This document shows positions 1 through 64,000 of a DNA stretch of 64,000 nucleotides, one piece after another (within the stretch, counting starts at the first letter, position 1; each line of letters begins with the position of its first letter). Under the pieces are notes generated by a model, which ran no database searches, was not told the origin of the DNA, and worked only from the letters and a program-made list of their open reading frames with translations. This DNA is from a virus: the IMG/VR virus record IMGVR_UViG_3300027777_000023, positions 96,001 through 160,000 of that record, one strand, 5' to 3'. Made by a program: the position numbers and the translations under genes.

Positions 1-953
1 ATATCATCTACAGCTCCACTCCACACACCACCGTTTTGATTCAATAGTGGGTTGGCTGCAGGATTACTGCCGTCGCCCATAGAAATAACCCTGAAAGGTG
101 CGATATCCTCGAAGCAGATAACTTCATTATATCTTTTTAGGGTCTGCAACATAAACAGATCTTCAAAGATAAACATACTAGGAGGAATAGCCTTACCATC
201 TGTGCGTATTGTGCTGGGAGTATCCAACTTCAAATGCACAAAGTTTTTTGTGTTAAACGAGAGCATTGTCTTATTAAAAACACAGTCGTAAACAACCTGG
301 GGAGTTTTCTTGCTATAGAACTTATTGTTCTTTGTGGTTACCTTTTTACCGTACTGTTGAGGGATATCCCAAAAGTACTCACTTTCACCAGTTGTTTCTT
401 CGTGACGTATTCTGATTTCTTTAGCGGGCCAATGAACCACATGAATTTTATCAACGTCATTAGCAGGCTTATCAATACACCTGTGCTCACCCTTATAACT
501 GCATTTAAGGCAGCTCATGTAATACTTGCCTTTGTTGAACTCGTAATTCTGCAGTTTATCGATATTCGACGATTTGAAACAGACCGGGCAGCTTAGATAT
601 CTATAGAACCCTTGATTTACTGTTATAAACTCATTACCATAGGCTAGTAAATTTAACCCAGCTTTTGCACATACACCCTTCCAATTAAGCTTATCAAAGA
701 TCTCAGTATATTGCTTTTTTGCTTCCTCGTCATCACATTCAATAGACAACGAAGTGATAAAGTAGTTCGCAATTCTGTTCAGTGCCTGCTTATAAAAACC
801 GTTTCTATAGAGAAAATGCTCTGCCCAAAGAAGCATGCCCTCAATGTTCATCGGCAAATACTGAAGCGGAATGTTATAAAATGGATTAGAATAACGGTCT
901 CGACCATTATCACCGATTTTAAAATAGCTTTGGGGATCTTCTGCAGTAGTCAT
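1..953 (-). CDS. Putative portal protein with Zn-ribbon insertion (partial, runs off left edge; not in supplied ORF track)
   Basis: Hand-translated from ATG at 953: MTTAEDPQSYFKIGDNGRDRYSNPFYNIPLQYLPMNIEGMLLWAEHFLYRNGFYKQALNRIANYFITSL...YLSCPVC...CLKC..., open to position 1. N-terminus resembles large-phage portal proteins as recalled from memory. Confidence 0.5.
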   Translation of the reverse strand, partial: MTTAEDPQSYFKIGDNGRDRYSNPFYNIPLQYLPMNIEGMLLWAEHFLYRNGFYKQALNRIANYFITSLSIECDDEEAKKQYTEIFDKLNWKGVCAKAGLNLLAYGNEFITVNQGFYRYLSCPVCFKSSNIDKLQNYEFNKGKYYMSCLKCSYKGEHRCIDKPANDVDKIHVVHWPAKEIRIRHEETTGESEYFWDIPQQYGKKVTTKNNKFYSKKTPQVVYDCVFNKTMLSFNTKNFVHLKLDTPSTIRTDGKAIPPSMFIFEDLFMLQTLKRYNEVICFEDIAPFRVISMGDGSNPAANPLLNQNGGVWSGAVDD

Positions 954-954
954 A

Positions 955-1116
955 TTAGTTTTCTTCTGTTAGCTCTTTGACTGCTTTTGGATTGCCTAGT
1001 TTGTGTTTGTTTTGCTCATCAGCAACCAAGAAACCGTCAGCGTCGTAATACTCAGCTTTTTTAGTGTTGTTGAAGTCACTGAGCGACTCTTCAGTCAACA
1101 TTCCGTTTTTTTCCAT
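955..1116 (-). CDS. Small hypothetical protein (53 aa) with KKAE motif
   Basis: Hand-translated MEKNGMLTEESLSDFNNTKKAEYYDADGFLVADEQNKHKLGNPKAVKELTEEN*. It fills the gap exactly between neighbouring minus-strand genes. Confidence 0.65.
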   Translation of the reverse strand: MEKNGMLTEESLSDFNNTKKAEYYDADGFLVADEQNKHKLGNPKAVKELTEEN

Positions 1117-1120
1117 AAAT

Positions 1121-1783
1121 TTATTCTTGATTTTCTTCTGGTACTTTAAATAAAATCATAAACTTTTTACTATTGACTGGCGAGTCAAAAGTAACTCCAG
1201 GATAGTATACTTCGACTCGTTCTCGTTGTGGTGTATGCAGTATCAACGTTTCACCCACCTTAGGCTCGAAAACGACAGAGTCCTCATCTTTGAAGATTAG
1301 CATATATGCTAGCTCGTGCTGTACCAAGTGCTCTACCTTAGCCTTCATTTTTCCAAATGAATTTTCAAACTGTATAGAATACTGAACTTCCTCAATTTCA
1401 GGTTGAGTTTGCGCTGCAGGGGTTGAATCGAGATACGTATTCATAGATACCTGCTTGACCTTGTTTTTCTTGCTCACTGTCTTCTTGTTTGTTTTTGTGT
1501 CTGTCTGGCTCGTTGTTCTGAGTAGTTTGCCACCACTACGCAACGCTGACTTTGTGAGCTCGTCTCCTTGTGCCTCTAGCTCACCAGCATCTCCATATAT
1601 AGAAACACCGTTGCTAAGTATCTTGGAGCCTGTGGCTGAGTAAACTGATTTAGCTGGGTCACTGCTACCGATAACCAGATCACCTGTCTTAAAAATACCA
1701 GAGTCCTGGTGCGCTTTGTGTGTATTGTCCATAATAATTTTATTGATTTTGTCTTTATATGCAGCTTGAGGTATAGTATACAT
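1121..1783 (-). CDS. Hypothetical protein (220 aa)
   Basis: ATG-started ORF tightly packed with neighbours; no recognisable motif. Confidence 0.8.
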   Translation of the reverse strand: MYTIPQAAYKDKINKIIMDNTHKAHQDSGIFKTGDLVIGSSDPAKSVYSATGSKILSNGVSIYGDAGELEAQGDELTKSALRSGGKLLRTTSQTDTKTNKKTVSKKNKVKQVSMNTYLDSTPAAQTQPEIEEVQYSIQFENSFGKMKAKVEHLVQHELAYMLIFKDEDSVVFEPKVGETLILHTPQRERVEVYYPGVTFDSPVNSKKFMILFKVPEENQE

Positions 1784-1810
1784 ACCTGATAGTAACTAAT
1801 CTACAACTCT

Positions 1811-2497
1811 ATGCCAAAAAGTATTCAACTCTATAAGCAGAGCACAATTCCTGTTCCTGGGATTTCTTCAATGAAACTCGTTGTCGAGGCTCGTAACAAT
1901 CAAGAAATGACCGACAAGATTTTTGTGTATCAACGTATAAAAAATTTCGCATTGGGTGATTTTGAGGATACTTTTGTGGCTGTATGTACTCCCACACAAC
2001 TAGAAGATTTTGGTGAAAATTCTCCATCTGAGGGTTCGTCATACTATAGGTCTAATCGTGTTGAGCTTGTGGGAAGAACACCGGAAATGCTGCAAACTGT
2101 TTTTGAGTCTCTGCTTTTTGAGGTGAAGAAATTAGTTGTTGATCTTACTGATATGGATAGTTTGACGCAAGCTGAAATTTACAACATCAGTGCAATCGGT
2201 CCTGTGACCACTGCCGCGACAGAACCATCCGTTAATAATATATCCGCCGAGGCCACTAGTTTGTCACTCTTTTTTTCACGTCCTTCGGATGATGGTGGGT
2301 CTGCAGTACGGAACTATCAATATAGTCTTAATAATGGTGATGTGTGGATTACCAGGACGCCAACAAGTAACGCAAGTCCGTTAAGAATTACAGGGCTCGC
2401 CCCAGAAACCGCATACACGGTAATAATTCGCGCAATTACTTCATTTGGTTATGGTAGGCAGTCAAGTCCACAAGCAGCAACAACATTGGCTTTGTAA
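1811..2497 (+). CDS. Protein with C-terminal fibronectin type III domain (probable virion/structural)
   Basis: FN3 pattern LFFSRPSDDGGSAVRNYQYS...ITGLAPETAYTVIIRAITSFGYG. Confidence 0.75.
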   Translation: MPKSIQLYKQSTIPVPGISSMKLVVEARNNQEMTDKIFVYQRIKNFALGDFEDTFVAVCTPTQLEDFGENSPSEGSSYYRSNRVELVGRTPEMLQTVFESLLFEVKKLVVDLTDMDSLTQAEIYNISAIGPVTTAATEPSVNNISAEATSLSLFFSRPSDDGGSAVRNYQYSLNNGDVWITRTPTSNASPLRITGLAPETAYTVIIRAITSFGYGRQSSPQAATTLAL

Positions 2498-2584
2498 AAA
2501 GTTTACGAAAGTGCAAATTTTCCCTGTAAAAATTGTCTCGAGAAGGTATATATATCTAGTACGGGAAGATCTCTAAACTCAAAT

Positions 2585-2619
2585 CCGTACAATTTCAAAA
2601 AGTGGCTGAAATTGTACGG
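2585..2619. other. Perfect 13-bp inverted repeat (hairpin/operator) in intergenic region
   Basis: CCGTACAATTTCA (2585-2597), 9-nt loop, TGAAATTGTACGG (2607-2619); no following U-tract. Confidence 0.7.
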
Positions 2620-2703
2620 GTATTGTACAAGTTATAAATAACTTAACTTAAAAGAGTTACAAAGATTTTCAAGTAAAAGACAAGTAACAAGGAAAAATTA
2701 AAA

Positions 2704-4197
2704 ATGACCAGATCACACATTATTCAGCAGTGCGTAAAGCTAAAGCAGCAGAAAAAGGGCATTGTCCCGTTTTTGAAAAAGCACGGGTATTCAGATAGAG
2801 AGATTGAAAATTTTAAAGTAGAGCTCCGGGGTGACCAGATTGAAGAGCTTCCTCGTAGGAACGTGCTCAATGACGATGTATTGGGTAAGACTGAATGGAA
2901 GAGTGACCTGAAGTTTACAGAGAAGTATGTATACAACAAAGAAACAGATAAGTACGTAATCTATCTAAAAGCTGCCAACGGTAACATCGTACTGAGTGGT
3001 GACATTGTCCGCAGTCTTGTAGAAAACTATTCCAATTGGTACGGTAAAGAACACAGCATCAACGAGATTTGCAGAAATTACAAAATCCCGCGCAACTATT
3101 TTAACGAACTAAAAGACATCCTGGGCATTACCCACGACTCAGAACCCATTACAAACGAAGAACTTCTTGAGCGTGATGTAGATGAGATTACTGAAGATCT
3201 ACTGCAAAAAAAGAAGTTTCAGCTATATCAGCAGTTCCAGAAACGTAGCTGGGAACAAACGCAAGATGCAGCAGACAAGTGGTTCAAGATGCAGGTGGGT
3301 GTGTATGACCCCTTCACAGAGTTTCTCAACAACTGGGAACCTCCGGTATATTTACCCATCAGGTATTCTGGACCAGCTAAAAGCAAATCCTCAGGCAAGA
3401 CCCTACTTGTAGGCCTATCCGACATTCACTTTGGTGCCAAGACTAATGCTCGCGAGTCTTATAGAGGTAAAGGCTATAGCACTGAAGAAGCTGTTGAATG
3501 TCTCCAGACATATAGTGAGAATATTAAAGACCTGGTGGAAGAAAGATGCTATACTTTCGACTCCTGCCTAATTGCGTCTCTTGGCGACATCCTGCATACA
3601 ACTGGTGCTGGATTTACAACCAAAGGCACTATGCTTGTACACGACTGTATCAAAGAAGAACAGTTTAACTTTGCTTTCGACAGTATAGTACGGTTCATCT
3701 CAGACATGCTCTCATTGTTTCCTAGAGTCGATGTGAAGAGCGTTAAAGGTAACCACAACGACTTTGGTGATTATGTACTGTTCAAGGCTATCGGTGCTTA
3801 CTTCAGATCTGAGCCAAGAATCTCATTTGATAACTTCCAAACAGACCACGGCCTGTTCAAAGTAAACAAATGCTTGTTTATTATCTCGCATGGCTACAGC
3901 GCTGAATACAAGGGTCGTCTTCCTGCTGCAGGTAAGGCTCGTGAAAGCTATATCACAAACTTGTTCTTGTCTAAACCTGAAGAACTCATCGGCGTTAATC
4001 AAAAAGTTCTTCTTACCGCAGATCAGCACCATCTAGAGATGCGCGAGTATGCCGAATTCGAGCATTATATGCTCAGCACAGCCGTTCGTGGTGACAAACA
4101 CTCTGAAGCTATGGGAATGAACAATAAGGCCCGGCAAAGCTGCTTTGTGATCGGTAATGAAGGTATCAAAGAAATCTTGTATTGCTACAGTAAGTAA
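2704..4197 (+). CDS. Calcineurin-like metallophosphoesterase with helical N-terminal region
   Basis: Motifs in order: GLSDIHFG, LGDILH, GNHND, SHG, DQHH. Confidence 0.85.
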   Translation: MTRSHIIQQCVKLKQQKKGIVPFLKKHGYSDREIENFKVELRGDQIEELPRRNVLNDDVLGKTEWKSDLKFTEKYVYNKETDKYVIYLKAANGNIVLSGDIVRSLVENYSNWYGKEHSINEICRNYKIPRNYFNELKDILGITHDSEPITNEELLERDVDEITEDLLQKKKFQLYQQFQKRSWEQTQDAADKWFKMQVGVYDPFTEFLNNWEPPVYLPIRYSGPAKSKSSGKTLLVGLSDIHFGAKTNARESYRGKGYSTEEAVECLQTYSENIKDLVEERCYTFDSCLIASLGDILHTTGAGFTTKGTMLVHDCIKEEQFNFAFDSIVRFISDMLSLFPRVDVKSVKGNHNDFGDYVLFKAIGAYFRSEPRISFDNFQTDHGLFKVNKCLFIISHGYSAEYKGRLPAAGKARESYITNLFLSKPEELIGVNQKVLLTADQHHLEMREYAEFEHYMLSTAVRGDKHSEAMGMNNKARQSCFVIGNEGIKEILYCYSK

Positions 4198-4198
4198 C

Positions 4199-4642
4199 AT
4201 GAAAATTTATAGCACACTTCTAGCTTCATTATTTGCTTCAAGTTTACTGTTTGCTGGGGCCGCCGCCGATAAATCAAAATCGGTGGTGCCTGGCTATGGA
4301 TTAAAGCTTGGATTAGAAAGCTATCTCACCAGCACCACTGGTGTGTTATCTCCAGCACAGATCATTAACACGCCGATAGGCTCAATGATAAAGATCTATC
4401 GAACTGATGGTTTCTGCTATCAAGGACAGGTAACACAGATCGAAGAAACTGATGAACATTTCAAAATATATGGCACGATAACTAATGTACCCAACACAGG
4501 ATTTGGGTTTGCTCTAGCTAAAGGAGGAATATTTGCTGGAGCTGTTGTTGAAAGAAATGATTCAAAGGTGTACACAGTAGAATTTAGTGAGTTGCACAAA
4601 GGTTATGTGTTTGTGCGTTCAACAAAACACGAAAGAATCTAG
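4199..4642 (+). CDS. Secreted hypothetical protein
   Basis: ATG at 4199 (ORF track starts upstream); signal peptide MKIYSTLLASLFASSLLFAGAAA. Confidence 0.7.
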   Translation: MKIYSTLLASLFASSLLFAGAAADKSKSVVPGYGLKLGLESYLTSTTGVLSPAQIINTPIGSMIKIYRTDGFCYQGQVTQIEETDEHFKIYGTITNVPNTGFGFALAKGGIFAGAVVERNDSKVYTVEFSELHKGYVFVRSTKHERI

Positions 4643-4664
4643 GTGATATTTTTAGGGTTATTTT

Positions 4665-4680
4665 TGGTATAATATATTGA
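4665..4680 (+). promoter_or_regulatory. Extended -10 promoter TGGTATAATATATTGA
   Basis: TGnTATAAT plus conserved tail; identical 16-mer at 33579 and 37171. Confidence 0.75.
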
Positions 4681-4715
4681 GGGAGCTACAACTAGCTTTC
4701 ACAACTAACCCTAAT

Positions 4716-4928
4716 ATGAAAACAAAAGAACAAGCCGTCCTTAAACCACATGATTCCCAACCCACCCAAAAAACGCAAGCAATTGCGTACTGGTGTGTAG
4801 TGATTATAGATCTACTAACTATCAAGTACGCAAGTACTAACTTTTGGGAAAGTATATTACTGCTGTGCCTTGGAGGCACAAGTGCAGTGCTCATGCTGCA
4901 GTCGGCGTCAATTTGGAGAAAAGAATGA
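4716..4928 (+). CDS. Small membrane protein
   Basis: ATG at 4716 downstream of promoter; two hydrophobic segments. Confidence 0.6.
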   Translation: MKTKEQAVLKPHDSQPTQKTQAIAYWCVVIIDLLTIKYASTNFWESILLLCLGGTSAVLMLQSASIWRKE

Positions 4929-4932
4929 CCAT

Positions 4933-5190
4933 ATGATCTCAGCAAAGTATTATACGAAAGACCATCACAAGGACAGGCGGAAAGCCGTAAGAATGGGAGG
5001 GATGTTCAAATTCCCTTCCAACAGTTCTAGGGAGGAAACACTAAAACAGCTGGAGATAGCCAGTGCGCTAATTAACAGCCTGTTTGATGACGATACCATC
5101 ACCAGAGAAATTCGATTTATCTGGACAATAGATGGGGTCGAATTAAAGACTGAATACAGTCTGCCAGAATCGTTGGAGTTATTTAGATAA
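4933..5190 (+). CDS. Hypothetical protein (85 aa)
   Basis: ATG at 4933; ORF ends just before the tRNA. Confidence 0.65.
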   Translation: MISAKYYTKDHHKDRRKAVRMGGMFKFPSNSSREETLKQLEIASALINSLFDDDTITREIRFIWTIDGVELKTEYSLPESLELFR

Positions 5191-5197
5191 ATTAAAT

Positions 5198-5274
5198 GCA
5201 CCTGTAGCTCAGTCGGATAGAGCAACGGATTTCTAATCCGTCGGTCGTTGGTTCGAATCCAACCAGGTGCACCA
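5198..5274 (+). tRNA. trnR: tRNA-Arg(UCU)
   Basis: Acceptor GCACCTG/CAGGTGC, D-arm TAGCTCAGTCGGATAGAGC, anticodon arm ACGGA-TTTCTAA-TCCGT, T-loop GGTTCGAATCC, encoded CCA. Confidence 0.97.
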
Positions 5275-5285
5275 ATTTAAAATTT

Positions 5286-5957
5286 ATGGATAACCACGAA
5301 ATGGTCATCCAGAGCACAGAGAAGCGTGAGTCACATAAAAGGATTAACGCTTTTTTTATGCCTTGGATAGACTTCTATTTCGGTAAGGGAGCTACAATAG
5401 CGACCATGCCGGCCCAGTCAGGAATACAGGAAACAGAGCTACTCAATCACATCGAGCATCTTGAATCCTGCAAAAAGAAAGCTGGTCGAATAAAGTTTCT
5501 AACTTTCGACCGAGAGTTATCCGCAAAAGAAACAAACATACATTGCCACCACAACGGCAGAGTATGGCAGCATCATATAGATGATGTTTTTGCGGGATTG
5601 TTAAAATACTCGTCGCTAGATAATCATGCGGTGTGGTTCGACCTTACTGGAGGTCTTTCAGACAAGAATCTGGAAGGCGTCTCTAAGTGTGTGGCCAAGC
5701 TCTTCAAACCGGGCAGTCTGTTGTTCATGACTTTCCAGATACATGCCGTAAGGTGTTTATCAAGGAATGAAACGTTGCAGACATATCAGAGCACAGCAAA
5801 CACCCCAACGGGTAATGTTGTGCACACCGAAACGTTGATTGAACACGCAGTGAAAAGACAAACAGGCAAAAGCCTCGTCAGGCTAATGCCTACGTACACA
5901 TACAAACGGGACGAAAGTCCCACCACTTGGGGAGTATTCGGTTATATAGTAAAATAA
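5286..5957 (+). CDS. Hypothetical protein, possibly class I SAM-methyltransferase-like fold
   Basis: Pattern IATMPAQSG / FLTFDRE / AVWFDLTG / LFKPGSLLFMTF resembles degenerate Rossmann MTase strands. Confidence 0.45.
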   Translation: MDNHEMVIQSTEKRESHKRINAFFMPWIDFYFGKGATIATMPAQSGIQETELLNHIEHLESCKKKAGRIKFLTFDRELSAKETNIHCHHNGRVWQHHIDDVFAGLLKYSSLDNHAVWFDLTGGLSDKNLEGVSKCVAKLFKPGSLLFMTFQIHAVRCLSRNETLQTYQSTANTPTGNVVHTETLIEHAVKRQTGKSLVRLMPTYTYKRDESPTTWGVFGYIVK

Positions 5958-5960
5958 GTT

Positions 5961-6524
5961 ATGAATAATATATTCAAAGTAATGGGTGTCGGGATTCCAA
6001 ATCATCAGATGGAGAAACCGGGAGACTATCTGGGAGCGTCAATGCTTCAAGAGCAACTCGAAAAGTATTCAGCGTTGCTAAAACAGCTCAGCGAGGAGAT
6101 GGGTATCTTCAGGGACGCTGAGCAGCGGGCTCGAGCAGCAAAACTTGTTGTAGCGAGTAAATTCACAGCAGTTGAAAGGCTGCTGAATCAAACTCAAGCA
6201 GCCGTAGCTATCTTGAGTGGGGAGGAACCACCAGCAGCAATACCAACACCTGCCGCAAAGGTGCAAGTGGTGTATAAAGAAGGAACACAAAAACGCTTTG
6301 CGCGAAGAGGTCCCATGGACGTGTCACAGGCGGTGCAGGATCTGGGTGGGTCCGCGCGCACCACCGAGATACTGAATAGGATGGCGACCAACATGGGTTG
6401 CTCATGGACATGTGCCCGCAATGTGTTCTACACCTACAAGTCGACAGTGCTATTATCTTGTAATGGTGTAGGTGACAACTCGTCGGTAGGCTGGAAACTA
6501 AAGGAGGAATATGCGAACAATTAA
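5961..6524 (+). CDS. Hypothetical protein (N-terminal coiled coil)
   Basis: ATG ORF of 187 aa in a co-oriented run of genes. Confidence 0.75.
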   Translation: MNNIFKVMGVGIPNHQMEKPGDYLGASMLQEQLEKYSALLKQLSEEMGIFRDAEQRARAAKLVVASKFTAVERLLNQTQAAVAILSGEEPPAAIPTPAAKVQVVYKEGTQKRFARRGPMDVSQAVQDLGGSARTTEILNRMATNMGCSWTCARNVFYTYKSTVLLSCNGVGDNSSVGWKLKEEYANN

Positions 6525-6801
6525 CATAGCAAGTATGCTAATAATAGTGACAGTCGTCGCTAGCCTTGGTCTATCCTCAAATAAGCCTGCTGTTGTTAAT
6601 GGCCGAACTCAATCGTCAACCGTGGGGTATTGCCCGGCTGAGGCGGTTGCAACGGTTGACGATACCAAAAGCGATCGGTGGGACAGTGAATATATTCACT
6701 GTAAGATATGCTGGCAAGGAGCGTTATTACCCGATAGTACAGGGGTAGTCCGCTGCTCCTATTGCGGAAAGCCGCAAAAGAAAGAAATTGCAGCAAACTA
6801 G
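6511..6801 (+). CDS. Small exported/membrane protein with C-terminal Zn-ribbon
   Basis: N-terminal hydrophobic helix; CKIC...CSYC. Confidence 0.65.
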   Translation: MRTINIASMLIIVTVVASLGLSSNKPAVVNGRTQSSTVGYCPAEAVATVDDTKSDRWDSEYIHCKICWQGALLPDSTGVVRCSYCGKPQKKEIAAN

Positions 6802-6826
6802 CTGTTCCCCTCCCCCACCCCTGAAC

Positions 6827-6875
6827 AGAAAGAAGCCATTCGCCTAGAGATAGGTTGGGTGGCTTCTTTTTTAGC
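6827..6875 (+). terminator. Intrinsic terminator ending in TTTTTTAGCT
   Basis: AAGAAGCCATT...GGTGGCTTCTT stem followed by U-tract. Confidence 0.8.
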
Positions 6876-6880
6876 TATCA

Positions 6881-6945
6881 GGTACCCCCCCTCCCCTCCC
6901 CCAGGGTATAAATAGGTAGGTGTGTGGTATAATACTTTGAATCAG
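6881..6945 (+). promoter_or_regulatory. Cassette promoter 1: GGTACC-polyC, TATAAATAG-N9-TGGTATAATACTTTGAATCAG
   Basis: Same architecture and spacing at 7426-7476 and 13402-13456. Confidence 0.8.
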
Positions 6946-7416
6946 AGTTGTGTAGATATAGCGTAAAACCTATATTTATATTAACCGGCAATGATTCGCT
7001 GCGTATTCCCCGGCACGAGGATACAGCTAGGGTTAAGCTAGATCTCTGTATGTACAAGCAGAGAAGCCCGGTCGGTCGTCCCTGCCAGACACATAACAAT
7101 GGTTCCACTCGTGGCAGGAGAGTGAAACCAAAACCCTCACCCATGGGTGGGTCACCTATTAGGTGACCCAAGGGTCGCGCCAAGTTGACAAGCCAGGGTC
7201 TTCAATTACAGTTTAATCAGCTATAGCAAACCTCGAGGCGGCGAGAGAGGCTATAGTATGATCTGTAATTATGAAAAGTAGCTGAAAGGCTCACCTAGCT
7301 AAAGATGGACAAGATACATCTAAAAACCCGGATTAAGGGCTAACAATCCTTATGGGCTAAAATCTTCAACCGATAAATGGTCGGCAATGGAGTAAAAGCG
7401 TTAACGCGCTTTTTTT
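6940..7416 (+). ncRNA. Candidate large structured ncRNA with RNase P RNA-like landmarks
   Basis: Own promoter and terminator, no credible ORF, many nested stems (e.g. GGGTCACC/GGTGACCC 7149-7169; TTCAATTACAG 7201 with CTGTAATTATGAA 7263; CTATAGC/GCTATAG). Confidence is for ncRNA; RNase P identity is lower (~0.4). Confidence 0.7.
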
Positions 7417-7420
7417 AGCT
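7394..7420 (+). terminator. Intrinsic terminator ending in TTTTTTAGCT
   Basis: AAAAGCG-TTAACG-CGCTTTT plus U-tract. Confidence 0.65.
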
Positions 7421-7425
7421 ATCGG

Positions 7426-7500
7426 GTACCCCCCCTGTATAAATAGTAGTTTGAGTGGTATAATACTTTGAATCAGCGGCCAGTAACTGCTGATAGTTTT
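7426..7500 (+). promoter_or_regulatory. Cassette promoter 2 with hairpin leader
   Basis: polyC, TATAAATAG-N9-TGGTATAATACTTTGA; 7456-7500 is identical (45 nt) to 13436-13480. Confidence 0.85.
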
Positions 7501-7508
7501 TGTTTGTT

Positions 7509-7835
7509 ATGAAAAAATTCAGAGACATCATGGTTCTTAAACAAGTCAAAGAAGTAGTCTGCCACCTCGGCCGGCCATTGGGCAAGGCGTATTCACTCGA
7601 ATATACCCCCCACGGGGTAGTGTTGAGGCGCAGTGATGACTTGGTCTGGCGCTCAGAAGAGAGCCAGATCGAGAAAGTCAAGGAAGCGCTGCAGTCACCA
7701 CAAGGTCTCAAGGTTGAGATCTTGGTGGATGGCTGCGATGAACCAGTTTACACCCCTCCCGACTGGAGTTGGTGTCAGGCGGAGCTGGAGGAGGCAGACC
7801 TTGTAGAGCTGGATCACATGCCTAGTGCATGGTGA
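7509..7835 (+). CDS. Hypothetical protein (108 aa), single-gene cassette
   Basis: ATG at 7509 between promoter 2 and a terminator. Confidence 0.75.
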   Translation: MKKFRDIMVLKQVKEVVCHLGRPLGKAYSLEYTPHGVVLRRSDDLVWRSEESQIEKVKEALQSPQGLKVEILVDGCDEPVYTPPDWSWCQAELEEADLVELDHMPSAW

Positions 7836-7855
7836 TAGCTCATTGCAGGGAGGCG

Positions 7856-7895
7856 GCAGTATTGGGTTCAATCCCCAGTACTGCTTTTTTTAGCT
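7856..7895 (+). terminator. Intrinsic terminator ending in TTTTTTAGCT
   Basis: GCAGTATTGGG-TTCAATC-CCCAGTACTGC plus T7. Confidence 0.85.
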
Positions 7896-7900
7896 ATCAG

Positions 7901-7957
7901 GTACCCCCCTCCCCTCCCCCCATGGTTAAACCAGCTATATAGTGGGATAATACTTTG
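7901..7957 (+). promoter_or_regulatory. Cassette promoter 3 (variant -10 GATAAT), leaderless
   Basis: GGTACC-polyC tract as at 6881; TGGGATAATACTTTG directly followed by ATG at 7958. Confidence 0.7.
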
Positions 7958-8740
7958 ATGAGCAAAAAAGTGCTATCATCGATTAAGCCTGTTTGTCAGG
8001 TGACCTCCGGAGTCGAATCCGGAAAAGCAGTAGCAGTATCGGCCTTCAAAGCCGAAATGTTGGTGGCCTTGAAAAAGGTCACCAAGGTAGAGTGGGCGGG
8101 ACTCGCAGCTGGGGTCATGATGATGACGCTCATCGGGATGATGGGCTATGGGGCCGGAAAGGCCCTGGAAGAGCAGCAGAAGGCTCTCCAGAGCCTGTCA
8201 GTTAGGTTGGATGAGGCGGCTGATATAGGCGTCTCCCTGAAAGGGGAGATAGCCGCCCTGCGCCTCACGTTGGTGGCGGTGGAGACAGCTGAAGAGCTCC
8301 ACACCAGACGCGAAGAGCTCCAAACCAGACGCCTTGACGGGCTAAGTCTGATGGCAGGCGATGGGGCAAAGAAGGTCGCCGCCCTTGAAGGAGCGGTAGA
8401 CTCCAACGCCAAAAATACGGCGGTAGAGCTCGCAACCATTAGGAATGGAGTTGCGGGCGCAGCCGAAGTTGGGCGGGCAGGGCTTCTGGTAAGCAGTCAA
8501 ATGGGGTGCTTGATAGGTTCAAGCATGCTGGGCGAGAAGGTGCGGGAGGTGGCCAAGGCCATGGCTCCAATGGTGGAGCCTGTGTCTTGGTACAACCCGA
8601 CGGCGGAGGTGATAGCACCCACAGCACCCATAGCAGAGGTGCCAGCACCCATGCCAGCACCCATGGCAGAGGTGCCGCCACCTGAATCCTGGACAGCCAG
8701 GATGCGCAGTCGACTGGCGGCGACCCTTCTCGCCAAATGA
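7958..8740 (+). CDS. Membrane-anchored coiled-coil protein with Pro-rich tail, single-gene cassette
   Basis: TM WAGLAAGVMMMTLIGMMGYGAG, long helical region, APxAEVP repeats; visibly GC-richer than flanks. Confidence 0.8.
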   Translation: MSKKVLSSIKPVCQVTSGVESGKAVAVSAFKAEMLVALKKVTKVEWAGLAAGVMMMTLIGMMGYGAGKALEEQQKALQSLSVRLDEAADIGVSLKGEIAALRLTLVAVETAEELHTRREELQTRRLDGLSLMAGDGAKKVAALEGAVDSNAKNTAVELATIRNGVAGAAEVGRAGLLVSSQMGCLIGSSMLGEKVREVAKAMAPMVEPVSWYNPTAEVIAPTAPIAEVPAPMPAPMAEVPPPESWTARMRSRLAATLLAK

Positions 8741-8753
8741 CAGCACTAGTCAT

Positions 8754-8855
8754 GATCCTACTGGTAATCGCCAGTAGGATCTTGGGCTGGATATTTGGGT
8801 TTTGAGAGATCCCCTACCACTGTAAAAGGTGGTAGGGGAAATCTTTTTTTTAGCT
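8754..8855 (+). terminator. Tandem hairpins plus terminator ending TTTTTTAGCT
   Basis: GATCCTACTGG/CCAGTAGGATC (8754-8781) and TCCCCTACCAC/GTGGTAGGGGA (8810-8839), then U-tract. Confidence 0.75.
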
Positions 8856-8893
8856 GTTCACAAGTATCCCTGTAATCTATAATACTAGTTACT

Positions 8894-9961
8894 ATGAAGA
8901 AAGAAGCAAGCAACGCAGCCATATTTGAAAAGAAGATTCTAGACCTTGTAAAGAACAGAAAGATGCTCAACTTTGGAGCAAGCCATGCGCTAGCTGGTGC
9001 AGGTATGGGAGCACTAGGTGGTGGTGCAATAGGTGCACTAGAATCAATAAACGAACCCAAAGAAGAAGGAGCGCCTTCTCACTTGCTTGATAAGGTTCTA
9101 AGATATGGCACAATTGGTGCAGCTGCAGGTGGCGGACTAGGAGCAAGCCGTGGAGCTGGAATAGCTAAAAAATTAAAGAGCGAACAGCTAGGTCAAGTAA
9201 AGAACCTGTTGAGAGAAGGTATCAATCCTGAGTTGTTGCACAATACACTTCAAAGCGGTGGACATCTTGGTGATCTTCATGTGATGGACTATTTAAACAA
9301 AGCAACGGGAACACCTGATAAGCTGTATGGTGGGGCCATGAGAGCCACTGGATTTGGAGAAGGACTAGGTAGTAGCGCAATACCAGGTGAGCTAGATCAG
9401 ATAGGCTTGCATCAGGCTCAAAAGGGCCTCAATGAAGCTGATGCTTTAAAGAGAAAAGAAAGTAGACAAAAGATCTGGGAAGGTATTACCGGCGGAGTTG
9501 ATAATATGGGTGAAGGAGTGGGTGAAGGAATGCGTGCTGTGGGTAGCGGAATAGGTGCAGGACTACATAATGTGAGAGAGCATATGAGCGTGCGCAATAT
9601 TTCTAAAGAATTGAAAGAAGCTACGAAGAAACATAACGCAATTTTTAAAATATTTAAAAAGAACCCTAATGATCCATTAGCTAGACAGGCTTTTGAAGAA
9701 GCTAAAATGGAGATGGACAGTCTGGTGAGACAAAAGGCTAACATGGTAGAGCATTTTAATGCTGAATTGCCTGAAATGAGGAGCAAGGCCACAGAAAATA
9801 TCCTTAATGAGTCTAAACGCATGTCCACAGACAAGGCCGAGCTCGCAAAAAATAAATTACTTGAAAGATTGGATGCAGATATACGTGCTGCAGCTATGAG
9901 AGGCGACGCAAGAACACTTGCCGCGTTGAAAAGGCACAAAACTATGCTTCTTAAACACTAG
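8894..9961 (+). CDS. Putative internal virion protein (K-x-A motif, glycine-zipper segments, coiled coil)
   Basis: MKKEAS start; GAGMGALGGGAIG and GAAAGGGLGA segments. Confidence 0.7.
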   Translation: MKKEASNAAIFEKKILDLVKNRKMLNFGASHALAGAGMGALGGGAIGALESINEPKEEGAPSHLLDKVLRYGTIGAAAGGGLGASRGAGIAKKLKSEQLGQVKNLLREGINPELLHNTLQSGGHLGDLHVMDYLNKATGTPDKLYGGAMRATGFGEGLGSSAIPGELDQIGLHQAQKGLNEADALKRKESRQKIWEGITGGVDNMGEGVGEGMRAVGSGIGAGLHNVREHMSVRNISKELKEATKKHNAIFKIFKKNPNDPLARQAFEEAKMEMDSLVRQKANMVEHFNAELPEMRSKATENILNESKRMSTDKAELAKNKLLERLDADIRAAAMRGDARTLAALKRHKTMLLKH

Positions 9962-9966
9962 GTTTT

Positions 9967-12900
9967 ATGTTTAATTTTGTACAATTAGCTAAAAAACTAC
10001 AAAAAAACGTCAAAAAAGCAGAGAACAAAGAAAAATTAGTCACGTTTCTGCATAAATATGCGTTGGTTGTACAGAATTCAGACAAAAATCAGCCCACAAC
10101 GCAGAAACCAGACACAGTTGGAGTTGTTTCAGGTCAAACTCTAGGTGCCTTAGCGTCGCAAGTAGGTGAGTCACCAACACCAAAAGCAATGACCACACAG
10201 ATTACAGCACCAAAAGCTGTAAAGATGCCTTCTACTACGGAGAAACCTATTATGGCAGGCATTCTTGCCGAGGATCATCCAGGCGAAACACAATCAATCA
10301 ATGGCAATAGAGCTGTAGCTGGGGCTGATGCGCCCTCAAAGATGACTGCCTTCCCTAAAGTGATGGGTGAGGTAGCCGATACCGCAGCTCAGTCTACAGT
10401 GGAACTTTCTAGTCTACCCCCTGATCTTCTACACATGAGCAGGATGACTAACCCATTTGACGGAAACGCAAAATTATATGCAGGTGGCAAACTACGCTCA
10501 ACACCAACACCACCACCACAGGTTTTAACTCCTAGTCCTTCCCCAGTAAATAGCGCACAGAACCCAAGTAGACCTAAATTATCGCCAGGGTTAGAAGGAT
10601 ATGTGACTCCACAATATACTGCTAGCGGTATAGACACAGTTAAAAATGACCGTTTTGATAGTCGTTCATATATTGCTACTAGAGAATCTAACGGTGGAGA
10701 AAGCCCATATAATATGGAAAATTTTAAGGGGGTAATAACACCAAGGGCTGTTTTAAATAATACATATGGTGATCAACTAGATAAAAATGTAGCTGAGGCT
10801 AGTGCGTATAATAAGAAAAACAATCCACATAACGAAATAGAAAAAAATATAGATAAACCTGTGCATCTTTTCGAGTCTGACAAAGATGTAACCTCATATA
10901 GTCCAGCGTTTGCATCTAATTCTGCATCTCCAAGAAACGAGGGCATTATAAATATAAACCCTATAAGGAAGGATCGTGACGCATTTACATTGCAAAAAAA
11001 TCACATGGCGCAAATATCCCCAAACAATAAAAGCCTTAGTACTACGACTGATCCGGAGATGGTGCAAAATCCGTGGAATTCGTTAAGACATGAGGCAGCG
11101 CATGCAATGTATCCTGCTCAAAATCTTATACGTATGGAGGACAAAGATAGTGCATTGTCTAACAATGCACTTCGCAGCGCTCTAAATACCCAGAACCCAG
11201 AAATAGTTAAAACAATGCCTGCACATACCGAGGTCATGACTAGAGGATATTTTGCCGATGCGGGTGAAAGGGCTACAGGGATCAGTACAGCTCAGCAAGA
11301 CATGTTCAGACTTACAGGTAACAGGGCTAAAACTCCTGAACAGTTTCAGGCATTTATAAACAAATACTTAAGTTCTCCAAACATTGAAAAATCTATGCAA
11401 GAGTTGAGCCCCAACACTCGCAGATATATTAGATTTCATGTGGGTATGCCAGAAGAACAAAAGTGGAAATTCATGCAATCGGATGCGCACGTCGCCCCAG
11501 GCTTTGTACAGAACCAACAACAGCCGATGGGTCAAAAAATAGCTTCCTGTAGAAGCACTGGTGTATTCGACTGTGACGGTAATGAATACGTGAACGGTGA
11601 CGATGTTGAATTGTTAGGCAAACTAGGCTTTATTTTAGCTATTAGTGAGTATGGTAAGTTAGAAAAGACAAGTGAGGTATATGATCAGTATAGCTATATA
11701 GAAAAGATTGCAGGAATACCTAAGGCTGTGGTTAAAGCCGTAGATAAAGGTGATGCCTTCAGTGGTGAGTTCTTAAAGGATATGGATTACGACGTCCCAA
11801 AGGGTTATGAGATGAAAGGTGATCTATGTTGTCCTGTTGAGAAGAAGGCAGATGACGCGGCGCCTTCCAATACAACATGGTCTTCAGAATTATTAAATGA
11901 ACTAACGTCGAGAATAGCTAAAGACCAAAGTTTTCGATCAGGTAATGCAATATCAACCAATAACACAGTATCTGGTCAAGATATAGATAAAAGTAATATT
12001 GCTTGGCTGAAACCTCACTTAGATAAATTTGGATTACCGACAGGTCAACCAGGTAAAGATGTGGCATTACTTGTGCAGCATGCAGATTTTGATCCCGACT
12101 TTCAAGAAACTGTATTGCAGAAAATGCGCACACATAATCAAAGTAATCCTGGAAGCTACGGTGGTGAAACTGTTGCGCACTTGGATGACAGAATTAACGT
12201 TAATAGAGGACGTCCACAGATGTATGGCAGTCAAGGAGGAGAAATTTTTGAGAATGGAAAATGGACCTGGAAACCTAAAGAAATTTTTGAGTCTCACAAC
12301 CTAGAAAATCGAAGGAAAGAAATGGGGCTCATACCACATAAAGAATACACTGATCTTATAAATAAGCATTTTGTAAGCAAGTTACCTTTACCTGCACAAC
12401 AACCACCAACGCAAAATACACTCACACCAAACACAACACCAAATCTATCCACAAAGATTCAACCAACACCCATAGGAGTAAATCAAGATGTGTCGAATAT
12501 ATATGGAGCTGGTGATACTCCATATGGTGAGAAGCCTGTTAAAAATCCTTTTCCTGGAATAGCTGGGGATGTTGGTGTTAACGTTCTTGAGTTTCTTGCA
12601 GCTAGGGGAGCCCGCAGAGCTCAGAATAATAATATAGAAGCCGCTTTGAGTAAAGGTGTGCTTGGTGGTCCCTATGGGCCTCCTGTACCTCCAGGATCTG
12701 GTGGTACGCCAATTCCTGGATCATCTTTAATAGGTAAAGCTCGAATGTGGGGAAATGTCGCTAATGGTGTACCTCTGTTTGGTGCAGGAACTCAGTTACA
12801 GGGAGCAAACGATAGACGTAAAGATGGAGATTATACTGGAATGCTTATAGATGGTGTTGGAGCACTAGGTAGTGCCGCACAGCTTCATCCTTTGACTAAA

Positions 12901-13401
12901 GGTATAGGACTAGGGGTTAGCACAGCTAGCACTGGCGTGAACATAGCTAGAGACGTGCATAGATATAATAACCGGCCTGTAGAGTTTAGTAGAAATCCTG
13001 AGAATGTAAAACTTAACGCTCCAGAAAATCCTGTACAGATTCCTCAAACACTAGCTAAAGCTGGGAATGTAAGCAAAGAAGCTAAAGGCAGATGCTGGGA
13101 AGGCTATAAGCCTGTTAAAGGTAAAAAGCCTTATAGTGCGGATAGCTGTGAGCCGGTAGCTAAAGAAATAGAGAAAGAGGCAGGTATGCCAGATTGGTTA
13201 AGAAGAGCTATACGCAATAACGATAAATCTACGTTGAGTAGTGCAGGTAAGGCCGGGGCAAGAGCACGAGCAAAGAATCTGGCAGCTAAGAAAAGTAAAG
13301 ATGAATTAAGACGCATGCTTGATATGGGTGCTGAAGCGGTGCCCAAGATTATTCATCCACCTAGCGCATATAATGTACAACCTCCCTTGCCAGGGATCTA
13401 G
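9967..13401 (+). CDS. Multidomain putative virion protein: HExxH zincin-like region, DUF6624-like domain, Gly-rich hydrophobic region, CWEGY Cys motif
   Basis: LRHEAAH; RIAKDQSFR...LLVQHAD...HLDDRINVNRGRPQMYGSQ...RRKEMGL (DUF6624-like); GRCWEGYKPVKGKKPYSADSC; many K-x-A sites between modules. Confidence 0.7.
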   Translation: MFNFVQLAKKLQKNVKKAENKEKLVTFLHKYALVVQNSDKNQPTTQKPDTVGVVSGQTLGALASQVGESPTPKAMTTQITAPKAVKMPSTTEKPIMAGILAEDHPGETQSINGNRAVAGADAPSKMTAFPKVMGEVADTAAQSTVELSSLPPDLLHMSRMTNPFDGNAKLYAGGKLRSTPTPPPQVLTPSPSPVNSAQNPSRPKLSPGLEGYVTPQYTASGIDTVKNDRFDSRSYIATRESNGGESPYNMENFKGVITPRAVLNNTYGDQLDKNVAEASAYNKKNNPHNEIEKNIDKPVHLFESDKDVTSYSPAFASNSASPRNEGIININPIRKDRDAFTLQKNHMAQISPNNKSLSTTTDPEMVQNPWNSLRHEAAHAMYPAQNLIRMEDKDSALSNNALRSALNTQNPEIVKTMPAHTEVMTRGYFADAGERATGISTAQQDMFRLTGNRAKTPEQFQAFINKYLSSPNIEKSMQELSPNTRRYIRFHVGMPEEQKWKFMQSDAHVAPGFVQNQQQPMGQKIASCRSTGVFDCDGNEYVNGDDVELLGKLGFILAISEYGKLEKTSEVYDQYSYIEKIAGIPKAVVKAVDKGDAFSGEFLKDMDYDVPKGYEMKGDLCCPVEKKADDAAPSNTTWSSELLNELTSRIAKDQSFRSGNAISTNNTVSGQDIDKSNIAWLKPHLDKFGLPTGQPGKDVALLVQHADFDPDFQETVLQKMRTHNQSNPGSYGGETVAHLDDRINVNRGRPQMYGSQGGEIFENGKWTWKPKEIFESHNLENRRKEMGLIPHKEYTDLINKHFVSKLPLPAQQPPTQNTLTPNTTPNLSTKIQPTPIGVNQDVSNIYGAGDTPYGEKPVKNPFPGIAGDVGVNVLEFLAARGARRAQNNNIEAALSKGVLGGPYGPPVPPGSGGTPIPGSSLIGKARMWGNVANGVPLFGAGTQLQGANDRRKDGDYTGMLIDGVGALGSAAQLHPLTKGIGLGVSTASTGVNIARDVHRYNNRPVEFSRNPENVKLNAPENPVQIPQTLAKAGNVSKEAKGRCWEGYKPVKGKKPYSADSCEPVAKEIEKEAGMPDWLRRAIRNNDKSTLSSAGKAGARARAKNLAAKKSKDELRRMLDMGAEAVPKIIHPPSAYNVQPPLPGI

Positions 13402-13480
13402 TACCCCCCCCCACCCATATAAATAGTGATCTAGATGGTATAATACTTTGAATCAGCGGCCAGTAACTGCTGATAGTTTT
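13402..13480 (+). promoter_or_regulatory. Cassette promoter 4 with hairpin leader
   Basis: polyC, TATAAATAG-N9-TGGTATAATACTTTGAATCAG; 45-nt identity with 7456-7500. Confidence 0.85.
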
Positions 13481-13492
13481 AGTTTATTTATT

Positions 13493-13708
13493 ATGATCCA
13501 GGAGCTTTTGGTAGAAATGTTGAAAGAAAGAGACAAACTGACCTATCTGGGAGCTAAATTGGCGCCCGAAAGGCAGACGCACTACAGAAGAGAAGCTGAT
13601 AGGCTTTTTAGGGTGCTGGGGGCGTGCAACCCCTTTACAGTTGACCCGAAGAAAGAGCTCCTTGCCTACAACGAGCTCATGGAAAAGGTCAGTGAAGCTG
13701 ACTTGTAG
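13493..13708 (+). CDS. Hypothetical protein (71 aa), single-gene cassette
   Basis: ATG at 13493 between promoter 4 and a terminator. Confidence 0.7.
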   Translation: MIQELLVEMLKERDKLTYLGAKLAPERQTHYRREADRLFRVLGACNPFTVDPKKELLAYNELMEKVSEADL

Positions 13709-13711
13709 TTC

Positions 13712-13755
13712 AAAAGCGTGTTCCCTTTGAGGGAAGTAAACCGCTTTTTTTAGCT
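13712..13755 (+). terminator. Intrinsic terminator ending TTTTTTAGCT
   Basis: AAGCG...TTCCC-TTTGA-GGGAA...CGCTT plus U-tract. Confidence 0.7.
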
Positions 13756-13790
13756 ATCAGAGATCGGTAGAATAAAGTATAATATTATCC

Positions 13791-14132
13791 ATGGATAACA
13801 ACACGCTGAAAGAGTTTGGCATCGACGTGGGCCTACTAGTTAGTGGGTTGTTTGGCGCTATACTGCTTACAAGTAAAGGTAGTGCTATGAATCTTACTCG
13901 TACGATTAGCAGTCTTGTTGGTGGGGCAGCTAGCGCTAACTATATCACACCTATTGTAGTTACTGTAACAAAGCTCGACGATTCGCGCTATCATTACGGC
14001 ATAGCTTTCCTACTAGGTTTTCTTGGTTTAAAAGGTATTGAGTATTTCAGTCGTAAAATACTTCCTGATGAAGCACCGCCTGAGGTTGTGCCCGCCAAAC
14101 CAAAAAGAATTCTAAAAAAGAGAACAACATGA
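13791..14132 (+). CDS. Putative holin (3 TM, basic C-tail)
   Basis: Three Gly-rich TM helices, GIAFLLGFLGLKGIE, lysine-rich tail; ATG lies 7 nt after a TATAAT. Confidence 0.6.
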   Translation: MDNNTLKEFGIDVGLLVSGLFGAILLTSKGSAMNLTRTISSLVGGAASANYITPIVVTVTKLDDSRYHYGIAFLLGFLGLKGIEYFSRKILPDEAPPEVVPAKPKRILKKRTT

Positions 14133-14500
14133 TCTCCCCACAACTTGTAGCCATTAACGCAATTGCTAACTGCACCACAGCCATATCAGCTTTGGGTTTA
14201 CTCATTCATATATTCGGAGATCCAGATAATGAGATCTGGAACAATAGAATCAAGGCATGGCTGGCCAAGGCAGGTTTAAGTATTATGACGTGTGGAGCAG
14301 TAAGTAATGCTATAACTTTATCTGATCCACCACCCACAGAAATTATATTAAATTGTGGCATAGCTATAACATTGTTTTGGTTGAGTTGGTGGCAGTGGGA
14401 GTTGTTCAAATCAATGCAGCAAAAGTTCAAGCAGGTTGAAAAGAAGGTTCCAGTTAAAAAGCCTCGCAAGAAAAAACCAAAAGTAAAGCCAGCTGTATGA
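14129..14500 (+). CDS. Membrane protein (3-4 TM, basic C-tail)
   Basis: Hydrophobic segments; ATGA overlap with the holin-like gene. Confidence 0.7.
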   Translation: MISPQLVAINAIANCTTAISALGLLIHIFGDPDNEIWNNRIKAWLAKAGLSIMTCGAVSNAITLSDPPPTEIILNCGIAITLFWLSWWQWELFKSMQQKFKQVEKKVPVKKPRKKKPKVKPAV

Positions 14501-15549
14501 CACCAGACAAACTAAAGTTCGGATGCCCTCGAGCTCCAGAGGATCCAAGAGATCATCTATACAAAGCATCTGCGGTATCGTCGTCTTTAGCAGCAAATAT
14601 AGATTTAAGGCCGTTTTGCCCACCCATCAGAAACCAGGGCGACCTTGGCGCATGCACAGCTTTTGGTGCAACAGCTCTTGTAGACTTTGTGCGTAAGAAG
14701 CAGGGATTAACTGTATGGACACCCAGTCCATTGTTCACATATTATAGTACAAGACTAATGGAGGGAACTGTGGATTCTGATAGTGGTGCATATGTTCGTG
14801 ATGCTTTAAAGTCTACTGTAAACGATGGGGTAGCCCTTGAACGTGAATGGCCCTATCTCATTGATAAATTTAACGTTCGGCCTAGTGAGGATGTGTGGGC
14901 TAATGCGACAAAGCATCAGACGTTAGAATATTTAAAACTTAATGATACAGATAAAGCTGCAGTACTGGGCTGTCTTAACGATGGTTATCCTTTTATATTT
15001 GGAATACGATTATACACATCGTTTACAAACAGTCTTGATACAATGTTTGGCGGCAGTGTGCATGAACCCAACAGAGCTAAAGAAAAGCTTTTAGGTGGGC
15101 ATTGCATGATGTGTGTTGGGTATCAGAAACGAGATGATGAGAGTGAGTATGCTATTGTTATGAATAGCTGGGGCAGTGGTTGGGGAGATGCCGGTTACTG
15201 CTATATTCCATTAAATTATTTATTGAGCTCCGATAGCTATGACTTTTGGACAGTTAGAACGGTCGAAGTATGTGATGAGGATATTGCTGATCCCGTTGCA
15301 CCAGCACCAGCTCCAATTCCAGTACCTGAACCACCAGCACCAGAGCCAGAACCTGTGCCTCCCACTCCAGAGCCACCTGCTCCTATTGTTCCACCTGCTC
15401 CACCAGTTCCTGAGCCGGTTCCTGTTGTCCCTATTGTTCCTGATGTACCTTCGGATATTGTTGATGTGCAAAAGCAAATGGATCGCAATACAGTGATAGC
15501 TGTTTTATTGTTTGTGATAGTGTTGACATTGTTCTTTCTTATCAAGTAA
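14497..15549 (+). CDS. Papain-like cysteine peptidase (C1 family) with Pro-rich linker and C-terminal TM anchor
   Basis: RNQGDLGACTAF (Gln, Cys), GGHCMMCVGY (His), IVMNSWGSGWG (Asn). Confidence 0.9.
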   Translation: MTPDKLKFGCPRAPEDPRDHLYKASAVSSSLAANIDLRPFCPPIRNQGDLGACTAFGATALVDFVRKKQGLTVWTPSPLFTYYSTRLMEGTVDSDSGAYVRDALKSTVNDGVALEREWPYLIDKFNVRPSEDVWANATKHQTLEYLKLNDTDKAAVLGCLNDGYPFIFGIRLYTSFTNSLDTMFGGSVHEPNRAKEKLLGGHCMMCVGYQKRDDESEYAIVMNSWGSGWGDAGYCYIPLNYLLSSDSYDFWTVRTVEVCDEDIADPVAPAPAPIPVPEPPAPEPEPVPPTPEPPAPIVPPAPPVPEPVPVVPIVPDVPSDIVDVQKQMDRNTVIAVLLFVIVLTLFFLIK

Positions 15550-15586
15550 ACTGTAGAGTAAGTTCGTTAACCCCAAAAATAAAAAT

Positions 15587-16951
15587 ATGAGCGACTGCGG
15601 CAATCATTCTAATTCCTTTCACACGCGTCGAGAATTTCTTACAGACTTTGGAGCAGGACTTGGTGGGTTATCTCTCGCTGCATTATTTAACATAGATTCA
15701 GCTACAGCAGAAGCTGCATCACCGTTAATAGCAAAACCGTCTCATTTCCCAGTAAAAGCAAAAGCTATTATTCAGTTGTTTGCGAGTGGGGCCCCGTCCA
15801 GTGTTGATACATTTGACTATAAACCCGAACTTCAAAAGAATGATGGAGTAGAGATTGGCAATGGAAGGTTATTGGGTTCTCCTTTTAATTTTCCAAAATT
15901 TGGAAAATCGGGCTTAGAAATTTCTGAAGTGTGGTCTAAACTAGGGCAGCATGCAGATGATATGGCAATCATCAATTCTATGTTTGCAGAGATACCTGAT
16001 CATGGTATTGCAGCAAAGATGTTTAATACAGGTTCTGCTCAACTACCTAAACCAAGTCTTGGTAGTTGGATGGTATACGGTCTTGGTTCTTTAAATCAGA
16101 ATATGCCTGGATTTATTTCATTAAACGGAAACGCTGATTGGAGACAATGTGCGTTTCTTCCAGGGATGTATCAAGGATGCAACGTGCAGTATCGATCTAC
16201 AATCAAAGCTGAAGAAATTTTAGCAAATATTCGCAGTGAGTTTTCTACTCAAGAGCGTCAACGCCGTCAGATTGATTTTGCAAAAGTATTAAATGCCAAT
16301 CATATGGCTCAATTGCAGAGAGATGTTCAACTTGAATCTCGTATTGAAGCGTTTGAAACAGCGTTTAAGATGCAGACAGAAGCTACTGATGCGTTTGACA
16401 TTAAGAAAGAACCTCAAGCTATACATGAGCTGTATGGTGCAGGTGAGGAGGCAGCAAAGATGATTGTTGCACGCAGACTAGTTGAAAGAGGGGTTCGTTT
16501 TGTTCAAGTGCAGGTTGGTGGGTATGATCATCATACAGACATTAAGGGCAGCATGACAAGAACAGCTGAAAGATACGACAAACCATTCTCTGCTCTATTA
16601 ACTGATCTTAAACAAAAGGGGTTGCTTGAATCCACTCTTGTTATTTGGGGTGGTGAGTTTGGTAGAACCGTGACAGCAGGAGGAGGTGCAGGTTTACCAG
16701 GCAGAGACCACAACGGTAAAGCATTCTCTGTCTGGATGGCTGGGGGCGGTGTCAAGGGTGGTCAGCGTTACGGTGAAACAGATGAAACAGGCGGTAAAGT
16801 GGTTAAAGACGCGGTACACATGCACGACTTCCATGCTACTATATTAGCTTTAATGGGATTTGATCACACCAAACTGACTTATAACTACAATGGTAGAGAT
16901 TTTCGTCTAACAGATAACTTTGGTAATGTAATTAAAGATATTATTGCGTAA
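15587..16951 (+). CDS. DUF1501 family protein (Tat-exported)
   Basis: Tat motif TRREFL; KAKAIIQLFASGAPSSVDTFDYKP; ARRLVERGVRFVQV; TLVIWGGEFGRT; GRDHN; VHMHDFHATIL; GRDFRLTD. Confidence 0.92.
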   Translation: MSDCGNHSNSFHTRREFLTDFGAGLGGLSLAALFNIDSATAEAASPLIAKPSHFPVKAKAIIQLFASGAPSSVDTFDYKPELQKNDGVEIGNGRLLGSPFNFPKFGKSGLEISEVWSKLGQHADDMAIINSMFAEIPDHGIAAKMFNTGSAQLPKPSLGSWMVYGLGSLNQNMPGFISLNGNADWRQCAFLPGMYQGCNVQYRSTIKAEEILANIRSEFSTQERQRRQIDFAKVLNANHMAQLQRDVQLESRIEAFETAFKMQTEATDAFDIKKEPQAIHELYGAGEEAAKMIVARRLVERGVRFVQVQVGGYDHHTDIKGSMTRTAERYDKPFSALLTDLKQKGLLESTLVIWGGEFGRTVTAGGGAGLPGRDHNGKAFSVWMAGGGVKGGQRYGETDETGGKVVKDAVHMHDFHATILALMGFDHTKLTYNYNGRDFRLTDNFGNVIKDIIA

Positions 16952-16955
16952 TCAT

Positions 16956-19928
16956 ATGAAAAAAAGTTTGGTTTTTCTTGCGTTGTTTACCGCATCCTGC
17001 AGTAATATCTTTGCAAAACAAGACTTTACATCTGAACAGTTAGATTTTTTTGAAGCAAAAGTACGACCGCTTTTAAACGAGAAGTGTTTAGAATGTCATT
17101 CTAATGAAAAAGGAAAAGTTAAAGGTGGGCTTTCTTTAGACTCGAGACAAGAGATTCTCAAGGGAGGTGAAAATGGAGATGTCTTTAATAAAGACAGTGT
17201 ATCAAAGAGCTCTTTGCTAAAAGCCATTAACTGGAACGGTGACCTTCAAATGCCGGAAAAAAAGAAACTCTCTGACGAACAGATATCTATTTTTACACAA
17301 TGGTTTGAGATGGGTATTCCCGACACAAGACAGGTGGGAGATAAAGCTTTTAAAAACACTAAGAAAAAAAATTATTGGTCTTTTCAGCCTGTTGTTAAGC
17401 CTAAGATACCTTTAGTAAAAAATGAGAGTTGGTGCTACAACACTGTTGATAGATTTGTATTAGCTAAACTTGAAGACAAAAAAATTATACCAGCTGTAAC
17501 GGCACGTAAAGAAACTTTAATCCGTAGAGCTTATTTTGATCTCATAGGTATACCTCCAACACCCAGACAAACAGCAGAGTTTGTTGTAGATGAATCAAGC
17601 AATGCATTTGAAAAGGTTGTTGATAAACTATTGGCTGACCCTGGATATGGAGAGCGTTGGGGTAGACATTGGCTTGATACTGCCAGATATTCAGATACAA
17701 CAGGCGAGCCTAATAATAATGTTAAAGATTATAGATATTCTTATGCTTGGTCTTATAGGGATTGGGTTATTAATTCATTTAATAATGACATGCCCTATGA
17801 TCAATTCTTAAAGAATCAATTGGCGGCCGATAAAATACCAAATAATAATGTTGCCAATCTAGCGGCATTAGGTTTTCTGACTATAGGTCAGAGATTCAAT
17901 AATATGGATGATGTTATCAATGACCGTATCGATGTTGTTGGTAGAGGTATGCTGGGGCTAACACTAGCGTGCGCCCGTTGTCACGACCATAAATTTGACC
18001 CAATTACTTCAGAAGATTACTATGCGTTACGAGGTATATTTTTAAGCTGTAATGAGCCAAGTGAAGGACCTATTATTGCGGGCGATTCAAATTCTCCTAA
18101 GTATATCGAATTCACTAATAAGATGAAAGAATATGAACAAAAGTCTTATCAAGCTTATTATACTATAGTGAGAGAACATGGAAATAAAATCAGAAAGAAC
18201 GCCCAAGCTATGGCTGAGTTTATAATGGTTCTTGGGAAAAACCCTACCGTTGAACAAAGAGAAAAAGCATCTGAAATTGCTAAGAAAAATAAGTTGGATG
18301 AACGAGAAATTGCAGACAATTTTGGCAGAAAATTTAAACCAAATGATCCGTTGCTTGGGCCGTTTGCAAAAATGCATAACGATAAACTTACTATTGAAGA
18401 AGTGATAAACGACAAAAAACAAAAACTCTCTCCTGTAGTTTTTGAATTTTTAAAGAAGCAACAAACATCCCCAACAACTGATATAGAAATTGCAAGATTA
18501 GTTGGCAGTTTTTTTGAAGAAATTGAAACAAAGGCAGCTTCGGTTTTTGCTCAAATAATGAACCCTGAAACAAAATTAGAAGACGCTAATTTCAATAAAG
18601 ATCTAGCAGATGTAATTGTTTTCCCGTTTGAGTTAAATTTAATGTCAGATCTTTCAATAGAGAAGCTTAAACAAATTGCTGAGAAATTTCCCATGCAACA
18701 ACAAGGTGAATTAAGAAACAAAGCTTTTTTAAATCAAATTAATGAATTAAAGTTAACTTTTAAAGGCGGTCCAGTAAGAGCAATGATTATTGAAGATAAG
18801 CCTAAACCTGTAGACTCACCACTGTTTGTTAGAGGTAATGCACCAAAGGCTGGAGAAAAAATAAAAATAGTGCCAAGAAAGTTTATTGAAGTTTTAAACA
18901 CTAACAACCTATCTGAATTTAGTAAGAGTGAAAGTGGCCGCTTAGAACTAGCAGAAGCTGTTGCAAGTAAAAATAACCCTCTTACGGCTCGAGTGATAGT
19001 AAATAGAGTGTGGATGTATCATTTTGGAGAAGGATTAGTGAGAACACCGGATGACTTAGGCAATCAATCAGGTATACCAACCCACCCTGAACTGTTAGAC
19101 TTTCTTGCTAATTGGTTTATGGAAGATTATGGGGCAAAGAAACCAGCCTGGTCGTTGAAAGCTTTACATAAAGCGATAATGCTCTCAAAGACATATCAGC
19201 AAAGTAGCAACACCATTTCTAAAATTCAATTAGATGAATATAGCAAGTTAGACCCGGGTAATAGCCTACTCTGGCATGCTAATGTACGTAGATTGGATTT
19301 TGAATCTTACAGAGATTCGTTGTTGAGTATGGGTAAAGTACTACAGAGAGATGTTGTAGGTGGGCCTTCTTTTAATGTACTTGAAGAGCCTTTTATATTT
19401 AGACGAACAGCATATGCGTATATAGACAGAGCAAATATGCCTGATGTAATGATGCAGTTTGATATGTCAAACCCAACTGAGCCAAACACGAAGAGAACCA
19501 GCACCATTGTACCGCAGCAAGCATTGTTTTTAATGAATAGCCCGCTTGTCGCAAACATCGTACAAAACATCTCACACAGACAGGAAATGGTGGATGCTAT
19601 TAAACTTGAAAAAAATACTGATAAAGGTATTATAACCGCATTTAGAATTGTATTACAACGAACACCAACGCTTTCTGAACGAACGTTTGCGTTAAACTTC
19701 TTATTAAAAGAAAGTAAAGAGCAAGAAAATGTAAAAACTGCTATGAATCCTCTAGCTAAAGAAGCTCAGAAAAAGGCTGAAGATAAATACAAACAAGCTC
19801 TAAACAATAATAATTCTCGTAAAGCCATTGTAAACGAAGGCCAGGTAACAGAGCGTGCCGCTTTTTCACCATGGGAAGTTTTAATACAATCTTTAATATT
19901 TACAAATGAAGCAGCGTATGTAAATTAA
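16956..19928 (+). CDS. Planctomycete cytochrome c / DUF1549 / DUF1553 protein
   Basis: Signal peptide; FFEAKVRPLL..KCLECH; LIRRAYFDLIGIPPT; YGERWGRHWLDTARYSD; LACARCHDHKFDPI; NPLTARVIVNRVWMYHFG; PTHPELLDFLA; PQQALFLMNS. Confidence 0.92.
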   Translation: MKKSLVFLALFTASCSNIFAKQDFTSEQLDFFEAKVRPLLNEKCLECHSNEKGKVKGGLSLDSRQEILKGGENGDVFNKDSVSKSSLLKAINWNGDLQMPEKKKLSDEQISIFTQWFEMGIPDTRQVGDKAFKNTKKKNYWSFQPVVKPKIPLVKNESWCYNTVDRFVLAKLEDKKIIPAVTARKETLIRRAYFDLIGIPPTPRQTAEFVVDESSNAFEKVVDKLLADPGYGERWGRHWLDTARYSDTTGEPNNNVKDYRYSYAWSYRDWVINSFNNDMPYDQFLKNQLAADKIPNNNVANLAALGFLTIGQRFNNMDDVINDRIDVVGRGMLGLTLACARCHDHKFDPITSEDYYALRGIFLSCNEPSEGPIIAGDSNSPKYIEFTNKMKEYEQKSYQAYYTIVREHGNKIRKNAQAMAEFIMVLGKNPTVEQREKASEIAKKNKLDEREIADNFGRKFKPNDPLLGPFAKMHNDKLTIEEVINDKKQKLSPVVFEFLKKQQTSPTTDIEIARLVGSFFEEIETKAASVFAQIMNPETKLEDANFNKDLADVIVFPFELNLMSDLSIEKLKQIAEKFPMQQQGELRNKAFLNQINELKLTFKGGPVRAMIIEDKPKPVDSPLFVRGNAPKAGEKIKIVPRKFIEVLNTNNLSEFSKSESGRLELAEAVASKNNPLTARVIVNRVWMYHFGEGLVRTPDDLGNQSGIPTHPELLDFLANWFMEDYGAKKPAWSLKALHKAIMLSKTYQQSSNTISKIQLDEYSKLDPGNSLLWHANVRRLDFESYRDSLLSMGKVLQRDVVGGPSFNVLEEPFIFRRTAYAYIDRANMPDVMMQFDMSNPTEPNTKRTSTIVPQQALFLMNSPLVANIVQNISHRQEMVDAIKLEKNTDKGIITAFRIVLQRTPTLSERTFALNFLLKESKEQENVKTAMNPLAKEAQKKAEDKYKQALNNNNSRKAIVNEGQVTERAAFSPWEVLIQSLIFTNEAAYVN

Positions 19929-19929
19929 G

Positions 19930-20376
19930 ATGAAGCGACAGATTTACGAATGCTCTCTTTGTGGCAGAATATGGACTAGGCTCACTTTGAGGATGGAGCA
20001 GGGTAAGACTTGCAATAAAAAGTGTGCGAGTATAAAGGGTTATCTCTGCGGCGATCGTAAAGAGACAGGCATCGAACTAAAGCTGCAGGAGATATTGAGT
20101 GAAATGGGTATAGAGTATACTACTCAAAAACCTTTGTTGGGGGTCACTGTAGCAGACATATTCATTGAACCTAACGTGGCCGTATTCGCTGACGGCACAT
20201 ACTGGCATAGCGGTGCAGCTAAAGAATACAAGGATGCGGAGAAAACAAAAACACTCAAACGCGGTGGGTACGTGGTACTGCGTTTAGAAGAAAAAGAGAT
20301 AAACAAAGATGTTGATAAGATTAAATTAAAATTGCTTGAGGCTTATGGAAAGCGTAGAATAAAGAAAGAATTATGA
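19930..20376 (+). CDS. DUF559/Vsr-like PD-(D/E)xK endonuclease with N-terminal Cys cluster
   Basis: ETGIE...ADIFI...VFADGTYWH...D..KTKTLKRGGYVVLRL. Confidence 0.8.
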   Translation: MKRQIYECSLCGRIWTRLTLRMEQGKTCNKKCASIKGYLCGDRKETGIELKLQEILSEMGIEYTTQKPLLGVTVADIFIEPNVAVFADGTYWHSGAAKEYKDAEKTKTLKRGGYVVLRLEEKEINKDVDKIKLKLLEAYGKRRIKKEL

Positions 20377-21263
20377 ATACAGAGCAGGCATACATCAACG
20401 GGTTTGTTAAGAGAGCATCGCAATACGGCTTCAACCAGGATGAGGCTCTTTATATACTAAAGAGGGCAAACACTCAGGGGATAAAAAATCCCATTAAACC
20501 TGACCCTATGTGGGAATCTGGTAAAGCTCCCACCACAACCCAAACCGCCGCAGCTCCCAAGATTACTGCAGCTAAGCAGAATAATGCCGTGCAGCCCTCT
20601 GCAGATCCAGCGCCAACATCAATGCCTTCCAGAGCATCCATGATGACACAAACACCTGAAACCGTTGCTCAAAATCGAGAAATAGCTAATATTCCGTTGA
20701 GTGGTATGACACCAAAAAATCAATGGGAATCGCAGTTGCATAAGATCATGGCACAAAAACCTGTATTTAATGTTGGGGATAATGAAAACAACTTTCGTGG
20801 CGGTATCCGACCTGATAGCACTATCGATGATTTAGCAGCAAAAAACGCACCTTACCCTATAGAAATGGCTGGAGATCACATGAACAATTTAGTGAGGGCT
20901 TTAATGAGCGACGGCACGCCAGCGAAATATATGCACCATTTCCCTGATAGTCCACAAAATGGTGAAACACCACGTAGTGCTTTTCTTCCTTATACTATTC
21001 AGGGTATAAAGGCTAATGATCCTCGAGGAATAAAAATTGATCACGTTAATGAAATTCATAATCACCTAAAAAAATATGATCCAACTTGGGGACCTGATTT
21101 TAGGATACCTGTCGAAAAGCATGATATGCCTGAAGAAGAATCTGATTTACACACGCCTTGGTTAAATTATGCCGGTAGAAAAGCCCAGTTTGAAAAGCTA
21201 TTTGCTGATCGTATAAATAACATGAACGATCCCACAGCAAATCTAACAACAAATTTACAATAA
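20373..21263 (+). CDS. GFVKRA-leader protein 1 (unknown cargo)
   Basis: MNTEQAYINGFVKRASQYG leader. Confidence 0.8.
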   Translation: MNTEQAYINGFVKRASQYGFNQDEALYILKRANTQGIKNPIKPDPMWESGKAPTTTQTAAAPKITAAKQNNAVQPSADPAPTSMPSRASMMTQTPETVAQNREIANIPLSGMTPKNQWESQLHKIMAQKPVFNVGDNENNFRGGIRPDSTIDDLAAKNAPYPIEMAGDHMNNLVRALMSDGTPAKYMHHFPDSPQNGETPRSAFLPYTIQGIKANDPRGIKIDHVNEIHNHLKKYDPTWGPDFRIPVEKHDMPEEESDLHTPWLNYAGRKAQFEKLFADRINNMNDPTANLTTNLQ

Positions 21264-21264
21264 T

Positions 21265-21558
21265 ATGAATACAGAGCAGGCATACATCAACGGGTTTGTT
21301 AAGAGAGCATCGCAGTACGGTTATACAAGAGAAGCAGCATTCAAGTTGGCTGGTATAGCTGAAGACACTGGACTAGACATGAAAGATCTGGGTCTTGGTG
21401 GTAATGAGTTTAGTGCCAAACCTTCACCAGCAGGAATCAAGATCAATGAGCAGAATCCACCACCAGTACCTGCCCCAACTGCACAACCAAACAAAGGGTT
21501 TTTGAGTCAATTGTTCAGTCGTCCAGCACCAATACCTATCGCACATACAGCTAAATAA
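21265..21558 (+). CDS. GFVKRA-leader protein 2
   Basis: First 50 nt identical to those of 20373 gene. Confidence 0.8.
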   Translation: MNTEQAYINGFVKRASQYGYTREAAFKLAGIAEDTGLDMKDLGLGGNEFSAKPSPAGIKINEQNPPPVPAPTAQPNKGFLSQLFSRPAPIPIAHTAK

Positions 21559-21560
21559 TT

Positions 21561-21929
21561 ATGGCTACCGCAACAACAGTAACAGAAATGAACTCTGGGA
21601 AACACCCAGAAGGAAGTAAGAGATCTTCTCATTGGTCTACCACACGTAAACATCATCTAGAGAAGCACGCTGAGTGTGCTCTTTGTGGTGGTACGAAGAA
21701 ACTAAACGTACATCACATCAAGCCTTTTCATGTACATCCTGAGCTAGAGTTAGAGCCATCTAATCTAATTACTCTTTGCGAAGACAAAGGAAATGGGGTA
21801 TACTGTCATTTATTCTTTGGTCACCTAGGCAACTACAAAAGCATCAATCCGAACGTTGTTGAGGATGTGCTGTTGTGGAAAGAAAAGCTAAGCAATAAAC
21901 CAAAAGACGCAAAAGATTTAGAACAATAA
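21561..21929 (+). CDS. HNH endonuclease
   Basis: CALCG...VHHIKPF...NLITLC...CHLFFGH. Confidence 0.85.
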   Translation: MATATTVTEMNSGKHPEGSKRSSHWSTTRKHHLEKHAECALCGGTKKLNVHHIKPFHVHPELELEPSNLITLCEDKGNGVYCHLFFGHLGNYKSINPNVVEDVLLWKEKLSNKPKDAKDLEQ

Positions 21930-21930
21930 T

Positions 21931-22170
21931 ATGAACGTAGAACAACAAGCATACATCGAAGGATTCGTAAAGAGAGCAAGTGAATATAGATTTAGCCGTA
22001 ATGAGGCTATTGAACTATTAAAAACATCTGCCGAGAAAGCTCCATACAACGGAGTTAAGACTTTGGGTGAGCTGTGGAATGAGTTTAGATCTGGTAAACC
22101 CACTATGGCTACTAAGCTTCCTGTATCCGTAGGCACTCCTTCAATCAATCCTAACCTAGTCGTTAAATAA
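21931..22170 (+). CDS. GFVKRA-leader protein 3
   Basis: MNVEQQAYIEGFVKRASEY...EAIELLK. Confidence 0.75.
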   Translation: MNVEQQAYIEGFVKRASEYRFSRNEAIELLKTSAEKAPYNGVKTLGELWNEFRSGKPTMATKLPVSVGTPSINPNLVVK

Positions 22171-22171
22171 T

Positions 22172-22555
22172 ATGAACACACAACAACAAGCATACATCGA
22201 AGGATTCGTTAAAAGAGCATCACAATACGGCTTCAACTATAATGAAGCTATTGAACTATTGAAGCAGGCAGCATTAACTGCAGATCAGCACAAATTAGAT
22301 GTGAACCATAATGGGAAGATTGAGGCGAGCGATCTTAAGGCTTTGCGCAATCGTAAAAAGACTGTAAAGACTGCTGGACCTGTACCTGAAATGGATACTC
22401 AGCCTGGCGGTATGACTGCCTCTCGAGCAGCAAATAACCCGGTACGCAATACAGCTCAGGCTCCTGCTCCTGGAGTATCTGCCGCCAGCAAAGCTGATTC
22501 ATTAAAATATAGACTTCCAATTCCCACGGGCGGAACAACAGAACCAAGGAAGTAA
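22172..22555 (+). CDS. GFVKRA-leader protein 4 with EF-hand-like loop
   Basis: Leader followed by KLDVNHNGKIEASDLKALR (DxNxNGxIxxxD). Confidence 0.75.
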   Translation: MNTQQQAYIEGFVKRASQYGFNYNEAIELLKQAALTADQHKLDVNHNGKIEASDLKALRNRKKTVKTAGPVPEMDTQPGGMTASRAANNPVRNTAQAPAPGVSAASKADSLKYRLPIPTGGTTEPRK

Positions 22556-22559
22556 TCTT

Positions 22560-23327
22560 ATGCCTGCCCGTTCAGAAGCTCAACAAAGATTGATGGGGAT
22601 GGCTCTTTCTGCAAAACGCGGCAAGGGTCATTACGGTGGTAAAGTTAAAGAAATTGCAAATAGTATGACTCTAAAACAACTACATGATTTTGCTGCTACA
22701 AAGCATGAAGGACTGCCTGAAAAGAAAGCTTTTGTAGAAGGCTTTGTTAAAAGAGCAAATGAATACGGCTTCAATCAGAATGAGGCTATTGAACTATTAA
22801 AAGAGGCTGAGTCTAGCTGGCTGGGCAGATATATGGCAGCTAAAACAGTTCCTCAGAGCATTGCAATGAATAAAGCTGTGATTATGAATGAAATTGACCC
22901 TACCGGAGAATTTCAAGAAAAAAACCTATTCATGACGCCTGAAACATTTAAAAAGCAGAGAGAGCTTGCATACGGACATTTGAGAAATACTTTAAAAAGA
23001 TCAACTGCAGCTGGTACAGGTAAAAACTTTCTTTTGGGTGCCGGGCTCGGCGGATTAGTGGGAGCGGTACAGGGCGGGGTGTTAGGAGAAGAACTTCACC
23101 ACGATCCACTCACAGGTGCAGGTATAGGAGGATTAGCCGGAGGTCTAACCTTGGGCGGTATAATGGCACTAGAAAACCTTGCAGGAAGATTGAAAAATAA
23201 AGTAATTACTGACGAAGATATTGCAAAAATGCGTGAGCAGCAAAAGCACAATTCGATAACATCTGAATTTATGCCATTTAGAGAGATGATTGACGCGCAT
23301 AGGGCAGGAAAGCCTCGAGAACAGTAA
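22560..23327 (+). CDS. DUF3008-like N-terminus, internal GFVKRA module, glycine-zipper region
   Basis: MPARSEAQQRLMGMALSAKRG (DUF3008-like); AFVEGFVKRANEYGFNQNEAIELLKEA; GAGLGGLVGAVQGG. Confidence 0.75.
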   Translation: MPARSEAQQRLMGMALSAKRGKGHYGGKVKEIANSMTLKQLHDFAATKHEGLPEKKAFVEGFVKRANEYGFNQNEAIELLKEAESSWLGRYMAAKTVPQSIAMNKAVIMNEIDPTGEFQEKNLFMTPETFKKQRELAYGHLRNTLKRSTAAGTGKNFLLGAGLGGLVGAVQGGVLGEELHHDPLTGAGIGGLAGGLTLGGIMALENLAGRLKNKVITDEDIAKMREQQKHNSITSEFMPFREMIDAHRAGKPREQ

Positions 23328-23333
23328 AACTAA

Positions 23334-24056
23334 ATGAACAAAGCTCAACAACAGCGGGCACTGCAGTATAAGATCTGCATATCAAAGCTAGCTGCTATTG
23401 ATGTGAAGAGCTTTGAGCATCCACCCATAGTTCAGAACACTCCGGTGGATAACATACTGTCTCTCGTACTAGGAAAGAATTATATTCCGCGTCCTCAGCA
23501 TGGTGAAGACGTCGTGGATGCAATGAATCGTGGTAGTAGAGAACTGGATTCTCATGATCTGCAGGCGGACGCTATACTAAATAATCCCGTAACAAAGCGC
23601 CTAGGTTTAGGTGGTACGACTGGTAAGCTAATGGCAGAGTCTCTAAGCTATAGTCCTGAATTAAGGAGCAAGCTATCTCCGTTGTTTGGTGGTGACCCAG
23701 CCCAAGCAGCTAAACATCTACATAGAGGTTTATATAACGCTGGTGCTTTTGGTCCATTATCGTCCGGTAACGCTAAAGACATTATGGGATCGATAAATGA
23801 TAATTTCTATAAGTCTGGAGAAATGGGTAGAGCAATAGCAGCTAAGATAGCTAGAGAAAGACTCATTGGTGGTATGGGAGACAACAAACCTGACAGTGCT
23901 TTTCCTAGAAAAGAACTAGCAAAAGGTAAAAAGCATGAGAGTGAGCACACAGACAACAAGTCTATTGCAAAAGAAATAGCAAAAGACCATCTCAGTGAAA
24001 GATCAGATTATTATACCGCACTAGACAAAAGCAAGCTAGGACATTTTAAGTATTAA
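23334..24056 (+). CDS. K-x-A protein with C-terminal DUF5661-like motif
   Basis: SKLAA; ELAKGKKHESEHTDNKSIAKEIAKDHLSERSDYYTAL. Confidence 0.7.
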   Translation: MNKAQQQRALQYKICISKLAAIDVKSFEHPPIVQNTPVDNILSLVLGKNYIPRPQHGEDVVDAMNRGSRELDSHDLQADAILNNPVTKRLGLGGTTGKLMAESLSYSPELRSKLSPLFGGDPAQAAKHLHRGLYNAGAFGPLSSGNAKDIMGSINDNFYKSGEMGRAIAAKIARERLIGGMGDNKPDSAFPRKELAKGKKHESEHTDNKSIAKEIAKDHLSERSDYYTALDKSKLGHFKY

Positions 24057-24085
24057 AAGTTGATAAGCTCGTCTGTTTGAAGTAA

Positions 24086-31449
<7,364 letters not shown>

Positions 31450-31470
31450 TAGTTAAAAAAAAGAAACCTT

Positions 31471-31501
31471 GGGAGGGAGTATCGGTTTGGTACTCCCTCC
31501 C
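31471..31501. terminator. Strong hairpin, probable terminator
   Basis: GGGAGGGAGTA/TACTCCCTCCC 11-bp stem after the fibre gene; no clear downstream U-tract. Confidence 0.6.
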
Positions 31502-31599
31502 TATTCAAATTAATGAGACCGAAAAATCTTTGTTCGATCGGTTCAATTATTTAAAATAATTGTTGATTAGGGTGAGTCTAGTATACATACTAATTGGAT

Positions 31600-32745
31600 A
31601 TGAAGAATATCCACTGTTTAGCAGTACCCCATACCATAACTAATTCAGATTACGTAGCTTGCGCTTTTACACAAAAGGTAAAAAAGTTTCTCACCATGTT
31701 CAAAGACAGTAGTGAGTACCGCACCATTCACTATGGTCACAAAGACTCTGATACTGATGCTCACGAGCAGGTAGACATCACCGACAATCAAACGCTCATT
31801 GACGCGTACGGCGACTATAACTGGCGCTCACAGCAATTCAAGCATTCAAGAGACGATGTAGCTCACAAGACTTTCAATGCAAAGGCACCTATTGAGATAG
31901 CTAAAAGAAAGAAGCGTGGGGATCTTGTACTAGCCTTTTGGGGCGGTACGCAAGAAGCATGTCACACAGCTAACGCAAATAACGATCTTATTGTTGTAGA
32001 ACCCGGCATTGGTTCTGGGTATGCATTTGCGCAATTCAGGTGCTATGAAAGCTATCCTCTCAAGAGCGCATTCATTGGAGCTAGCGGCGTGTCCTACTGC
32101 CAGCCAAAGTGGTACTGGAGAATTGTGCCAAACTATTTTGATCTACGAGATTTTGAATCTCAACCTAAACGTGAAGATTATGCATTGTATATTGGCAGAA
32201 TTGGTACCAATAAAGGATTGGATATTGCCATCGACGCTACACGTCGTCTAGGTATTAAGCTCAAGGTATGCGGGCAGGGAAGTCCTAAGGGTGTAGGACT
32301 AGAAGCCTGGCCAGAACATGTAGAGTTTCTTGGATATGCTGATGTAGCTCTTCGTAAAAAGCTCATGGGTGAAGCAAAGTTTGGTTTTCTTCTTAGCACT
32401 TATTGGGAACCATTTGGCGGTACTGCTGTAGAAATGATGCTCAGCGGCTGTGTCCCTGTGTGCACAGATGCTGGAGCAATGACTGAATATATCGTTGACG
32501 GTGTGAACGGATTCCGTTGCAATACTATGGGAGACATTCTCAGGGCTTGTCGTCTTGTGGATACTATCGATCGAGCTAAGATGATTAAATTTGCACAGAC
32601 GAACTTCTCCTTAGCTGGAGTAAAGCCTAAGTTTGAGAAAGCATTCACAGACTTTAATAACGTATTTCATGCTAAAGGTTGGTATGAAGATCACAATTTG
32701 CCTCTCACAGGCTGCGGGCTAGACTATAAAGATTTGTACATCTAG
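31600..32745 (+). CDS. GT-B glycosyltransferase (GT4-like)
   Basis: YIGRIGTNKG; EPFGGTAVEMMLSGCVPV (ExFG...E donor-binding motif). Confidence 0.88.
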   Translation: MKNIHCLAVPHTITNSDYVACAFTQKVKKFLTMFKDSSEYRTIHYGHKDSDTDAHEQVDITDNQTLIDAYGDYNWRSQQFKHSRDDVAHKTFNAKAPIEIAKRKKRGDLVLAFWGGTQEACHTANANNDLIVVEPGIGSGYAFAQFRCYESYPLKSAFIGASGVSYCQPKWYWRIVPNYFDLRDFESQPKREDYALYIGRIGTNKGLDIAIDATRRLGIKLKVCGQGSPKGVGLEAWPEHVEFLGYADVALRKKLMGEAKFGFLLSTYWEPFGGTAVEMMLSGCVPVCTDAGAMTEYIVDGVNGFRCNTMGDILRACRLVDTIDRAKMIKFAQTNFSLAGVKPKFEKAFTDFNNVFHAKGWYEDHNLPLTGCGLDYKDLYI

Positions 32746-32772
32746 ACTAGCTAAACCAGTTAAATAAAATTA

Positions 32773-32797
32773 AGGGTCCCTTCGGGGACTCTTTTTT
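32773..32797 (+). terminator. Intrinsic terminator (UUCG tetraloop)
   Basis: AGGGTCCC-TTCG-GGGACTCT followed by T-run. Confidence 0.9.
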
Positions 32798-32858
32798 ATG
32801 TCTTGAGTAGCGAATCTATAAATGCTACTATTTATTGATATCTAGAAACTACAGCTTT

Positions 32859-33281
32859 ATGAACAGAGAAAACACACGGTCAGGACTTGCAGCAGATATC
32901 GGAGCAGCCGCTTCGTATAGCAATCAATACTACTACGGCACAGATACCGGAGTGTACTACTACTCTGACGGGACGAGTTGGACGATTAAAACTTTTAATG
33001 TGGCAAATAGTGTCTACAACCGCGCAGGAACAATCACCGCAGGCAATACTGCTCAATTGCTTACGGCAGCAGCCACAAAGAGAAAATGGCTGTTCTTTCA
33101 AAATCTTGCTACTGATGCGGACATGTACCTTGGAATAGGTTACGTACCCACTACAAGCAATGGTATGTTTATAGCTAGGAGTGGTGGTAATATTCGTTTT
33201 GAGGTTTACGTGCCTACCGACGCTATCTATGTTCTTTGTGCCACTACCGGTAAAGCCTTTGTATGCCTAGAAGGCTTCTAA
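32859..33281 (+). CDS. Hypothetical beta-rich protein, probably virion-associated
   Basis: ATG at 32859; KRKWLFFQN...MYLGIG pattern. Confidence 0.65.
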   Translation: MNRENTRSGLAADIGAAASYSNQYYYGTDTGVYYYSDGTSWTIKTFNVANSVYNRAGTITAGNTAQLLTAAATKRKWLFFQNLATDADMYLGIGYVPTTSNGMFIARSGGNIRFEVYVPTDAIYVLCATTGKAFVCLEGF

Positions 33282-33282
33282 T

Positions 33283-33558
33283 ATGTTACTACCCAGCCAT
33301 ATAATTAAGCTGGCAAAGTCTCTAGAACTCAAACAGCTTTTAGAGGCTAAAAAAAGGTCAGATAAGAACGACTATAGCGGTAAGAATGAGATATTGAGTG
33401 CGCTGCTCAAAAGGCGCCCAGATCAGTTCAGAGTAGACCAACTACTCAACGATAAGTACGTGGGCATCACGCACAAGCCTTCAGGATTTAAGATACATAC
33501 AGCCAGATCGTTGATTCCTACAGGGATCGAGCATAATTATACAAAGACCAAGACCTAG
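33283..33558 (+). CDS. Small basic K-x-A protein
   Basis: IIKLAKS near the N-terminus. Confidence 0.7.
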   Translation: MLLPSHIIKLAKSLELKQLLEAKKRSDKNDYSGKNEILSALLKRRPDQFRVDQLLNDKYVGITHKPSGFKIHTARSLIPTGIEHNYTKTKT

Positions 33559-33578
33559 TAAACTATCTGCTGATATTG

Positions 33579-33594
33579 TGGTATAATATATTGA
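33579..33594 (+). promoter_or_regulatory. Extended -10 promoter TGGTATAATATATTGA
   Basis: Identical to 4665 and 37171. Confidence 0.75.
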
Positions 33595-33625
33595 GTCTCT
33601 TATAACCAAGAGACAAAATTTAAAT

Positions 33626-34054
33626 ATGCGATCACTAATACCTAAAAATATTGAGGCAGGTTTTGTTAAAAGTTCGTCTCAGCAAGAGCGAGTACGTGTG
33701 GTGCTACCATACAAAGGTCAATACTTATTAGAGCGTCTGACCAATCCTAATTGGCCAAAAAACATCGGTAAGATGCGTCATATAGGCGGAGGTATTGAGT
33801 CTGGTGAAACACCACAAGAAGCGGCGTCTAGGGAGATGTACGAGGAGCTGGGTGTGCAGATCAATCCAGACCACTTTGTGGCTCTAGGTAAACACGACGG
33901 GCATCACTATCTAGAGTTGAAGAACCACAATCTTCACCCAGGACAGTTCAATGCTACGGTCGGGTCAGATCCAATTATTACGCTAGAAAAGCAGCATCCA
34001 TCAGGCTCCAAATATATGGGGCCTAGTCTGCATCAACTATATAACGGGCGCTAG
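33626..34054 (+). CDS. Nudix hydrolase
   Basis: Nudix box GGGIESGETPQEAASREMYEELG. Confidence 0.92.
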   Translation: MRSLIPKNIEAGFVKSSSQQERVRVVLPYKGQYLLERLTNPNWPKNIGKMRHIGGGIESGETPQEAASREMYEELGVQINPDHFVALGKHDGHHYLELKNHNLHPGQFNATVGSDPIITLEKQHPSGSKYMGPSLHQLYNGR

Positions 34055-34060
34055 CCTGGA

Positions 34061-34088
34061 AAGAGGTCCAACCCCTCTTTTTTTAGCT
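34061..34088 (+). terminator. Intrinsic terminator ending TTTTTTAGCT
   Basis: AAGAGG-TCCAACC-CCTCTT plus U-tract. Confidence 0.7.
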
Positions 34089-34123
34089 ACTACAAGGCGT
34101 CAAAATAGTATAGTATAGGCTAT

Positions 34124-34942
34124 ATGACGAAAGCTAAAACACCCAAAAAGCCGGACACTAGCCCTAAAGTATATCAGCGCGAAAAGATCGACTTTGATCT
34201 ACATATTAGAAATCTTCCTTGGACACCCAAGCAAGAAGCTTTGTTTGAGCTAGGCGTACGCAAAGACGCTAGGATTATTTTCCTCTCAGGACCTGCAGGA
34301 AGCTCAAAAACAACATGTGCAATGCGCATAGCTTTGCAGCTCCTAAACGAAAAGAAAGTGTCAGACATTGTGTGCGTTAGAGCTGCAGTAGAAAGTAGCG
34401 ACGCCAAGCTAGGCTATCTTCCTGGAGACATCACAGACAAGTATGGTCCTTACATGGGTCCGTTTGAGGATAAACTAGAAGAACTTCTTCCTGAAGCTGA
34501 AGTCAAAAAGCTAAAGGCCGACAACAGGATTGACTACAAACCTATTAACTTTGTACGTGGTGCAAGCTGGACTGCCCGATGCGTGATCCTAGACGAATGT
34601 CAAAACCTTACAATCAATGAACTGCAAACACTCATGACTCGTATAGGTAAGTTTACAAAAATGATTATCTGTGCAGATAGTAAACAGTCAGATTTGCCAA
34701 AGAGCAAACAAGGAGCTTTTGATCGGTGCAGTAAGATGTTTGATACTGATGAAGCCAGGGCTTTTGGTATTTACAGTCTACACTTTACTAACGAAGACAT
34801 TGTTCGTAGTGAGCTGTGTCGATTTATTGTAGAGGCGTTTGAGACTAATCATTACCTGCTACACCCAGAGCAGCAGAAGCCTGCTCCCGTGCCCGAATCT
34901 ATACCAATGATGACGGTTCCTTGGAGACCTGGAGAAGCCTAG
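34124..34942 (+). CDS. phoH: PhoH-family ATPase
   Basis: GPAGSSKT; RAAVES...LGYLPGD; RGASW; ILDECQN; DSKQSDL; IVRSELC. Confidence 0.92.
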   Translation: MTKAKTPKKPDTSPKVYQREKIDFDLHIRNLPWTPKQEALFELGVRKDARIIFLSGPAGSSKTTCAMRIALQLLNEKKVSDIVCVRAAVESSDAKLGYLPGDITDKYGPYMGPFEDKLEELLPEAEVKKLKADNRIDYKPINFVRGASWTARCVILDECQNLTINELQTLMTRIGKFTKMIICADSKQSDLPKSKQGAFDRCSKMFDTDEARAFGIYSLHFTNEDIVRSELCRFIVEAFETNHYLLHPEQQKPAPVPESIPMMTVPWRPGEA

Positions 34943-34943
34943 T

Positions 34944-35498
34944 ATGAAATGCAAGGTATTGTCTATATACTCTGCAATTTTATTGGTGCTTGCTGAGAAA
35001 GTTTTGGCTGGCGACAATAAAGAATCTCAGCTGATTCGAAGAGCCTATCTAGATATACTAGGTGTTCTTCCCACAGCTGAAGAGCTCGCCTGGTATTGCG
35101 AGTACAATACAGACGGATACAGAGTAGCTGTAGACTGGCTGGTAAAGAGATCCTCAGCAGACAATAAGACAAGAAGGTTTTTGCTATCTGCTGAGTACAG
35201 AAACAAGCCACTAGAAGATATCAAAATAGCAGACCTAGAGAAGAACATATTCTATCTCTCTGGGCTTGAGTATCGCGAAGGTGCAATTGAATTAAAGCAG
35301 GCTAAGCAGAAGTTTATAGAGCTAGCTAAAAAGGAAGCAGATGCTGACCTGGATATTATAGACTATATGTGTAACCAGCTAATGAGTAGGGTTACTGGTG
35401 TAGACGAGGCTAATATGCTGCTAGGAGTACTAAGAAAGAATGGCTGGGACGACACCCTAGAGGCCATCCTAGACCTCTATGACGTTAAACATAAGTAA
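34944..35498 (+). CDS. Secreted protein with DUF1549-like (PSD1) motif
   Basis: Signal peptide then SQLIRRAYLDILGVLPTAEEL, matching LIRRAYFDLIGIPPT of the 16956 gene. Confidence 0.65.
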   Translation: MKCKVLSIYSAILLVLAEKVLAGDNKESQLIRRAYLDILGVLPTAEELAWYCEYNTDGYRVAVDWLVKRSSADNKTRRFLLSAEYRNKPLEDIKIADLEKNIFYLSGLEYREGAIELKQAKQKFIELAKKEADADLDIIDYMCNQLMSRVTGVDEANMLLGVLRKNGWDDTLEAILDLYDVKHK

Positions 35499-35502
35499 TG
35501 AC

Positions 35503-36486
35503 TTAGTTGGTAATTATTGAATTATTGGATCCGGTGCGTTTACCTCGTGCAGGCTTTTGAGCCCCTTGCTCAACTTGTTCAGCAGTCTCCTGTTCAACCT
35601 CAGCCACCTCAACAGACTTAACTGGTTCTTCCGCAATCTCAATCTTTTCTTCCGAGGGTGCCGCTGGCAACTGCTCTCTAGGAGCTTCAACACGCTCGAG
35701 AATATCTTTTATATAGCCGATGTCATTTGACCTTTTCTTGTCTGCCTGAATCTCTAGTAACCTATTTAAGGCGAGTATCAGTGTAACTGCCAGCGGGTCA
35801 AATACAGCAATAAGCGCAAATATAAAATACTGCACAGCCGTGTCCAGATCTGTGTGCAGTGCATTAGCAATAAACTTAAACGAACCTATATCTGTTGACT
35901 TATTGGTTTCCATTTTTAATGAGAGCAGCTCCTCGTCAAGAACAGACAATAATTCTTTTGCTTGTTTGATCTCTGTTTCTTTTCTAGCCAGCTCTTCGTT
36001 AGCCTCAGCGATTGCTTTATAGGCTTGATCTCTTGGGGCCTTATAGTTGCCCGAGTCTTTAATTCGCTGCTCCTGGGCTGTACGAATCTCGTTAAGCGAT
36101 TTAATTCTGTTTGTGTCCAACTCTATCGTTTCCAAGGCAGACTTTCTGTTGTTTTGATTTAGCTCTATCTTAGCGTCGATAGAGCCCATGATTCCTGCGT
36201 GTCGCTGATACGCATTACTAAGAAACCCAAAGATTCCTAGACTGGTAATGCCCATGAGGATCACTACAGCAGTGCATAGATATAACCTTAGTAATCTACT
36301 GATGCTTTTCCAGTGGTTGTGTAGAAAAGAAGCGGCTACGAGTTTTCCTAGCTCCAGTGAGCTTGCCATGATTCCCACAGCGATGGTGCTTCCAGAAAAC
36401 AGTACAGTGAGTCCTTTAATGCTGAAAAAGGCAGAGCAGCCAGCCACAAACAGTGCGGTAAATGTGGTAAGTACTATGAAGAACAT
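35503..36486 (-). CDS. Multi-TM coiled-coil membrane protein
   Basis: Three N-terminal TMs, coiled coil, further TM IFALIAVFDPLAVTLILA. Confidence 0.8.
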   Translation of the reverse strand: MFFIVLTTFTALFVAGCSAFFSIKGLTVLFSGSTIAVGIMASSLELGKLVAASFLHNHWKSISRLLRLYLCTAVVILMGITSLGIFGFLSNAYQRHAGIMGSIDAKIELNQNNRKSALETIELDTNRIKSLNEIRTAQEQRIKDSGNYKAPRDQAYKAIAEANEELARKETEIKQAKELLSVLDEELLSLKMETNKSTDIGSFKFIANALHTDLDTAVQYFIFALIAVFDPLAVTLILALNRLLEIQADKKRSNDIGYIKDILERVEAPREQLPAAPSEEKIEIAEEPVKSVEVAEVEQETAEQVEQGAQKPARGKRTGSNNSIITN

Positions 36487-36505
36487 ATGTTCTAATTATA
36501 GTTGA

Positions 36506-36550
36506 TAGCTAAAAAGAAACCAGCCCATAATCACAAGGACTATGGGCTGG
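36506..36550 (-). terminator. Intrinsic terminator ending TTTTTAGCTA (minus strand)
   Basis: CCAGCCCATA/TATGGGCTGG stem. Confidence 0.8.
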
Positions 36551-36572
36551 TACAACTCACAATTATCTAAAA

Positions 36573-37082
36573 TTATACGGCGGCCGGATCGATGAACTCT
36601 ACGATCAACGCGCTCACAGGTACTGGACCATTATCGCAAGAGTAGTTAAGTCTGTAATTTCCTGTTACTTCTTGGCCAGCGATAATTAATCGTGGTTTGA
36701 TGGTTGCACTGCCAGGAACAAACGCTACGTTGCTTGCAAGCTTGAGTGCAGGGGGGGCTGCAGATTCGATATCCTTGACCAGGCGACTAACGGCGTCAGC
36801 GTATTTTCTAGAGGTTGGGCAGCTTTTGCGGGACTGCACACATTTCTCTGCTTTATCCGAATACTCGTCCGCGTGTTCGTTATACCAGAAAGCAAATGCC
36901 AGCTGATCTTCGACATCTTGATTATTGATGCACACCTTTTGGTTCATGCATTGTTTTGCTGTGTTGACCTGTTCATCTGCAGCATCAGCAAGCCACTGTT
37001 TTGCTTCTTCAACAGTCATATTGATTTCAGCTAAAGCTTTGGCTAGACGTTGTTTATTTTTGAGTTGGATATATTTGCTCAT
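36573..37082 (-). CDS. Hypothetical protein (169 aa)
   Basis: ATG ORF with upstream TTGCAG-N16-TAATCT and its own terminator. Confidence 0.75.
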   Translation of the reverse strand: MSKYIQLKNKQRLAKALAEINMTVEEAKQWLADAADEQVNTAKQCMNQKVCINNQDVEDQLAFAFWYNEHADEYSDKAEKCVQSRKSCPTSRKYADAVSRLVKDIESAAPPALKLASNVAFVPGSATIKPRLIIAGQEVTGNYRLNYSCDNGPVPVSALIVEFIDPAAV

Positions 37083-37170
37083 AGTTTGTTGTTGGTTGTT
37101 TAATCAGATTACCAATTATTTTAACCTCTGCAAGCACTTTTTAACACTCTGCGATATTTTGTTTGTTTTT

Positions 37171-37186
37171 TGGTATAATATATTGA
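37171..37186 (+). promoter_or_regulatory. Extended -10 promoter TGGTATAATATATTGA
   Basis: Identical to 4665 and 33579; divergent from the 36573-37082 gene. Confidence 0.75.
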
Positions 37187-37238
37187 TGAGCAACAACTAC
37201 CTGTTGAACATCTTTTAACCCTAGCAGAAAAACCAAAA

Positions 37239-37400
37239 ATGCGTACAATCGGAACACCGAAACCAAAAATCAACCTAGACACCTATGAGGCGAATCGTAG
37301 AATACCTAGCGCCAGAGATTTAGAGTTGCTATTTATGAAGGTAGACAGGTCGCGCCCAGCGATCACAGTGAAAAGAAAGCAGGAGGAGGTAAAGAAATGA
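37239..37400 (+). CDS. Small basic hypothetical protein (53 aa; not in ORF track)
   Basis: MRTIGTPKPKINLDTYEANRRIPSARDLELLFMKVDRSRPAITVKRKQEEVKK*; ATGA overlap with the next gene. Confidence 0.6.
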   Translation: MRTIGTPKPKINLDTYEANRRIPSARDLELLFMKVDRSRPAITVKRKQEEVKK

Positions 37401-37900
37401 GAATCCCGCTGAACAAAAAAAAGAAGGCTCAGATCCTTACAGAGTTCGAGCTCTGTAAGGAAACCAGCGTTCCTGGTTGGCAGCCGGATGAAGGTATAAT
37501 GCCGTACCTGAACAGAGTGAATACCAAGCCAAGATTGTGCACACTCATTAGTAGGTTTGCCCCTGCCGATGAGTGTCATTGTGGCTGCGTAAATACAAGC
37601 TATCTCTCGGTGGCTTGCGGTAAAAAGGCTTATGACAAGCTTCAGCAGCTTGTCCCCCTAGGAAGATGGGATAAGATGGTGTACGATGGCGATGATCCGC
37701 TGTATCAATACTACACGGTCTTTGGACTTGGTGGTGAGCCTGAGCAGTCCACAGGTGCCCCCAAGACCGGATTACAAATCATCGACGATGTAGAGACATA
37801 TACGTCGGTGGATAGAGTGTGGTTTTGGTGCCTTTCTCAGGATATGGCGATACACCGCACTTGGTGGGAAGAACTTACCGAGATGCTTGAAAACCTATGA
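37397..37900 (+). CDS. Hypothetical protein (167 aa)
   Basis: GGAGGAGG upstream; ATGA-coupled to neighbours. Confidence 0.75.
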   Translation: MRIPLNKKKKAQILTEFELCKETSVPGWQPDEGIMPYLNRVNTKPRLCTLISRFAPADECHCGCVNTSYLSVACGKKAYDKLQQLVPLGRWDKMVYDGDDPLYQYYTVFGLGGEPEQSTGAPKTGLQIIDDVETYTSVDRVWFWCLSQDMAIHRTWWEELTEMLENL

Positions 37901-38226
37901 AGATGGGCTATATCTTAGGGGAAGGACCGCCAGGCACAGAAGCTACAAAACATATCTTAGCCATGCAGTATGATTCCCTTGTGGGAGGGACGCTTGGCGG
38001 CTATGAGGATATGTATGACCTCTTGAGTGCAATGATCAGCGGTGAGCACCCGCTTGCTGATATGCTCAAAGAGTACAAAGTTGATGTCTTCGTCTTGCCT
38101 GAATACCATGAAGATTTGGTAGGTAGGCTGCTGCTCAGGAATGAGCCTTCCGATATTGCAGTATATGTCGTGGAGGAAGATGATGACGTAAAGCTGTGGG
38201 GTTATTATCACTCCACGGATAACTAA
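37897..38226 (+). CDS. Acidic hypothetical protein (109 aa)
   Basis: ATGA overlap; followed by a terminator. Confidence 0.7.
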   Translation: MKMGYILGEGPPGTEATKHILAMQYDSLVGGTLGGYEDMYDLLSAMISGEHPLADMLKEYKVDVFVLPEYHEDLVGRLLLRNEPSDIAVYVVEEDDDVKLWGYYHSTDN

Positions 38227-38233
38227 AACAAAC

Positions 38234-38281
38234 GAGCCCCACCTTTATTATAGGGTGGGGCTCAGAGTTCTTTTTTAGCTA
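38234..38281 (+). terminator. Terminator between convergent genes, ending TTTTTTAGCTA
   Basis: GAGCCCCACC/GGTGGGGCTC stem. Confidence 0.8.
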
Positions 38282-38288
38282 TCAGCCG

Positions 38289-39938
38289 CTACGCCTGACA
38301 ACTAGAGCAGTTCATTATATTCCTGGCAAGCTCTTGCGCAGGGTTAGCACTACGTTGATAATACAATGACTTTACACCCTGCTCCCATGCAAACACCATA
38401 AGCTCATTAACGTCTTTAGGTTTGGTGTTAGGAGGAATCATGATGTTGAGGCTCTGACTCTGGTCAATATACTTTTGTCGTTGAGCGGCCTGAATAACAA
38501 TTTCTTTCTGACTAATCTCTCCAAAGGTCTTGAATACATCTTTCTCTTCTTGCGATAGAAAGTCTAGGTGCTGCACGCTGCCACCCTTAACAAGAATGCT
38601 CTTCCAAGTATCCGCGTCGTCTTTACCTTTAGCTTTCAATAATTCTTTAAGATGATCGTTCTTGTACGTAAATTTGCCTTTAGCGAGATCCTTAACATAA
38701 TAGCAACTGTTATGTGGCTCAATGCTTGGGGACACCTGACCAAGAATAAACGAACTGCTGGTAGTAGGCGCTACAGCAAGTGTAGTGCTATTGCGGCGTC
38801 CATAACCCTTTAGTAGTTCAGGCTCTCCAAACAGCCCTGCAAGCTCACTAGTAGCCATGTCTGCACGTCCTCGGATAGCTTGCCAGATCTCAACATTGAG
38901 GAACTTAGCTTCCATGCTCTCGAATGAGATCATCTTGGACTGAAGTAAAGAATGCCAGCCGAGCACACCCACACCTAATGCTCGTTGATTCATTGCGAAC
39001 TTACGAGGAGCATCCATATACTTCATGCTCTCAGCCTTGTTGATAAACTCAGTCATTACAGCATCGAGGAAGAACACAAGAGTTTCAACAGCGTCAGTGT
39101 CTTTCCACTCGTCCCACTTCTCGAGATTTAAAGAAGATAGATTACATACGAACGATTCATCTTCATTGTTTGAGAGTAAAATTTCACTGCAGAGGTTGCT
39201 ATGTAAGATCTTCATGCCCTTATCTTTATACACTTGAGGAGCGTTGTTGTTCACAGTATCGCTGAACACAACGTATGGGTAGCCACTTTCAAAACGCTTT
39301 TTGATGATGTCTCCCCAGATCTTGCGTTTAGGTTTATCTCCACCAAGCATGCTCTTGAACCATTCATCAGATACGGTTACACCGATAGACAAATCTTGGA
39401 TAGAGTTGCCTTCTGATTTGATTTTAAGGAACTCTTCAATGTCCGGATGCTCGACAGGTAGATAGGCTGCAAAACTACCTCTGCGCACGTTACCCTGGCT
39501 TACCACGCTCATAAGAGTATCAAACAACTCCATGAAATGTACAGGCCCAGTACTTTCACCACCTGCGCTAATAGCTGCCCCTCTAGCGCGAATATCTCCA
39601 AAGTAAGCAGACGTACCACCACCATGCTTCGTCATAATAGCTACCTCACTAACCTTCTCCATAATACTGTCCATATCGTCTGCTAAATAAGAGCCGAAGC
39701 AGCTGATGGGCAATCCACGATCACGTCCAAAGTTACTCCAGATAGGAGAGCTCAAGGAATAAAATCCTAGAGACATATAGTTCTCAAACTTGTCTGCGAA
39801 CCCTGCAATACCTAACAACTTCTCTGCTGTATCTGCAATCTCCCTGATTCGTCCTTCTGCTGTCTCACCACTCAAAAGATAGCCTCGCTCTAGAAACTTG
39901 CGCGAGTCTTTGTTTAGCCAATAGTATTTTTCAGTCAT
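38289..39938 (-). CDS. nrdA: Ribonucleotide reductase class Ia alpha subunit (compact, no ATP cone)
   Basis: PISCF; GGGTSAYF; RRGSFAAYL; SNLCSEI; VCNLSSLN; AVAPTTSSS; KSLYY; C-terminal CSSC. Confidence 0.95.
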   Translation of the reverse strand: MTEKYYWLNKDSRKFLERGYLLSGETAEGRIREIADTAEKLLGIAGFADKFENYMSLGFYSLSSPIWSNFGRDRGLPISCFGSYLADDMDSIMEKVSEVAIMTKHGGGTSAYFGDIRARGAAISAGGESTGPVHFMELFDTLMSVVSQGNVRRGSFAAYLPVEHPDIEEFLKIKSEGNSIQDLSIGVTVSDEWFKSMLGGDKPKRKIWGDIIKKRFESGYPYVVFSDTVNNNAPQVYKDKGMKILHSNLCSEILLSNNEDESFVCNLSSLNLEKWDEWKDTDAVETLVFFLDAVMTEFINKAESMKYMDAPRKFAMNQRALGVGVLGWHSLLQSKMISFESMEAKFLNVEIWQAIRGRADMATSELAGLFGEPELLKGYGRRNSTTLAVAPTTSSSFILGQVSPSIEPHNSCYYVKDLAKGKFTYKNDHLKELLKAKGKDDADTWKSILVKGGSVQHLDFLSQEEKDVFKTFGEISQKEIVIQAAQRQKYIDQSQSLNIMIPPNTKPKDVNELMVFAWEQGVKSLYYQRSANPAQELARNIMNCSSCQA

Positions 39939-39951
39939 ATTAAAATAGTTA

Positions 39952-40593
39952 TTAAATTTTAGTTGCGTTTAATTTTCGTCTAACCCACGCTTGCTGCATT
40001 TTTTGTTTTGTTTCTTCGGAACGCTTTTGACCTCTCATCTTTTCTAGAGTTTCTCTAGAATGTTTTTTCCCCAGCATTCCTTCTCCGAGATTTTTCTTAG
40101 GGTTGATGATATGTGTGCGTTTTTTTCTAGTTGCGGATAATTTTGCCTTTGCTTCTTCAGACATCGGCTTTCCTGTTTGAGCCTCTCTCATTTTTTGAAT
40201 TGTGTCTTTAGAGTGTTTCTTGCCCTTAAAGCCACCAGGTCTTCCTTTCTGTCCGTCAGCTATACGCTTTCTATGCTCATTTGATAGCGGTACTCCTTTA
40301 TGTGCTTTTGATATTTTTTGTTTAACGTATTCAGAGTGTTTGGTGAATGGGATTTTCACACCAGACATGAATTTATAAGCGCGATAATCACCGAAATGCC
40401 CGTTTATCTTCCACAGTAAATAATGTGCTATGATATGTTCCCTCAATGTTAGATATGTACAATTATCGTTTGTATACTTACCTCCTTGATGCGCAGGTTT
40501 TATCCTGTGTCGAAATAACTTCGCGTTATTTTTCCATTCTGTTATTAAATGGGTTCGTGACGCGACTAATTTATCATAGATTTCTTTATACAT
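39952..40593 (-). mobile_element. Free-standing HNH/NUMOD3 homing endonuclease
   Basis: HRIKPAHQGG..NDNCTYLTLREHIIAH plus about four NUMOD3 repeats (KGKKHSKDT, GKKHSRET); lies between nrdB and nrdA. Confidence 0.85.
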
Positions 40594-40635
40594 ACGCGCA
40601 TGTTCATTATTTCATACCAGGTTTTCTTATATTTC

Positions 40636-41607
40636 TTAAAATAACTCGGATTCATCAAAACACTGCGATTTTTTAGAGTAACCAGTGTCCTTGCTGTGGA
40701 AAAAATCTGTCATATTGTTTCCTAATAGTTCTTCTGAAAACCACAGAGTATTTGAAATTAAATCTTTGTCTATCTCGAAAGGCTTTCTAAAGCCAATCTG
40801 AACCATAGATTCGTTAATTCTATCTTTGATAAATTCTTTTAGAAGAGGTGCATTCAATCCAGGTTCTTGAATACCGTTGACCATCCAGTCAACAATCTTA
40901 CTCTCGGATTCAAACGCCTCTTCTGCTTCTTTAAGGATACGTTCTTCAAGTTCACTGTCAAACAATTCAGGGTATTCTTCACGGATTGTATTAACAATCT
41001 TGATGCCTACAAGAGCATGTATAGCTTCTTCATTGCGTGTGTACTTTACCTGCTGGTCAGTGTCTTTTAGTACGTTCTTAAACCTGGCGAACCAGTTGAT
41101 TACATAGAACTGACTGAATAAGGAGACGTTCTCTACAAACAGGGTAAATAGGATGAGCGCGTATAGGTATTGCTTCTTAGAGTCTTTGTAAAACCTGTGG
41201 GTATACTTGCGCAGATACTTAACACGTCCTTGAATCCATTCGAGCTTTAGGTTTTCTTCAAACACAGACTCAAGACCTAAAACTGATATAAGTCGTTCAT
41301 ACGCAGCATTATGTATGACTTCGACATTAGCCATTACATATCCAAGATCCTGCAATGAAGGATGTGGAAGGTTTTCTCCTAGTTTAGCCCAGAAGGTTTT
41401 TACAGCCACTTCAATCTGTCCAATAGCTGATAATGTTCTTACAACGATCTCGCGTTCTTTGTCTGAGAGGTTTACCTTGAATTGCTGCACATCTGACTTG
41501 AAAGAGAACTCTTTGTCTGTCCAGAAGCCGTTGTGCATTGCTTCGATGAAGGAGTCTGTCCAGGGATATAGGTTTGGTTTGCGGGAAATTTGTTCTTCAA
41601 AAAGCAT
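40636..41607 (-). CDS. nrdB: Ribonucleotide reductase class Ia beta subunit
   Basis: FWTDKE; QIEVAV; EVIHNAAY; ENVSLFSQF; EEAIH; DFFH. Confidence 0.95.
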   Translation of the reverse strand: MLFEEQISRKPNLYPWTDSFIEAMHNGFWTDKEFSFKSDVQQFKVNLSDKEREIVVRTLSAIGQIEVAVKTFWAKLGENLPHPSLQDLGYVMANVEVIHNAAYERLISVLGLESVFEENLKLEWIQGRVKYLRKYTHRFYKDSKKQYLYALILFTLFVENVSLFSQFYVINWFARFKNVLKDTDQQVKYTRNEEAIHALVGIKIVNTIREEYPELFDSELEERILKEAEEAFESESKIVDWMVNGIQEPGLNAPLLKEFIKDRINESMVQIGFRKPFEIDKDLISNTLWFSEELLGNNMTDFFHSKDTGYSKKSQCFDESELF

Positions 41608-41689
41608 AGTGTTTGGGTTGATGGTTGAGTGTTTATCCTAGCAAAAAACACCCATGTGATGACAGCAAATTAAGTTTTTTAAGGACGAT

Positions 41690-42145
41690 TTAAACCTTGC
41701 ATTGCTGGTGAACTCTTACATCCATATTCACTACCAATTGTCTTATAACTATACCCAGATCGCTTGCTTTTATTAGAGAGGAATTATCACGAAGATACAC
41801 ATCACCGTAAATTATTTCTTTTACTCCATGCTGTGCAATTAGCTCTAGGCACTTCGAGCACGGCAGTAAAGTCACATAAAGGTAGTATGCGTCTCCAGGT
41901 GTTGCATATTTGAGACAGTTCTCTTCTGCGTGTATTACAAAAGGTCTTCTAGCGTCTCTATCTGTCCAGTCTATCTCAACACCAGCAGGGGCGCCATTAT
42001 AGCCTGTACTCGCCACAGAACGATCTTTTCTGAGTGCAGCTGCGCCTACAGCTACAAAGGGGTCTGGAGAGCGTGTGGCAGCTGTGTGAGCCAACAGCAT
42101 ACCATAAGTGTCCCAATCGGGACGGATTCTTTCTGTAGAATTCAT
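41690..42145 (-). CDS. dCMP deaminase
   Basis: STGYNG; HAEEN; PCSKC. Confidence 0.92.
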   Translation of the reverse strand: MNSTERIRPDWDTYGMLLAHTAATRSPDPFVAVGAAALRKDRSVASTGYNGAPAGVEIDWTDRDARRPFVIHAEENCLKYATPGDAYYLYVTLLPCSKCLELIAQHGVKEIIYGDVYLRDNSSLIKASDLGIVIRQLVVNMDVRVHQQCKV

Positions 42146-42150
42146 TCGTG

Positions 42151-42339
42151 CTAGGTTAGCACGTTATACGCCGCACGACAAAGATTCTTTAGCATGTGTT
42201 CAACTTCTTCGTCACCGATCTTTTCAAAATTACGAAAAGTAGTTTTTTCTCCATCGAAGTCTGATGTAAGTACACATACCCCATCATAAACAATAGTTAT
42301 TTGATCTGTGTCAGTATTATAGTCAAACTCGAATGTCAT
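42151..42339 (-). CDS. Small acidic hypothetical protein
   Basis: ATG ORF of 62 aa abutting the deaminase gene. Confidence 0.6.
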   Translation of the reverse strand: MTFEFDYNTDTDQITIVYDGVCVLTSDFDGEKTTFRNFEKIGDEEVEHMLKNLCRAAYNVLT

Positions 42340-42348
42340 CTCTTAATG

Positions 42349-42377
42349 TTGTATTTCTACCAATTCTTCATTAATAT
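42349..42377 (+). promoter_or_regulatory. Sigma70-type promoter (TTGTAT-N17-TAATAT), leaderless to RNAP beta-middle gene
   Basis: ATG at 42385 lies 7 nt after the -10 box. Confidence 0.6.
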
Positions 42378-42384
42378 AGCTGAT

Positions 42385-43077
42385 ATGAGCCTAAGTAAAC
42401 AAGAAAAAATAACTAAATTAAAAGAATATTTGCGAAACATGAAGTTGGACGCAGGTGTGATGGGTAGAACTATGGGCACGCAAAGTTCGTTTGTTACTCC
42501 GCAAATCATGCTGGATGCCTCTAAAAAATTGCTTAATGTGTTCAGCCGCAAAGAGGCTCCAGATGATCGGGATAATGTGGTGTTTTCTAAATTTCTTGGA
42601 CCTGAGGATTATCTTAAAGAACATATCGAACACGACGCAGGTAAGGTACAATTCAAAGCTAAAAGTAAACTAAGGCAGAAACGTAATCTTAGCTGGTTGC
42701 ATGCCGGGTTCTTTACACCTCAAGTTAAAAGTGTGTTTGTTGGTAATAGCCTTGCCCAAAACATCGAAGGCGTTAATCCTATGGAGCAGTATATGCTGGC
42801 CCATAAAGTAACGAAAATGGGTATGGGAGGGATTGGAAGCACCGAAGCTATCCCAGACAGTTCTCGAGAAGTTAACGAGAGTCAGTTTGGTTTGCTGGAT
42901 CCTATCCAAACAGTAGAGGCGACTACTATCGGTGTGGTGAACTTCTTTGTGCACAATATCCGTAAAGGTGCTGACGGTAAACTGTATAGGGAGGTAATTG
43001 ACAACAGTACAGGGAAGCACGTATGGATCGACCATCAAGAGTTTTTAAGCTCTACGATTGACGTACCTGAGCACTAA
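42385..43077 (+). CDS. rpoB: RNA polymerase beta subunit, middle fragment (fork/rifampicin region)
   Basis: NPMEQYMLAHKVTKMGMGGIG and SSREVNESQFGLLDPIQTVEATTIGVVNFF correspond to bacterial NPLSEITHKRRISALGPGG and [30 protein letters not shown]. Confidence 0.85.
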   Translation: MSLSKQEKITKLKEYLRNMKLDAGVMGRTMGTQSSFVTPQIMLDASKKLLNVFSRKEAPDDRDNVVFSKFLGPEDYLKEHIEHDAGKVQFKAKSKLRQKRNLSWLHAGFFTPQVKSVFVGNSLAQNIEGVNPMEQYMLAHKVTKMGMGGIGSTEAIPDSSREVNESQFGLLDPIQTVEATTIGVVNFFVHNIRKGADGKLYREVIDNSTGKHVWIDHQEFLSSTIDVPEH

Positions 43078-43547
43078 CGTTGAATTGATGGGTCTAATAA
43101 ACCCTGCACCCAAATGCGTTCTGATTCTTCAGCACCAGGTACACGGTTTTCGTAATATAATATACAGTAAACTTTTCTTGTTCCATTATTAGTTACCGTA
43201 AAACCTCCATCATATTTTTCTAGAGCAAATAGCCCGTTGGATGTAACGTACTGTAAGCCTATTTTAAAGACTACTCCGTATGAACAATCGGGTATATCAA
43301 TATTAAATTTTTCCTTAAAAGTGCAGGCGTCCATAGAATAATTGCCGCGCGGCACGCCACCAAAAATTGTAATATTGTCCCTCGCGGGAACATCTTCCGC
43401 CAAAGCTGCTGCTGTCAGATAACTTTCGGTACTTGGATCATAGGTCTGTAATAGAAACGTGTATACCTCCTCTTCTTCAAGGTGACCATAAATCGTGCTG
43501 ATATCTATAGATATAGATCCACCGCAGTCGCCAAATAGTACAATCAT
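43074..43547 (-). CDS. Hypothetical protein (157 aa)
   Basis: ATG ORF coupled to the upstream large gene. Confidence 0.7.
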   Translation of the reverse strand: MIVLFGDCGGSISIDISTIYGHLEEEEVYTFLLQTYDPSTESYLTAAALAEDVPARDNITIFGGVPRGNYSMDACTFKEKFNIDIPDCSYGVVFKIGLQYVTSNGLFALEKYDGGFTVTNNGTRKVYCILYYENRVPGAEESERIWVQGLLDPSIQR

Positions 43548-43551
43548 AAAA

Positions 43552-45897
43552 TTATTCTGGCTCAGTCATTAGTACGTAAGCAGTCTTTTGTGTGCCGTCA
43601 ACACACACGCTGATCTGCTGGAAAGAAACTTGCTTGCCTTGCGGAGGCGTCAAATCAGCGTAGCCTCCGTCCGATGTTGTGATGGTTACATTTTCGCCGT
43701 CCATTTTTACAGAAAATCCTGACGGTGATGTTACCTCCATTGTACCATTACTGCCATCCAGATTGACATAACCGCCACCTGCACCGGTTGCATTAATTTC
43801 TCCTCGTTCAGCATCCAGTGTCACTACGTTCCCGCCAGTATTAGTTACAGTGATCTTGCCGTTTTCCGCATCCAGCAGTATGGTATTGTTTGCATCTGCT
43901 ATTGTCAACCTAGGTCCAGTGGCGTCGTAGTGAAATTTGTTATAACCGTTAGCTGTCTCAAATATTATATCCTTGGTGTTGATATCTGCACGAAAATACG
44001 TACCATCCCCATATCCTTCCGTCTCGTTTAACTGAATTGCACCGCATTCTACTGTTGAAGAATTGTTGTAATCATCACTCAAGTGAACTTTTTCAGGTCT
44101 CAAATACAATTTACAGGTGTCGTCGTTAGCCTGTATGCCGGCATCAGGCGTTATTAAAAGTCCATAGCTGGTGACCTGCATCATGACTGTGTAATCGGTC
44201 TCACTGCAGCCAGTAGGCAGAATACTATCTGTGTATATAGTATGCATGCGCATCTTTTTCTCACACATATGTATATACGGAGGGCATCGTATGTTTTCGC
44301 AGCAAGGCCGTGGCGGAATTTCGATCATATCCACAAACAACGATTTAAGTGTTAGCGATCCACATCCAACACCTCCACCTCCACCTCCACCACCACCACC
44401 TCCACCTCCACCACCACCGCCAGATACCAGCGAAAGCACACCACCACTTAAACTTAATTGGAGTCCTCCATCAATATTTACTACACTCGTACTTACAGCA
44501 CTCACAGCGCATCCCACGCTGCCCAGATCAAAGTTCATATCATCGAGCTTTATCTTGAGTGACTGGCTACATGCTCCGTCTGACCTAGGGGCACCACCAC
44601 CACTAAAACTAACTGTACCTCCAAGCGCCTGAGACTGTCCTCTGTTATTTAGCTTAACTGTAACTGTCCCCGGGTCCAATTCAGCAGACATACCCATAGA
44701 ACCACAACCAGAAAAGTCTGCACCGCCAGATAATTCAATTCCACATAAAGCGCCATCGCTATTTGCTTTTGCAGAAAGCTTTAGATTATTTTTTTTAACG
44801 ATAGGTCCAGTAAGATTAACTCCACCTGTTACCTCGATACCGGAGCAGCCTGAAAACTCCAGATCTCCACCAAGCGAAAGACCGCAACCACTACTTACAG
44901 GCGTTAACTGTAAGGTGTTCTTTTTTACAATATTTCCTCTTATATTTAAACTGTTGTTGGCTGTTACTTCCTGACAACCATTTATCTCCCAATCTCCGTC
45001 AATACTAAATCCGCAGTTTGGTGTAGTGTTGACGTTTATTGTTTGAGAAGATTTTTTAACTGCTGTGCCGTGTATGTTTAAATTTGCTGCCGCCGTGAAA
45101 CTGGCGCAAGCATCGATATCCAGCAAGCCCTGGATGGATAGTGCGCAGTCTGGTGTAGAGTTTGGCGTAACCTTCCAGTCACTTTTTTTAATGCTTTGTC
45201 CCTGTGTTGTGACAGAGATCTTGGCATCAAAACTTTCACATGCGTCAAATTTTTGAAGTGCAATGAGTCCGCCTAGTGTGATTCCGCAATCTGGTGCCGA
45301 TGTGGACCTAAGCGTTATATTAGAGGCCGAGCTTATACCCTCACCAAACACTATATTTGAGACTGCTGAAAATGTCTCACAGGCATCCACATTAATATTA
45401 CCTATCAGCACAGTTCCACAGTCAGGAGCACTCGACGGTGTCAAGGTTAATGAACCTTCAGCCGCACCATTAAAAGTTACAGTGCTGGAACTTGTGAAGG
45501 TCTCACATGCATTAACCGCCAATAATCCGGACAATGTGATGCCGCAGTCACCTAGACCTGAATCTCCGGTCGTGGGACCTTTAGGAGATAGCACCAAATA
45601 ACTATTTTTAGTGGCGTTTGTTGTCTGTATGTTTACATCGGCCGAAAGATGCTCGCACGCCAAAAATTTAAGGTTGGGTGGATTGTATACCGGAGGTAAT
45701 GGTATTACATCAGGAAAAGAAACGCTGCATGCCTCAAGCAAAGGCAACAAAGGTTTGACAGGTATGCTTAAAGTTGACGGTGGAGGTAAAGCACAACTAG
45801 CTGGTTGGTCAGCAGGAAGTACAGGAACATACTCAGCAGAAAATTCGGAACTATCACCACCCAGGTGTATTGTAGTTGGGTCTATTTTTGGCGCCAT
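43552..45897 (-). CDS. Cys-repeat structural protein with Gly17 linker and C-terminal beta-repeat (spike/fibre-like)
   Basis: Seven ~42-45 aa repeats PDCG..L.G...AC; 17 consecutive Gly codons at 44371-44421; C-terminal strand repeats ILLDAENGKITV/VTLDAERGEINA/VNLDGSNGTMEV. Confidence 0.6.
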   Translation of the reverse strand: MAPKIDPTTIHLGGDSSEFSAEYVPVLPADQPASCALPPPSTLSIPVKPLLPLLEACSVSFPDVIPLPPVYNPPNLKFLACEHLSADVNIQTTNATKNSYLVLSPKGPTTGDSGLGDCGITLSGLLAVNACETFTSSSTVTFNGAAEGSLTLTPSSAPDCGTVLIGNINVDACETFSAVSNIVFGEGISSASNITLRSTSAPDCGITLGGLIALQKFDACESFDAKISVTTQGQSIKKSDWKVTPNSTPDCALSIQGLLDIDACASFTAAANLNIHGTAVKKSSQTINVNTTPNCGFSIDGDWEINGCQEVTANNSLNIRGNIVKKNTLQLTPVSSGCGLSLGGDLEFSGCSGIEVTGGVNLTGPIVKKNNLKLSAKANSDGALCGIELSGGADFSGCGSMGMSAELDPGTVTVKLNNRGQSQALGGTVSFSGGGAPRSDGACSQSLKIKLDDMNFDLGSVGCAVSAVSTSVVNIDGGLQLSLSGGVLSLVSGGGGGGGGGGGGGGGGGVGCGSLTLKSLFVDMIEIPPRPCCENIRCPPYIHMCEKKMRMHTIYTDSILPTGCSETDYTVMMQVTSYGLLITPDAGIQANDDTCKLYLRPEKVHLSDDYNNSSTVECGAIQLNETEGYGDGTYFRADINTKDIIFETANGYNKFHYDATGPRLTIADANNTILLDAENGKITVTNTGGNVVTLDAERGEINATGAGGGYVNLDGSNGTMEVTSPSGFSVKMDGENVTITTSDGGYADLTPPQGKQVSFQQISVCVDGTQKTAYVLMTEPE

Positions 45898-46241
45898 TAA
45901 AGCATTCTATTAAATACCAGATAGAAAAACAATATCAAAGGTGCAGACACCAATGCGACAACCAATTGAGGAGCCACACACAGACCCGCAACTAATCCTA
46001 ACCAAAAGCTCAAACAAACAGGACAACAAATTAACCTAACAAAAAAACTATCTCGATAGTATTCATACAAAAAATCTGTATAGGTGCCAGCATATCCCTC
46101 ACCGTGCAGCTTATTGTACTCTGATATGTGTAGAATGCGTGACATACCACACAAAGTTATATATTCTGTAAACGCATTAGTGCGCAACCACACCAACAAA
46201 AAATAACCTAGAGCAAGGGATATGCAGACGAGCTCAAACAT
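45897..46241 (-). CDS. Small membrane protein with CPxC motif (DUF1360-like)
   Basis: ATG at 46241; RLICCPVCLSFWLG. Confidence 0.6.
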   Translation of the reverse strand: MFELVCISLALGYFLLVWLRTNAFTEYITLCGMSRILHISEYNKLHGEGYAGTYTDFLYEYYRDSFFVRLICCPVCLSFWLGLVAGLCVAPQLVVALVSAPLILFFYLVFNRML

Positions 46242-46242
46242 A

Positions 46243-46503
46243 TTAAACCTGTGATTGTTCGTTAGTGTTTTCCATTTCAGTAATTCGCTTTTCAAGCTCA
46301 ACCAATAAGTTTCGTTGAGCAATGGTGGCAATACGCATGTTTTGTAGGTTGTTGACCTGCTCACTAAATTTGCGAATATTTTCTTCCTGCTCTTTCAGGT
46401 TGGTTTCAGCCTGGCGAAGACCGTCAGCGATTAAAAGCAAGGATACATGCTTAGACTCAGTTTCGGTTTCGGTCACAATGGGTAATTCTACTCGTTCACT
46501 CAT
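46243..46503 (-). CDS. Coiled-coil hypothetical protein
   Basis: 86 aa heptad-rich ORF. Confidence 0.7.
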   Translation of the reverse strand: MSERVELPIVTETETESKHVSLLLIADGLRQAETNLKEQEENIRKFSEQVNNLQNMRIATIAQRNLLVELEKRITEMENTNEQSQV

Positions 46504-46521
46504 AATTTTATCGGTTTAGTT

Positions 46522-46680
46522 TTATTCTAGTGCGTCGTTTTCGGTTAGCAAATCTTTTATCTCGGCCTGGATTCTTTTTACTTCTTCGTTATGGGCTTTG
46601 ACAGTATCCCGTTTGTTCTTCTTGGCAATTTCAAGTTCAACCACAAGGTTGTAGATTTTTTCTTCTTTAGTTGTTTCCAT
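46522..46680 (-). CDS. Small coiled-coil protein (52 aa; not in ORF track)
   Basis: METTKEEKIYNLVVELEIAKKNKRDTVKAHNEEVKRIQAEIKDLLTENDALE*; upstream TTGCGT-N16-TATAGT. Confidence 0.65.
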   Translation of the reverse strand: METTKEEKIYNLVVELEIAKKNKRDTVKAHNEEVKRIQAEIKDLLTENDALE

Positions 46681-46772
46681 GTTTACTGCGCTAAGTTGTT
46701 CTTGTTGATCGGTTGAGTACCTAGCGTTATATCACTATAACATTTCTAAAAAGGTACGCAACAATTTTTAAC

Positions 46773-46808
46773 AAAAAAAGAGGTGCGACGAATAAACATC
46801 GCACCTCT
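46773..46808 (-). terminator. Intrinsic terminator (minus strand)
   Basis: AGAGGTGCG/CGCACCTCT stem plus T7. Confidence 0.85.
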
Positions 46809-46837
46809 CTTATAACTAGACTGATTTAACCTGATGG

Positions 46838-47506
46838 TTAGGATTGCAACGCAGCCAACTGCGCGGTGGTCAACGCCGCACGCTGAGTGGTCGTCAAGGC
46901 CGCCACCTGAGTGGTCGACAATGCAAAGAGCTGTGCCGTAGCAAGGACGCTGAGATCGCTTGTTGTGATAGCTGCAACTTCTGCGGTGCTGAATGCTGCG
47001 ATTGTGCTGGTAGCAAGCGCGACGGCCTGCGTTGTTGTGATCGTGGTGACGTTTTGTTTAGCTACCTGCACTTCTGCATCAGCAGCTGCTACTGTGGAGG
47101 ATGCGAGTACAACTGTGAACAGTTCTCCTTCGCCAGAGTTATCTCCAGTGGTGGAACCTACACGACCTGTGCCGCGCACGTATTCAATAATATAGCTAAG
47201 TTCTACCGTACCAGTGACACCGGTAGGAATTTTTAGCGTGAACGGACTGTTCTTGTCAGAGCCAGGATATACATCAAGAACCGCAGGAGCTTGAGGATCG
47301 TGGGCGACTACAGTTGCACGAATAATGCTCTTGGAAGGAACGTCGCTGAACACGATGGAATCTCCCAACGCATAGTCTGTGGGAGAGATAACTCCATAGG
47401 ATACCTGAAGCTTTTCATAACGCGAACTCAATAGTCCGCTAATGTCATAGCCGCCGTTTGTGCGGTCCGTATCTACTGCTACTTTTTTTACTTTAATTGT
47501 TGCCAT
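46838..47506 (-). CDS. Probable structural protein with C-terminal (L)TTxQxAAL repeats
   Basis: AQLFALSTTQVAALTTTQRAALTTAQLAAL. Confidence 0.75.
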   Translation of the reverse strand: MATIKVKKVAVDTDRTNGGYDISGLLSSRYEKLQVSYGVISPTDYALGDSIVFSDVPSKSIIRATVVAHDPQAPAVLDVYPGSDKNSPFTLKIPTGVTGTVELSYIIEYVRGTGRVGSTTGDNSGEGELFTVVLASSTVAAADAEVQVAKQNVTTITTTQAVALATSTIAAFSTAEVAAITTSDLSVLATAQLFALSTTQVAALTTTQRAALTTAQLAALQS

Positions 47507-47657
47507 AATAATTTTCTATTTTTTGTTTGTTGTTTACTGCATATAGCAATAGGCACCCAAGCCGCAACAGGAACTTTTGGTAAATTCCCAGAGGATCGTT
47601 GATCTACTCCATCGCTACGTTAATTATTGTCTATAGTTCTAGGTTAGGCAAGACAAA

Positions 47658-48062
47658 TTATATCCATTCTGGGAAAGATACTCGATTTGGTCTGGGCTCA
47701 AGCCGATAGTCAATAAATAGCTCTTCATCTTTTCTTATATCTCTGTTAGCGATTATCTTATGCATTGTTAGCTTCCAATCGCAGTTGGGTTCTCTTGAGT
47801 GGTTGATATAGCTGAACTTGCTATACTTATCGCTAGTGATGCACTCTTCATCATTCAGCATCACGTACGGATTTTTACGAATTTGCTCCTCAGTCAAATC
47901 AACATATCTTGTTTTGTACCAATCTTTTGGAAACATTCTGTAGTCTATCACTAGATCATCTTTGCTTATGTCTTTTGCAGCAAATAAACCAAACCCAGCC
48001 ACAGGGCTATGTTTCACATAGGTGAAAGGTGCATCATCGTTGTCTATGATTATCTCGTTCAT
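47658..48062 (-). CDS. SET-domain protein (lysine methyltransferase fold)
   Basis: SPVAGFGLFAAKDI; YINHSREPNC; IANRDIRKDEELFIDY. Confidence 0.92.
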   Translation of the reverse strand: MNEIIIDNDDAPFTYVKHSPVAGFGLFAAKDISKDDLVIDYRMFPKDWYKTRYVDLTEEQIRKNPYVMLNDEECITSDKYSKFSYINHSREPNCDWKLTMHKIIANRDIRKDEELFIDYRLEPRPNRVSFPEWI

Positions 48063-48721
48063 TAGTCTTTAATTAGTAGGCTATAGAGTTTGTCTATCTC
48101 GTCTCCTTTATACTGCACACGATTAGCGTTGTAGATTTGCTCTCCCCATGCAGCTTTAATTGCTCCGTCAGAGATGCCTAGATCATGAAGGATGCCGTAC
48201 AATTTAACCTGAGAATTTCTAATCATTAAGATAAACAACTGTTTGTCAGGAAGAAACAAAATACGACCACTCTGACCTGTACGAGCCTCAGGATTGATAT
48301 GTGCTTCAGGGATACCGTCTTGACGAATCCTTGAGTATATTCCAGGAAGAAGTCTTTGCTGATTTACGCTTTCGTATTCTGAGCCATTATAAATAACAGT
48401 ATTATGATTAGTAACATATGGTATGTGAGCTATAGTGGTGCTCTTACTTTCCAGAACTTTACCAGAATTTTTGTGTACCAGGTCTATGGTTCCTTTCAAA
48501 GCTACCGTGAGATCCTTTTTATCTAGTACAGCTTGTTTCTGGTGTGTGGTCGTGATATGAGGCAAATCCATCTTCAGATCTCGTACCTGAAGCTTGTGGT
48601 CCGTTGTTTCGATAGCGTTTATTTTTTTACCGAACGCAGCGACTGCTGTATCAAACAGCATATGCCTCAACTTCTCAGGATCGAAAAACGATCTTGTATT
48701 TTCTGGAGGTTTGCTTTGCAT
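48062..48721 (-). CDS. rpoB: RNA polymerase beta subunit, N-terminal fragment
   Basis: IAHIPYVTNHNTVIYNGSEYESVNQQRLLPGIY corresponds to [33 protein letters not shown]. Confidence 0.85.
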   Translation of the reverse strand: MQSKPPENTRSFFDPEKLRHMLFDTAVAAFGKKINAIETTDHKLQVRDLKMDLPHITTTHQKQAVLDKKDLTVALKGTIDLVHKNSGKVLESKSTTIAHIPYVTNHNTVIYNGSEYESVNQQRLLPGIYSRIRQDGIPEAHINPEARTGQSGRILFLPDKQLFILMIRNSQVKLYGILHDLGISDGAIKAAWGEQIYNANRVQYKGDEIDKLYSLLIKD

Positions 48722-48722
48722 T

Positions 48723-50549
48723 TTAATCTTTTAACAATCTTTCCAAATAGGCTTTGTTTTGCTTGTCCTCGAGCATCTTTTGCATCTCAGGATATTTTGA
48801 AGTAATTTCAACTTCTTTCTCACTGGGTTTGCTTTCTGCCCTACCTTCTTCCTCAGCTTTATCAAGGACCTTGTTGATTGCTCTGGTTTGAATGGCTTTG
48901 GACACTGCGTCAGCTACTCCCGCCTCTTTGAGAGAAGCAAACTTGGCGTCACTGAGAGAGTTCACATCTCCAAGTCTGTTAAAGAAAGCTGGCGTGCGCC
49001 CTTGTCCTCCTCCACCAACATTGATGTTGATGTTTTGACCTTGTCCTCCTGAGCCACGATTACGATCTCTGGTCATTAGATAGGCTAGTAAGGCGGCACC
49101 TCCAAGAGGAAGCAGATTATTACCCAGCGCATTATCTCCCAACAGTCCTGTACCTACCGCTTTAACGCTATCGTTAGCTTTGCCCAGTGCTCCGGCGACA
49201 CCATGATAAGCCTTGGAAAGTGTATTGTACGCTTCTGGAAAATTATGATGTAATACACCTTTAACGAATCCACGATCAGCTACATCGTGAGTTAAATCAA
49301 TACCGCCACTGACAGTATTGCCTACTATTTTTGCTGCGTCTCCAACAGCGCCCTCAGCTTTAGCGACCACATCACCTACCGGTCCAGGCAGTGTAGTTTT
49401 TGCTTGTTGTTGGTAGTCTGCAGTGCTTGTAGGTATTTTAAATGTTTGGCCCAAGACTGTGACTTCTCTTCCGGGCATAGAAGGATCTTGGGATATTCCT
49501 CCAATATTGAACAACTGTTTGCGTTTTTCTTCATCGGCTGCTTGTTGATTTTGCAACTTTATGGCTTGCTGCAGTCCTGGAGGCAACGCCGTTGAGGTTG
49601 GGGTTGGGGTCGAGGTTGAGGGTGCGGCAACAGTGGTAGTAGGTCTAGTAGGTGCTGTGGGAGTACTCAACGGCTGCTGTGCCTGTGACGAAGTATAAGG
49701 ACTTCTAGGATTAGCGTTAGGGAAAGTTGCAGCCAAGTATTCATTATTTGGGTCAAATGTGGGAAATGTTGGGGGTGTTACTTTGGTGTAACCTTGCCCT
49801 GTCGACCTCAGAGGATCATACCCAGCAGCTGTGGCTTTTGCCTGTGCGGCTTGATTTGCATTGTAGTCGGCCATTTGTCGTTGATACTTTGGAAAGTGAT
49901 CTAGAGTAAATTTTCGCGCTTCCTGAAATTTAGCGTTGTGCTGCCTAAAAGCTTCCTTTTTTTCAGCCATAAAATCATCCATTTGCTGTGGATTGCCGGT
50001 ACGCCTCAATGCGTTTTCAGCTTTGCCATAGTAATCAGTTAATTCATTGTCTCGAGCACGAGCGGCAATATCTACACGATTTACAACGTCTCCGTGAGTT
50101 CTTTGTCGAGAAAAAAGGTCAGGACTGTCAAAAAATCCAGTATGTAGTTGGTCTGCGCGCATATCTTCTGGTGGTGCAGTTGGTGATGCAGCTAGAGGCG
50201 CAGTTATAGGCAGGGTTGGTGGTCGGGTTGGAGGTATTTTAACTGCAGTATCTTTTAGCATATCAAGACCCTGATCCATGTAATCTTTTTTCCTCTTAGC
50301 CTCGCGCGTTATTTTGGTTGCAATAGTCTCAGGAGCAACCTGAGCCGCAGGCATAGCCTCTGGTGAGGGAAATGAAGGTTTGGGTATAGCGGTTGGTTCT
50401 AACGGCGTGGACCATGACGGGACGGCTGAAAATCTGCGCTGCTGCTCACGCTCCCGATCTTCCAACTGTTGGAAATAATCTGGGGATTTTGCTTGTTTTT
50501 CAAGACCATCATTAACGCCTTTTTCAAGTTCAGTAAAATCTAATTGCAT
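48723..50549 (-). CDS. Putative internal virion protein (K-x-A motifs, Pro/Thr/Gln-rich)
   Basis: GVNDGLEKQAK; AKFASLKEAG; hydrophobic LLPLGGAALLAYL. Confidence 0.7.
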   Translation of the reverse strand: MQLDFTELEKGVNDGLEKQAKSPDYFQQLEDREREQQRRFSAVPSWSTPLEPTAIPKPSFPSPEAMPAAQVAPETIATKITREAKRKKDYMDQGLDMLKDTAVKIPPTRPPTLPITAPLAASPTAPPEDMRADQLHTGFFDSPDLFSRQRTHGDVVNRVDIAARARDNELTDYYGKAENALRRTGNPQQMDDFMAEKKEAFRQHNAKFQEARKFTLDHFPKYQRQMADYNANQAAQAKATAAGYDPLRSTGQGYTKVTPPTFPTFDPNNEYLAATFPNANPRSPYTSSQAQQPLSTPTAPTRPTTTVAAPSTSTPTPTSTALPPGLQQAIKLQNQQAADEEKRKQLFNIGGISQDPSMPGREVTVLGQTFKIPTSTADYQQQAKTTLPGPVGDVVAKAEGAVGDAAKIVGNTVSGGIDLTHDVADRGFVKGVLHHNFPEAYNTLSKAYHGVAGALGKANDSVKAVGTGLLGDNALGNNLLPLGGAALLAYLMTRDRNRGSGGQGQNININVGGGGQGRTPAFFNRLGDVNSLSDAKFASLKEAGVADAVSKAIQTRAINKVLDKAEEEGRAESKPSEKEVEITSKYPEMQKMLEDKQNKAYLERLLKD

Positions 50550-50550
50550 A

Positions 50551-51822
50551 TTAGTGATATGGTTGAAGCTCTACGCGTGTGGGTAATTGACCTTCCATGA
50601 ACTCGTCAGGACGTTCACGCATCTTCTTGCGCAAGAGATATGTAAGATAGGCTGATCCTGCGCTGGTTCCTAGCAATCCTGTTGCAGCATAGTCTGCGGC
50701 AGGAGTAAACGGTCTCATTGCTTGATGTGCGGCAGCATCTGCCAATCGGGCAATAGATCCGCTTTCGATAGGTACATCTTCTTTTCTGGATGCGGTCTTA
50801 CCAAAAATAGTGTCATGAGCAACTCCACTACAGAACGCGTCCACACAAGGAGTTTCAGATTCTGCAGAGCCTGTCTTTATTCTTGAAAGCAGATCAATAT
50901 ACTCTTTTTGTGCAGTCATGAGTTCTTTTTGGATATGCTCTTTCTGCTTATAGTAAAAGTCTTTTTTAGCGTCTCTGAATCCCTCCTGTCCTCCAACCAG
51001 CATGCGCACAGGATGATTTGCAATACTTCCAACAGCTCGCTGAAACATTCCAGGAGGAACATCATCAAGAGATTCGGCTTTTTTTGATTTAAGTTTTTTA
51101 TGAAACTCGAGGTCTGTCAGCATGTCTGCTTTTGTGCTATCCGAGCTCATCAAGTTCTCTTGATCTTTTTCTTTTGTGTACTTGTCAAAAGCATGCCCAG
51201 CACTCAGCCCTGCGAGAGGAAGCATCAGAGCTTTCAATTTACCAGGTACAGCTTTTCCAAGCATCATACCAGCTGCGCTTCCAGCATACTTACCAGCATT
51301 TCTTTTTAAATGCTCTTTTATCCCTGGATTTTTCTCCATTTCAAAAATGTGCTCTTTGCGCCCGTCGGGACGTTCAATAGTTTTGCTATACTGCATACCT
51401 CCATGGCCTGGACCAGCATCTAGTACAGAACCTAGCATTCCTCCAGCAATCATCGAGGGCAATCCACCAATAGAGCCGGCGACCATACCAGCGTTTCGTC
51501 CGATGTTTCTTTTGAACCCTTCTCCAGTATGCTCTTCTGAGCTGGTGGTTTTTGTGTGTTCATAGCTGCCGTCAGGATGTTCCACGATAGAGTATGTGGA
51601 GCGCGCTGCAGCAACTTTCTGAGGCATGAGGTTTTCTGGAATAGGAATTCGAAGCACTTTCTCATCTTCTGTGTTATAGGCTTTCCTCGCTTCTAGACTT
51701 CTGCGAAGCTCTTGTTCTTTGGCCAGCTGCAAAGCGCTAAACAAACTCCCGCCAAAAACCTGAGAGGCCTCGTAGTTTTCTTCTGGAGTTAGTGGAATTT
51801 GAGTGAGTGCTTTCTTGTTCAT
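50551..51822 (-). CDS. Putative internal virion protein (K-x-A motifs, glycine zippers)
   Basis: QKVAA, KKAE, GKTAS; duplicated KRN(I/A)G(R/K)xAG segments. Confidence 0.7.
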   Translation of the reverse strand: MNKKALTQIPLTPEENYEASQVFGGSLFSALQLAKEQELRRSLEARKAYNTEDEKVLRIPIPENLMPQKVAAARSTYSIVEHPDGSYEHTKTTSSEEHTGEGFKRNIGRNAGMVAGSIGGLPSMIAGGMLGSVLDAGPGHGGMQYSKTIERPDGRKEHIFEMEKNPGIKEHLKRNAGKYAGSAAGMMLGKAVPGKLKALMLPLAGLSAGHAFDKYTKEKDQENLMSSDSTKADMLTDLEFHKKLKSKKAESLDDVPPGMFQRAVGSIANHPVRMLVGGQEGFRDAKKDFYYKQKEHIQKELMTAQKEYIDLLSRIKTGSAESETPCVDAFCSGVAHDTIFGKTASRKEDVPIESGSIARLADAAAHQAMRPFTPAADYAATGLLGTSAGSAYLTYLLRKKMRERPDEFMEGQLPTRVELQPYH

Positions 51823-51823
51823 G

Positions 51824-52204
51824 TTAATCTTTCTTTTCTTCTTTTGTACCGTAGATGATAAATACTCTAAAGCTTCCCTGCGGGGTCCAGGTGTCTTTCC
51901 AGAGAGTGATCATATACTTTTTGTTATTCATTAATTCGTTAAGCATGTCCTGATCTTTCTGCTGTTCAGGATCAAGAATGATGTTCTTGAATGTGAACGC
52001 ACTCATGTCTTGCGCTCTGGGACGCTTTTTAATTCCTTTTGCTGTTTCAAAAGCGTCAATGACTGCCTCAGGATCAAATCCTTTGTTGGTTACCTCATTG
52101 CGCACATTGCGAGGCGTGACTGAAGCGAGCAAGTCTGCTGCGCTAGAGCCAAAGTCAAAATGTTCTGTTTCTCTTGGTTCAATTCCTTTGTTAAGTAAGT
52201 CCAT
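51824..52204 (-). CDS. Hypothetical protein (126 aa)
   Basis: ATG ORF within a tightly packed operon. Confidence 0.7.
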   Translation of the reverse strand: MDLLNKGIEPRETEHFDFGSSAADLLASVTPRNVRNEVTNKGFDPEAVIDAFETAKGIKKRPRAQDMSAFTFKNIILDPEQQKDQDMLNELMNNKKYMITLWKDTWTPQGSFRVFIIYGTKEEKKD

Positions 52205-52721
52205 GTTCTCGTTTAAGGTTGGCTGTTATACGTCTTACTAGAGTAACCTTCTCACGCTCACGTTCAAGAGCTTTATTAAGTCCTTCAACAGATTTATCCA
52301 TTTCGTCGAGCCCAAGACCCGCAAGAGCACCACCAGCAAGCGATCCTTTGAATGCTAGCTCTGGAAGATCTCTCAATGCACTGCCTAGCGAGCCAGCGAT
52401 CATTCCTCCAGCTGTGCCGCCAAGCATAGCTCCAACAGGAACTCCGGCCACTCCTCCAAGCATACCTCCACCGGCTGCGCCCGCAAGAGAACCAAGAGCA
52501 GTGCCTGTAATTCCTCCTACGTTTAAATTTTTAGCTGATCCACCGTCAGCAGCTGAAGCATTTTTTACAAGAGAACCCACCGTAGACGCAATCTTATACA
52601 CAGCTTCTCCATTGTTGATGTTTTGCAGTGCTGTCTCTAGCTCCTCTAGAGAAGATCCAATCTTTTCCAGTTCCATAGCCAATTCGTTTTTGATGGCCTG
52701 TGCGTATTTTGATAGTTCCAT
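52191..52721 (-). CDS. Glycine-zipper K-x-A protein
   Basis: SKYAQ, YKIAS, VKNAS; GSLAGAAGGGMLGGVAGVPVGAMLGG. Confidence 0.75.
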   Translation of the reverse strand: MELSKYAQAIKNELAMELEKIGSSLEELETALQNINNGEAVYKIASTVGSLVKNASAADGGSAKNLNVGGITGTALGSLAGAAGGGMLGGVAGVPVGAMLGGTAGGMIAGSLGSALRDLPELAFKGSLAGGALAGLGLDEMDKSVEGLNKALEREREKVTLVRRITANLKREHGLT

Positions 52722-52724
52722 AAA

Positions 52725-53096
52725 TTATTGTTTGACGTGAATCATTCCTGTGCTTGGATCGTATTCTGTAAATTTTCTCTTGTGCAGACTATTGTATATT
52801 ATATTGCCAACACCAAAGCCCGCCAAGCTCAATAGTGTTCTGGCGTGTTTTGGAAGTTCTGCGTACTTTGCGACCACATGCATCATAGCCATTCCAGCAG
52901 TACCCGCAATAAGATGGTCAAAAACCTCAGGACTTTTAATCAAGCTGAACAACGACTGCTTTTTTTGTTGATCTAGTGCGTGATCCTGTCCAACTAGTTT
53001 GAGCAATGAGCTTGCTGTGAAAGTGGGTGGAGCGTCCACGTCATATCCTTTTGGTAGGATACTAAACATGTCAGATGAGCCGATAGACATACTCAT
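52725..53096 (-). CDS. Small membrane-associated protein
   Basis: Two hydrophobic helices. Confidence 0.7.
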   Translation of the reverse strand: MSMSIGSSDMFSILPKGYDVDAPPTFTASSLLKLVGQDHALDQQKKQSLFSLIKSPEVFDHLIAGTAGMAMMHVVAKYAELPKHARTLLSLAGFGVGNIIYNSLHKRKFTEYDPSTGMIHVKQ

Positions 53097-53098
53097 AA

Positions 53099-54226
53099 TT
53101 ATTGTGCTTTGTAGGCCAGACTAGCCAACACAGGAACGCTTGACTCTACCAAACTTCTTATTCTGCGATTTTGAAGTTTTGCAGGATCTCTGCGAATTTC
53201 TTCGGCTCTTTCAGGGTGAAGTTCGTCAATTATATGATGTACTCCACGGGCTGCTATATAGTGGCCGATGAACGAACGTAGCGGATGTTCTGCATTTTCA
53301 TTTACATAATCATTAAGATAGCCGGAAGCTGTGTTTTTAGCATTCACCATGAGATTTGCAAGACTGTTGCTGTCGTAGCTTGCAATTTTTTGACCTTCAT
53401 CAGATGCAGCATCTACTAGCGCAGCAGGATCAACATGAATATTTTCAGTCTGCTGATTTCCCAAAGACTCTTTCATTGCTTTGAGCTTTTGTGCAAATTT
53501 CTTTGCTGGACTATATCTCCAATTTTGGCCCCCTTCGTGCTGCAACATAAAAGTAGGATTATGGCTTCCGTTAGCCAATGTCATATATATGTTGTCAGGG
53601 CTGCTTCGGTGAATCTGTGCTGTACCTTTGTTTAAAGCATCATTTTCAAAATTAAGAATATTGTCATCAGCTAGTCTGGATACCTTTGAATCTTCTGCGG
53701 GATACTCCTCAGGAAGTCCTCCAAAACTATATACCAGATTACCGTCAGATAACCTTAAACCGTCCTTGGTGCGAACATATTTCCACTTAGCCTGATTAGA
53801 CAGGGTGGGTAGTATATTTTCGTTCACGGGCATACCCTCAAGATCCACAGCTAGCTTTACCTCTGGTTGCACGGGTGAGGGTAATGGTTGATTTTGTACT
53901 CCTTTAAATGCGTCCTGGTTTTTATTAATAATCTTCAACAAAGTGTCGTCTGGGGCAGTCTTTATCTTTTCTTGTACCGCCGCAGGATTATTCGTGTTCT
54001 TGTCTAGAAAGCCTCGTACCAACGAACCTGAGAAAGGTACACCCGGAATGTTCCAGGAATGCTGCTGCGCATTTTGCATGAACTGCGGAAAGTTTACTTT
54101 GTTTTGACGAAACCGAGACAATAGTTGTTCTGGTGTTTCACCAGGTATTTTTGTTTGAAGATCGGCCGTCTTTTGCAGCTCTTCAGAAACACCTAGATAG
54201 AATGCTGGAAGGTTTAGATCAATCAT
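53099..54226 (-). CDS. Putative virion protein with K-x-A motifs
   Basis: AFYLGVSEELQKTAD; VKLAV; QKIAS. Confidence 0.7.
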   Translation of the reverse strand: MIDLNLPAFYLGVSEELQKTADLQTKIPGETPEQLLSRFRQNKVNFPQFMQNAQQHSWNIPGVPFSGSLVRGFLDKNTNNPAAVQEKIKTAPDDTLLKIINKNQDAFKGVQNQPLPSPVQPEVKLAVDLEGMPVNENILPTLSNQAKWKYVRTKDGLRLSDGNLVYSFGGLPEEYPAEDSKVSRLADDNILNFENDALNKGTAQIHRSSPDNIYMTLANGSHNPTFMLQHEGGQNWRYSPAKKFAQKLKAMKESLGNQQTENIHVDPAALVDAASDEGQKIASYDSNSLANLMVNAKNTASGYLNDYVNENAEHPLRSFIGHYIAARGVHHIIDELHPERAEEIRRDPAKLQNRRIRSLVESSVPVLASLAYKAQ

Positions 54227-54229
54227 ACT

Positions 54230-56065
54230 CTAATTTCCTGCTGCAACGTTTCCATTAGCGTCGTAACCCATATTATGCTCAGGGCTTATAGGAGAAACTT
54301 CGACCAGAGGATGTGCTTTGTTGTGTGCTCCTGTGAGCAAAGGAACTTTATTGTGCCCAAATCCCGGTTGATCCTTCCAATGATTCATTGCGCTAGATAG
54401 TCCTCCTGAGCCTAGAAGGCCTCCTATGGCAGGGAAGATGAACTTTCCGGCCCCTTCATCCATACCCAGCAAATTAGCGAGGCCTAGACCTCCTCCTGCT
54501 CCAAGAATACCACCAAGCAGACGATTGTCCACATTGGGAATTATCTGATGTCTGTTTGTAAGTTCTCCTGTAATGTCTGTAGGGCTTGATAGTTCTTTTA
54601 GATAATCTCCCACAGGTTTAATAGCTTTTGCAATGGGTTGAACAAACCCTCCCAGGTCAAAAGCTTCTTTCATCATACCCTCTAGAAAGTCTTCGTTAGC
54701 ACCTTCTTTGCGTAGCTGATCGAACACACCCTGCCAGATCAACTCATAGTCTTCATAGCTGGCTGTCTTGTTTGGTTGGACGGGTTGCGGAGCTGACGTT
54801 GTGTTTGCTGGAATGGGTTTAGGCACATTAAGATTTGGTTGTGGTGCTTCTCCTCCTCCTGTGCCGATGTTTAGCTTGATCGGTGTATTGAATGCTGTGC
54901 TTACAACTTTGGGTGTTGTCGGAGCAGGTGCAGGCTGCTCATGAGGAAGTCCATGGTCATCGCCATTACTGCTGTCGTACGGATTTGTTGGTGTAGGACT
55001 GCTTGCCAGGTTGGTTGGAGAAATTTGAATGTTTGGCGGTGCGGGAGCAGACTGTTCATGAGGAAGTCCAGGGTCGGGGCTTTGATTGCTGTTGTACGGA
55101 TTTCCTTGTGGGGCTACAGGAGCCGATTGCGTTGGTGCTGCAGGTTGCGCTGGGGCAGCGTTGCGATTTGCTGCAAACCTATCGTAGTGCTTCATCAACC
55201 CAGCAGGATCGTTCTCCATATGCTGCCGATAGTTGTCACCATATGTGGATTTTAAGCTAGATATGAATTCTTGGTTGTCCTTATGATTAGCATCAGCCAG
55301 ATTAGGATTCTTTTGAAGTAGTTGCTGCTTGGCCTGAACATAGTCTGCAGCTCTGTTAGTTCCACGAGTCATGTTTCCGTAAGCTTGATTAACCTCTGGG
55401 GCATAGCCTTGAGTTTGATAGCTTTGATTGACTTGCCTGAGAGCTTGTGGGTTAGCGTTGAATCCTTGAGCGACGTCTGCTTGTTGTCGAGCATTTCTTA
55501 ACTGGTTCACATACTCGTTAGCCTTTGTGGCCTCGTCGTACTGTTGATCTTTTAAAAACGGACTAGGAGCCTTCGGGATCGAAGGCATGTTGTCCTGCGT
55601 ACCTATGGGCGCCTGCGGTGTATAGGTCTGACGAATGTGATTAGCCATTTGAGACGCACGCTCCTGGCGAGCCTGCATATTCTGATATGGATTTTCGCGC
55701 TGAGGACGAACACCTGTAGGTCTGCCCCAATTGCCGTTGAGATCCACGTAAGCTTCTTTCAGCATTTCTCTCAGCAAACTTCCTGCTTTTTGAACTCTGA
55801 CTGGTTTTGGAACTACCGGTGCAGGAGTGATCGGTGGAACCACTGGTTTTGCTGCTCCGGCTTCGAAGTTCAAGCGTCCTCCTCCTTTCATAAAGTCGTC
55901 CGTATTGACACCCCACTCCTGCAACTGCTGTGGAGTTGCTCGCTGACTCACCCACGGTCTCTCTGTTGATGGGTATTCCGCTGGGATTGGATTCGGTGTG
56001 GGTAGGGGTTTTGTCACTGGCGAACGGTTCCCCGCAAGCTTTGATAGTAGGTTTAACCTTAGCAT
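54230..56065 (-). CDS. Putative internal virion protein (K-x-A motifs, Pro/Gln/Asn-rich, glycine zipper)
   Basis: SKLAG, QKAG, LKEAY, NKTAS, MKEAF; internal repeat NPY(N/D)S..(P/D)D(P/H)GLPHEQ.APAP. Confidence 0.75.
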   Translation of the reverse strand: MLRLNLLSKLAGNRSPVTKPLPTPNPIPAEYPSTERPWVSQRATPQQLQEWGVNTDDFMKGGGRLNFEAGAAKPVVPPITPAPVVPKPVRVQKAGSLLREMLKEAYVDLNGNWGRPTGVRPQRENPYQNMQARQERASQMANHIRQTYTPQAPIGTQDNMPSIPKAPSPFLKDQQYDEATKANEYVNQLRNARQQADVAQGFNANPQALRQVNQSYQTQGYAPEVNQAYGNMTRGTNRAADYVQAKQQLLQKNPNLADANHKDNQEFISSLKSTYGDNYRQHMENDPAGLMKHYDRFAANRNAAPAQPAAPTQSAPVAPQGNPYNSNQSPDPGLPHEQSAPAPPNIQISPTNLASSPTPTNPYDSSNGDDHGLPHEQPAPAPTTPKVVSTAFNTPIKLNIGTGGGEAPQPNLNVPKPIPANTTSAPQPVQPNKTASYEDYELIWQGVFDQLRKEGANEDFLEGMMKEAFDLGGFVQPIAKAIKPVGDYLKELSSPTDITGELTNRHQIIPNVDNRLLGGILGAGGGLGLANLLGMDEGAGKFIFPAIGGLLGSGGLSSAMNHWKDQPGFGHNKVPLLTGAHNKAHPLVEVSPISPEHNMGYDANGNVAAGN

Positions 56066-57320
56066 TTGAAAGTTTTCTAGGTGTAGTTTTTTCTATTCTA
56101 CCGAGTTTACCTTTCTTTTGCAACAAAGGATGCTTGTAATTCTCCCTTTCCTCTGCCTTGGGAATGTGACTGTGCCCCATACGACGCACAGCTACCCTGC
56201 AGAGAGTTTTGTTTTCACCCTTGCCTTTGAGTACTTCGTGGCTTTTGAAAAGTTCGATGAGAGTATGATATGTTTCTACCACCAGGCGGTTGAGATCCTC
56301 TACGTTTTCAGCTCTAATTTCACGAGCATACTGAGAAACCAGACTGTATGCCCTGTGAAGATAGCTAAAGCTCTTTTCTATAGCTTCAGAGGATCTAGCC
56401 ACTCTGGGAGAGTCTTTTTTAGTTGAGTCTGTTCGATCGATTCTCATTCGACGATCAGGATTTTTCAGATTGAACACCTTTTCCAGCTCTAGAACCTTTC
56501 TTTCTTCACCCTCAGGATCAATCTCGTTAGAGGGAAGAAAGAAGATGAGATGAGTATGAGGACGATATTTTTGAGAGAGTATGCTGTCTACACTGATTTC
56601 ATGACTGTAGCTATAGCTGTAGATCTTTTTGTGTTTAGACAGCTTTGTGAAGTATTCTGAGTTCTTTTTAAAGAACGCTAGATACTTTTCTTGATCAGGC
56701 TTTCTATAGGACTCGTCGCTAGAGATCACAGCCTGATAGGCAACAAAGCCAGCTTTGAATAGAGCTTCAACAGAATAGGTCTTGCAGAACTTCTTATGGG
56801 CCCGTGCACAGCTTTTTGGATCAACAGTGCGGTTGTCTACGCAAACACTGCTATAGCTGTTGTAGGCAGTGTCTGGATCGCGTAGATTGCTGGATATAGC
56901 ATCCTTTCCGTTGTTGAGAATGTTTGTCATGTCGCAACCAATGCTTAAGAGCAAGTGAGCTTCTAGATCTAGCTTTTTTAGACCAAACCTATTGCTGTTG
57001 GTTTTGTCTGAGAGAATGAGAGAACGAAGATTTAACTGAGCATCTCTAGAGAGTAGTTCCCAGTGAGAGACGAGACTATTAACACAAAGCCAGTTAAGAC
57101 TGTGATGAGAGTATACAGGCTTATCGCTTTTTACAGAGCAACTACTAGAGCTTAGGCTAGCGCAACTAGACTTAAATCTCGCTACCGCTTCTTTTGAGGG
57201 TTTAGCTACAGGACCATAAAGGAACTCTTCACTGTAGTTGTCATTATGGGCCAGCCTATCTTTTATGCGATAGACGTGGGTTTTCTTTGCCTCTGTGCTT
57301 TTTTCTATAGTCGTCTGCAT
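55641..57320 (-). CDS. HUH-superfamily rolling-circle Rep-like endonuclease (3' end overlaps next gene)
   Basis: ATG at 57320; C...DPKSCAR cluster, YQAVIS strand, HEIS....KYRPHTHLIFF (HUH motif II-like), EKSFSYLHR (catalytic Tyr-like). Confidence 0.6.
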   Translation of the reverse strand: MQTTIEKSTEAKKTHVYRIKDRLAHNDNYSEEFLYGPVAKPSKEAVARFKSSCASLSSSSCSVKSDKPVYSHHSLNWLCVNSLVSHWELLSRDAQLNLRSLILSDKTNSNRFGLKKLDLEAHLLLSIGCDMTNILNNGKDAISSNLRDPDTAYNSYSSVCVDNRTVDPKSCARAHKKFCKTYSVEALFKAGFVAYQAVISSDESYRKPDQEKYLAFFKKNSEYFTKLSKHKKIYSYSYSHEISVDSILSQKYRPHTHLIFFLPSNEIDPEGEERKVLELEKVFNLKNPDRRMRIDRTDSTKKDSPRVARSSEAIEKSFSYLHRAYSLVSQYAREIRAENVEDLNRLVVETYHTLIELFKSHEVLKGKGENKTLCRVAVRRMGHSHIPKAEERENYKHPLLQKKGKLGRIEKTTPRKLSNAKVKPTIKACGEPFASDKTPTHTESNPSGIPINRETVGESASNSTAVAGVGCQYGRLYERRRTLELRSRSSKTSGSTDHSCTGSSKTSQSSKSRKFAERNAERSLRGSQRQLGQTYRCSSSARKSISEYAGSPGACVSNG

Positions 57321-57570
57321 ACGTGCCTGTACTAGATATATACTTTGAGAGAGGTTAAAGGTCACTATGTTTTTGCTTGTGGGTACTAGAGAGAATTTAT
57401 AGGGTGAGTCTTTAGTTTAGAGAAGGGGATTGGTTAGTGAGTTAGTAGAGGGATAAGGGAGGGTATATAGAACAACTATCAACAGTATAGGGAGTACATG
57501 GTTTTTTCGGGAGGTGCTTGTTGCTTCGCTGGGACAGTTGTGTTATAGTTCCCTTAACGTAACCCTACTT

Positions 57571-57906
57571 ATGCGCCCCATAGAAAAGATAAAAAGTATT
57601 ACCATACGGAACAAACGCTACAAGTTTGTGGTAAAAAAACTGCGACATGCCAGAGGCAGAACAGAACACCCAGACACTAAAAACAAGACAGTGTATATAG
57701 ACTCTAGAGAAAAAGGCAAAGCGTTGCTGTCCACGCTTATTGATGAGCTCATACATTGCGCTATCTGGGATATACAGAACGAGATCGTGGATGAGATCTC
57801 TGACGGCATGGCCGATGTGTTGTGGCGCTGTGGACTGAGGTTTACAGACGAGACGGATGAAACCCTGGAAAGCACAACATCAACATATGTCTCTAAAAAC
57901 CTTTAA
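57571..57906 (+). CDS. Small zincin-like protein with DExxH in place of HExxH
   Basis: STLIDELIHCA; ATG at 57571 after TGTTATAGT. Confidence 0.55.
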   Translation: MRPIEKIKSITIRNKRYKFVVKKLRHARGRTEHPDTKNKTVYIDSREKGKALLSTLIDELIHCAIWDIQNEIVDEISDGMADVLWRCGLRFTDETDETLESTTSTYVSKNL

Positions 57907-60883
57907 ATTTGCCCTAGTTCACGGCAAGCTTACAAAAGTGCCAAAGTCGCAGAAGTCGAAATATAGCATGATCGACCCTTCGCACTTCTTCAGCCCTGTA
58001 ACTAATCTTATTCCAGGACTCAGCTCAGTATCAGGTGCACGCGTACTAATCGGTGACAAGTCTTCGCTGCAGGCCATGACACTCACCAATCGTGAGGCTC
58101 CTCTGGTGCAGGCAGCGCCCAAAGCCGGAGGCGGAGACAGTTTTGCAAAGCAGTTTGGTAAACTTGTGAGTATTTCTGCAAAGACTGACGGCGTGGTATC
58201 TAAAATCGAGGACGACCACATGATCGTCAAAGACTCGGCAGGTAAAGAACATCATCACGACCGCTACAATAATTACATCATAGGGCGTGAAAGCTATATT
58301 CACCATACACCTAACGTAAAGGTTGGCGATAAAGTTAAAGAAGGACAACTACTGGCAACATCCAACTACTCTGACCATGAAGGCACATTATCATTAGGGA
58401 TGAACCTTAAAACAGCCATCATGCCGTTCAGATCTTTGAATTTCGAAGATTCTTTGGCCATATCTGAGTCAGCAGCTAAAAAATTGGAAGGGGAGCAGCT
58501 TATTCCTGTGCGTATGGAAATTGCTAGAGGGATCTCTACCGACAAAGACAGGTACATCTCTTTATTTCCAAACAAATACTACAACGACCAGCTCTCACAC
58601 ATAGACAGTCATGGTGTGGTGAAGAAAGGTACCGTATTGAAACACGGAGATCCGATCATCCTAGCTTTTCAACCTAAAACACTAAAGTCCCTTGATATCC
58701 AGCTAGGCAAACTGTCCAAAGTTATTCGTAACGCTTTCTCAGACATTTCAGTGGCCTGGGAGTATGAGTATGAGGGTGTGGTGACGGATACTTCAGCCAG
58801 TGGCGGTCTTGTGGCTGTGACAGTAAAAACAAAAAGACCCATGAGTCATGGCGACAAGCTCAACATGCCTTTTGGTGCAAAAGGAGTAGTAAGTATTGTT
58901 CCAGACACGCAAATGCCTCAAGGCGAAGACGGCAAACCTGTGGATGTGTTGTTGAATTCCATGAGTATCACTAGTCGTGTTGCTCCGGGTTTGGTGAATG
59001 CAATTGGTTTGGGTAAGCTGGCCCAAAAGCAGGGCAAAGCACTTACAATGACAGGTTTCACCGAAGGTTCAGCTGTCCAGAAAGTGATTGATATTTTGGA
59101 CAAGCACGGAATAAAAGATACCGAGAAGCTTTATGATCCTTTGTCTGGTAAGCACGTTGAAGTACTCACAGGTCCTCTGTATTTTAATCGTTTGCACCAT
59201 ATCGCAGAAGACAAGATATCCGCAAGATCGGCGGCCACGACGTATGATATCAATATGCAGCCTTCAAAGGCAGGCTCGCACGAGAAAGCTAAGCGTATAG
59301 GTAATTTGGCAACAACTGTTGCCCTATCCAACGACGCCAAAGCAGTGCTCAGAGATATTGCCACAGTCAGAGCAACAAAGAACGACGACTTTTGGACAGC
59401 TTTGAAGCTCGGTTTGCCGCCACCTCCACAAAAAGTACCGTTCATATTTGATAAATTTATAGGTCACCTCAAGGGGGCTGGTGTTAATGTACAGCAGGAT
59501 GGATCTAAATTTCATATCATGCCGCAGACAGATAAAGATATTGTGGCGATGTCTCAGGGAGAAATTAAAGAACCTCTAACGTACAAAATTAGAAAAGATT
59601 CTCTTATCGAAGAAGAACACGGGCTTTTTGATCCGTCGTTGGTGGGTATCCATGGCGATAATTTTAATCATATAAGCTTAAACCATAGAATTCCTAATCC
59701 TATGGCCGAGGATCATCTGCGCAAGCTTTTGAAGATGACCAAAAATGCGTACGAGGAAGCAGCCGCATCAGGCTCGATCGAGAAAGACCTTAAAAAGATC
59801 AACGTTGACGAAAAGATCGCAGAACTCAAAAAGGTCATAGGGCTAAAAAAGAAAACCGGTAGAGACGACGCAATTAAATCTCTCAGCTTTCTAACGATGC
59901 TAAAGCAGCACAATCTAAAGCCTGAGGATATGTTGTTGTCTAAGATCCCGGTGATTCCTGCGCAATATCGCCCTGTTATGGTTCAGGGGGATCAGGCACT
60001 GACTGCAGACGTTAATGAGCTATATAAGGATTTAATCATGGTGAATAAATCTTTTGGGGCAGCCAAAGATTCTCCTGACGTTGATCCGGAACACCTCAGT
60101 ACAGCAAAGAAGCAGATATATAATGGTGTTAAAGCTGTTTTTGGTTTAGGTGGACCTATCAACCAGAAGAGTATTGAGAAAGGCTACAAAGGATTATTGG
60201 CTTCTGCTCTGGGTTTGCAGGGAGGCTCGGCCAAAGAAAGTATGTTTCAGGCAAAGGTGGTTAATAAGCCTATTGATCTTGTAGGTCGAGCTGTTTTGCT
60301 GCCGGACTCTAATCTAGATCTAAATCAAAGCAGTATTCCTCAATCTGTAGCGTGGAGCATTTATTCCCCTTTTGTGATTCGGCGTATGGTTCGCATGGGA
60401 ATTCCAGCAACGAAAGCCAGAGAATATCTAGAACACAAACACCCATTAGCGTTACAGGCACTGCATGAAGAGATGGCTGATCGTCCAGGAATCGTTACGC
60501 GAGATCCCCAGCTGTCTAAATACAACTTCCAGGGAATGTATTTGAAGATGAATCCTGATCCCAAGGATTTCTCTATCAAACTAAACCCTCTCGTGTTTAA
60601 GGGATATGGGGCGGACAGTGACGGCGATCAACTCAACGTACAGGTTCCTGCATCAGAAGAAGCAAAGGAAGAAGTCAAGGAGAAGTTATTGCCGGAAAAG
60701 AACTTAATTTATCACCGCACTTTCTCACCAATTTACACTCCCTCGAATGAAGCTGCAACAGGCTTATTTGCTGCTAGTTTTGAGGATAAGAAAAATCAAC
60801 CAAAGAAATATCACTCAGAGCAAGAAGTAGTTAGAGACTTTCTTGCTGGTAAATTAGATATTGGTGACAGGGTAGAAATATAG
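57887..60883 (+). CDS. RNA polymerase beta C-terminal / beta-prime N-terminal fusion carrying the catalytic DxDGD
   Basis: beta: LSLGMNLKTAIMPFRSLNFEDS, GDKL..FGAKGVV, GPLYFNRLHHIAEDKISARS. beta': IPVIPAQYRP, KPIDLVGRAV, RDPQL, LNPLVFKGYGADSDGDQLNVQVP. Confidence 0.93.
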   Translation: MSLKTFKFALVHGKLTKVPKSQKSKYSMIDPSHFFSPVTNLIPGLSSVSGARVLIGDKSSLQAMTLTNREAPLVQAAPKAGGGDSFAKQFGKLVSISAKTDGVVSKIEDDHMIVKDSAGKEHHHDRYNNYIIGRESYIHHTPNVKVGDKVKEGQLLATSNYSDHEGTLSLGMNLKTAIMPFRSLNFEDSLAISESAAKKLEGEQLIPVRMEIARGISTDKDRYISLFPNKYYNDQLSHIDSHGVVKKGTVLKHGDPIILAFQPKTLKSLDIQLGKLSKVIRNAFSDISVAWEYEYEGVVTDTSASGGLVAVTVKTKRPMSHGDKLNMPFGAKGVVSIVPDTQMPQGEDGKPVDVLLNSMSITSRVAPGLVNAIGLGKLAQKQGKALTMTGFTEGSAVQKVIDILDKHGIKDTEKLYDPLSGKHVEVLTGPLYFNRLHHIAEDKISARSAATTYDINMQPSKAGSHEKAKRIGNLATTVALSNDAKAVLRDIATVRATKNDDFWTALKLGLPPPPQKVPFIFDKFIGHLKGAGVNVQQDGSKFHIMPQTDKDIVAMSQGEIKEPLTYKIRKDSLIEEEHGLFDPSLVGIHGDNFNHISLNHRIPNPMAEDHLRKLLKMTKNAYEEAAASGSIEKDLKKINVDEKIAELKKVIGLKKKTGRDDAIKSLSFLTMLKQHNLKPEDMLLSKIPVIPAQYRPVMVQGDQALTADVNELYKDLIMVNKSFGAAKDSPDVDPEHLSTAKKQIYNGVKAVFGLGGPINQKSIEKGYKGLLASALGLQGGSAKESMFQAKVVNKPIDLVGRAVLLPDSNLDLNQSSIPQSVAWSIYSPFVIRRMVRMGIPATKAREYLEHKHPLALQALHEEMADRPGIVTRDPQLSKYNFQGMYLKMNPDPKDFSIKLNPLVFKGYGADSDGDQLNVQVPASEEAKEEVKEKLLPEKNLIYHRTFSPIYTPSNEAATGLFAASFEDKKNQPKKYHSEQEVVRDFLAGKLDIGDRVEI

Positions 60884-60886
60884 CTG

Positions 60887-60914
60887 TTGACATCCCACCT
60901 ATCCTTTGTATACT
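60887..60914 (+). promoter_or_regulatory. Sigma70 promoter TTGACA-N16-TATACT, leaderless
   Basis: Perfect -35; ATG at 60921 is 6 nt after the -10 box. Confidence 0.75.
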
Positions 60915-60920
60915 GGAGGG

Positions 60921-62351
60921 ATGCTAGACATTCAAGGAACACTATCGCGGTTTGGTTACGACCCAGGAACGCTAAAGAGATACTCAGAGCGTCCTGTGCT
61001 GATATTATGCGATTATTGTGATAAATCGCACGAAACACTGTATTGCAGATACGCCAATAATAATAACATGACCTGCGGCAGCAAAGACTGCAGGAACAAG
61101 TTAACCGAGAAAACCTGTCTCGTTAAGTATGGTACAAAGCACCACCTAGCTTCTGAGGAGGTGAAGGTTAGACGAAAGCACAGCAATATAGCTAAGTATG
61201 GTGTTGCGCATATCGCTCAAGTGGTTGAAATACGTGAGAAGATAAAGGAATCTAATGTGTGTACTTATACAGAAAAAGACGCAGACGGTAATTCCGTGGT
61301 TGTGGAAAAAATCAAAAAAACACATAGAGCCAGGTACGGTGTAGATTTCGCCATCAACAGAGCAGACATTCGAGAAAAGGCCAAAGCTTCAACCAAACTC
61401 AGTTGCGGTGTTGAAAACCCATTCAACTCATCTACGTGTATGCTGAAAGCAGTGGAAACTAAAATAGCGCGTTACGGTACAGCTCATCCAAGTAATTGTT
61501 ATGGTAAGGCGCAGCAAGAATTGGCAGATTGGCTTTTGGCAATTTCAGGTAAAGAGTTCAAAGCAGATTTTAAAATACTCAAAGGAAAAGAAATTGATTT
61601 GTATAATGAGGAGCTGCGGTTAGGTGTAGAGTATTGCGGCTTATATTGGCATACAGAAGATTCAAGAACACCTCGCGATAGGAATTATCATATAGATAAA
61701 TTTAAAAGAGCTAAATCTCAGAATGTAAGACTTATCACAGTGTTTGAAGATGAGTGGGTATATAGACAGACTCAGGTTAAGAATTTTTTACGCTCTGTGC
61801 TAGGTGCAAATGAACATGTGGTTTATGCTAGAAAGTGTAGTGTGCGTGAGATAGTCGGCAGAGATGGTAGAGCTTTTTTTGACGCGCACCATATTCAAGG
61901 AGCCAACAATCTTGGTAAATATTTTGCAGGATTGTTTTATGAAGACAATCTATTGGCTGTGATGAGTTTTGGTCGCCACCATCGAAAATCTTCTCAATTA
62001 GTGTTGGATCGCTTTGCCGTTAGAGATAATTATAGCGTTGTCGGCGGAGCATCTAAACTATTTAAGTTTTTGCTCAGCTTGAGTGGTGTTGAAGAAGTTG
62101 TTAGTTGGTCAGACAACCGTTGGAGTTGGGGAGACGTGTACGTTCAGTTAGGGTTTCAATTAGAGGAATCTCTGGGACCGGACTACAGCTATGTAGATTT
62201 TTCCCACAATTGTCGAAGGTTATCCAAACAGTCTCAGCGCAAAAGTAAAACTAATTGCCCAGCAAACAAGACCGAAAAAGAATTTTCTAACTCTAAAAAC
62301 TTGCATAGATTGTGGGATTGCGGCAAGCTGAGGTGGATGTTTCGCAAATAA
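60921..62351 (+). mobile_element. Hef-like homing endonuclease (Zn finger, KYGV-type repeats, PD-(D/E)xK and C-terminal domain)
   Basis: CDYC/CGSKDC; KYGT, KYGV, RYGV, RYGT repeats; EIDLY...GVEYCGLYWH; HIQG...VGGASKL...SDNRW. Confidence 0.75.
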
Positions 62352-62377
62352 TCTTTATTTTTACGTTGTTTTAAGTT

Positions 62378-62578
62378 ATGCTTGAGGAAAATATATGGTT
62401 ACAGCTGAGTGATGACGAAAAATTCACTGAGCTGGAGACCTATTTAAACGAGCTTATTGAGATAGAGAAAGGTTGTCATGAACTAAGTAATACTGAGGGT
62501 CAGGGCAAACTCCCAAACATTAAAAAAACTTTAAACGACAAAATCTTTAAAATAATAGAACTGGAAAACGCAACATAA
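62378..62578 (+). CDS. Small hypothetical protein
   Basis: ATG ORF of 66 aa. Confidence 0.6.
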   Translation: MLEENIWLQLSDDEKFTELETYLNELIEIEKGCHELSNTEGQGKLPNIKKTLNDKIFKIIELENAT

Positions 62579-62579
62579 C

Positions 62580-63458
62580 ATGAAAATCTCAGAATTACTA
62601 GAAGACTACAGAAAGATTTCAAAAACAGCTAACGTCAAAAAGCTCACCAAGAAGGCGTTTATACCTAACCCTGACGTTATGGCTCAGCAGCAGCAAGCAC
62701 AACAACCTCAGCAAGGTGGTGCGCAGGGTCAGCCACCACAGCAAGGACAACCACAACCTCAGGGTGGCGGACAACCTCCGGCTCCTCAAGGCCAACCCCA
62801 GCCACCTCAAGCTCCTCCGCAACCGCCGCAGGCTCCGCAGCAACCTCAAGGACAACCGCAAGCGCAAGGTGGTGGTCCTATGGAACAGCTCATGGCGGAG
62901 GTTCAACAACTTTCCCCGGAAACACAACAACAGGTAGCTCCACTCATTCAACAGCTGCAGTCGATGCCTCCAGAGCAGCGAGACCAGCAAGCTATAGCAG
63001 TACTTCAGCAGCTCGAGGCACAACAACAACAGCAAGGCGCACCGCAGGGTGGAGGTATGGAGACGCAAGCCTCGATTGAAGATGAATATGCCGCAGCTAT
63101 GCAACAACAGGCTATGGGAGGTCAGCAAGGACAACCACAACCACCGCAACCGCAAGATATGCAACAGCAGGCCGCCCAGGACGCCGGTCAAGCAGAGGCT
63201 TCTGCGGTGGAAGCAAAGAATGAACTGGATAATGTGAAGGTCACCCTTACTGTGCGCGAACTTCTCGATTTGGTGGGCAAGGGCACTGCCACAGCATCAC
63301 TGCTCAAGGTCAAACAGCTTGCTGATACACATCAGCAGAAGATGGATCAGAGCAAACAAAAAGCAGACGCACAACAGCAACAGCAGACACAACAACAACA
63401 GCAAGACCAGCAGGGTATGATGGGTGGCGGAATTTACTCAGCACCGATGGGTAATTAA
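62580..63458 (+). CDS. Gln/Pro-rich low-complexity K-x-A protein (scaffold-like)
   Basis: SKTAN, TKKAF, then QP/QQ tracts. Confidence 0.75.
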   Translation: MKISELLEDYRKISKTANVKKLTKKAFIPNPDVMAQQQQAQQPQQGGAQGQPPQQGQPQPQGGGQPPAPQGQPQPPQAPPQPPQAPQQPQGQPQAQGGGPMEQLMAEVQQLSPETQQQVAPLIQQLQSMPPEQRDQQAIAVLQQLEAQQQQQGAPQGGGMETQASIEDEYAAAMQQQAMGGQQGQPQPPQPQDMQQQAAQDAGQAEASAVEAKNELDNVKVTLTVRELLDLVGKGTATASLLKVKQLADTHQQKMDQSKQKADAQQQQQTQQQQQDQQGMMGGGIYSAPMGN

Positions 63459-63469
63459 TTGTACATGAT

Positions 63470-63880
63470 ATGCTAGACCTAACCAAATTGGCCACCTATC
63501 TAGACTCGTTTGAGAAAGGTGACCCTAACTACGACAGGGCCTGCTTCATAAAGAGTAAGTTGGCTACTGATTTACAGGATCGCGAAACCATCAACAACGG
63601 AGAAGAAGATGATCTTACTGATAATGACATCACCATGGCTACTCCGGATCAACAATCCTCGAGTAATCAGGAAGGTGAGATAATGGATGGTGTTTTCCAG
63701 GAATTAGACGCACTAAATCAAATAAAAGAAGAAAAAGAGGAAATTAAGCTGGATCCTAGACAAGAAGTCACAAGAAACCCTAATCTTAATTCTGCCTCGC
63801 CTGAAGATTTTGGCAACAACAGCCTAAACACAAAACAAGCCACATTATTTCAAATACTGCAGAAAAAACTTAATAAGTAA
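63470..63880 (+). CDS. Acidic K-x-A protein
   Basis: TKLAT, SKLAT, TKQAT. Confidence 0.7.
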   Translation: MLDLTKLATYLDSFEKGDPNYDRACFIKSKLATDLQDRETINNGEEDDLTDNDITMATPDQQSSSNQEGEIMDGVFQELDALNQIKEEKEEIKLDPRQEVTRNPNLNSASPEDFGNNSLNTKQATLFQILQKKLNK

Positions 63881-64000
63881 TGGCTACCACAACAGTAGGA
63901 CATATTCTGTTGAAGTTTTATTTGCCTCAGCAGTTTCAGCATCTGGTACATGATAAAATACTCGATAAAAAGGGTATATCTGTGTTGTTTGCTGAATTGG
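63880..64000 (+). CDS. rpoC: RNA polymerase beta-prime C-terminal fragment (start only, runs off right edge)
   Basis: MATTTVGHILLKFYLPQQFQHLVHDKILDKKGISVLFAEL aligns with bacterial beta' [34 protein letters not shown]; only 40 codons visible. Confidence 0.7.
   Translation, partial: MATTTVGHILLKFYLPQQFQHLVHDKILDKKGISVLFAEL

Follow-up and report, generated by a model that had tools for sequence, protein, structure and literature searches.

In lifestyle, GOLLD and ROOL RNAs are the closest described counterparts of the RNA considered here. Both are phage-borne and lie near tRNA genes; the 3' region of GOLLD is conserved and its 5' region less so, and ROOL, an RNA of approximately 500-600 nt found near tRNA islands in phages and prophages, has neither a known protein partner nor a known function (10.1101/2024.12.08.627333). 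The locus that we analyzed lies in a 64,000-nt stretch of phage DNA, referred to here as the window, and its predicted RNA product is approximately 477 nt in length. This RNA resembles GOLLD (RF02032) in being phage-borne, in lying near a tRNA gene, and in combining a conserved 3' part with an unconserved 5' part, which is a likeness of lifestyle only, but it is shorter than many GOLLD RNAs, whose lengths exceed 800 nt. It is similar to ROOL (RF03087) in size and in its proximity to a tRNA gene, but differs from it in helices and in sequence. A search of the whole phage with RF02032 at E<=10 gave no match, nor did scans with all of Rfam. RF03087 gave no match either, with a control that was silent in every genome; the all-Rfam scans are the real test of ROOL, and they were also negative. 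Membership in GOLLD or ROOL was rejected, as both models fail on the window RNA.

Three other systems invite comparison. The RNA is comparable to bacterial RNase P RNA (RF00010/RF00011) in length and in the presence, in the right order, of look-alikes of CR-I, CR-II, and CR-V, but it lacks P1 and a canonical P4 and fails every model search. 3'-UTR-derived small RNAs and structured terminator-proximal elements occur in bacterial mRNAs, and phage morons are promoter-gene-terminator cassettes. Our unit shares with morons its own promoter and terminator and its residence in a variable slot, and differs from them in that its cargo appears to be RNA.

The window corresponds to bases 96001-160000 of an IMG/VR phage record that is 189.6 kb long and rated 97% complete. 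This phage carries a gene for a fused beta/beta'-like RNA polymerase subunit (window 57857-60883) and also encodes a ribonucleotide reductase. The RNA unit lies within a variable region located 3' of a conserved gene for a 497-aa protein (window 2704-4197), and the region holds a tRNA-Arg gene (5198-5274), which is the sole match in the window in an Rfam scan at gathering thresholds, together with a row of single-gene cassettes. The 497-aa protein resembles calcineurin-type metallophosphoesterases in its motifs (D-x-H, GD-x-x-H, GNH-x-D, and SHG), which lie in columns that are invariant across five phages; searches of Pfam and PHROGs with it gave no match. Relatives of the phage were gathered via the polymerase (67-82% amino acid identity) and via the 497-aa protein, and they possess the same variable region, tRNA islands of 3-5, and the same promoter type.

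Cassettes in this region are separated by a boundary with a fixed order of elements: a terminator, AGCTATC, a run of C, TATAAATAG, and the extended -10 promoter TGGTATAAT. The boundary repeats constitute families D10, D13, and D15, and the combination of terminator, AGCTATC, and poly-C is found four times. Upstream of the RNA unit, the boundary and promoter occupy positions 6864-6939 of the + strand, where repeats of all three families are present and where the T-run of the preceding terminator with AGCTATC is followed by poly-C, TATAAATAG, and the extended -10 at 6926-6934; the same promoter cassette is seen again at 7456 and 13436. Most other cassettes in these phages have a protein cargo, and cassettes other than the two with the conserved 3' module end in a plain terminator.

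Several features of the surrounding cassettes can be recorded here. In many cassettes of relatives, the ATG lies exactly 6 nt past the extended -10 (TATAAT-ACTTTG-ATG; examples are L029:4725, L030:4553, and L031:5045), which implies leaderless mRNAs, and other cassette genes start after A/C-rich leaders that lack a Shine-Dalgarno sequence. At window 4648-5274, the promoter whose counterparts in relatives drive tRNA arrays directly is separated from a lone tRNA-Arg(TCT) by approximately 520 nt (z = -4.4), in which there are frames of about 70 and about 85 codons. The tRNA-Arg(TCT) seems to lie at the 3' end of an mRNA and to be co-transcribed with it. ARAGORN calls a tRNA-Gly(GCC) on the - strand at window 8627-8702, inside a 260-aa ORF (7958-8740) in a stretch of 60% G+C; the Rfam tRNA model does not report it, and the call is probably a false positive. 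Two relatives carry related small, very basic proteins (beginning M-(A)-NKNTRA...) in cassettes beside tRNA genes (L032:6663-6866 and L031:3375-3518). The 111-aa and 187-aa proteins encoded next to the unit have no relatives in IMG/VR.

The RNA unit appears to be bounded by its own transcription signals. The promoter just described lies 6 nt ahead of leaderless ATGs in several cassettes of relatives, from which we infer a transcription start at approximately 6940. At the other end, an intrinsic terminator (7395-7416, + strand) consists of the stem AAAGCG/CGCUUU and a U-run, is kept in the homologue described below with one extra loop base, and is followed by the next cassette boundary; a simple scan missed it because its T-run lies partly inside the stem. 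The view of the initial annotation that the unit has a dedicated promoter and terminator is borne out at the level of sequence features, which are in place and belong to a cassette type that is repeated in the window and in relatives.

Its view that the unit contains no credible ORF holds as well. Over the 477 nt from start to terminator, the longest ATG frame on the + strand has 38 codons (7050-7166). A 72-codon frame that starts with TTG (6948-7166) was never picked by gene callers, has a codon score below that of the neighboring small genes, and has no relative among 5.8 billion proteins. The window frames also lack the A/C-rich unstructured leader that precedes other cassette ATGs.

The predicted minimum free energy (MFE) of the 477-nt unit is -152 kcal/mol, corresponding to z = -3.9 (z = -4.7 in a re-run), whereas 477-nt segments drawn at random from this phage have a mean z of -0.77 (sd 1.7). 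Little weight can be placed on folding energy by itself, however, because a neighboring mRNA-like stretch (4676-5197) reaches z = -4.4.

A homologue of the 3' half of the unit was found in a lake phage (L050; IMGVR_UViG_3300009151_000461), one of 36 loci fetched with the 497-aa protein. RNA positions 249-476/477 match L050 with 84% identity over 217 nt by BLASTN and with E = 2.5e-40 by nhmmer, as compared with 66-74% identity for protein-coding DNA of the two phages. The conserved 3' domain spans window positions 7178-7416 on the + strand, its counterpart being L050:5523-5759, and the module is located at differing genomic positions in the two phages. The cassette that surrounds the L050 copy is of the same type: it has a poly-C tract, its promoter is TGTGGGATAATACTTTGAAT, and TTTTTTTAGCC follows its terminator. 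A second contig that carries the L050 cassette is identical to it and adds no variant, so that only two variants of the module are present in everything that was searched.

From an alignment of window 7178-7416 with L050:5523-5759 we drew up ten helices, which were chosen with both sequences in view and are also predicted from each sequence alone. In this one pairwise comparison, each of the 52 pairs is canonical in the window and in L050 alike; six have double changes, two have compatible single changes, and no pair is broken. The double changes are of the types A-U/G-C, G-C/A-U, U-A/C-G, and G-C/U-A. When the 3' partners were shifted by 1-3 columns as a control, 33-41% of cells paired and at most one double change appeared. 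Random placement of the 30 differences broke a mean of 11.3 pairs and never reached zero in 200,000 trials, giving P(no broken pair) < 5e-6; P is 2e-5 if the invariant hairpin is left out. G.U pairs occur on the + strand only, and the window and L050 share no reading frame in the module. Because the pairs are kept, the G.U pairs are confined to the + strand, and no frame is common to the two copies, the 3' domain at 7178-7416 is, as judged from two sequences, a structured RNA under selection. Both of the general marks of a structured non-coding RNA that were looked for in 7178-7416, namely the compensatory maintenance of pairs and the absence of a conserved reading frame, are found there. The collection of homologues and covariation check that the initial annotation had proposed thus yielded one homologue in which six pairs changed on both sides and none was lost. 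Its suggestion of a new class of non-coding RNA is upheld for the 3' half by these compensatory changes, and is no more than tentative for the 5' half.

The 3' domain is made up of a series of hairpins, all on the + strand. The most prominent is a long interrupted hairpin of 67 nt (7204-7270) with 24 pairs, a UUUA bulge, an AAAC/AGAG internal loop, and an AGGCGG apical loop. The two phages have identical versions of it apart from the closing pair, A-U in the window and G-C in L050, whereas about one position in five differs in the module outside it; at that outside rate, the probability of 65 unchanged positions would be roughly 0.8^65. This hairpin therefore seems to be constrained in sequence as well as in shape, which points to a sequence-specific partner. 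A 4-bp hairpin follows at 7280-7291 (AGCU-GAAA-GGCU in the window and GACC-GAAU-GGUC in L050), with two double changes and one single compensatory change. Its GAAA tetraloop (7284-7287) has a UAUGG word, similar to half of an 11-nt tetraloop receptor, 60 nt downstream (7351-7355), and in L050 the tetraloop and the receptor-like word are both altered (GAAU and CCAGGG); this could be a tertiary contact whose two sides vary together, or it could be chance.

The conserved strand CACCUAGCU (7292-7300) is predicted by MFE helices, in which no covariation is seen, to close a junction holding the long hairpin and the 4-bp hairpin. In L050, the partner of this strand is GCUAGGU, immediately 5' of the long hairpin, and all 7 bp are perfect. 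In the window, a C.A mismatch interrupts the pairing with the local partner (7192-7197), while partners that give 6 perfect pairs with 7292-7300 exist at 7027-7032 and 7036-7041; the unconstrained MFE fold uses the latter. These folds suggest that approximately 155 nt of extra structure may be inserted at the junction of the window RNA. The similar words ACAGCUAGGGU and ACAAGCCAGGGU (window 7018-7035 and 7183-7200) flank the excess of approximately 155 nt over L050, an arrangement that an insertion or a duplication at the junction could have produced.

Downstream of the junction, a 5-bp hairpin at 7303-7321 (AGAUG/CAUCU in the window and AGGCG/CGCCU in L050) shows two double changes and keeps its loop core ACAAGAU. 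It is followed by the conserved CR-V-like motif AAACCCGGAUUAAGG (7323-7338), which is kept in L050. CCC at 7327-7329 may pair with GGG at 7354-7356 around a variable hairpin, forming a candidate helix whose pairs are invariant. A compound hairpin at 7364-7392 has an outer stem, CUUCA/UGGAG, and an inner stem, CCGAU/GUCGG, that is CCUAU/AUAGG in L050, with one double and one single change. The conserved single-stranded motifs of the domain are CACCUAGCUAAAG, ACAAGAU, and AAACCCGGAUUAAGG.

The 5' domain (6940-7177, + strand; z = -3.8) appears to be specific to the lineage of the window phage. Hairpins are predicted in it at 6946-6979, 7043-7064, 7081-7118, and 7149-7169; the second has AUG 7050 in its loop, and the last has 9 bp and a triloop. 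BLASTN searches of 43 related phage records with the full RNA or with the 5' half gave no match, nor did blastn searches of GenBank phages. In metagenomes, one 20-mer from the 5' half gave two chance matches, one of which lies in a group II intron reverse transcriptase. In a comparison of the window with L050, the promoter and the 3' module are conserved and the stretch between them is unrelated, including its reading frames. The 5' half of L050 likewise has no relatives in the related records.

The slot that the unit occupies varies in content from phage to phage. In the nearest relative (L038), whose flanks are 82-97% identical at the nucleotide level, a protein frame of approximately 90 codons sits in exactly the same slot, and two other genomes (G002 and G004) have small leaderless ORFs there. 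A covariance model of the module (R1), run on 44 related records, found it in 2 of 44, which are the two known copies. Since the closest relative has a protein gene in the slot and the module is present in 2 of 44 records, the unit is a rare accessory cassette that is swapped in and out. Searches of IMG/VR with the hairpin tip and with two conserved two-block patterns returned the L050 contig only, and a two-block pattern gave four chance matches in 185,579 genomes, all of them negative by the covariance model. Further contigs with the neighboring genes end exactly at the repeated cassette, and the RNA is absent from what those contigs show because they break at this repeat.

The same variable region of a related phage (G010; IMGVR_UViG_3300035188_001379) holds an unrelated ORF-free stretch of approximately 460 nt (L031:5577-6040; z = -6.5). 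It is preceded by the same promoter type, contains three copies of a GCAUGCUA.G.AAGUAUGC hairpin, and has at its end a hairpin overlapping the following ATG; the stretch may be a long leader. Rfam gave no match to it, and none of 43 records contained a relative.

We examined the likeness to RNase P RNA that had been noted in the initial annotation. All of the landmarks that it listed are present: TCGCTGC at 6996-7002, GCAGAGAAGCCCGG at 7058-7071, TGCCAG..TAAC..TGG at 7083-7102, CAGGAGAGTGAAACCAAAA at 7115-7133, GTCGGT at 7071-7076 with GTTGAC at 7184-7189 followed by AAGCC, and AAAACCCGGATTAA at 7323-7336. Model searches do not support the connection. With all of Rfam 15 at E<=10, no RNase P family matched 6800-7520 or either half, the halves having been searched with the laxest filters. 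Rfam E-value scans of 6800-7520, 6940-7200, 7178-7416, and the L050 and L031 RNAs gave chance-level matches only (for example, SMAD5-AS1, mir-230, Methylobacterium-1, PVX_3, and ARRPOF), and the group II intron domain model RF01998 gave no match. Searches of the whole phage at E<=10 with RF00010 and RF00011 gave no match, with controls that gave a signal in 11 of 14 genomes, and RF00373 gave no match at the locus. RF00373 did give an 11.8-bit partial match elsewhere in the phage, just ahead of the window on the - strand (G000:C1:95825-95927), with E = 0.03 for the genome and a cut-off of 84 bits; this match is most likely due to chance. A P4-type two-block pattern had no match in IMG/VR.

The proposal that the unit is a highly diverged phage RNase P RNA or an RnpA-titrating mimic, with 7058-7071 and 7323-7336 forming a P4-like pseudoknot, is one to which we give almost no credence. 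The three RNase P-like motifs in order score 22, as compared with 13.0 +/- 2.3 for dinucleotide shuffles, none of which (0/150) equaled them, but these strings had been selected with the sequence already known. The CR-I-like match taken alone is at chance level, being reached by 83 of 150 shuffles, and the excess comes from the CR-II-like match (reached by 9 of 150) and the CR-V-like match. Of these motifs, the CR-V-like AAACCCGGAUUA is kept in the homologue, and tRNA genes are close by. The CR-I-, P8-, and CR-II-like motifs, however, all lie within the 5' domain and have no counterpart in L050; because the homologue retains the 3' half only, conservation does not extend to these elements, and L050 has nothing at the homologous place that corresponds to the 5' strand of the supposed P4. 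As had been noted at the outset, the P4-like pairing requires a G.A pair and a bulged C where a G-C pair and a bulged U are universal, and CR-III is not evident in the unit. The 3' end is occupied by local hairpins and the terminator, and a P1 pairing of the ends is absent from the MFE, centroid, and constrained folds. In RNase P RNA, CR-V is followed only by the 3' strands of P2 and P1, whereas in the window RNA the CR-V-like motif is followed by approximately 80 nt with three hairpins. Neither the diverged rnpB nor the decoy for host RnpA that the initial annotation had offered survives the negative model searches and the loss of these landmarks from the homologue. A DNA-level element, that is, a recombination, replication, or packaging site in which the inverted repeats are read as DNA, is also very improbable. 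It would account for the mobility of the module between cassettes and its different genomic positions in the two phages, and the invariant 67-nt sequence is an imperfect inverted repeat with extrahelical bases. Against this, the G.U pairs of the + strand become C.A on the opposite strand, the compensatory changes fall in short hairpins of 4-5 bp, as is typical of RNA, and the element is bounded precisely by a promoter on one side and a terminator on the other. Moreover, no gene with a Pfam annotation adjoins the L050 copy in gene table L081, and neither copy was seen to have a recombinase close by, the L050 side of this observation coming from the gene table alone.

A further possibility, which we regard as doubtful but which deserves more weight than either of these, is that the 240 nt are a cis-acting 3'-UTR/terminator module of small-protein morons, with a role in mRNA stabilization, 3'-end processing, or release of a 3'-UTR-derived sRNA. 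The cargo would then be a real 62-aa protein in L050, and in the window either a micro-peptide of 16 or 38 aa or the remnant of a gene, an assignment that is itself doubtful. In L050, an ATG frame of 62 codons lies within the promoter-terminator cassette, and the module begins where the stop codon of this frame ends; the module shares its terminator with the frame, as would be the case for a 3'-UTR-derived sRNA. The codon score of the frame (0.045) is equal to that of the neighboring small genes (0.05). The conservation of promoter and 3' module around an unrelated intervening stretch, and the protein cargo of most other cassettes also fit such a module, and the 38-codon ATG frame in the 5' half of the window unit counts against the two-domain reading given below. 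The 62-aa product, however, is an ORFan among 5.8 billion proteins, and the stretch that would encode it (L050:5270-5522; z = -5.65) has three perfect hairpins of 7-11 bp, with GAGA and GCAA tetraloops and a UAC triloop, in a domain that is closed by a 9-bp long-range helix; this frame may be non-coding. The window has no credible ORF preceding the module; its frames score lower and lack the A/C-rich leader. Other cassettes end in plain terminators with no such module, and the module, at approximately 240 nt with at least five helices, is much larger than typical 3'-UTR-derived small RNAs. Five helices with conserved loops would seem to exceed the needs of a 3' stabilizer.

The reading that we prefer, with a probability of roughly 0.5, is that the window unit specifies a new two-domain phage non-coding RNA of approximately 477 nt that is similar to GOLLD and ROOL in lifestyle only. 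The chances seem to us even that the window and L050 transcripts are both two-domain non-coding RNAs of approximately 480-490 nt, with a common 3' core and interchangeable 5' domains. According to this two-domain model, transcription of an accessory moron-type cassette of a 190-kb freshwater phage would begin near 6940, under a sigma-70-type promoter with an extended -10, and would stop at the terminator at 7395-7416; the product would be a two-domain non-coding RNA of approximately 477 nt. In it, the 3' domain (7178-7416) would be the conserved functional core and the 5' domain (6940-7177) a fast-evolving or lineage-specific part. We infer that the RNA would act in trans, and that the invariant hairpin and conserved loops would offer a platform to which a protein or RNA partner binds sequence-specifically, with the RNA serving as a scaffold or decoy, as has been proposed for other large phage RNAs. 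A broader proposal is more tentative and rather unlikely to hold in full. It takes the window RNA and its L050 counterpart to be the founders of a new family of large modular phage RNAs, in which a portable 3' core with the 67-nt hairpin moves among lake jumbo phages in cassettes, carries swappable structured 5' domains, and functions in trans; the RNA would be a decoy or scaffold directed against a host factor, or else a self-assembling GOLLD/ROOL-like particle.

A phage RNase P RNA would have been remarkable; what the window RNA offers instead is a new structured RNA domain with covariation. Its carriers are uncultured freshwater jumbo phages that have their own RNA polymerase and tRNAs and whose cassettes are swappable. 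To our knowledge, large phage RNAs such as GOLLD and ROOL are still without a known function. Each unrelated family with the same lifestyle, that is, near a tRNA gene and with a conserved 3' core and a variable 5' part, would strengthen the case that big folded RNAs are accessory weapons or tools of phages, and would supply a further, smaller object for structure determination and pull-down work. The invariant hairpin, set beside stems that covary freely, hints at a sequence-specific partner that could be fished out.

Follow-up and report, generated by a model that had tools for sequence, protein, structure and literature searches.

Why should a phage place one and the same short leader in front of proteins that otherwise have nothing in common? 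The question is raised by five neighbouring genes at 20373-23327 of the window, the whole 64-kb stretch of DNA analysed here, which is part of a 189.6-kb, 97%-complete phage record. A sequence-only reading of the window had placed a recurring module at the beginning of the proteins starting at 20373, 21265, 21931 and 22172 and inside the protein starting at 22560, had called the sequences downstream of it unrelated, and had interpreted it as a recently amplified capsid-targeting propeptide that recruits new payloads. The positions were confirmed in the translated open reading frames, and the five tails show no mutual similarity. Their common part comprises 33 residues with the consensus MNTQQQAYIxGFVKRAxEYG(F/Y)xxxEAIxLLKx(A/S), of which nine columns are invariant across the five copies: an A, the run G-F-V-K-R-A, a Y and a further A. 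Genes for Vsr-like and HNH endonucleases are interleaved with the module genes (Table 1), and no convincing terminator was found between the array and the collagen-like fibre genes downstream of it.

Table 1 Genes of the array and its borders, with positions in the window.
Feature	Position	Strand	Length (aa)	Module or domain	Tail, context and related proteins or loci
Vsr/DUF559-like endonuclease gene	19930..20376	+	148	Pfam DUF559 E 5.7e-8, Vsr 4.5e-5; PHROG endonuclease families	3' end overlaps start of module gene 1; homologues (58-66% identity) in loci L002-L010, within or adjoining the array in the relatives examined
Module gene 1	20373..21263	+	296	leader aa 1-32 (20373-20468), ends L-K-R-A; module E 2e-18	tail of 264 aa, no Pfam or PHROG match; K-x-[AG] 1 observed vs 2.4 expected; tail homologues P0104, P0111
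Module gene 2	21265..21558	+	97	leader aa 1-29, variant end F-K-L-A-G	Pro-rich tail; subfamily P0021, P0028, P0035, P0051
HNH endonuclease gene within the array	21561..21929	+	122	Pfam HNH E 1e-5; phrog_144 E 6e-11	kept in several relatives (homologues 63-70% identity)
Module gene 3	21931..22170	+	79	leader aa 1-33 (21931-22029), ends L-K-T-S	short basic tail; a tail segment recurs at the C-terminal ends of P0007, P0020, P0117
Module gene 4	22172..22555	+	127	leader aa 1-33 (22172-22270), ends L-K-Q-A; module E 2e-19	EF-hand/dockerin-like loop aa 41-58 (22292-22345), then basic Pro/Ala-rich tail
Module gene 5	22560..23327	+	255	DUF3008 (PF11450) aa 3-56; module internal, aa 57-83 (22728-22808), ends L-K-E-A	after the module a helical region, then Gly-zipper aa 159-196 (23034-23147); tail K-x-[AG] 0 observed vs 2.8 expected
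DUF5661-bearing gene without module	23334..24056	+	240	Pfam DUF5661 E 5.9e-7	closes the array directly upstream of the collagen-like fibre genes; array-end homologues in L002, L003, L004, L006, L007

The labels that had been given to the individual tails were largely correct. The Pro-rich tail of the 21265 protein stands, as does the unknown domain of the 20373 protein, for which no family match was obtained; the EF-hand-like loop and the Gly-zipper score below the Pfam thresholds, and the N-terminal DUF3008 domain of the 22560 protein (E 2e-12; 47.5 bits, where the cut-off is 24), which is followed by P-E-K-K-A and then the module, had been missed. The loop reaches 18.5 against a cut-off of 22.9 for Dockerin_1 (E 0.0023) and 17.1 against 30 for EF-hand_7 (E 0.0072), and going by its sequence we call the copy in the 22172 protein EF-hand-like only; a relative with two such loops reaches E 7e-8, and 33 of 219 family tails contain a loop of this kind. 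AF2 predicted for the 22560 protein a helix at residues 53-68, a loop and a second helix at 73-84, with a mean pLDDT of 46 (about 50 in the module), at which only the secondary structure is usable.

At the DNA level, the copies at 20373 and 21265 are identical over 50 nt from the ATG, just as had been described, or over 51 nt counting the preceding T. The string AATGA(A/G)GCTATTGAACTATT, likewise reported as common to other copies, was found at exactly three sites (22000, 22241 and 22779) and in none of 100 shuffled sequences. Window copies outside the 20373/21265 pair diverge at synonymous sites, though three share a 20-mer, and the module is thus conserved at the protein level. A recent amplification is consistent with the 51-nt identity of the one pair, but not with the synonymous differences among the other copies or with a family that proved to be clade-wide.

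The search of virus collections with a leader profile, which the sequence-only reading had proposed, revealed a large family: at 50% identity, 475 clusters match, of which 213 reach E<=1e-10, and in the 90% collection there are 493 matches. The proteins fetched range from less than 100 to several hundred residues in total (the window tails from about 45 to 265 residues), and in 195 of 221 the module starts at residue 1-3. Internal copies retain their Met, and K-x-A/S often stands directly before them. While the peptide is 60-80% identical over hundreds of proteins and both predicted helices show wide conserved hydrophobic faces in the logo, conservation ends exactly at L-L-K-x-A/S, dropping from 3.4 bits at the A/S to less than 1 bit at the next residue. 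The tails behind this boundary sort into 65-74 unrelated groups and are mosaic across family members. Among 185,579 species genomes, a single weak match to the module was found, tblastn against 50,697 phage records gave no match, and all module loci in IMG/VR are syntenic with the clade of this phage; judged by these searches, the family is confined to viruses. It is also unannotated: no Pfam or PHROG family covers the module, and our literature search found no publications on the GFVKRA module, DUF3008 or DUF5661. The array locus itself is hypervariable, since relatives with 93%-identical capsid proteins have different sets of tails at the same syntenic site.

Three further module proteins are encoded elsewhere in the same genome, all within the head-gene cluster. 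A 319-aa protein of this cluster matches the annotated capsid protein of phage Arash with 28% identity over 97% of the length (tblastn, E 4e-27). Its AF2 model (pLDDT 55) gave Foldseek top matches that are nearly all HK97-fold capsid proteins or encapsulins (best E 1.5e-3), with which Atlas concurs; a phmmer search against PDB sequences returned chance matches only. Because the top structural matches are nearly all of one fold and agree with the tblastn result, we accept the HK97 fold, and by homology and predicted structure the protein is the major capsid protein. The gene upstream of it is the putative head maturation protease, as an intein-free homologue matches phrog_18299 (E 2.4e-9); this assignment comes from one PHROG family. 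Neither the protease homologue nor the proteins of the portal region matched Pfam, and Atlas gave nothing for a 304-aa scaffold-like protein. Directly after the protease lies the gene of a ‘hub’ protein, in which each relative examined has two to three module copies, even where the capsid proteins are 60-66% identical, and a 131-aa protein combining the module with a Gly-zipper is encoded just upstream of the capsid gene. In four of five distant, incomplete records searched, module copies near head genes were the majority. Phage Arash, the only cultured relative by capsid protein, is devoid of the module.

The residues at the module boundary recur in these head proteins, a pattern that ties the array to head maturation. 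Of all 400 i,i+2 residue pairs, none is as strongly enriched in the scaffold-block proteins as K-x-A (123 observed, 39.8 expected, z 15.8). The enrichment is 3-7-fold in proteins between the protease and the major capsid protein, and in six relatives values above z 3 were found only in this protease-to-capsid block. An artefact of coiled-coil periodicity was rejected, since the scaffold block shows no excess of A-x-K, K-xx-A, K-A or R-x-A. In the capsid protein, all four K-x-[AG] sites fall within residues 1-27 and none within the other 292. The tails behave in the opposite manner: K-x-[A/G] is depleted about 2.4-fold, and no other of the 400 pairs is as depleted as K-x-G and K-x-A, while R-x-[AG], [AG]-x-K, K-xx-[AG] and K-[AG] occur at or above expectation. 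With 65 unrelated tail representatives, 60 sites were counted against 143 or 128 expected, a value that none of 200 shuffles reached, and the five window tails together have two sites where 8.8 are expected. Neither compositional segregation nor redundancy explains the depletion, which persists when the sequences are shuffled within 12-residue blocks and when each family is represented once. Avoidance in the tails alongside enrichment in the scaffold block suggests that the tails are selected to survive something that scaffolds do not. These statistics are compatible with a leader that a prohead protease removes; alternatively, K-x-A could serve binding or structure instead of cleavage.

What kind of proteins are the tails? 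They are net-positive in 89% of cases, compared to 35% of control open reading frames, contain 0.04% Cys versus 1.1% in the controls, and are A/G/P-rich and of low complexity; about eight of the 150 longest contain any Pfam domain, and GxxxGxxxG occurs in 47 of 219. This composition resembles that of internal head proteins, and the term ‘payloads’ in the earlier interpretation was an overstatement. Three other types of leader were considered and rejected: a signal peptide, as the module is hydrophilic and helical without a hydrophobic core; a RiPP leader of the Nif11 or NHLP type, as the almost Cys-free tails are long and the neighbouring genes encode endonucleases, fibre proteins and a holin-like protein instead of maturases; and a trafficking domain of polymorphic toxins, as toxin/immunity pairs are absent and the tails are low-complexity.

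We consider it somewhat more probable than an even chance that the module is a cleavable prohead-incorporation leader, carried by a hypervariable set of internal and probably ejected proteins and similar to the capsid-targeting sequence (CTS) of T4 in function, not in sequence. On indirect evidence, the propeptide proposed at the outset retains its portability (195 of 221 proteins, at least 65 tail families) and its tie to head assembly, and the motif statistics would agree with its removal in the prohead. As a mechanism, we suggest that the helix-loop-helix of about 33 residues docks its protein into the assembling prohead core, most likely via the multi-module hub protein or, alternatively, via the inner face of the capsid protein. 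The head maturation protease would then cut at hydrophobic-x-K-x-A sites, shredding the scaffold-block proteins, trimming about 26 residues off the capsid protein and removing the leader at L-L-K-x-A/S, possibly at F-V-K-R-A too. The basic, Cys-free tails lacking K-x-A/G sites would survive, stay with the DNA in the head and probably be ejected into the host, and the array at 20373-23327 would be a hypervariable locus of such internal proteins. A more far-reaching version, which we put forward tentatively as possible rather than probable, assigns a complete system to this uncultivated clade of 185-230-kb phages: a helix-loop-helix tag docks on a multivalent hub built of the same module, a head maturation protease of new hydrophobic-x-K-x-A specificity strips the tag, and at least 65 unrelated families of basic internal proteins, selected to lack that site, enter the host by injection, where they may serve in counter-defence or takeover.

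Several features of the family could also be expected of a general oligomerisation or assembly domain, in which case the module proteins would be transient scaffold or core factors or external decorations instead of delivered cargo, and the leader would be no targeting signal as such. A hub of two to three copies fits a self-associating repeat; both helices have wide hydrophobic faces, most tails are low-complexity without recognisable enzymatic domains, and the fibre genes follow the array without a convincing terminator in between. However, the tails avoid K-x-[A/G], in which true scaffold-block proteins are enriched, external decorations would never meet a protease confined to the prohead, and the complete turnover of the tail repertoire between close relatives is unusual for core assembly factors. 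We regard this explanation as unlikely. Even less probable, in our estimation, is an action of the module proteins at the host membrane, in lysis or envelope remodelling, with the module docking them, in the cytoplasm, to a complex associated with a holin or peptidase. In relatives, module genes are interleaved with a holin-like gene (phrog_2359, E 2.6e-13), no + strand terminator was found between the holin-like gene and the array, a C1 peptidase gene adjoins the array in G000 and L002, and the 47 tails with GxxxGxxxG would suit such a role; but it leaves unexplained the module copies in the protease-to-capsid block of every lineage and the K-x-A grammar that is shared with the head proteins, most tails lack a hydrophobic segment, and most relatives lack the C1 peptidase. 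Another possibility is a shared 5' sequence that mainly serves recombination, with the conserved HNH and Vsr-like endonucleases shuffling gene cassettes by means of it and with a peptide that has no targeting role. This would account for the 51-nt identity, the 20-mer, the mosaic tails and the endonuclease genes located in the array or at its borders in the relatives examined, but is highly improbable, as most copies differ synonymously around a conserved peptide, so that selection acts on the protein, and divergent copies are embedded in conserved head proteins.

The cleavable-leader interpretation has its closest parallel in phage T4, where the CTS interacts with the prohead core and ends in a consensus site at which the prohead protease removes it; the mature internal proteins stay with the DNA and are ejected, and T-even phages have a highly diverse set of them with only the CTS in common (PMC3012670; PMC7411985). 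Like the CTS of IPI, IPII, IPIII and Alt, the module is conserved and heads proteins that are unrelated beyond it, starting at their very N-terminus, and the tail sets of the array are highly diverse, as T-even internal-protein sets are, with the leader as the common part. Unlike the CTS of about 10-20 residues, the module has about 33 in a predicted helix-loop-helix, its inferred cleavage motif is K-x-A and not of the T4 type, and it is also repeated two to three times inside a head-cluster protein. As tblastn of the module against 50,697 phage records gave no match and no PHROG or Pfam family covers it, no relation in sequence to the CTS or the internal proteins of T4 was found, and the system is therefore an analogue and not a member. 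If our interpretation is true, the capsid-targeting principle of T4 would have a second natural example here, of independent origin and on a much larger scale, with a hitherto unannotated module spanning hundreds of protein families in environmental phages, a new prohead-protease specificity predicted from sequence statistics alone, and a hypervariable locus of probably injected proteins in which to seek anti-defence functions. The combination of motif enrichment in scaffolds and avoidance in cargo could be a more general means of predicting which motifs are cleaved and which proteins are internal in uncultivated phages.

In scaffolding proteins of the P22 type, a basic helix-loop-helix of about 30 residues suffices to bring a protein into the procapsid, and this coat-binding element has been used for loading foreign cargo. 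It is C-terminal and uncleaved and has no array of natural cargo genes, whereas the module stands at the N-terminus or, in the hub protein, at internal positions. In encapsulins, too, unrelated cargo is sent into an HK97-fold shell by a short terminal peptide that is conserved, with the difference that these are cellular and not phage systems and that the peptide, of about 10 residues, is C-terminal and uncleaved. As a structured, self-contained tag, the module could help to load capsids with cargo, an engineering value that is speculative.

N-terminal propeptides are also present on head and ejection proteins of the giant phages SPN3US and phiKZ, from which the prohead protease removes them at a short motif, which in SPN3US is AXE. 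It has been hypothesised that the propeptide of gp47 targets this protein into the prohead, and the SPN3US propeptides described, of 111-130 residues, are not presented as one shared module (PMC7411985). The phage analysed here differs in that a single short module is common to hundreds of proteins and in that the inferred cleavage site would have Lys at P3 and Ala at P1, compared to Glu at P1 in SPN3US. Like these giant phages, it encodes phage multisubunit RNA polymerase beta-like proteins, whose genes lie in the window.

The sequence-only reading had described one module shared by five neighbouring genes, and this description stands: a segment of about 33 residues with the consensus MNT(Q)QQAYIxGFVKRAxxYG(F/Y)xxxEAIxLLKx(A/S) opens the products of the genes starting at 20373, 21265, 21931 and 22172 and lies internally in that of 22560. 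The DNA details were likewise exact, with genes 20373 and 21265 identical over a 51-nt run and a 20-mer common to three module copies, where none is expected by chance. The remaining copies diverge at synonymous sites, hence selection acts on the peptide, and the proposed recent amplification holds for the first two genes but not for the others. In three of the four genes with an N-terminal module, the start falls within AATAATATG, whose TAA is the stop codon of the preceding gene.

A profile of the five copies retrieved 475 clusters at E ≤ 1e-3 and 213 at E ≤ 1e-10 (50% identity clusters, 1.84 billion representatives searched), with 493 matches in the 90% collection. The module is covered by no Pfam or PHROG family, tblastn against 50,697 deposited phage genomes gave no match, we found no paper on it in the literature, and 185,579 prokaryotic species genomes yielded a single weak match (33% identity). 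It begins at residue 1-3 in 195 of the 221 fetched proteins; most of those with a later start probably reflect mis-called starts or fusions retaining an internal Met, and K-x-A/S often precedes these later-starting copies. Conservation is very high throughout (invariant positions: G, F, K, R, A and the second G) and ends sharply: the A/S of L-L-K-x-A/S carries 3.4 bits, the residue after it less than 1 bit. A low-confidence AF2 model of the 22560 protein (pLDDT 46, alignment of only 8 sequences) places a helix (53-68), a short loop and a second helix (73-84) over the module, consistent with the G/N capping visible in the sequence logo. Both helices show wide conserved hydrophobic faces, which points to a binding partner or to self-association.

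The source record from IMG/VR comprises 189,602 bp (window: bases 96001-160000) at an estimated completeness of 97%. Encoded in the window are phage-type RNA polymerase beta-like proteins, ribonucleotide reductase, PhoH, homing endonucleases, a glycosyltransferase and two long collagen-like fibre proteins, together with a gene pair (DUF1501 and PSCyt/PSD1) characteristic of Planctomycetota and Verrucomicrobiota, from which we infer a host within this group. The array belongs to a co-oriented block and is close-packed, with gene junctions of 1-6 nt. Convincing terminator-like sites on the + strand of the window occur only at 13452 and 32772, so a single transcript may cover the array, the upstream holin-like gene and the downstream fibre genes. 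All 14 IMG/VR loci found to carry the module are syntenic with the source genome. Relatives carry 3-8 module genes per array in the same genomic place, with the holin-like gene and the small gene downstream of it located upstream of or among the array genes, and a DUF5661 gene and collagen fibres at the far end; some harbour additional module genes elsewhere (loci L012/L013 and L014). The sets of tails, i.e. the protein parts following the module, are near-completely different even where the capsid proteins of the phages are 93% identical. In the relatives examined, the array contains or adjoins a Vsr/DUF559-like endonuclease gene, and in several of them an HNH endonuclease gene as well; the homologues share 58-70% identity and gene order varies. 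Retention this consistent is unusual for free-standing homing endonucleases, and the two enzymes may drive cassette shuffling at shared 5' sequences.

An iterated profile detected eight module proteins with nine copies in the source genome, five of them in the array and three in a head region outside the window. The 319-aa protein of this region is the major capsid protein (MCP): it aligns across 97% of its length with the capsid protein annotated in Salmonella phage Arash (28% identity, E 4e-27), Foldseek with a mediocre AF2 model returned nearly exclusively HK97-fold capsid proteins or encapsulins as top matches, its Atlas neighbours are capsid-protein clusters, and its close homologues number more than 240. 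An intein of roughly 390 residues, carrying Hint and LAGLIDADG domains, interrupts the head maturation protease gene; relatives encode a 480-aa form without intein, and an intein-free homologue matches phrog_18299, a family of head maturation proteases (E 2.4e-9). The protein encoded next contains 2-3 diverged module copies in every relative examined, including lineages at only 60-66% capsid identity, and its middle copy (FVKSAxYIEGFL..KQAVDLYD) is kept clade-wide; we regard this protein as a possible multivalent hub in the prohead core. Some 700 bp upstream of the capsid gene, a 131-aa protein combining the module with a Gly-zipper is encoded. Five distant, incomplete records were searched, and in four of them most module copies are found close to head genes. 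We infer that the module had its original place in the head cluster, the arrays being an expansion specific to the lineage.

Coordinates of the array, the head cluster and further features
Feature	Coordinates	Length	Remarks
Module-gene array	window 20373-23327		five genes
Vsr/DUF559-like endonuclease gene	window 19930-20376		
HNH endonuclease gene	window 21561-21929		
Hypothetical proteins with early K-x-A	window 8894-9961, 9967-13401, 23334-24056, 48723-56065		
Sole K-x-A-enriched proteins of the record (3-7 times)	whole record 34486-35547, 166386-167876, 173552-174466, 174616-175008		outside the window
Head maturation protease gene, intein-interrupted	whole record 169858-172473 (L001:1858-4473)	871 aa	upstream of the MCP gene
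Candidate hub gene	whole record 172532-173524 (L001:4532-5524)		directly after the protease gene; homologues in loci L009, L011, L015, L020-L040
MCP	whole record 176114-177073	319 aa	Arash capsid similarity, HK97-fold matches, Atlas
Arash locus (L041)	OQ632216.1, 141708-160583		

Of the 400 possible residue pairs at spacing 2, K-x-A showed much the strongest enrichment in ten scaffold-block proteins from the source genome and three distant relatives (123 observed vs 39.8 expected, z 15.8), and its flanks suggest the extended motif [L/I]-x-K-x-A-[S/E]. This motif fits two sites in the module, F-V-K-R-A-S and L-L-K-x-A, the latter coinciding with the conservation boundary. The source genome overall holds 571 K-x-[AG] sites against 571 expected, with 2.5-7-fold enrichment in proteins of 353, 496, 304 and 130 aa and mild enrichment in the protease, while reversed or shifted patterns were not enriched in its proteins. 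Enrichment at z > 3 was restricted to the protease-to-capsid-gene block in six relatives. All four K-x-[AG] sites of the capsid protein fall within residues 1-27, with none in the other 292. In tails, the two most depleted pairs are K-x-G (ratio 0.41) and K-x-A (0.53). One representative from each of 65 unrelated tail families gave 60 K-x-[AG] sites vs 143 expected, or 128 with shuffling inside 12-residue blocks, a depletion matched by none of 200 shuffles; R-x-[AG], [AG]-x-K, K-xx-[AG] and K-[AG] were at or above expectation. The five window tails contain 2 sites vs 8.8 expected.

What could such a motif be used for? On the simplest reading, K-x-A marks the sites at which the head maturation protease cuts, and we predict a specificity of hydrophobic-x-K-x-A because of the enrichment in four proteins and the confinement of the MCP sites to its first 27 residues. 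The protease would then cut the scaffold proteins to pieces, remove a short propeptide from the capsid protein and strip the leader from the module proteins, the tails of which would have been selected to resist a protease sharing their compartment. K-x-A could instead be a binding motif. For the module itself, a role as capsid-targeting propeptide, as put forward in the sequence-only reading, is the best explanation and on balance a probable one, supported by independent, indirect lines of sequence evidence. Functionally, the closest known system is the capsid-targeting sequence of T4. IPI-III and Alt carry it as an N-terminal propeptide of some 10-20 residues; it contacts the prohead core, is removed by gp21 and is the sole shared part of the 'highly diverse' T-even internal proteins (PMC3012670, PMC7411985); SPN3US and phiKZ-type phages employ long N-terminal propeptides cut at AXE (PMC7411985). 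The module differs from these leaders in length, predicted fold and inferred cleavage motif, lacks sequence homology to them and, unlike them, is repeated inside a head-cluster protein. We therefore consider it an analogue of known targeting leaders rather than a family member.

BLAST grouped 219 tails into 74 components with 42 singletons (65 upon looser clustering), and tails are mosaic, as in P0007, in which a 22560-type tail is joined to a 21931-type tail. Net positive charge is found in 89% of tails (median +5) vs 35% of the genome's other ORFs, Cys content is 0.04% vs 1.1% in the control, and A, G and P are enriched. An EF-hand-like DxDxDGKI loop occurs in 33 and GxxxGxxxG in 47 of the 219 tails. 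Among the 150 longest tails, about 8 have a Pfam domain: DUF3008 in three, EF-hand in two, and others seen once each, among them MazG with DUF6321 and PP-binding. Rather than enzymes, most cargos are small, basic proteins of low complexity. The 444-aa protein P0309 has an enzyme-like tail (MazG pyrophosphohydrolase plus DUF6321), and P0110 and P0120 show HE(F/Y)GH zincin-like motifs; these three are candidates for genuinely enzymatic packaged cargo. A C-terminal K or R terminates 53% of module proteins (P0001-P0344) vs 16% of the genome's other ORFs, frequently as ...[A/V/G]-K.

Among cultured phages, only Arash has a capsid protein of detectable relatedness, and it is devoid of the module; its gp220, gp223 and gp225, encoded upstream of the capsid gene, are enriched in K-x-A, and its published virion proteome reportedly comprises 116 proteins. 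Several other hypothetical proteins of the window have an early K-x-A within the first 3-30 residues (MKKEA, NVKKA, ISKLA, LEKQA, LQKTA, LSKLA), some with few later sites; these proteins may have shorter propeptides of another type that the head maturation protease would also remove.

Follow-up and report, generated by a model that had tools for sequence, protein, structure and literature searches.

In phages of the phiKZ/AR9 type, one form of the RNA polymerase is packaged in the virion (PMC7598289, PMC7824862), and in purified particles of Salmonella phage Arash (OQ632216.1) the polymerase proteins Gp206 and Gp216 and the sigma factor Gp10 were among the proteins most detected (PMC10585845). 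The Arash paper labels the two polymerase proteins just beta and beta′ and leaves unmentioned that one of them is a fusion (PMC10585845). Arash gp206 (1525 aa) holds in one chain the regions that are divided among three genes, here called A, B and C, in the phage described below, while Arash gp216 (606 aa) corresponds to a fourth, gene D.

The window analysed here, a stretch of 64,000 nucleotides, belongs to the 190-kb genome of an uncultured phage, which was recovered as a metagenome-assembled contig and is 97% complete. By profile and protein alignment, four open reading frames, all at the positions given in the original prediction, are jointly colinear with one bacterial-type beta plus beta′ and amount to about 2063 aa distributed over four scattered genes. 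Genes A (beta-N) and B (beta-middle), which are on opposite strands, are separated from gene C by 9 and 15 kb. Only one RNA polymerase set is present in the whole genome, with one match each for Rpb2_6, Rpb1_2 and Rpb1_5, and a T7-type RNA polymerase was not found in it. Searches of the 97%-complete genome for alpha (PF01000, PF01193) and omega (PF01192) gave no match, with all controls detected; very divergent analogues are possible.

Both double-psi barrels are carried by gene C (57887-60883, plus strand), the beta-C::beta′-N fusion subunit, whose 998 aa, read from a single open frame, match Rpb2_6 (3e-47), Rpb1_1 and Rpb1_2, the last of these exceeding the gathering cut-off. Its PDB matches are to beta at 1.5e-37 and to beta′ at 2e-34. 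Mapping by profile onto Salmonella RpoB and RpoC, with E. coli-type residue numbering, equates residues 7-537 with beta 634-1339 (383-537 aligning with beta 1179-1339), residues 540-589 with beta′ 18-65 and residues 619-998 with beta′ 173-550. The junction has no linker: of the 1342 residues of beta the chain keeps those up to about 1339, and two residues on it enters beta′ at about residue 18, within a single alignment block with Arash gp206 and the Vibrio D69 proteins. Profile mapping and cysteine count place the junction, with the segment that stands in for the beta′ zinc-binding domain (GLFDPSLVGIHGDNFNHI...), at 59495-59740 on the plus strand. Deletion of this domain had been proposed from the sequence, and indeed gene C encodes no cysteine and 29 residues (590-618) replace beta′ 66-172.

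The active-site residues that had been described as kept are invariant across a 63-sequence family alignment. In translation, the beta-barrel motif GDKLNMPFGAKG (GDK...GAKG; 58850-58885, plus strand) supplies the catalytic lysines K324 and K332 of gene C, and the beta′-barrel Mg-binding motif GADSDGD (60608-60628, plus strand) supplies the Asp triad D910, D912 and D914. Otherwise conserved motifs have drifted in the window's clade, with ETPEG changed to QTVEA, NADFDGD to GADSDGD and, as had been noticed earlier, GEME to GNLA. The claimed reduction of the lobes also holds, the beta2 lobe being about 115 residues shorter and SI2 absent. On the 5′ side, a small conserved ORF (57514-57906, plus strand) overlaps the start of gene C by 20 nt; it has no PHROGs family match, its C-terminal protein sequence is kept in relatives, and it and gene C are probably transcribed together and coupled in translation.

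The remainder of beta is encoded by genes A and B. Gene A (48062-48721, minus strand; 219 aa), the beta N-terminal subunit, was recognized by alignment to Arash gp206; it covers beta1 in its N-terminal half and runs into the beginning of the shortened beta2 lobe, approximately E. coli beta 1-226, with residues 88-130 aligning with beta 115-157. It is third from last in a minus-strand operon, before SET-domain and ALTTAQ-repeat genes. Gene A has no Pfam RNAP match, and taken alone its similarity to cellular beta is weak, with E of about 1e-3 to 4e-5 (PDB beta matches at 1e-3). Gene B (42385-43077, plus strand; 230 aa; Pfam Rpb2_3), the beta-middle subunit, is a solitary plus-strand gene amid minus-strand genes. 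Its counterpart is roughly E. coli beta 385-620, which takes in beta1 in its C-terminal half together with the fork and the region of the rifampicin pocket; gene B residues 43-211 align with beta 426-601. A TTG at 42301 was rejected as its start, relatives keeping the ATG at 42385.

Gene B is preceded by a candidate promoter (42349-42384, plus strand) made up of TTGTAT at 42349-42354, a 17-nt spacer, TAATAT at 42372-42377 and 7 nt to the ATG. The same layout occurs at 7 of 206 gene starts, compared with 5 of about 5600 other ATGs, and in 17 relatives both hexamer blocks and their spacing are kept in a 45-nt divergent intergenic region. We infer that the site acts as a promoter, and from its spacing an mRNA with no leader, or almost none, would result.

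Gene D (63880-65730, plus strand; genome positions 159880-161730), the end of which lies outside the window, encodes the beta′ C-terminal subunit (616 aa; Rpb1_5 at 3.6e-15). It corresponds to E. coli beta′ from about residue 569 onward, including the bridge helix, the trigger-loop region and the second zinc site; residues 3-355 align with E. coli beta′ 571-955, and cysteines are found at 228, 285, 297 and 300. The beta′ cut thus lies between about beta′ 550, where gene C stops, and about beta′ 569. On its 3′ side, gene D is followed by homologues of the Arash structural proteins gp218 and gp222 and of the major capsid protein, and the neighbours are in the same order in Arash. Between C and D lies a free-standing homing endonuclease gene (60887-62351, plus strand; PHROG 3339 'homing endonuclease', 4e-91; DUF7487) that has a promoter-like site of its own (TTGACA-16-TATACT, 60887-60914). 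This insertion between C and the next gene is missing from 13 of 13 relatives examined, and the endonuclease is not part of the polymerase. Three further genes, encoding 66, 292 and 136 aa, also sit between C and D (62378-63880, plus strand), and their synteny with C and D extends to 12 IMG/VR loci and one 55%-identity relative. They gave no lead in Pfam, PHROG or Atlas, and their products are possible accessory subunits.

It is most likely that the four polypeptides assemble into one polymerase core, which is predicted to be active. The reading that we prefer as a whole, with a probability of roughly 0.75, is that they constitute a noncovalent, sigma-dependent core of bacterial type, probably virion-borne, that arose from a broken ancestral A+B+C gene. 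In such an enzyme beta would be rebuilt from A, B and C up to residue 537, and beta′ from the remainder of C together with D, with the covalent beta/beta′ link in C keeping both catalytic barrels on the same chain. It would do without alpha and omega, the zinc ribbon of beta′, SI2 and the greater part of the beta2 lobe. Since the transcription signals are separate, with gene B having its own promoter, gene A at the end of a minus-strand operon and C-D on the plus strand, stoichiometric co-expression of the chains is an assumption.

Promoter specificity would probably come from the phage's own sigma70-family proteins, two of which are encoded in its genome: one at genome positions 4785-5489, with Sigma70_r3 and HTH matches and similarity to Arash gp10, and one at 62575-63153, with regions 2 and 4. 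Putative promoter sites of the form TATAAATAG/TGGTATAATA, which the original prediction put forward as sites that the enzyme may read, are present, none of which adjoins the polymerase genes, and TGGTATAATA is found in 8 copies on the plus strand against 0.4 expected. The polymerase itself would probably be produced late, loaded into the capsid and delivered by injection, such that phage transcription starts independently of the host polymerase; with Arash only about 27-32% identical, this virion placement is an analogy. An active polymerase that instead stays out of the virion, being made after infection from host-transcribed genes for middle or late transcription, in the manner of the phiKZ/AR9 nvRNAP, is unlikely but deserves consideration. 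The sigma70-like -35/-10 candidate promoter of gene B could be read by the host holoenzyme, and host-type extended -10 sites, which that holoenzyme could read equally well, occur elsewhere in the genome; in addition, there is only one polymerase set, so that a single enzyme must serve whichever phase the host enzyme does not. However, Arash is the sole cultured relative for which there is proteomics, and there the counterparts of these chains and a sigma factor are among the most abundant particle-associated proteins; C and D belong to a head-gene module whose downstream synteny matches that of Arash.

We also considered that A, B or both are decaying remnants of a broken gene, leaving a working enzyme of C and D only, or none, which is highly improbable. 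Both genes are small, displaced and on different strands, A is the one without a Pfam RNAP match, and some beta motifs in B have drifted, but their frames are intact, with starts and stops kept in every relative examined. Homologues of gene A measure 217-221 aa with both ends kept in 11 distinct relatives, gene B is constant at 230 aa with its candidate promoter conserved, and mean column identities are 77% (A) and 87% (B); more than 120 clusters contain stand-alone homologues of gene B of 230 aa (50-91% identity). Gene C homologues of 995-1001 aa likewise share the same ends (394 matches at E<=1e-10). In these comparisons dN is 0.09-0.43 (0.09-0.24 for gene B), far under a dS that is saturated, and dN/dS is 0.03-0.05 where computable; the genes are under purifying selection. 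The genome is one metagenome-assembled contig, but an artefact of assembly or frame calling behind the junction or the splits is scarcely credible, as one open frame spans the same junction in cultured Arash and in Vibrio D69, D148 and D181 and the junction recurs in hundreds of independent assemblies; for the four-gene layout, chance and assembly error are excluded because the same genes, with boundaries, order and strands unchanged, recur at 55-88% identity in independent IMG/VR contigs among the relatives examined.

The preferred reading, a functional core descended from a broken gene, is further illuminated by how the pieces fit the longer chains of relatives. Arash gp206 is matched piece by piece, by gene A at residues 36-222 (1e-16), gene B at 217-469 (8e-25) and gene C at 480-1524, and gene D matches gp216 (3e-70). 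Aligning 15 sequences places both cuts, A|B and B|C, within linkers that are short and variable, with nothing missing, and the A|B cut is at the site of the E. coli beta insert i4, known as 'dispensable region I' (PMC2939025). Against the bacterial subunits, the family profile scores 1e-126 with beta and 1e-86 with beta′. The family takes in at least 150 clusters of metagenomic proteins, most of which have the single-chain A+B+C form; in a few relatives of the phage family (P0252) the fusion is complete, in one chain of about 2030 aa. The window's four-gene clade (support 1.0) is nested among single-chain A+B+C forms. As judged from these sequences, the four-gene form is a well-supported derived clade and a further-split version of the family's two-gene polymerase. 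The ancestral A+B+C gene would have broken at two variable surface linkers, and the pieces would then have moved to give four genes. We found no description of this four-gene form in the searchable literature.

Several known polymerases share single features with this arrangement. In phiKZ/AR9, as here, beta and beta′ homologues are cut into several polypeptides, beta′ shortly past the double-psi barrel, and there is no alpha or omega (PMC7598289, PMC7824862). Those phages nevertheless have two paralogous sets, virion and non-virion, where the window's phage has one; their beta and beta′ pieces are never fused together, whereas gene C joins both; and they use gp68 or gp226 and no sigma70-family factor, in contrast to the two sigma70-family genes here (PMC7598289, PMC7824862). 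Their sequences are also far more divergent from cellular enzymes than those of the window's family, whose profile matches bacterial beta so strongly. The original prediction was right to set the layout apart from phiKZ/AR9: the window's phage has one gene set, a fusion bearing both barrels on one chain, sigma70-family genes and no alpha or omega found. Natural rpoB-rpoC fusions in Helicobacter and Wolinella, as outlined in the citing source (Zakharova et al. 1999, cited in PMC1557499), make a beta/beta′ fusion plausible. In that outline the beta C-terminus is likewise in frame with the beta′ N-terminus, but within a single chain of about 2900 aa, and alpha, omega, zinc sites and lineage inserts are present, whereas here only beta-C and beta′-N share a chain.

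In cyanobacterial gamma/beta′ and plastid beta′/beta″, the break in beta′ is likewise between domains, in the same region past the catalytic barrel, and residues 22-24 of gene D align with residues 8-11 of those C-terminal subunits (D 24 equals cyanobacterial beta′ 11). By this mapping the window's cut is about 15-30 residues earlier, and common descent of the split is unsupported. The crAss-like gp66 and YonO also have both barrels on one polypeptide, and gp66 of crAss-like phages is packaged in the virion. For polymerases of the crAss gp66/YonO type, HMMs reveal no similarity to the cellular subunits beta and beta′ (PMC7481178), and most peripheral domains are missing from them, in contrast to the recognizable, nearly complete beta and beta′ found here. 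The mReC phages (Weinheimer and Aylward 2020, PMC7481178), whose beta and beta′ branch deeply, are likewise metagenomic tailed phages with bacterial-like beta/beta′ detected by Pfam and COG models; their study required separate beta and beta′ matches of at least 800 aa each and reported no fusion or fragmentation (PMC7481178).

Finally, Arash and Vibrio D69, D148 and D181 belong to the same family as the window's phage, at 27-32% identity over full length. They share with it the seamless beta::beta′-N fusion, the beta′ cut after the barrel, the missing beta′ zinc ribbon, the presence of phage sigma genes and the position of polymerase genes beside head genes; presence in the virion is known for Arash only, and for the window's phage shared head-gene synteny alone points to it. 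The beta-C/beta′-N fusion, regarded at first as an architecture peculiar to this phage, is instead the hallmark of a large family that includes Arash gp206, the three Vibrio proteins and at least 150 metagenomic clusters. In the Arash type, the fused chain (about 1450-1530 aa) carries beta in its entirety and there are two genes, whereas here beta-N and beta-middle stand apart and there are four; because these two are separate genes, the polymerase is a variant of the Arash type rather than a plain member. From the sequences compared, the window's phage stands out in that its beta is cut further, into three dispersed genes, a derived condition common to one clade.

Matches to Pfam domains, solved structures or aligned bacterial subunits were found at all four genes of the predicted RNA polymerase, confirming the observation of four pieces made in the original prediction. 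The beta-N gene, A (48062-48721, minus strand, 219 aa), gave no Pfam polymerase match and aligns to bacterial beta at and around residues 115-157, and the beta-middle gene, B (42385-43077, plus strand, 230 aa), carries Rpb2_3 and aligns to beta 426-601 in E. coli numbering. The beta-C/beta'-N fusion gene, C (57887-60883, plus strand, 998 aa), holds Rpb2_6, Rpb1_1 and Rpb1_2 in one frame, with Rpb2_6 matching residues 111-471 of a longer scanned ORF starting at 57857 (3e-47). Compared with solved structures, its first half matched bacterial beta (1.5e-37) and its second half bacterial beta' or cyanobacterial gamma (2e-34). The beta'-C gene, D (63880-65730, ending outside the window; 616 aa; Rpb1_5), aligns to E. 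coli beta' 571-955, and the four chains together comprise 2063 aa. The motifs quoted in the prediction were all found, namely GADSDGD (60608-60628) and GDKLNMPFGAKG (58850-58885) in C, GNLA at the GEME position, and GLFDPSLVGIHGDNFNHI, which stands where the beta' zinc ribbon would be expected next. The proposed deletion of the beta' zinc-binding domain also held, as a beta' stretch of 107 residues including the four-cysteine ribbon is reduced to 29 in C, which contains no cysteine. Cysteines 228, 285, 297 and 300 of D are spaced compatibly with the second zinc site of beta'. An AlphaFold2 model of C from a 17-row alignment (mean pLDDT 60, pTM 0.35) was too poor to interpret, and in a complex prediction of C(1-545) and B with A as partner a control scored too close for the result to weigh either way.

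All four genes are conserved among relatives. Loci in IMG/VR numbered 14 for C, at 67-82% identity, and 23 for B, and the contigs share one gene layout: B on the plus strand, A on the minus strand, then C, three small genes and D on the plus strand. With duplicates removed, lengths in relatives were 217-221 aa for A, 230 aa for B, 995-1001 aa for C and 616-620 aa for D. The C-terminal residues of all four proteins are conserved, and in most relatives their ATG starts lie a few codons past the nearest upstream stop. Relative to the window sequence, dN was 0.09-0.43 and dS was saturated in nearly all pairs, with dN/dS of 0.03-0.05 in the three pairs that allowed computation. More than 120 clusters (50-91% identity) consist of stand-alone B proteins of 230 aa, and there are hundreds of C-type proteins of about 997 aa. 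As judged from these comparisons, A to D are real genes, neither debris nor artefact.

Furthermore, the pieces are colinear with a single-chain protein. A, B and C lie one after the other along gp206 of the Salmonella phage Arash (1525 aa), covering residues 36-222, 217-469 and 480-1524; the counterpart of D is Arash gp216, and the Vibrio phages D69, D148 and D181 have the same build. In an alignment that took in twelve single-chain homologues from metagenomes, A ends and B begins in the same short, variable linker, B ends and C begins in another, and no residues are lost or duplicated across these boundaries. Rejoining of the pieces by split inteins or trans-splicing was rejected, since the single-chain alignment leaves only a few residues at the A, B and C ends and no room for intein halves. 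Nor did a simple inversion moving portal and beta-N together survive, since the 608-aa gene beside A is not the portal, whose homologue lies about 48 kb away.

We mapped the family profile onto Salmonella RpoB and RpoC, whose numbering is shared with E. coli. Residues 7-304, 308-396 and 383-537 of C correspond to beta 634-933, 1049-1138 and 1179-1339 (of 1342), and residues 540-589 and 619-998 to beta' 18-65 and 173-550. Because C 308-396 resumes at beta 1049-1138 after beta 933, SI2 is missing from C, and with beta ending at C 537 and beta' beginning at C 540, the fusion is therefore seamless. The A/B cut falls where the profile skips about 115 beta2-lobe residues (beta 240-395 against 40 profile positions), which in E. 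coli numbering is the position of the insert beta-i4, known as 'dispensable region I' of E. coli beta (PMC2939025). The B/C cut lies at about beta 620-630, and the C/D cut roughly 15-30 residues ahead of the point at which beta' is split in cyanobacteria (gamma/beta') and plastids (beta'/beta'').

With C as query, an exhaustive HMMER search gave at least 150 cluster representatives, with 35-69% identity among the matches listed, and the 150 listed were classed by BLASTP against the window's pieces. A, B and C were united in one chain in 110 of the 150 listed and C stood alone in 26, while 10 of the 150 scored for B and C, several of these having a long undetected N-terminus or perhaps being truncated. 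All four pieces shared one chain in the remaining class (4 of 150 listed, such as P0252 with 2032 aa). The metagenomic proteins P0252, P0227 and P0253 carry the whole enzyme from beta-N through beta'-C in a single chain whose length is about 2030 aa, rising to about 2570 aa where inserts are present, and the full beta::beta' fusion of the P0252 type resembles that of Helicobacter (PMC1557499). Many family members span 1800-2900 aa with several aligned stretches, and some contain intein or LAGLIDADG Pfam domains. We built a FastTree phylogeny from the C-equivalent region of 57 representatives, choosing those in which that region was too short to hold an intein. Under a midpoint root, the window's clade formed one group with support 1.0 among forms uniting A, B and C, and other C-only forms were placed elsewhere; its deeper placement was poorly supported (0.31) and the root is a midpoint only. 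The simplest reading is that the ancestral form united A, B and C, that cutting occurred several times, and that the four-gene form was derived within this large family.

The source is a single virus contig of 189,602 bp, estimated by CheckV to be 97% complete, of which the window spans bases 96001-160000. No cultured phage proved close at the DNA level in a megablast with 20 kb of sequence. The genome encodes one polymerase set only. Alpha and omega were not found in genome searches with positive controls, and a search for a T7-type polymerase, run without a positive control, gave no match. Two sigma70-family genes are present, one at genome positions 4785-5489, resembling Arash gp10 with a region 3 match and a helix-turn-helix, and an ECF-like one at genome positions 62575-63153 with regions 2 and 4. 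D is followed by homologues of two structural Arash proteins, gp218 and gp222, and of the major capsid protein, arranged as in Arash. In purified Arash particles, Gp206 was the most detected protein, and Gp216 and the sigma factor Gp10 were abundant too (PMC10585845).

In addition, we examined the signals from which these genes might be expressed. B is a lone plus-strand gene; 45 nt lie between its ATG and the start of the gene upstream, which runs the other way, and this spacer holds TTGTAT, a 17-nt spacer, TAATAT and 7 nt before the ATG, an arrangement conserved in relatives. Transcription from this putative promoter would begin at or beside the start codon. Across the whole genome the same layout precedes 7 of 206 gene starts compared with 5 of about 5600 other ATGs, an enrichment of about 38-fold; the seven leaderless-type sigma70-like -35/-10 pairs include those at 1783 (minus), 5961 (plus), 42385 (plus) and 45897 (minus). 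Shine-Dalgarno sequences are missing from most genes, and start contexts are A/T-rich and of the TATG type. A conserved small ORF upstream of C overlaps the C start in the window genome, and in several relatives a promoter of B's type precedes C. The extended -10 sequence TGGTATAATA occurs in eight copies, all on the plus strand (4665, 6925, 7456, 13436, 33579, 37171 and two upstream of the window), against 0.4 expected; TATAAATAG lies exactly 18 nt upstream of three of the eight, and none is near the polymerase genes. Judged by sequence, the B-type and the TGGTATAATA/TATAAATAG sites may each be read by the phage or by the host polymerase.

A lies within a minus-strand operon, followed by a gene for a 134-aa SET-domain protein (47658-48062; Pfam SET, 1.2e-16) that starts at the last base of the A stop codon and appears to be co-transcribed with A. 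The last gene of the operon encodes an ALTTAQ-repeat protein (46838-47506, minus; Pfam, 8.6e-16), and a strong intrinsic terminator with a 15-bp stem closes it (46811-46776, minus). Just upstream of B, 40636-42145 (minus) encodes a ribonucleotide reductase small subunit (Pfam, 1.7e-47) and a dCMP/cytidine deaminase (1.4e-17). Between A and C, searches of PHROG, Pfam and Atlas gave no leads. A free-standing homing endonuclease gene (60887-62351, plus; PHROG 3339, 4e-91; DUF7487), 23 nt past the C stop, has a promoter-like site of its own that is close to consensus, TTGACA-16-TATACT. None of the 13 relatives compared has this gene, which suggests a recent insertion; in relatives, inteins sit within the polymerase genes instead. 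Three further genes between C and D (62378-63880, plus; 66, 292 and 136 aa) are retained in the relatives examined, one of which is 55% identical. They had no family match in PHROG, Pfam or Atlas, and most of the 292-aa protein is disordered in its Atlas model (pLDDT 0.46). It is possible that they encode polymerase accessory or packaging factors.

By profile alignment, B has E, L, K and T at the positions matching E. coli D516, H526, R529 and S531. Three of these are classic rifampicin resistance positions, and a rifampicin-insensitive enzyme is therefore a reasonable prediction.

Taken together, the sequence comparisons indicate that the four-gene polymerase is a new form within a phage polymerase family that is widespread but has hardly been recognised. 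In cellular RNA polymerases the two large subunits are almost always separate chains, assembled on an alpha dimer. The phage family has joined the beta/beta' seam, dropped alpha, omega and one zinc site, and kept sigma, and the window's clade tolerates two more cuts in beta, one at a site dispensable in E. coli and one at a second linker. We tentatively propose, with a probability of roughly 0.3, that the covalent beta/beta' tether replaced the alpha dimer as assembly platform, so that the remainder could be freely cut and scattered and would still self-assemble with a phage sigma factor into a capsid-delivered holoenzyme. If true, the two-, three-, four-, five-gene and fully fused forms would reflect free cutting once both barrels share a chain. 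The cuts provide a natural set of split-site experiments on what holds a multisubunit polymerase together, in a compact, predicted sigma-dependent enzyme that could in principle be reconstituted from four small genes. Host-independent early transcription is probably a strategy of this widespread group of 170-210-kb phages, which fall just under the 'jumbo' threshold.

Sequences of the fused-and-split family are already public, labelled in current databases 'hypothetical', 'biotin carboxyl carrier protein' or plain 'beta subunit', and the layout was not found described in the literature searched, which covered few subscription journals. The Arash paper names the proteins beta and beta' and leaves the fusion unmentioned (PMC10585845); the mReC study demanded separate beta and beta' hits, each of at least 800 aa, and reported no fusion. 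Reviews of phage polymerases leave this phage group out, and a 2026 jumbo phage review does not mention such enzymes. The enzymes of phiKZ and AR9 comprise two sets, with no beta-beta' fusion and no sigma70-family factor (PMC7598289, PMC7824862), whereas we found one set, fused beta and beta', and sigma70-family genes. The original prediction of a layout unlike phiKZ/AR9 is thus upheld, but the fusion it took to be part of a different architecture is common to a large family that includes Arash and Vibrio phages D69, D148 and D181. Unlike crAss gp66 and YonO, single-chain two-barrel enzymes without profile-level likeness to cellular subunits, this family matches bacterial beta at 1e-126 by profile. 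If the tether proposal is correct, the family would add a third lineage to the multisubunit polymerases of phages, one that depends on sigma, alongside phiKZ/AR9 and crAss/YonO.
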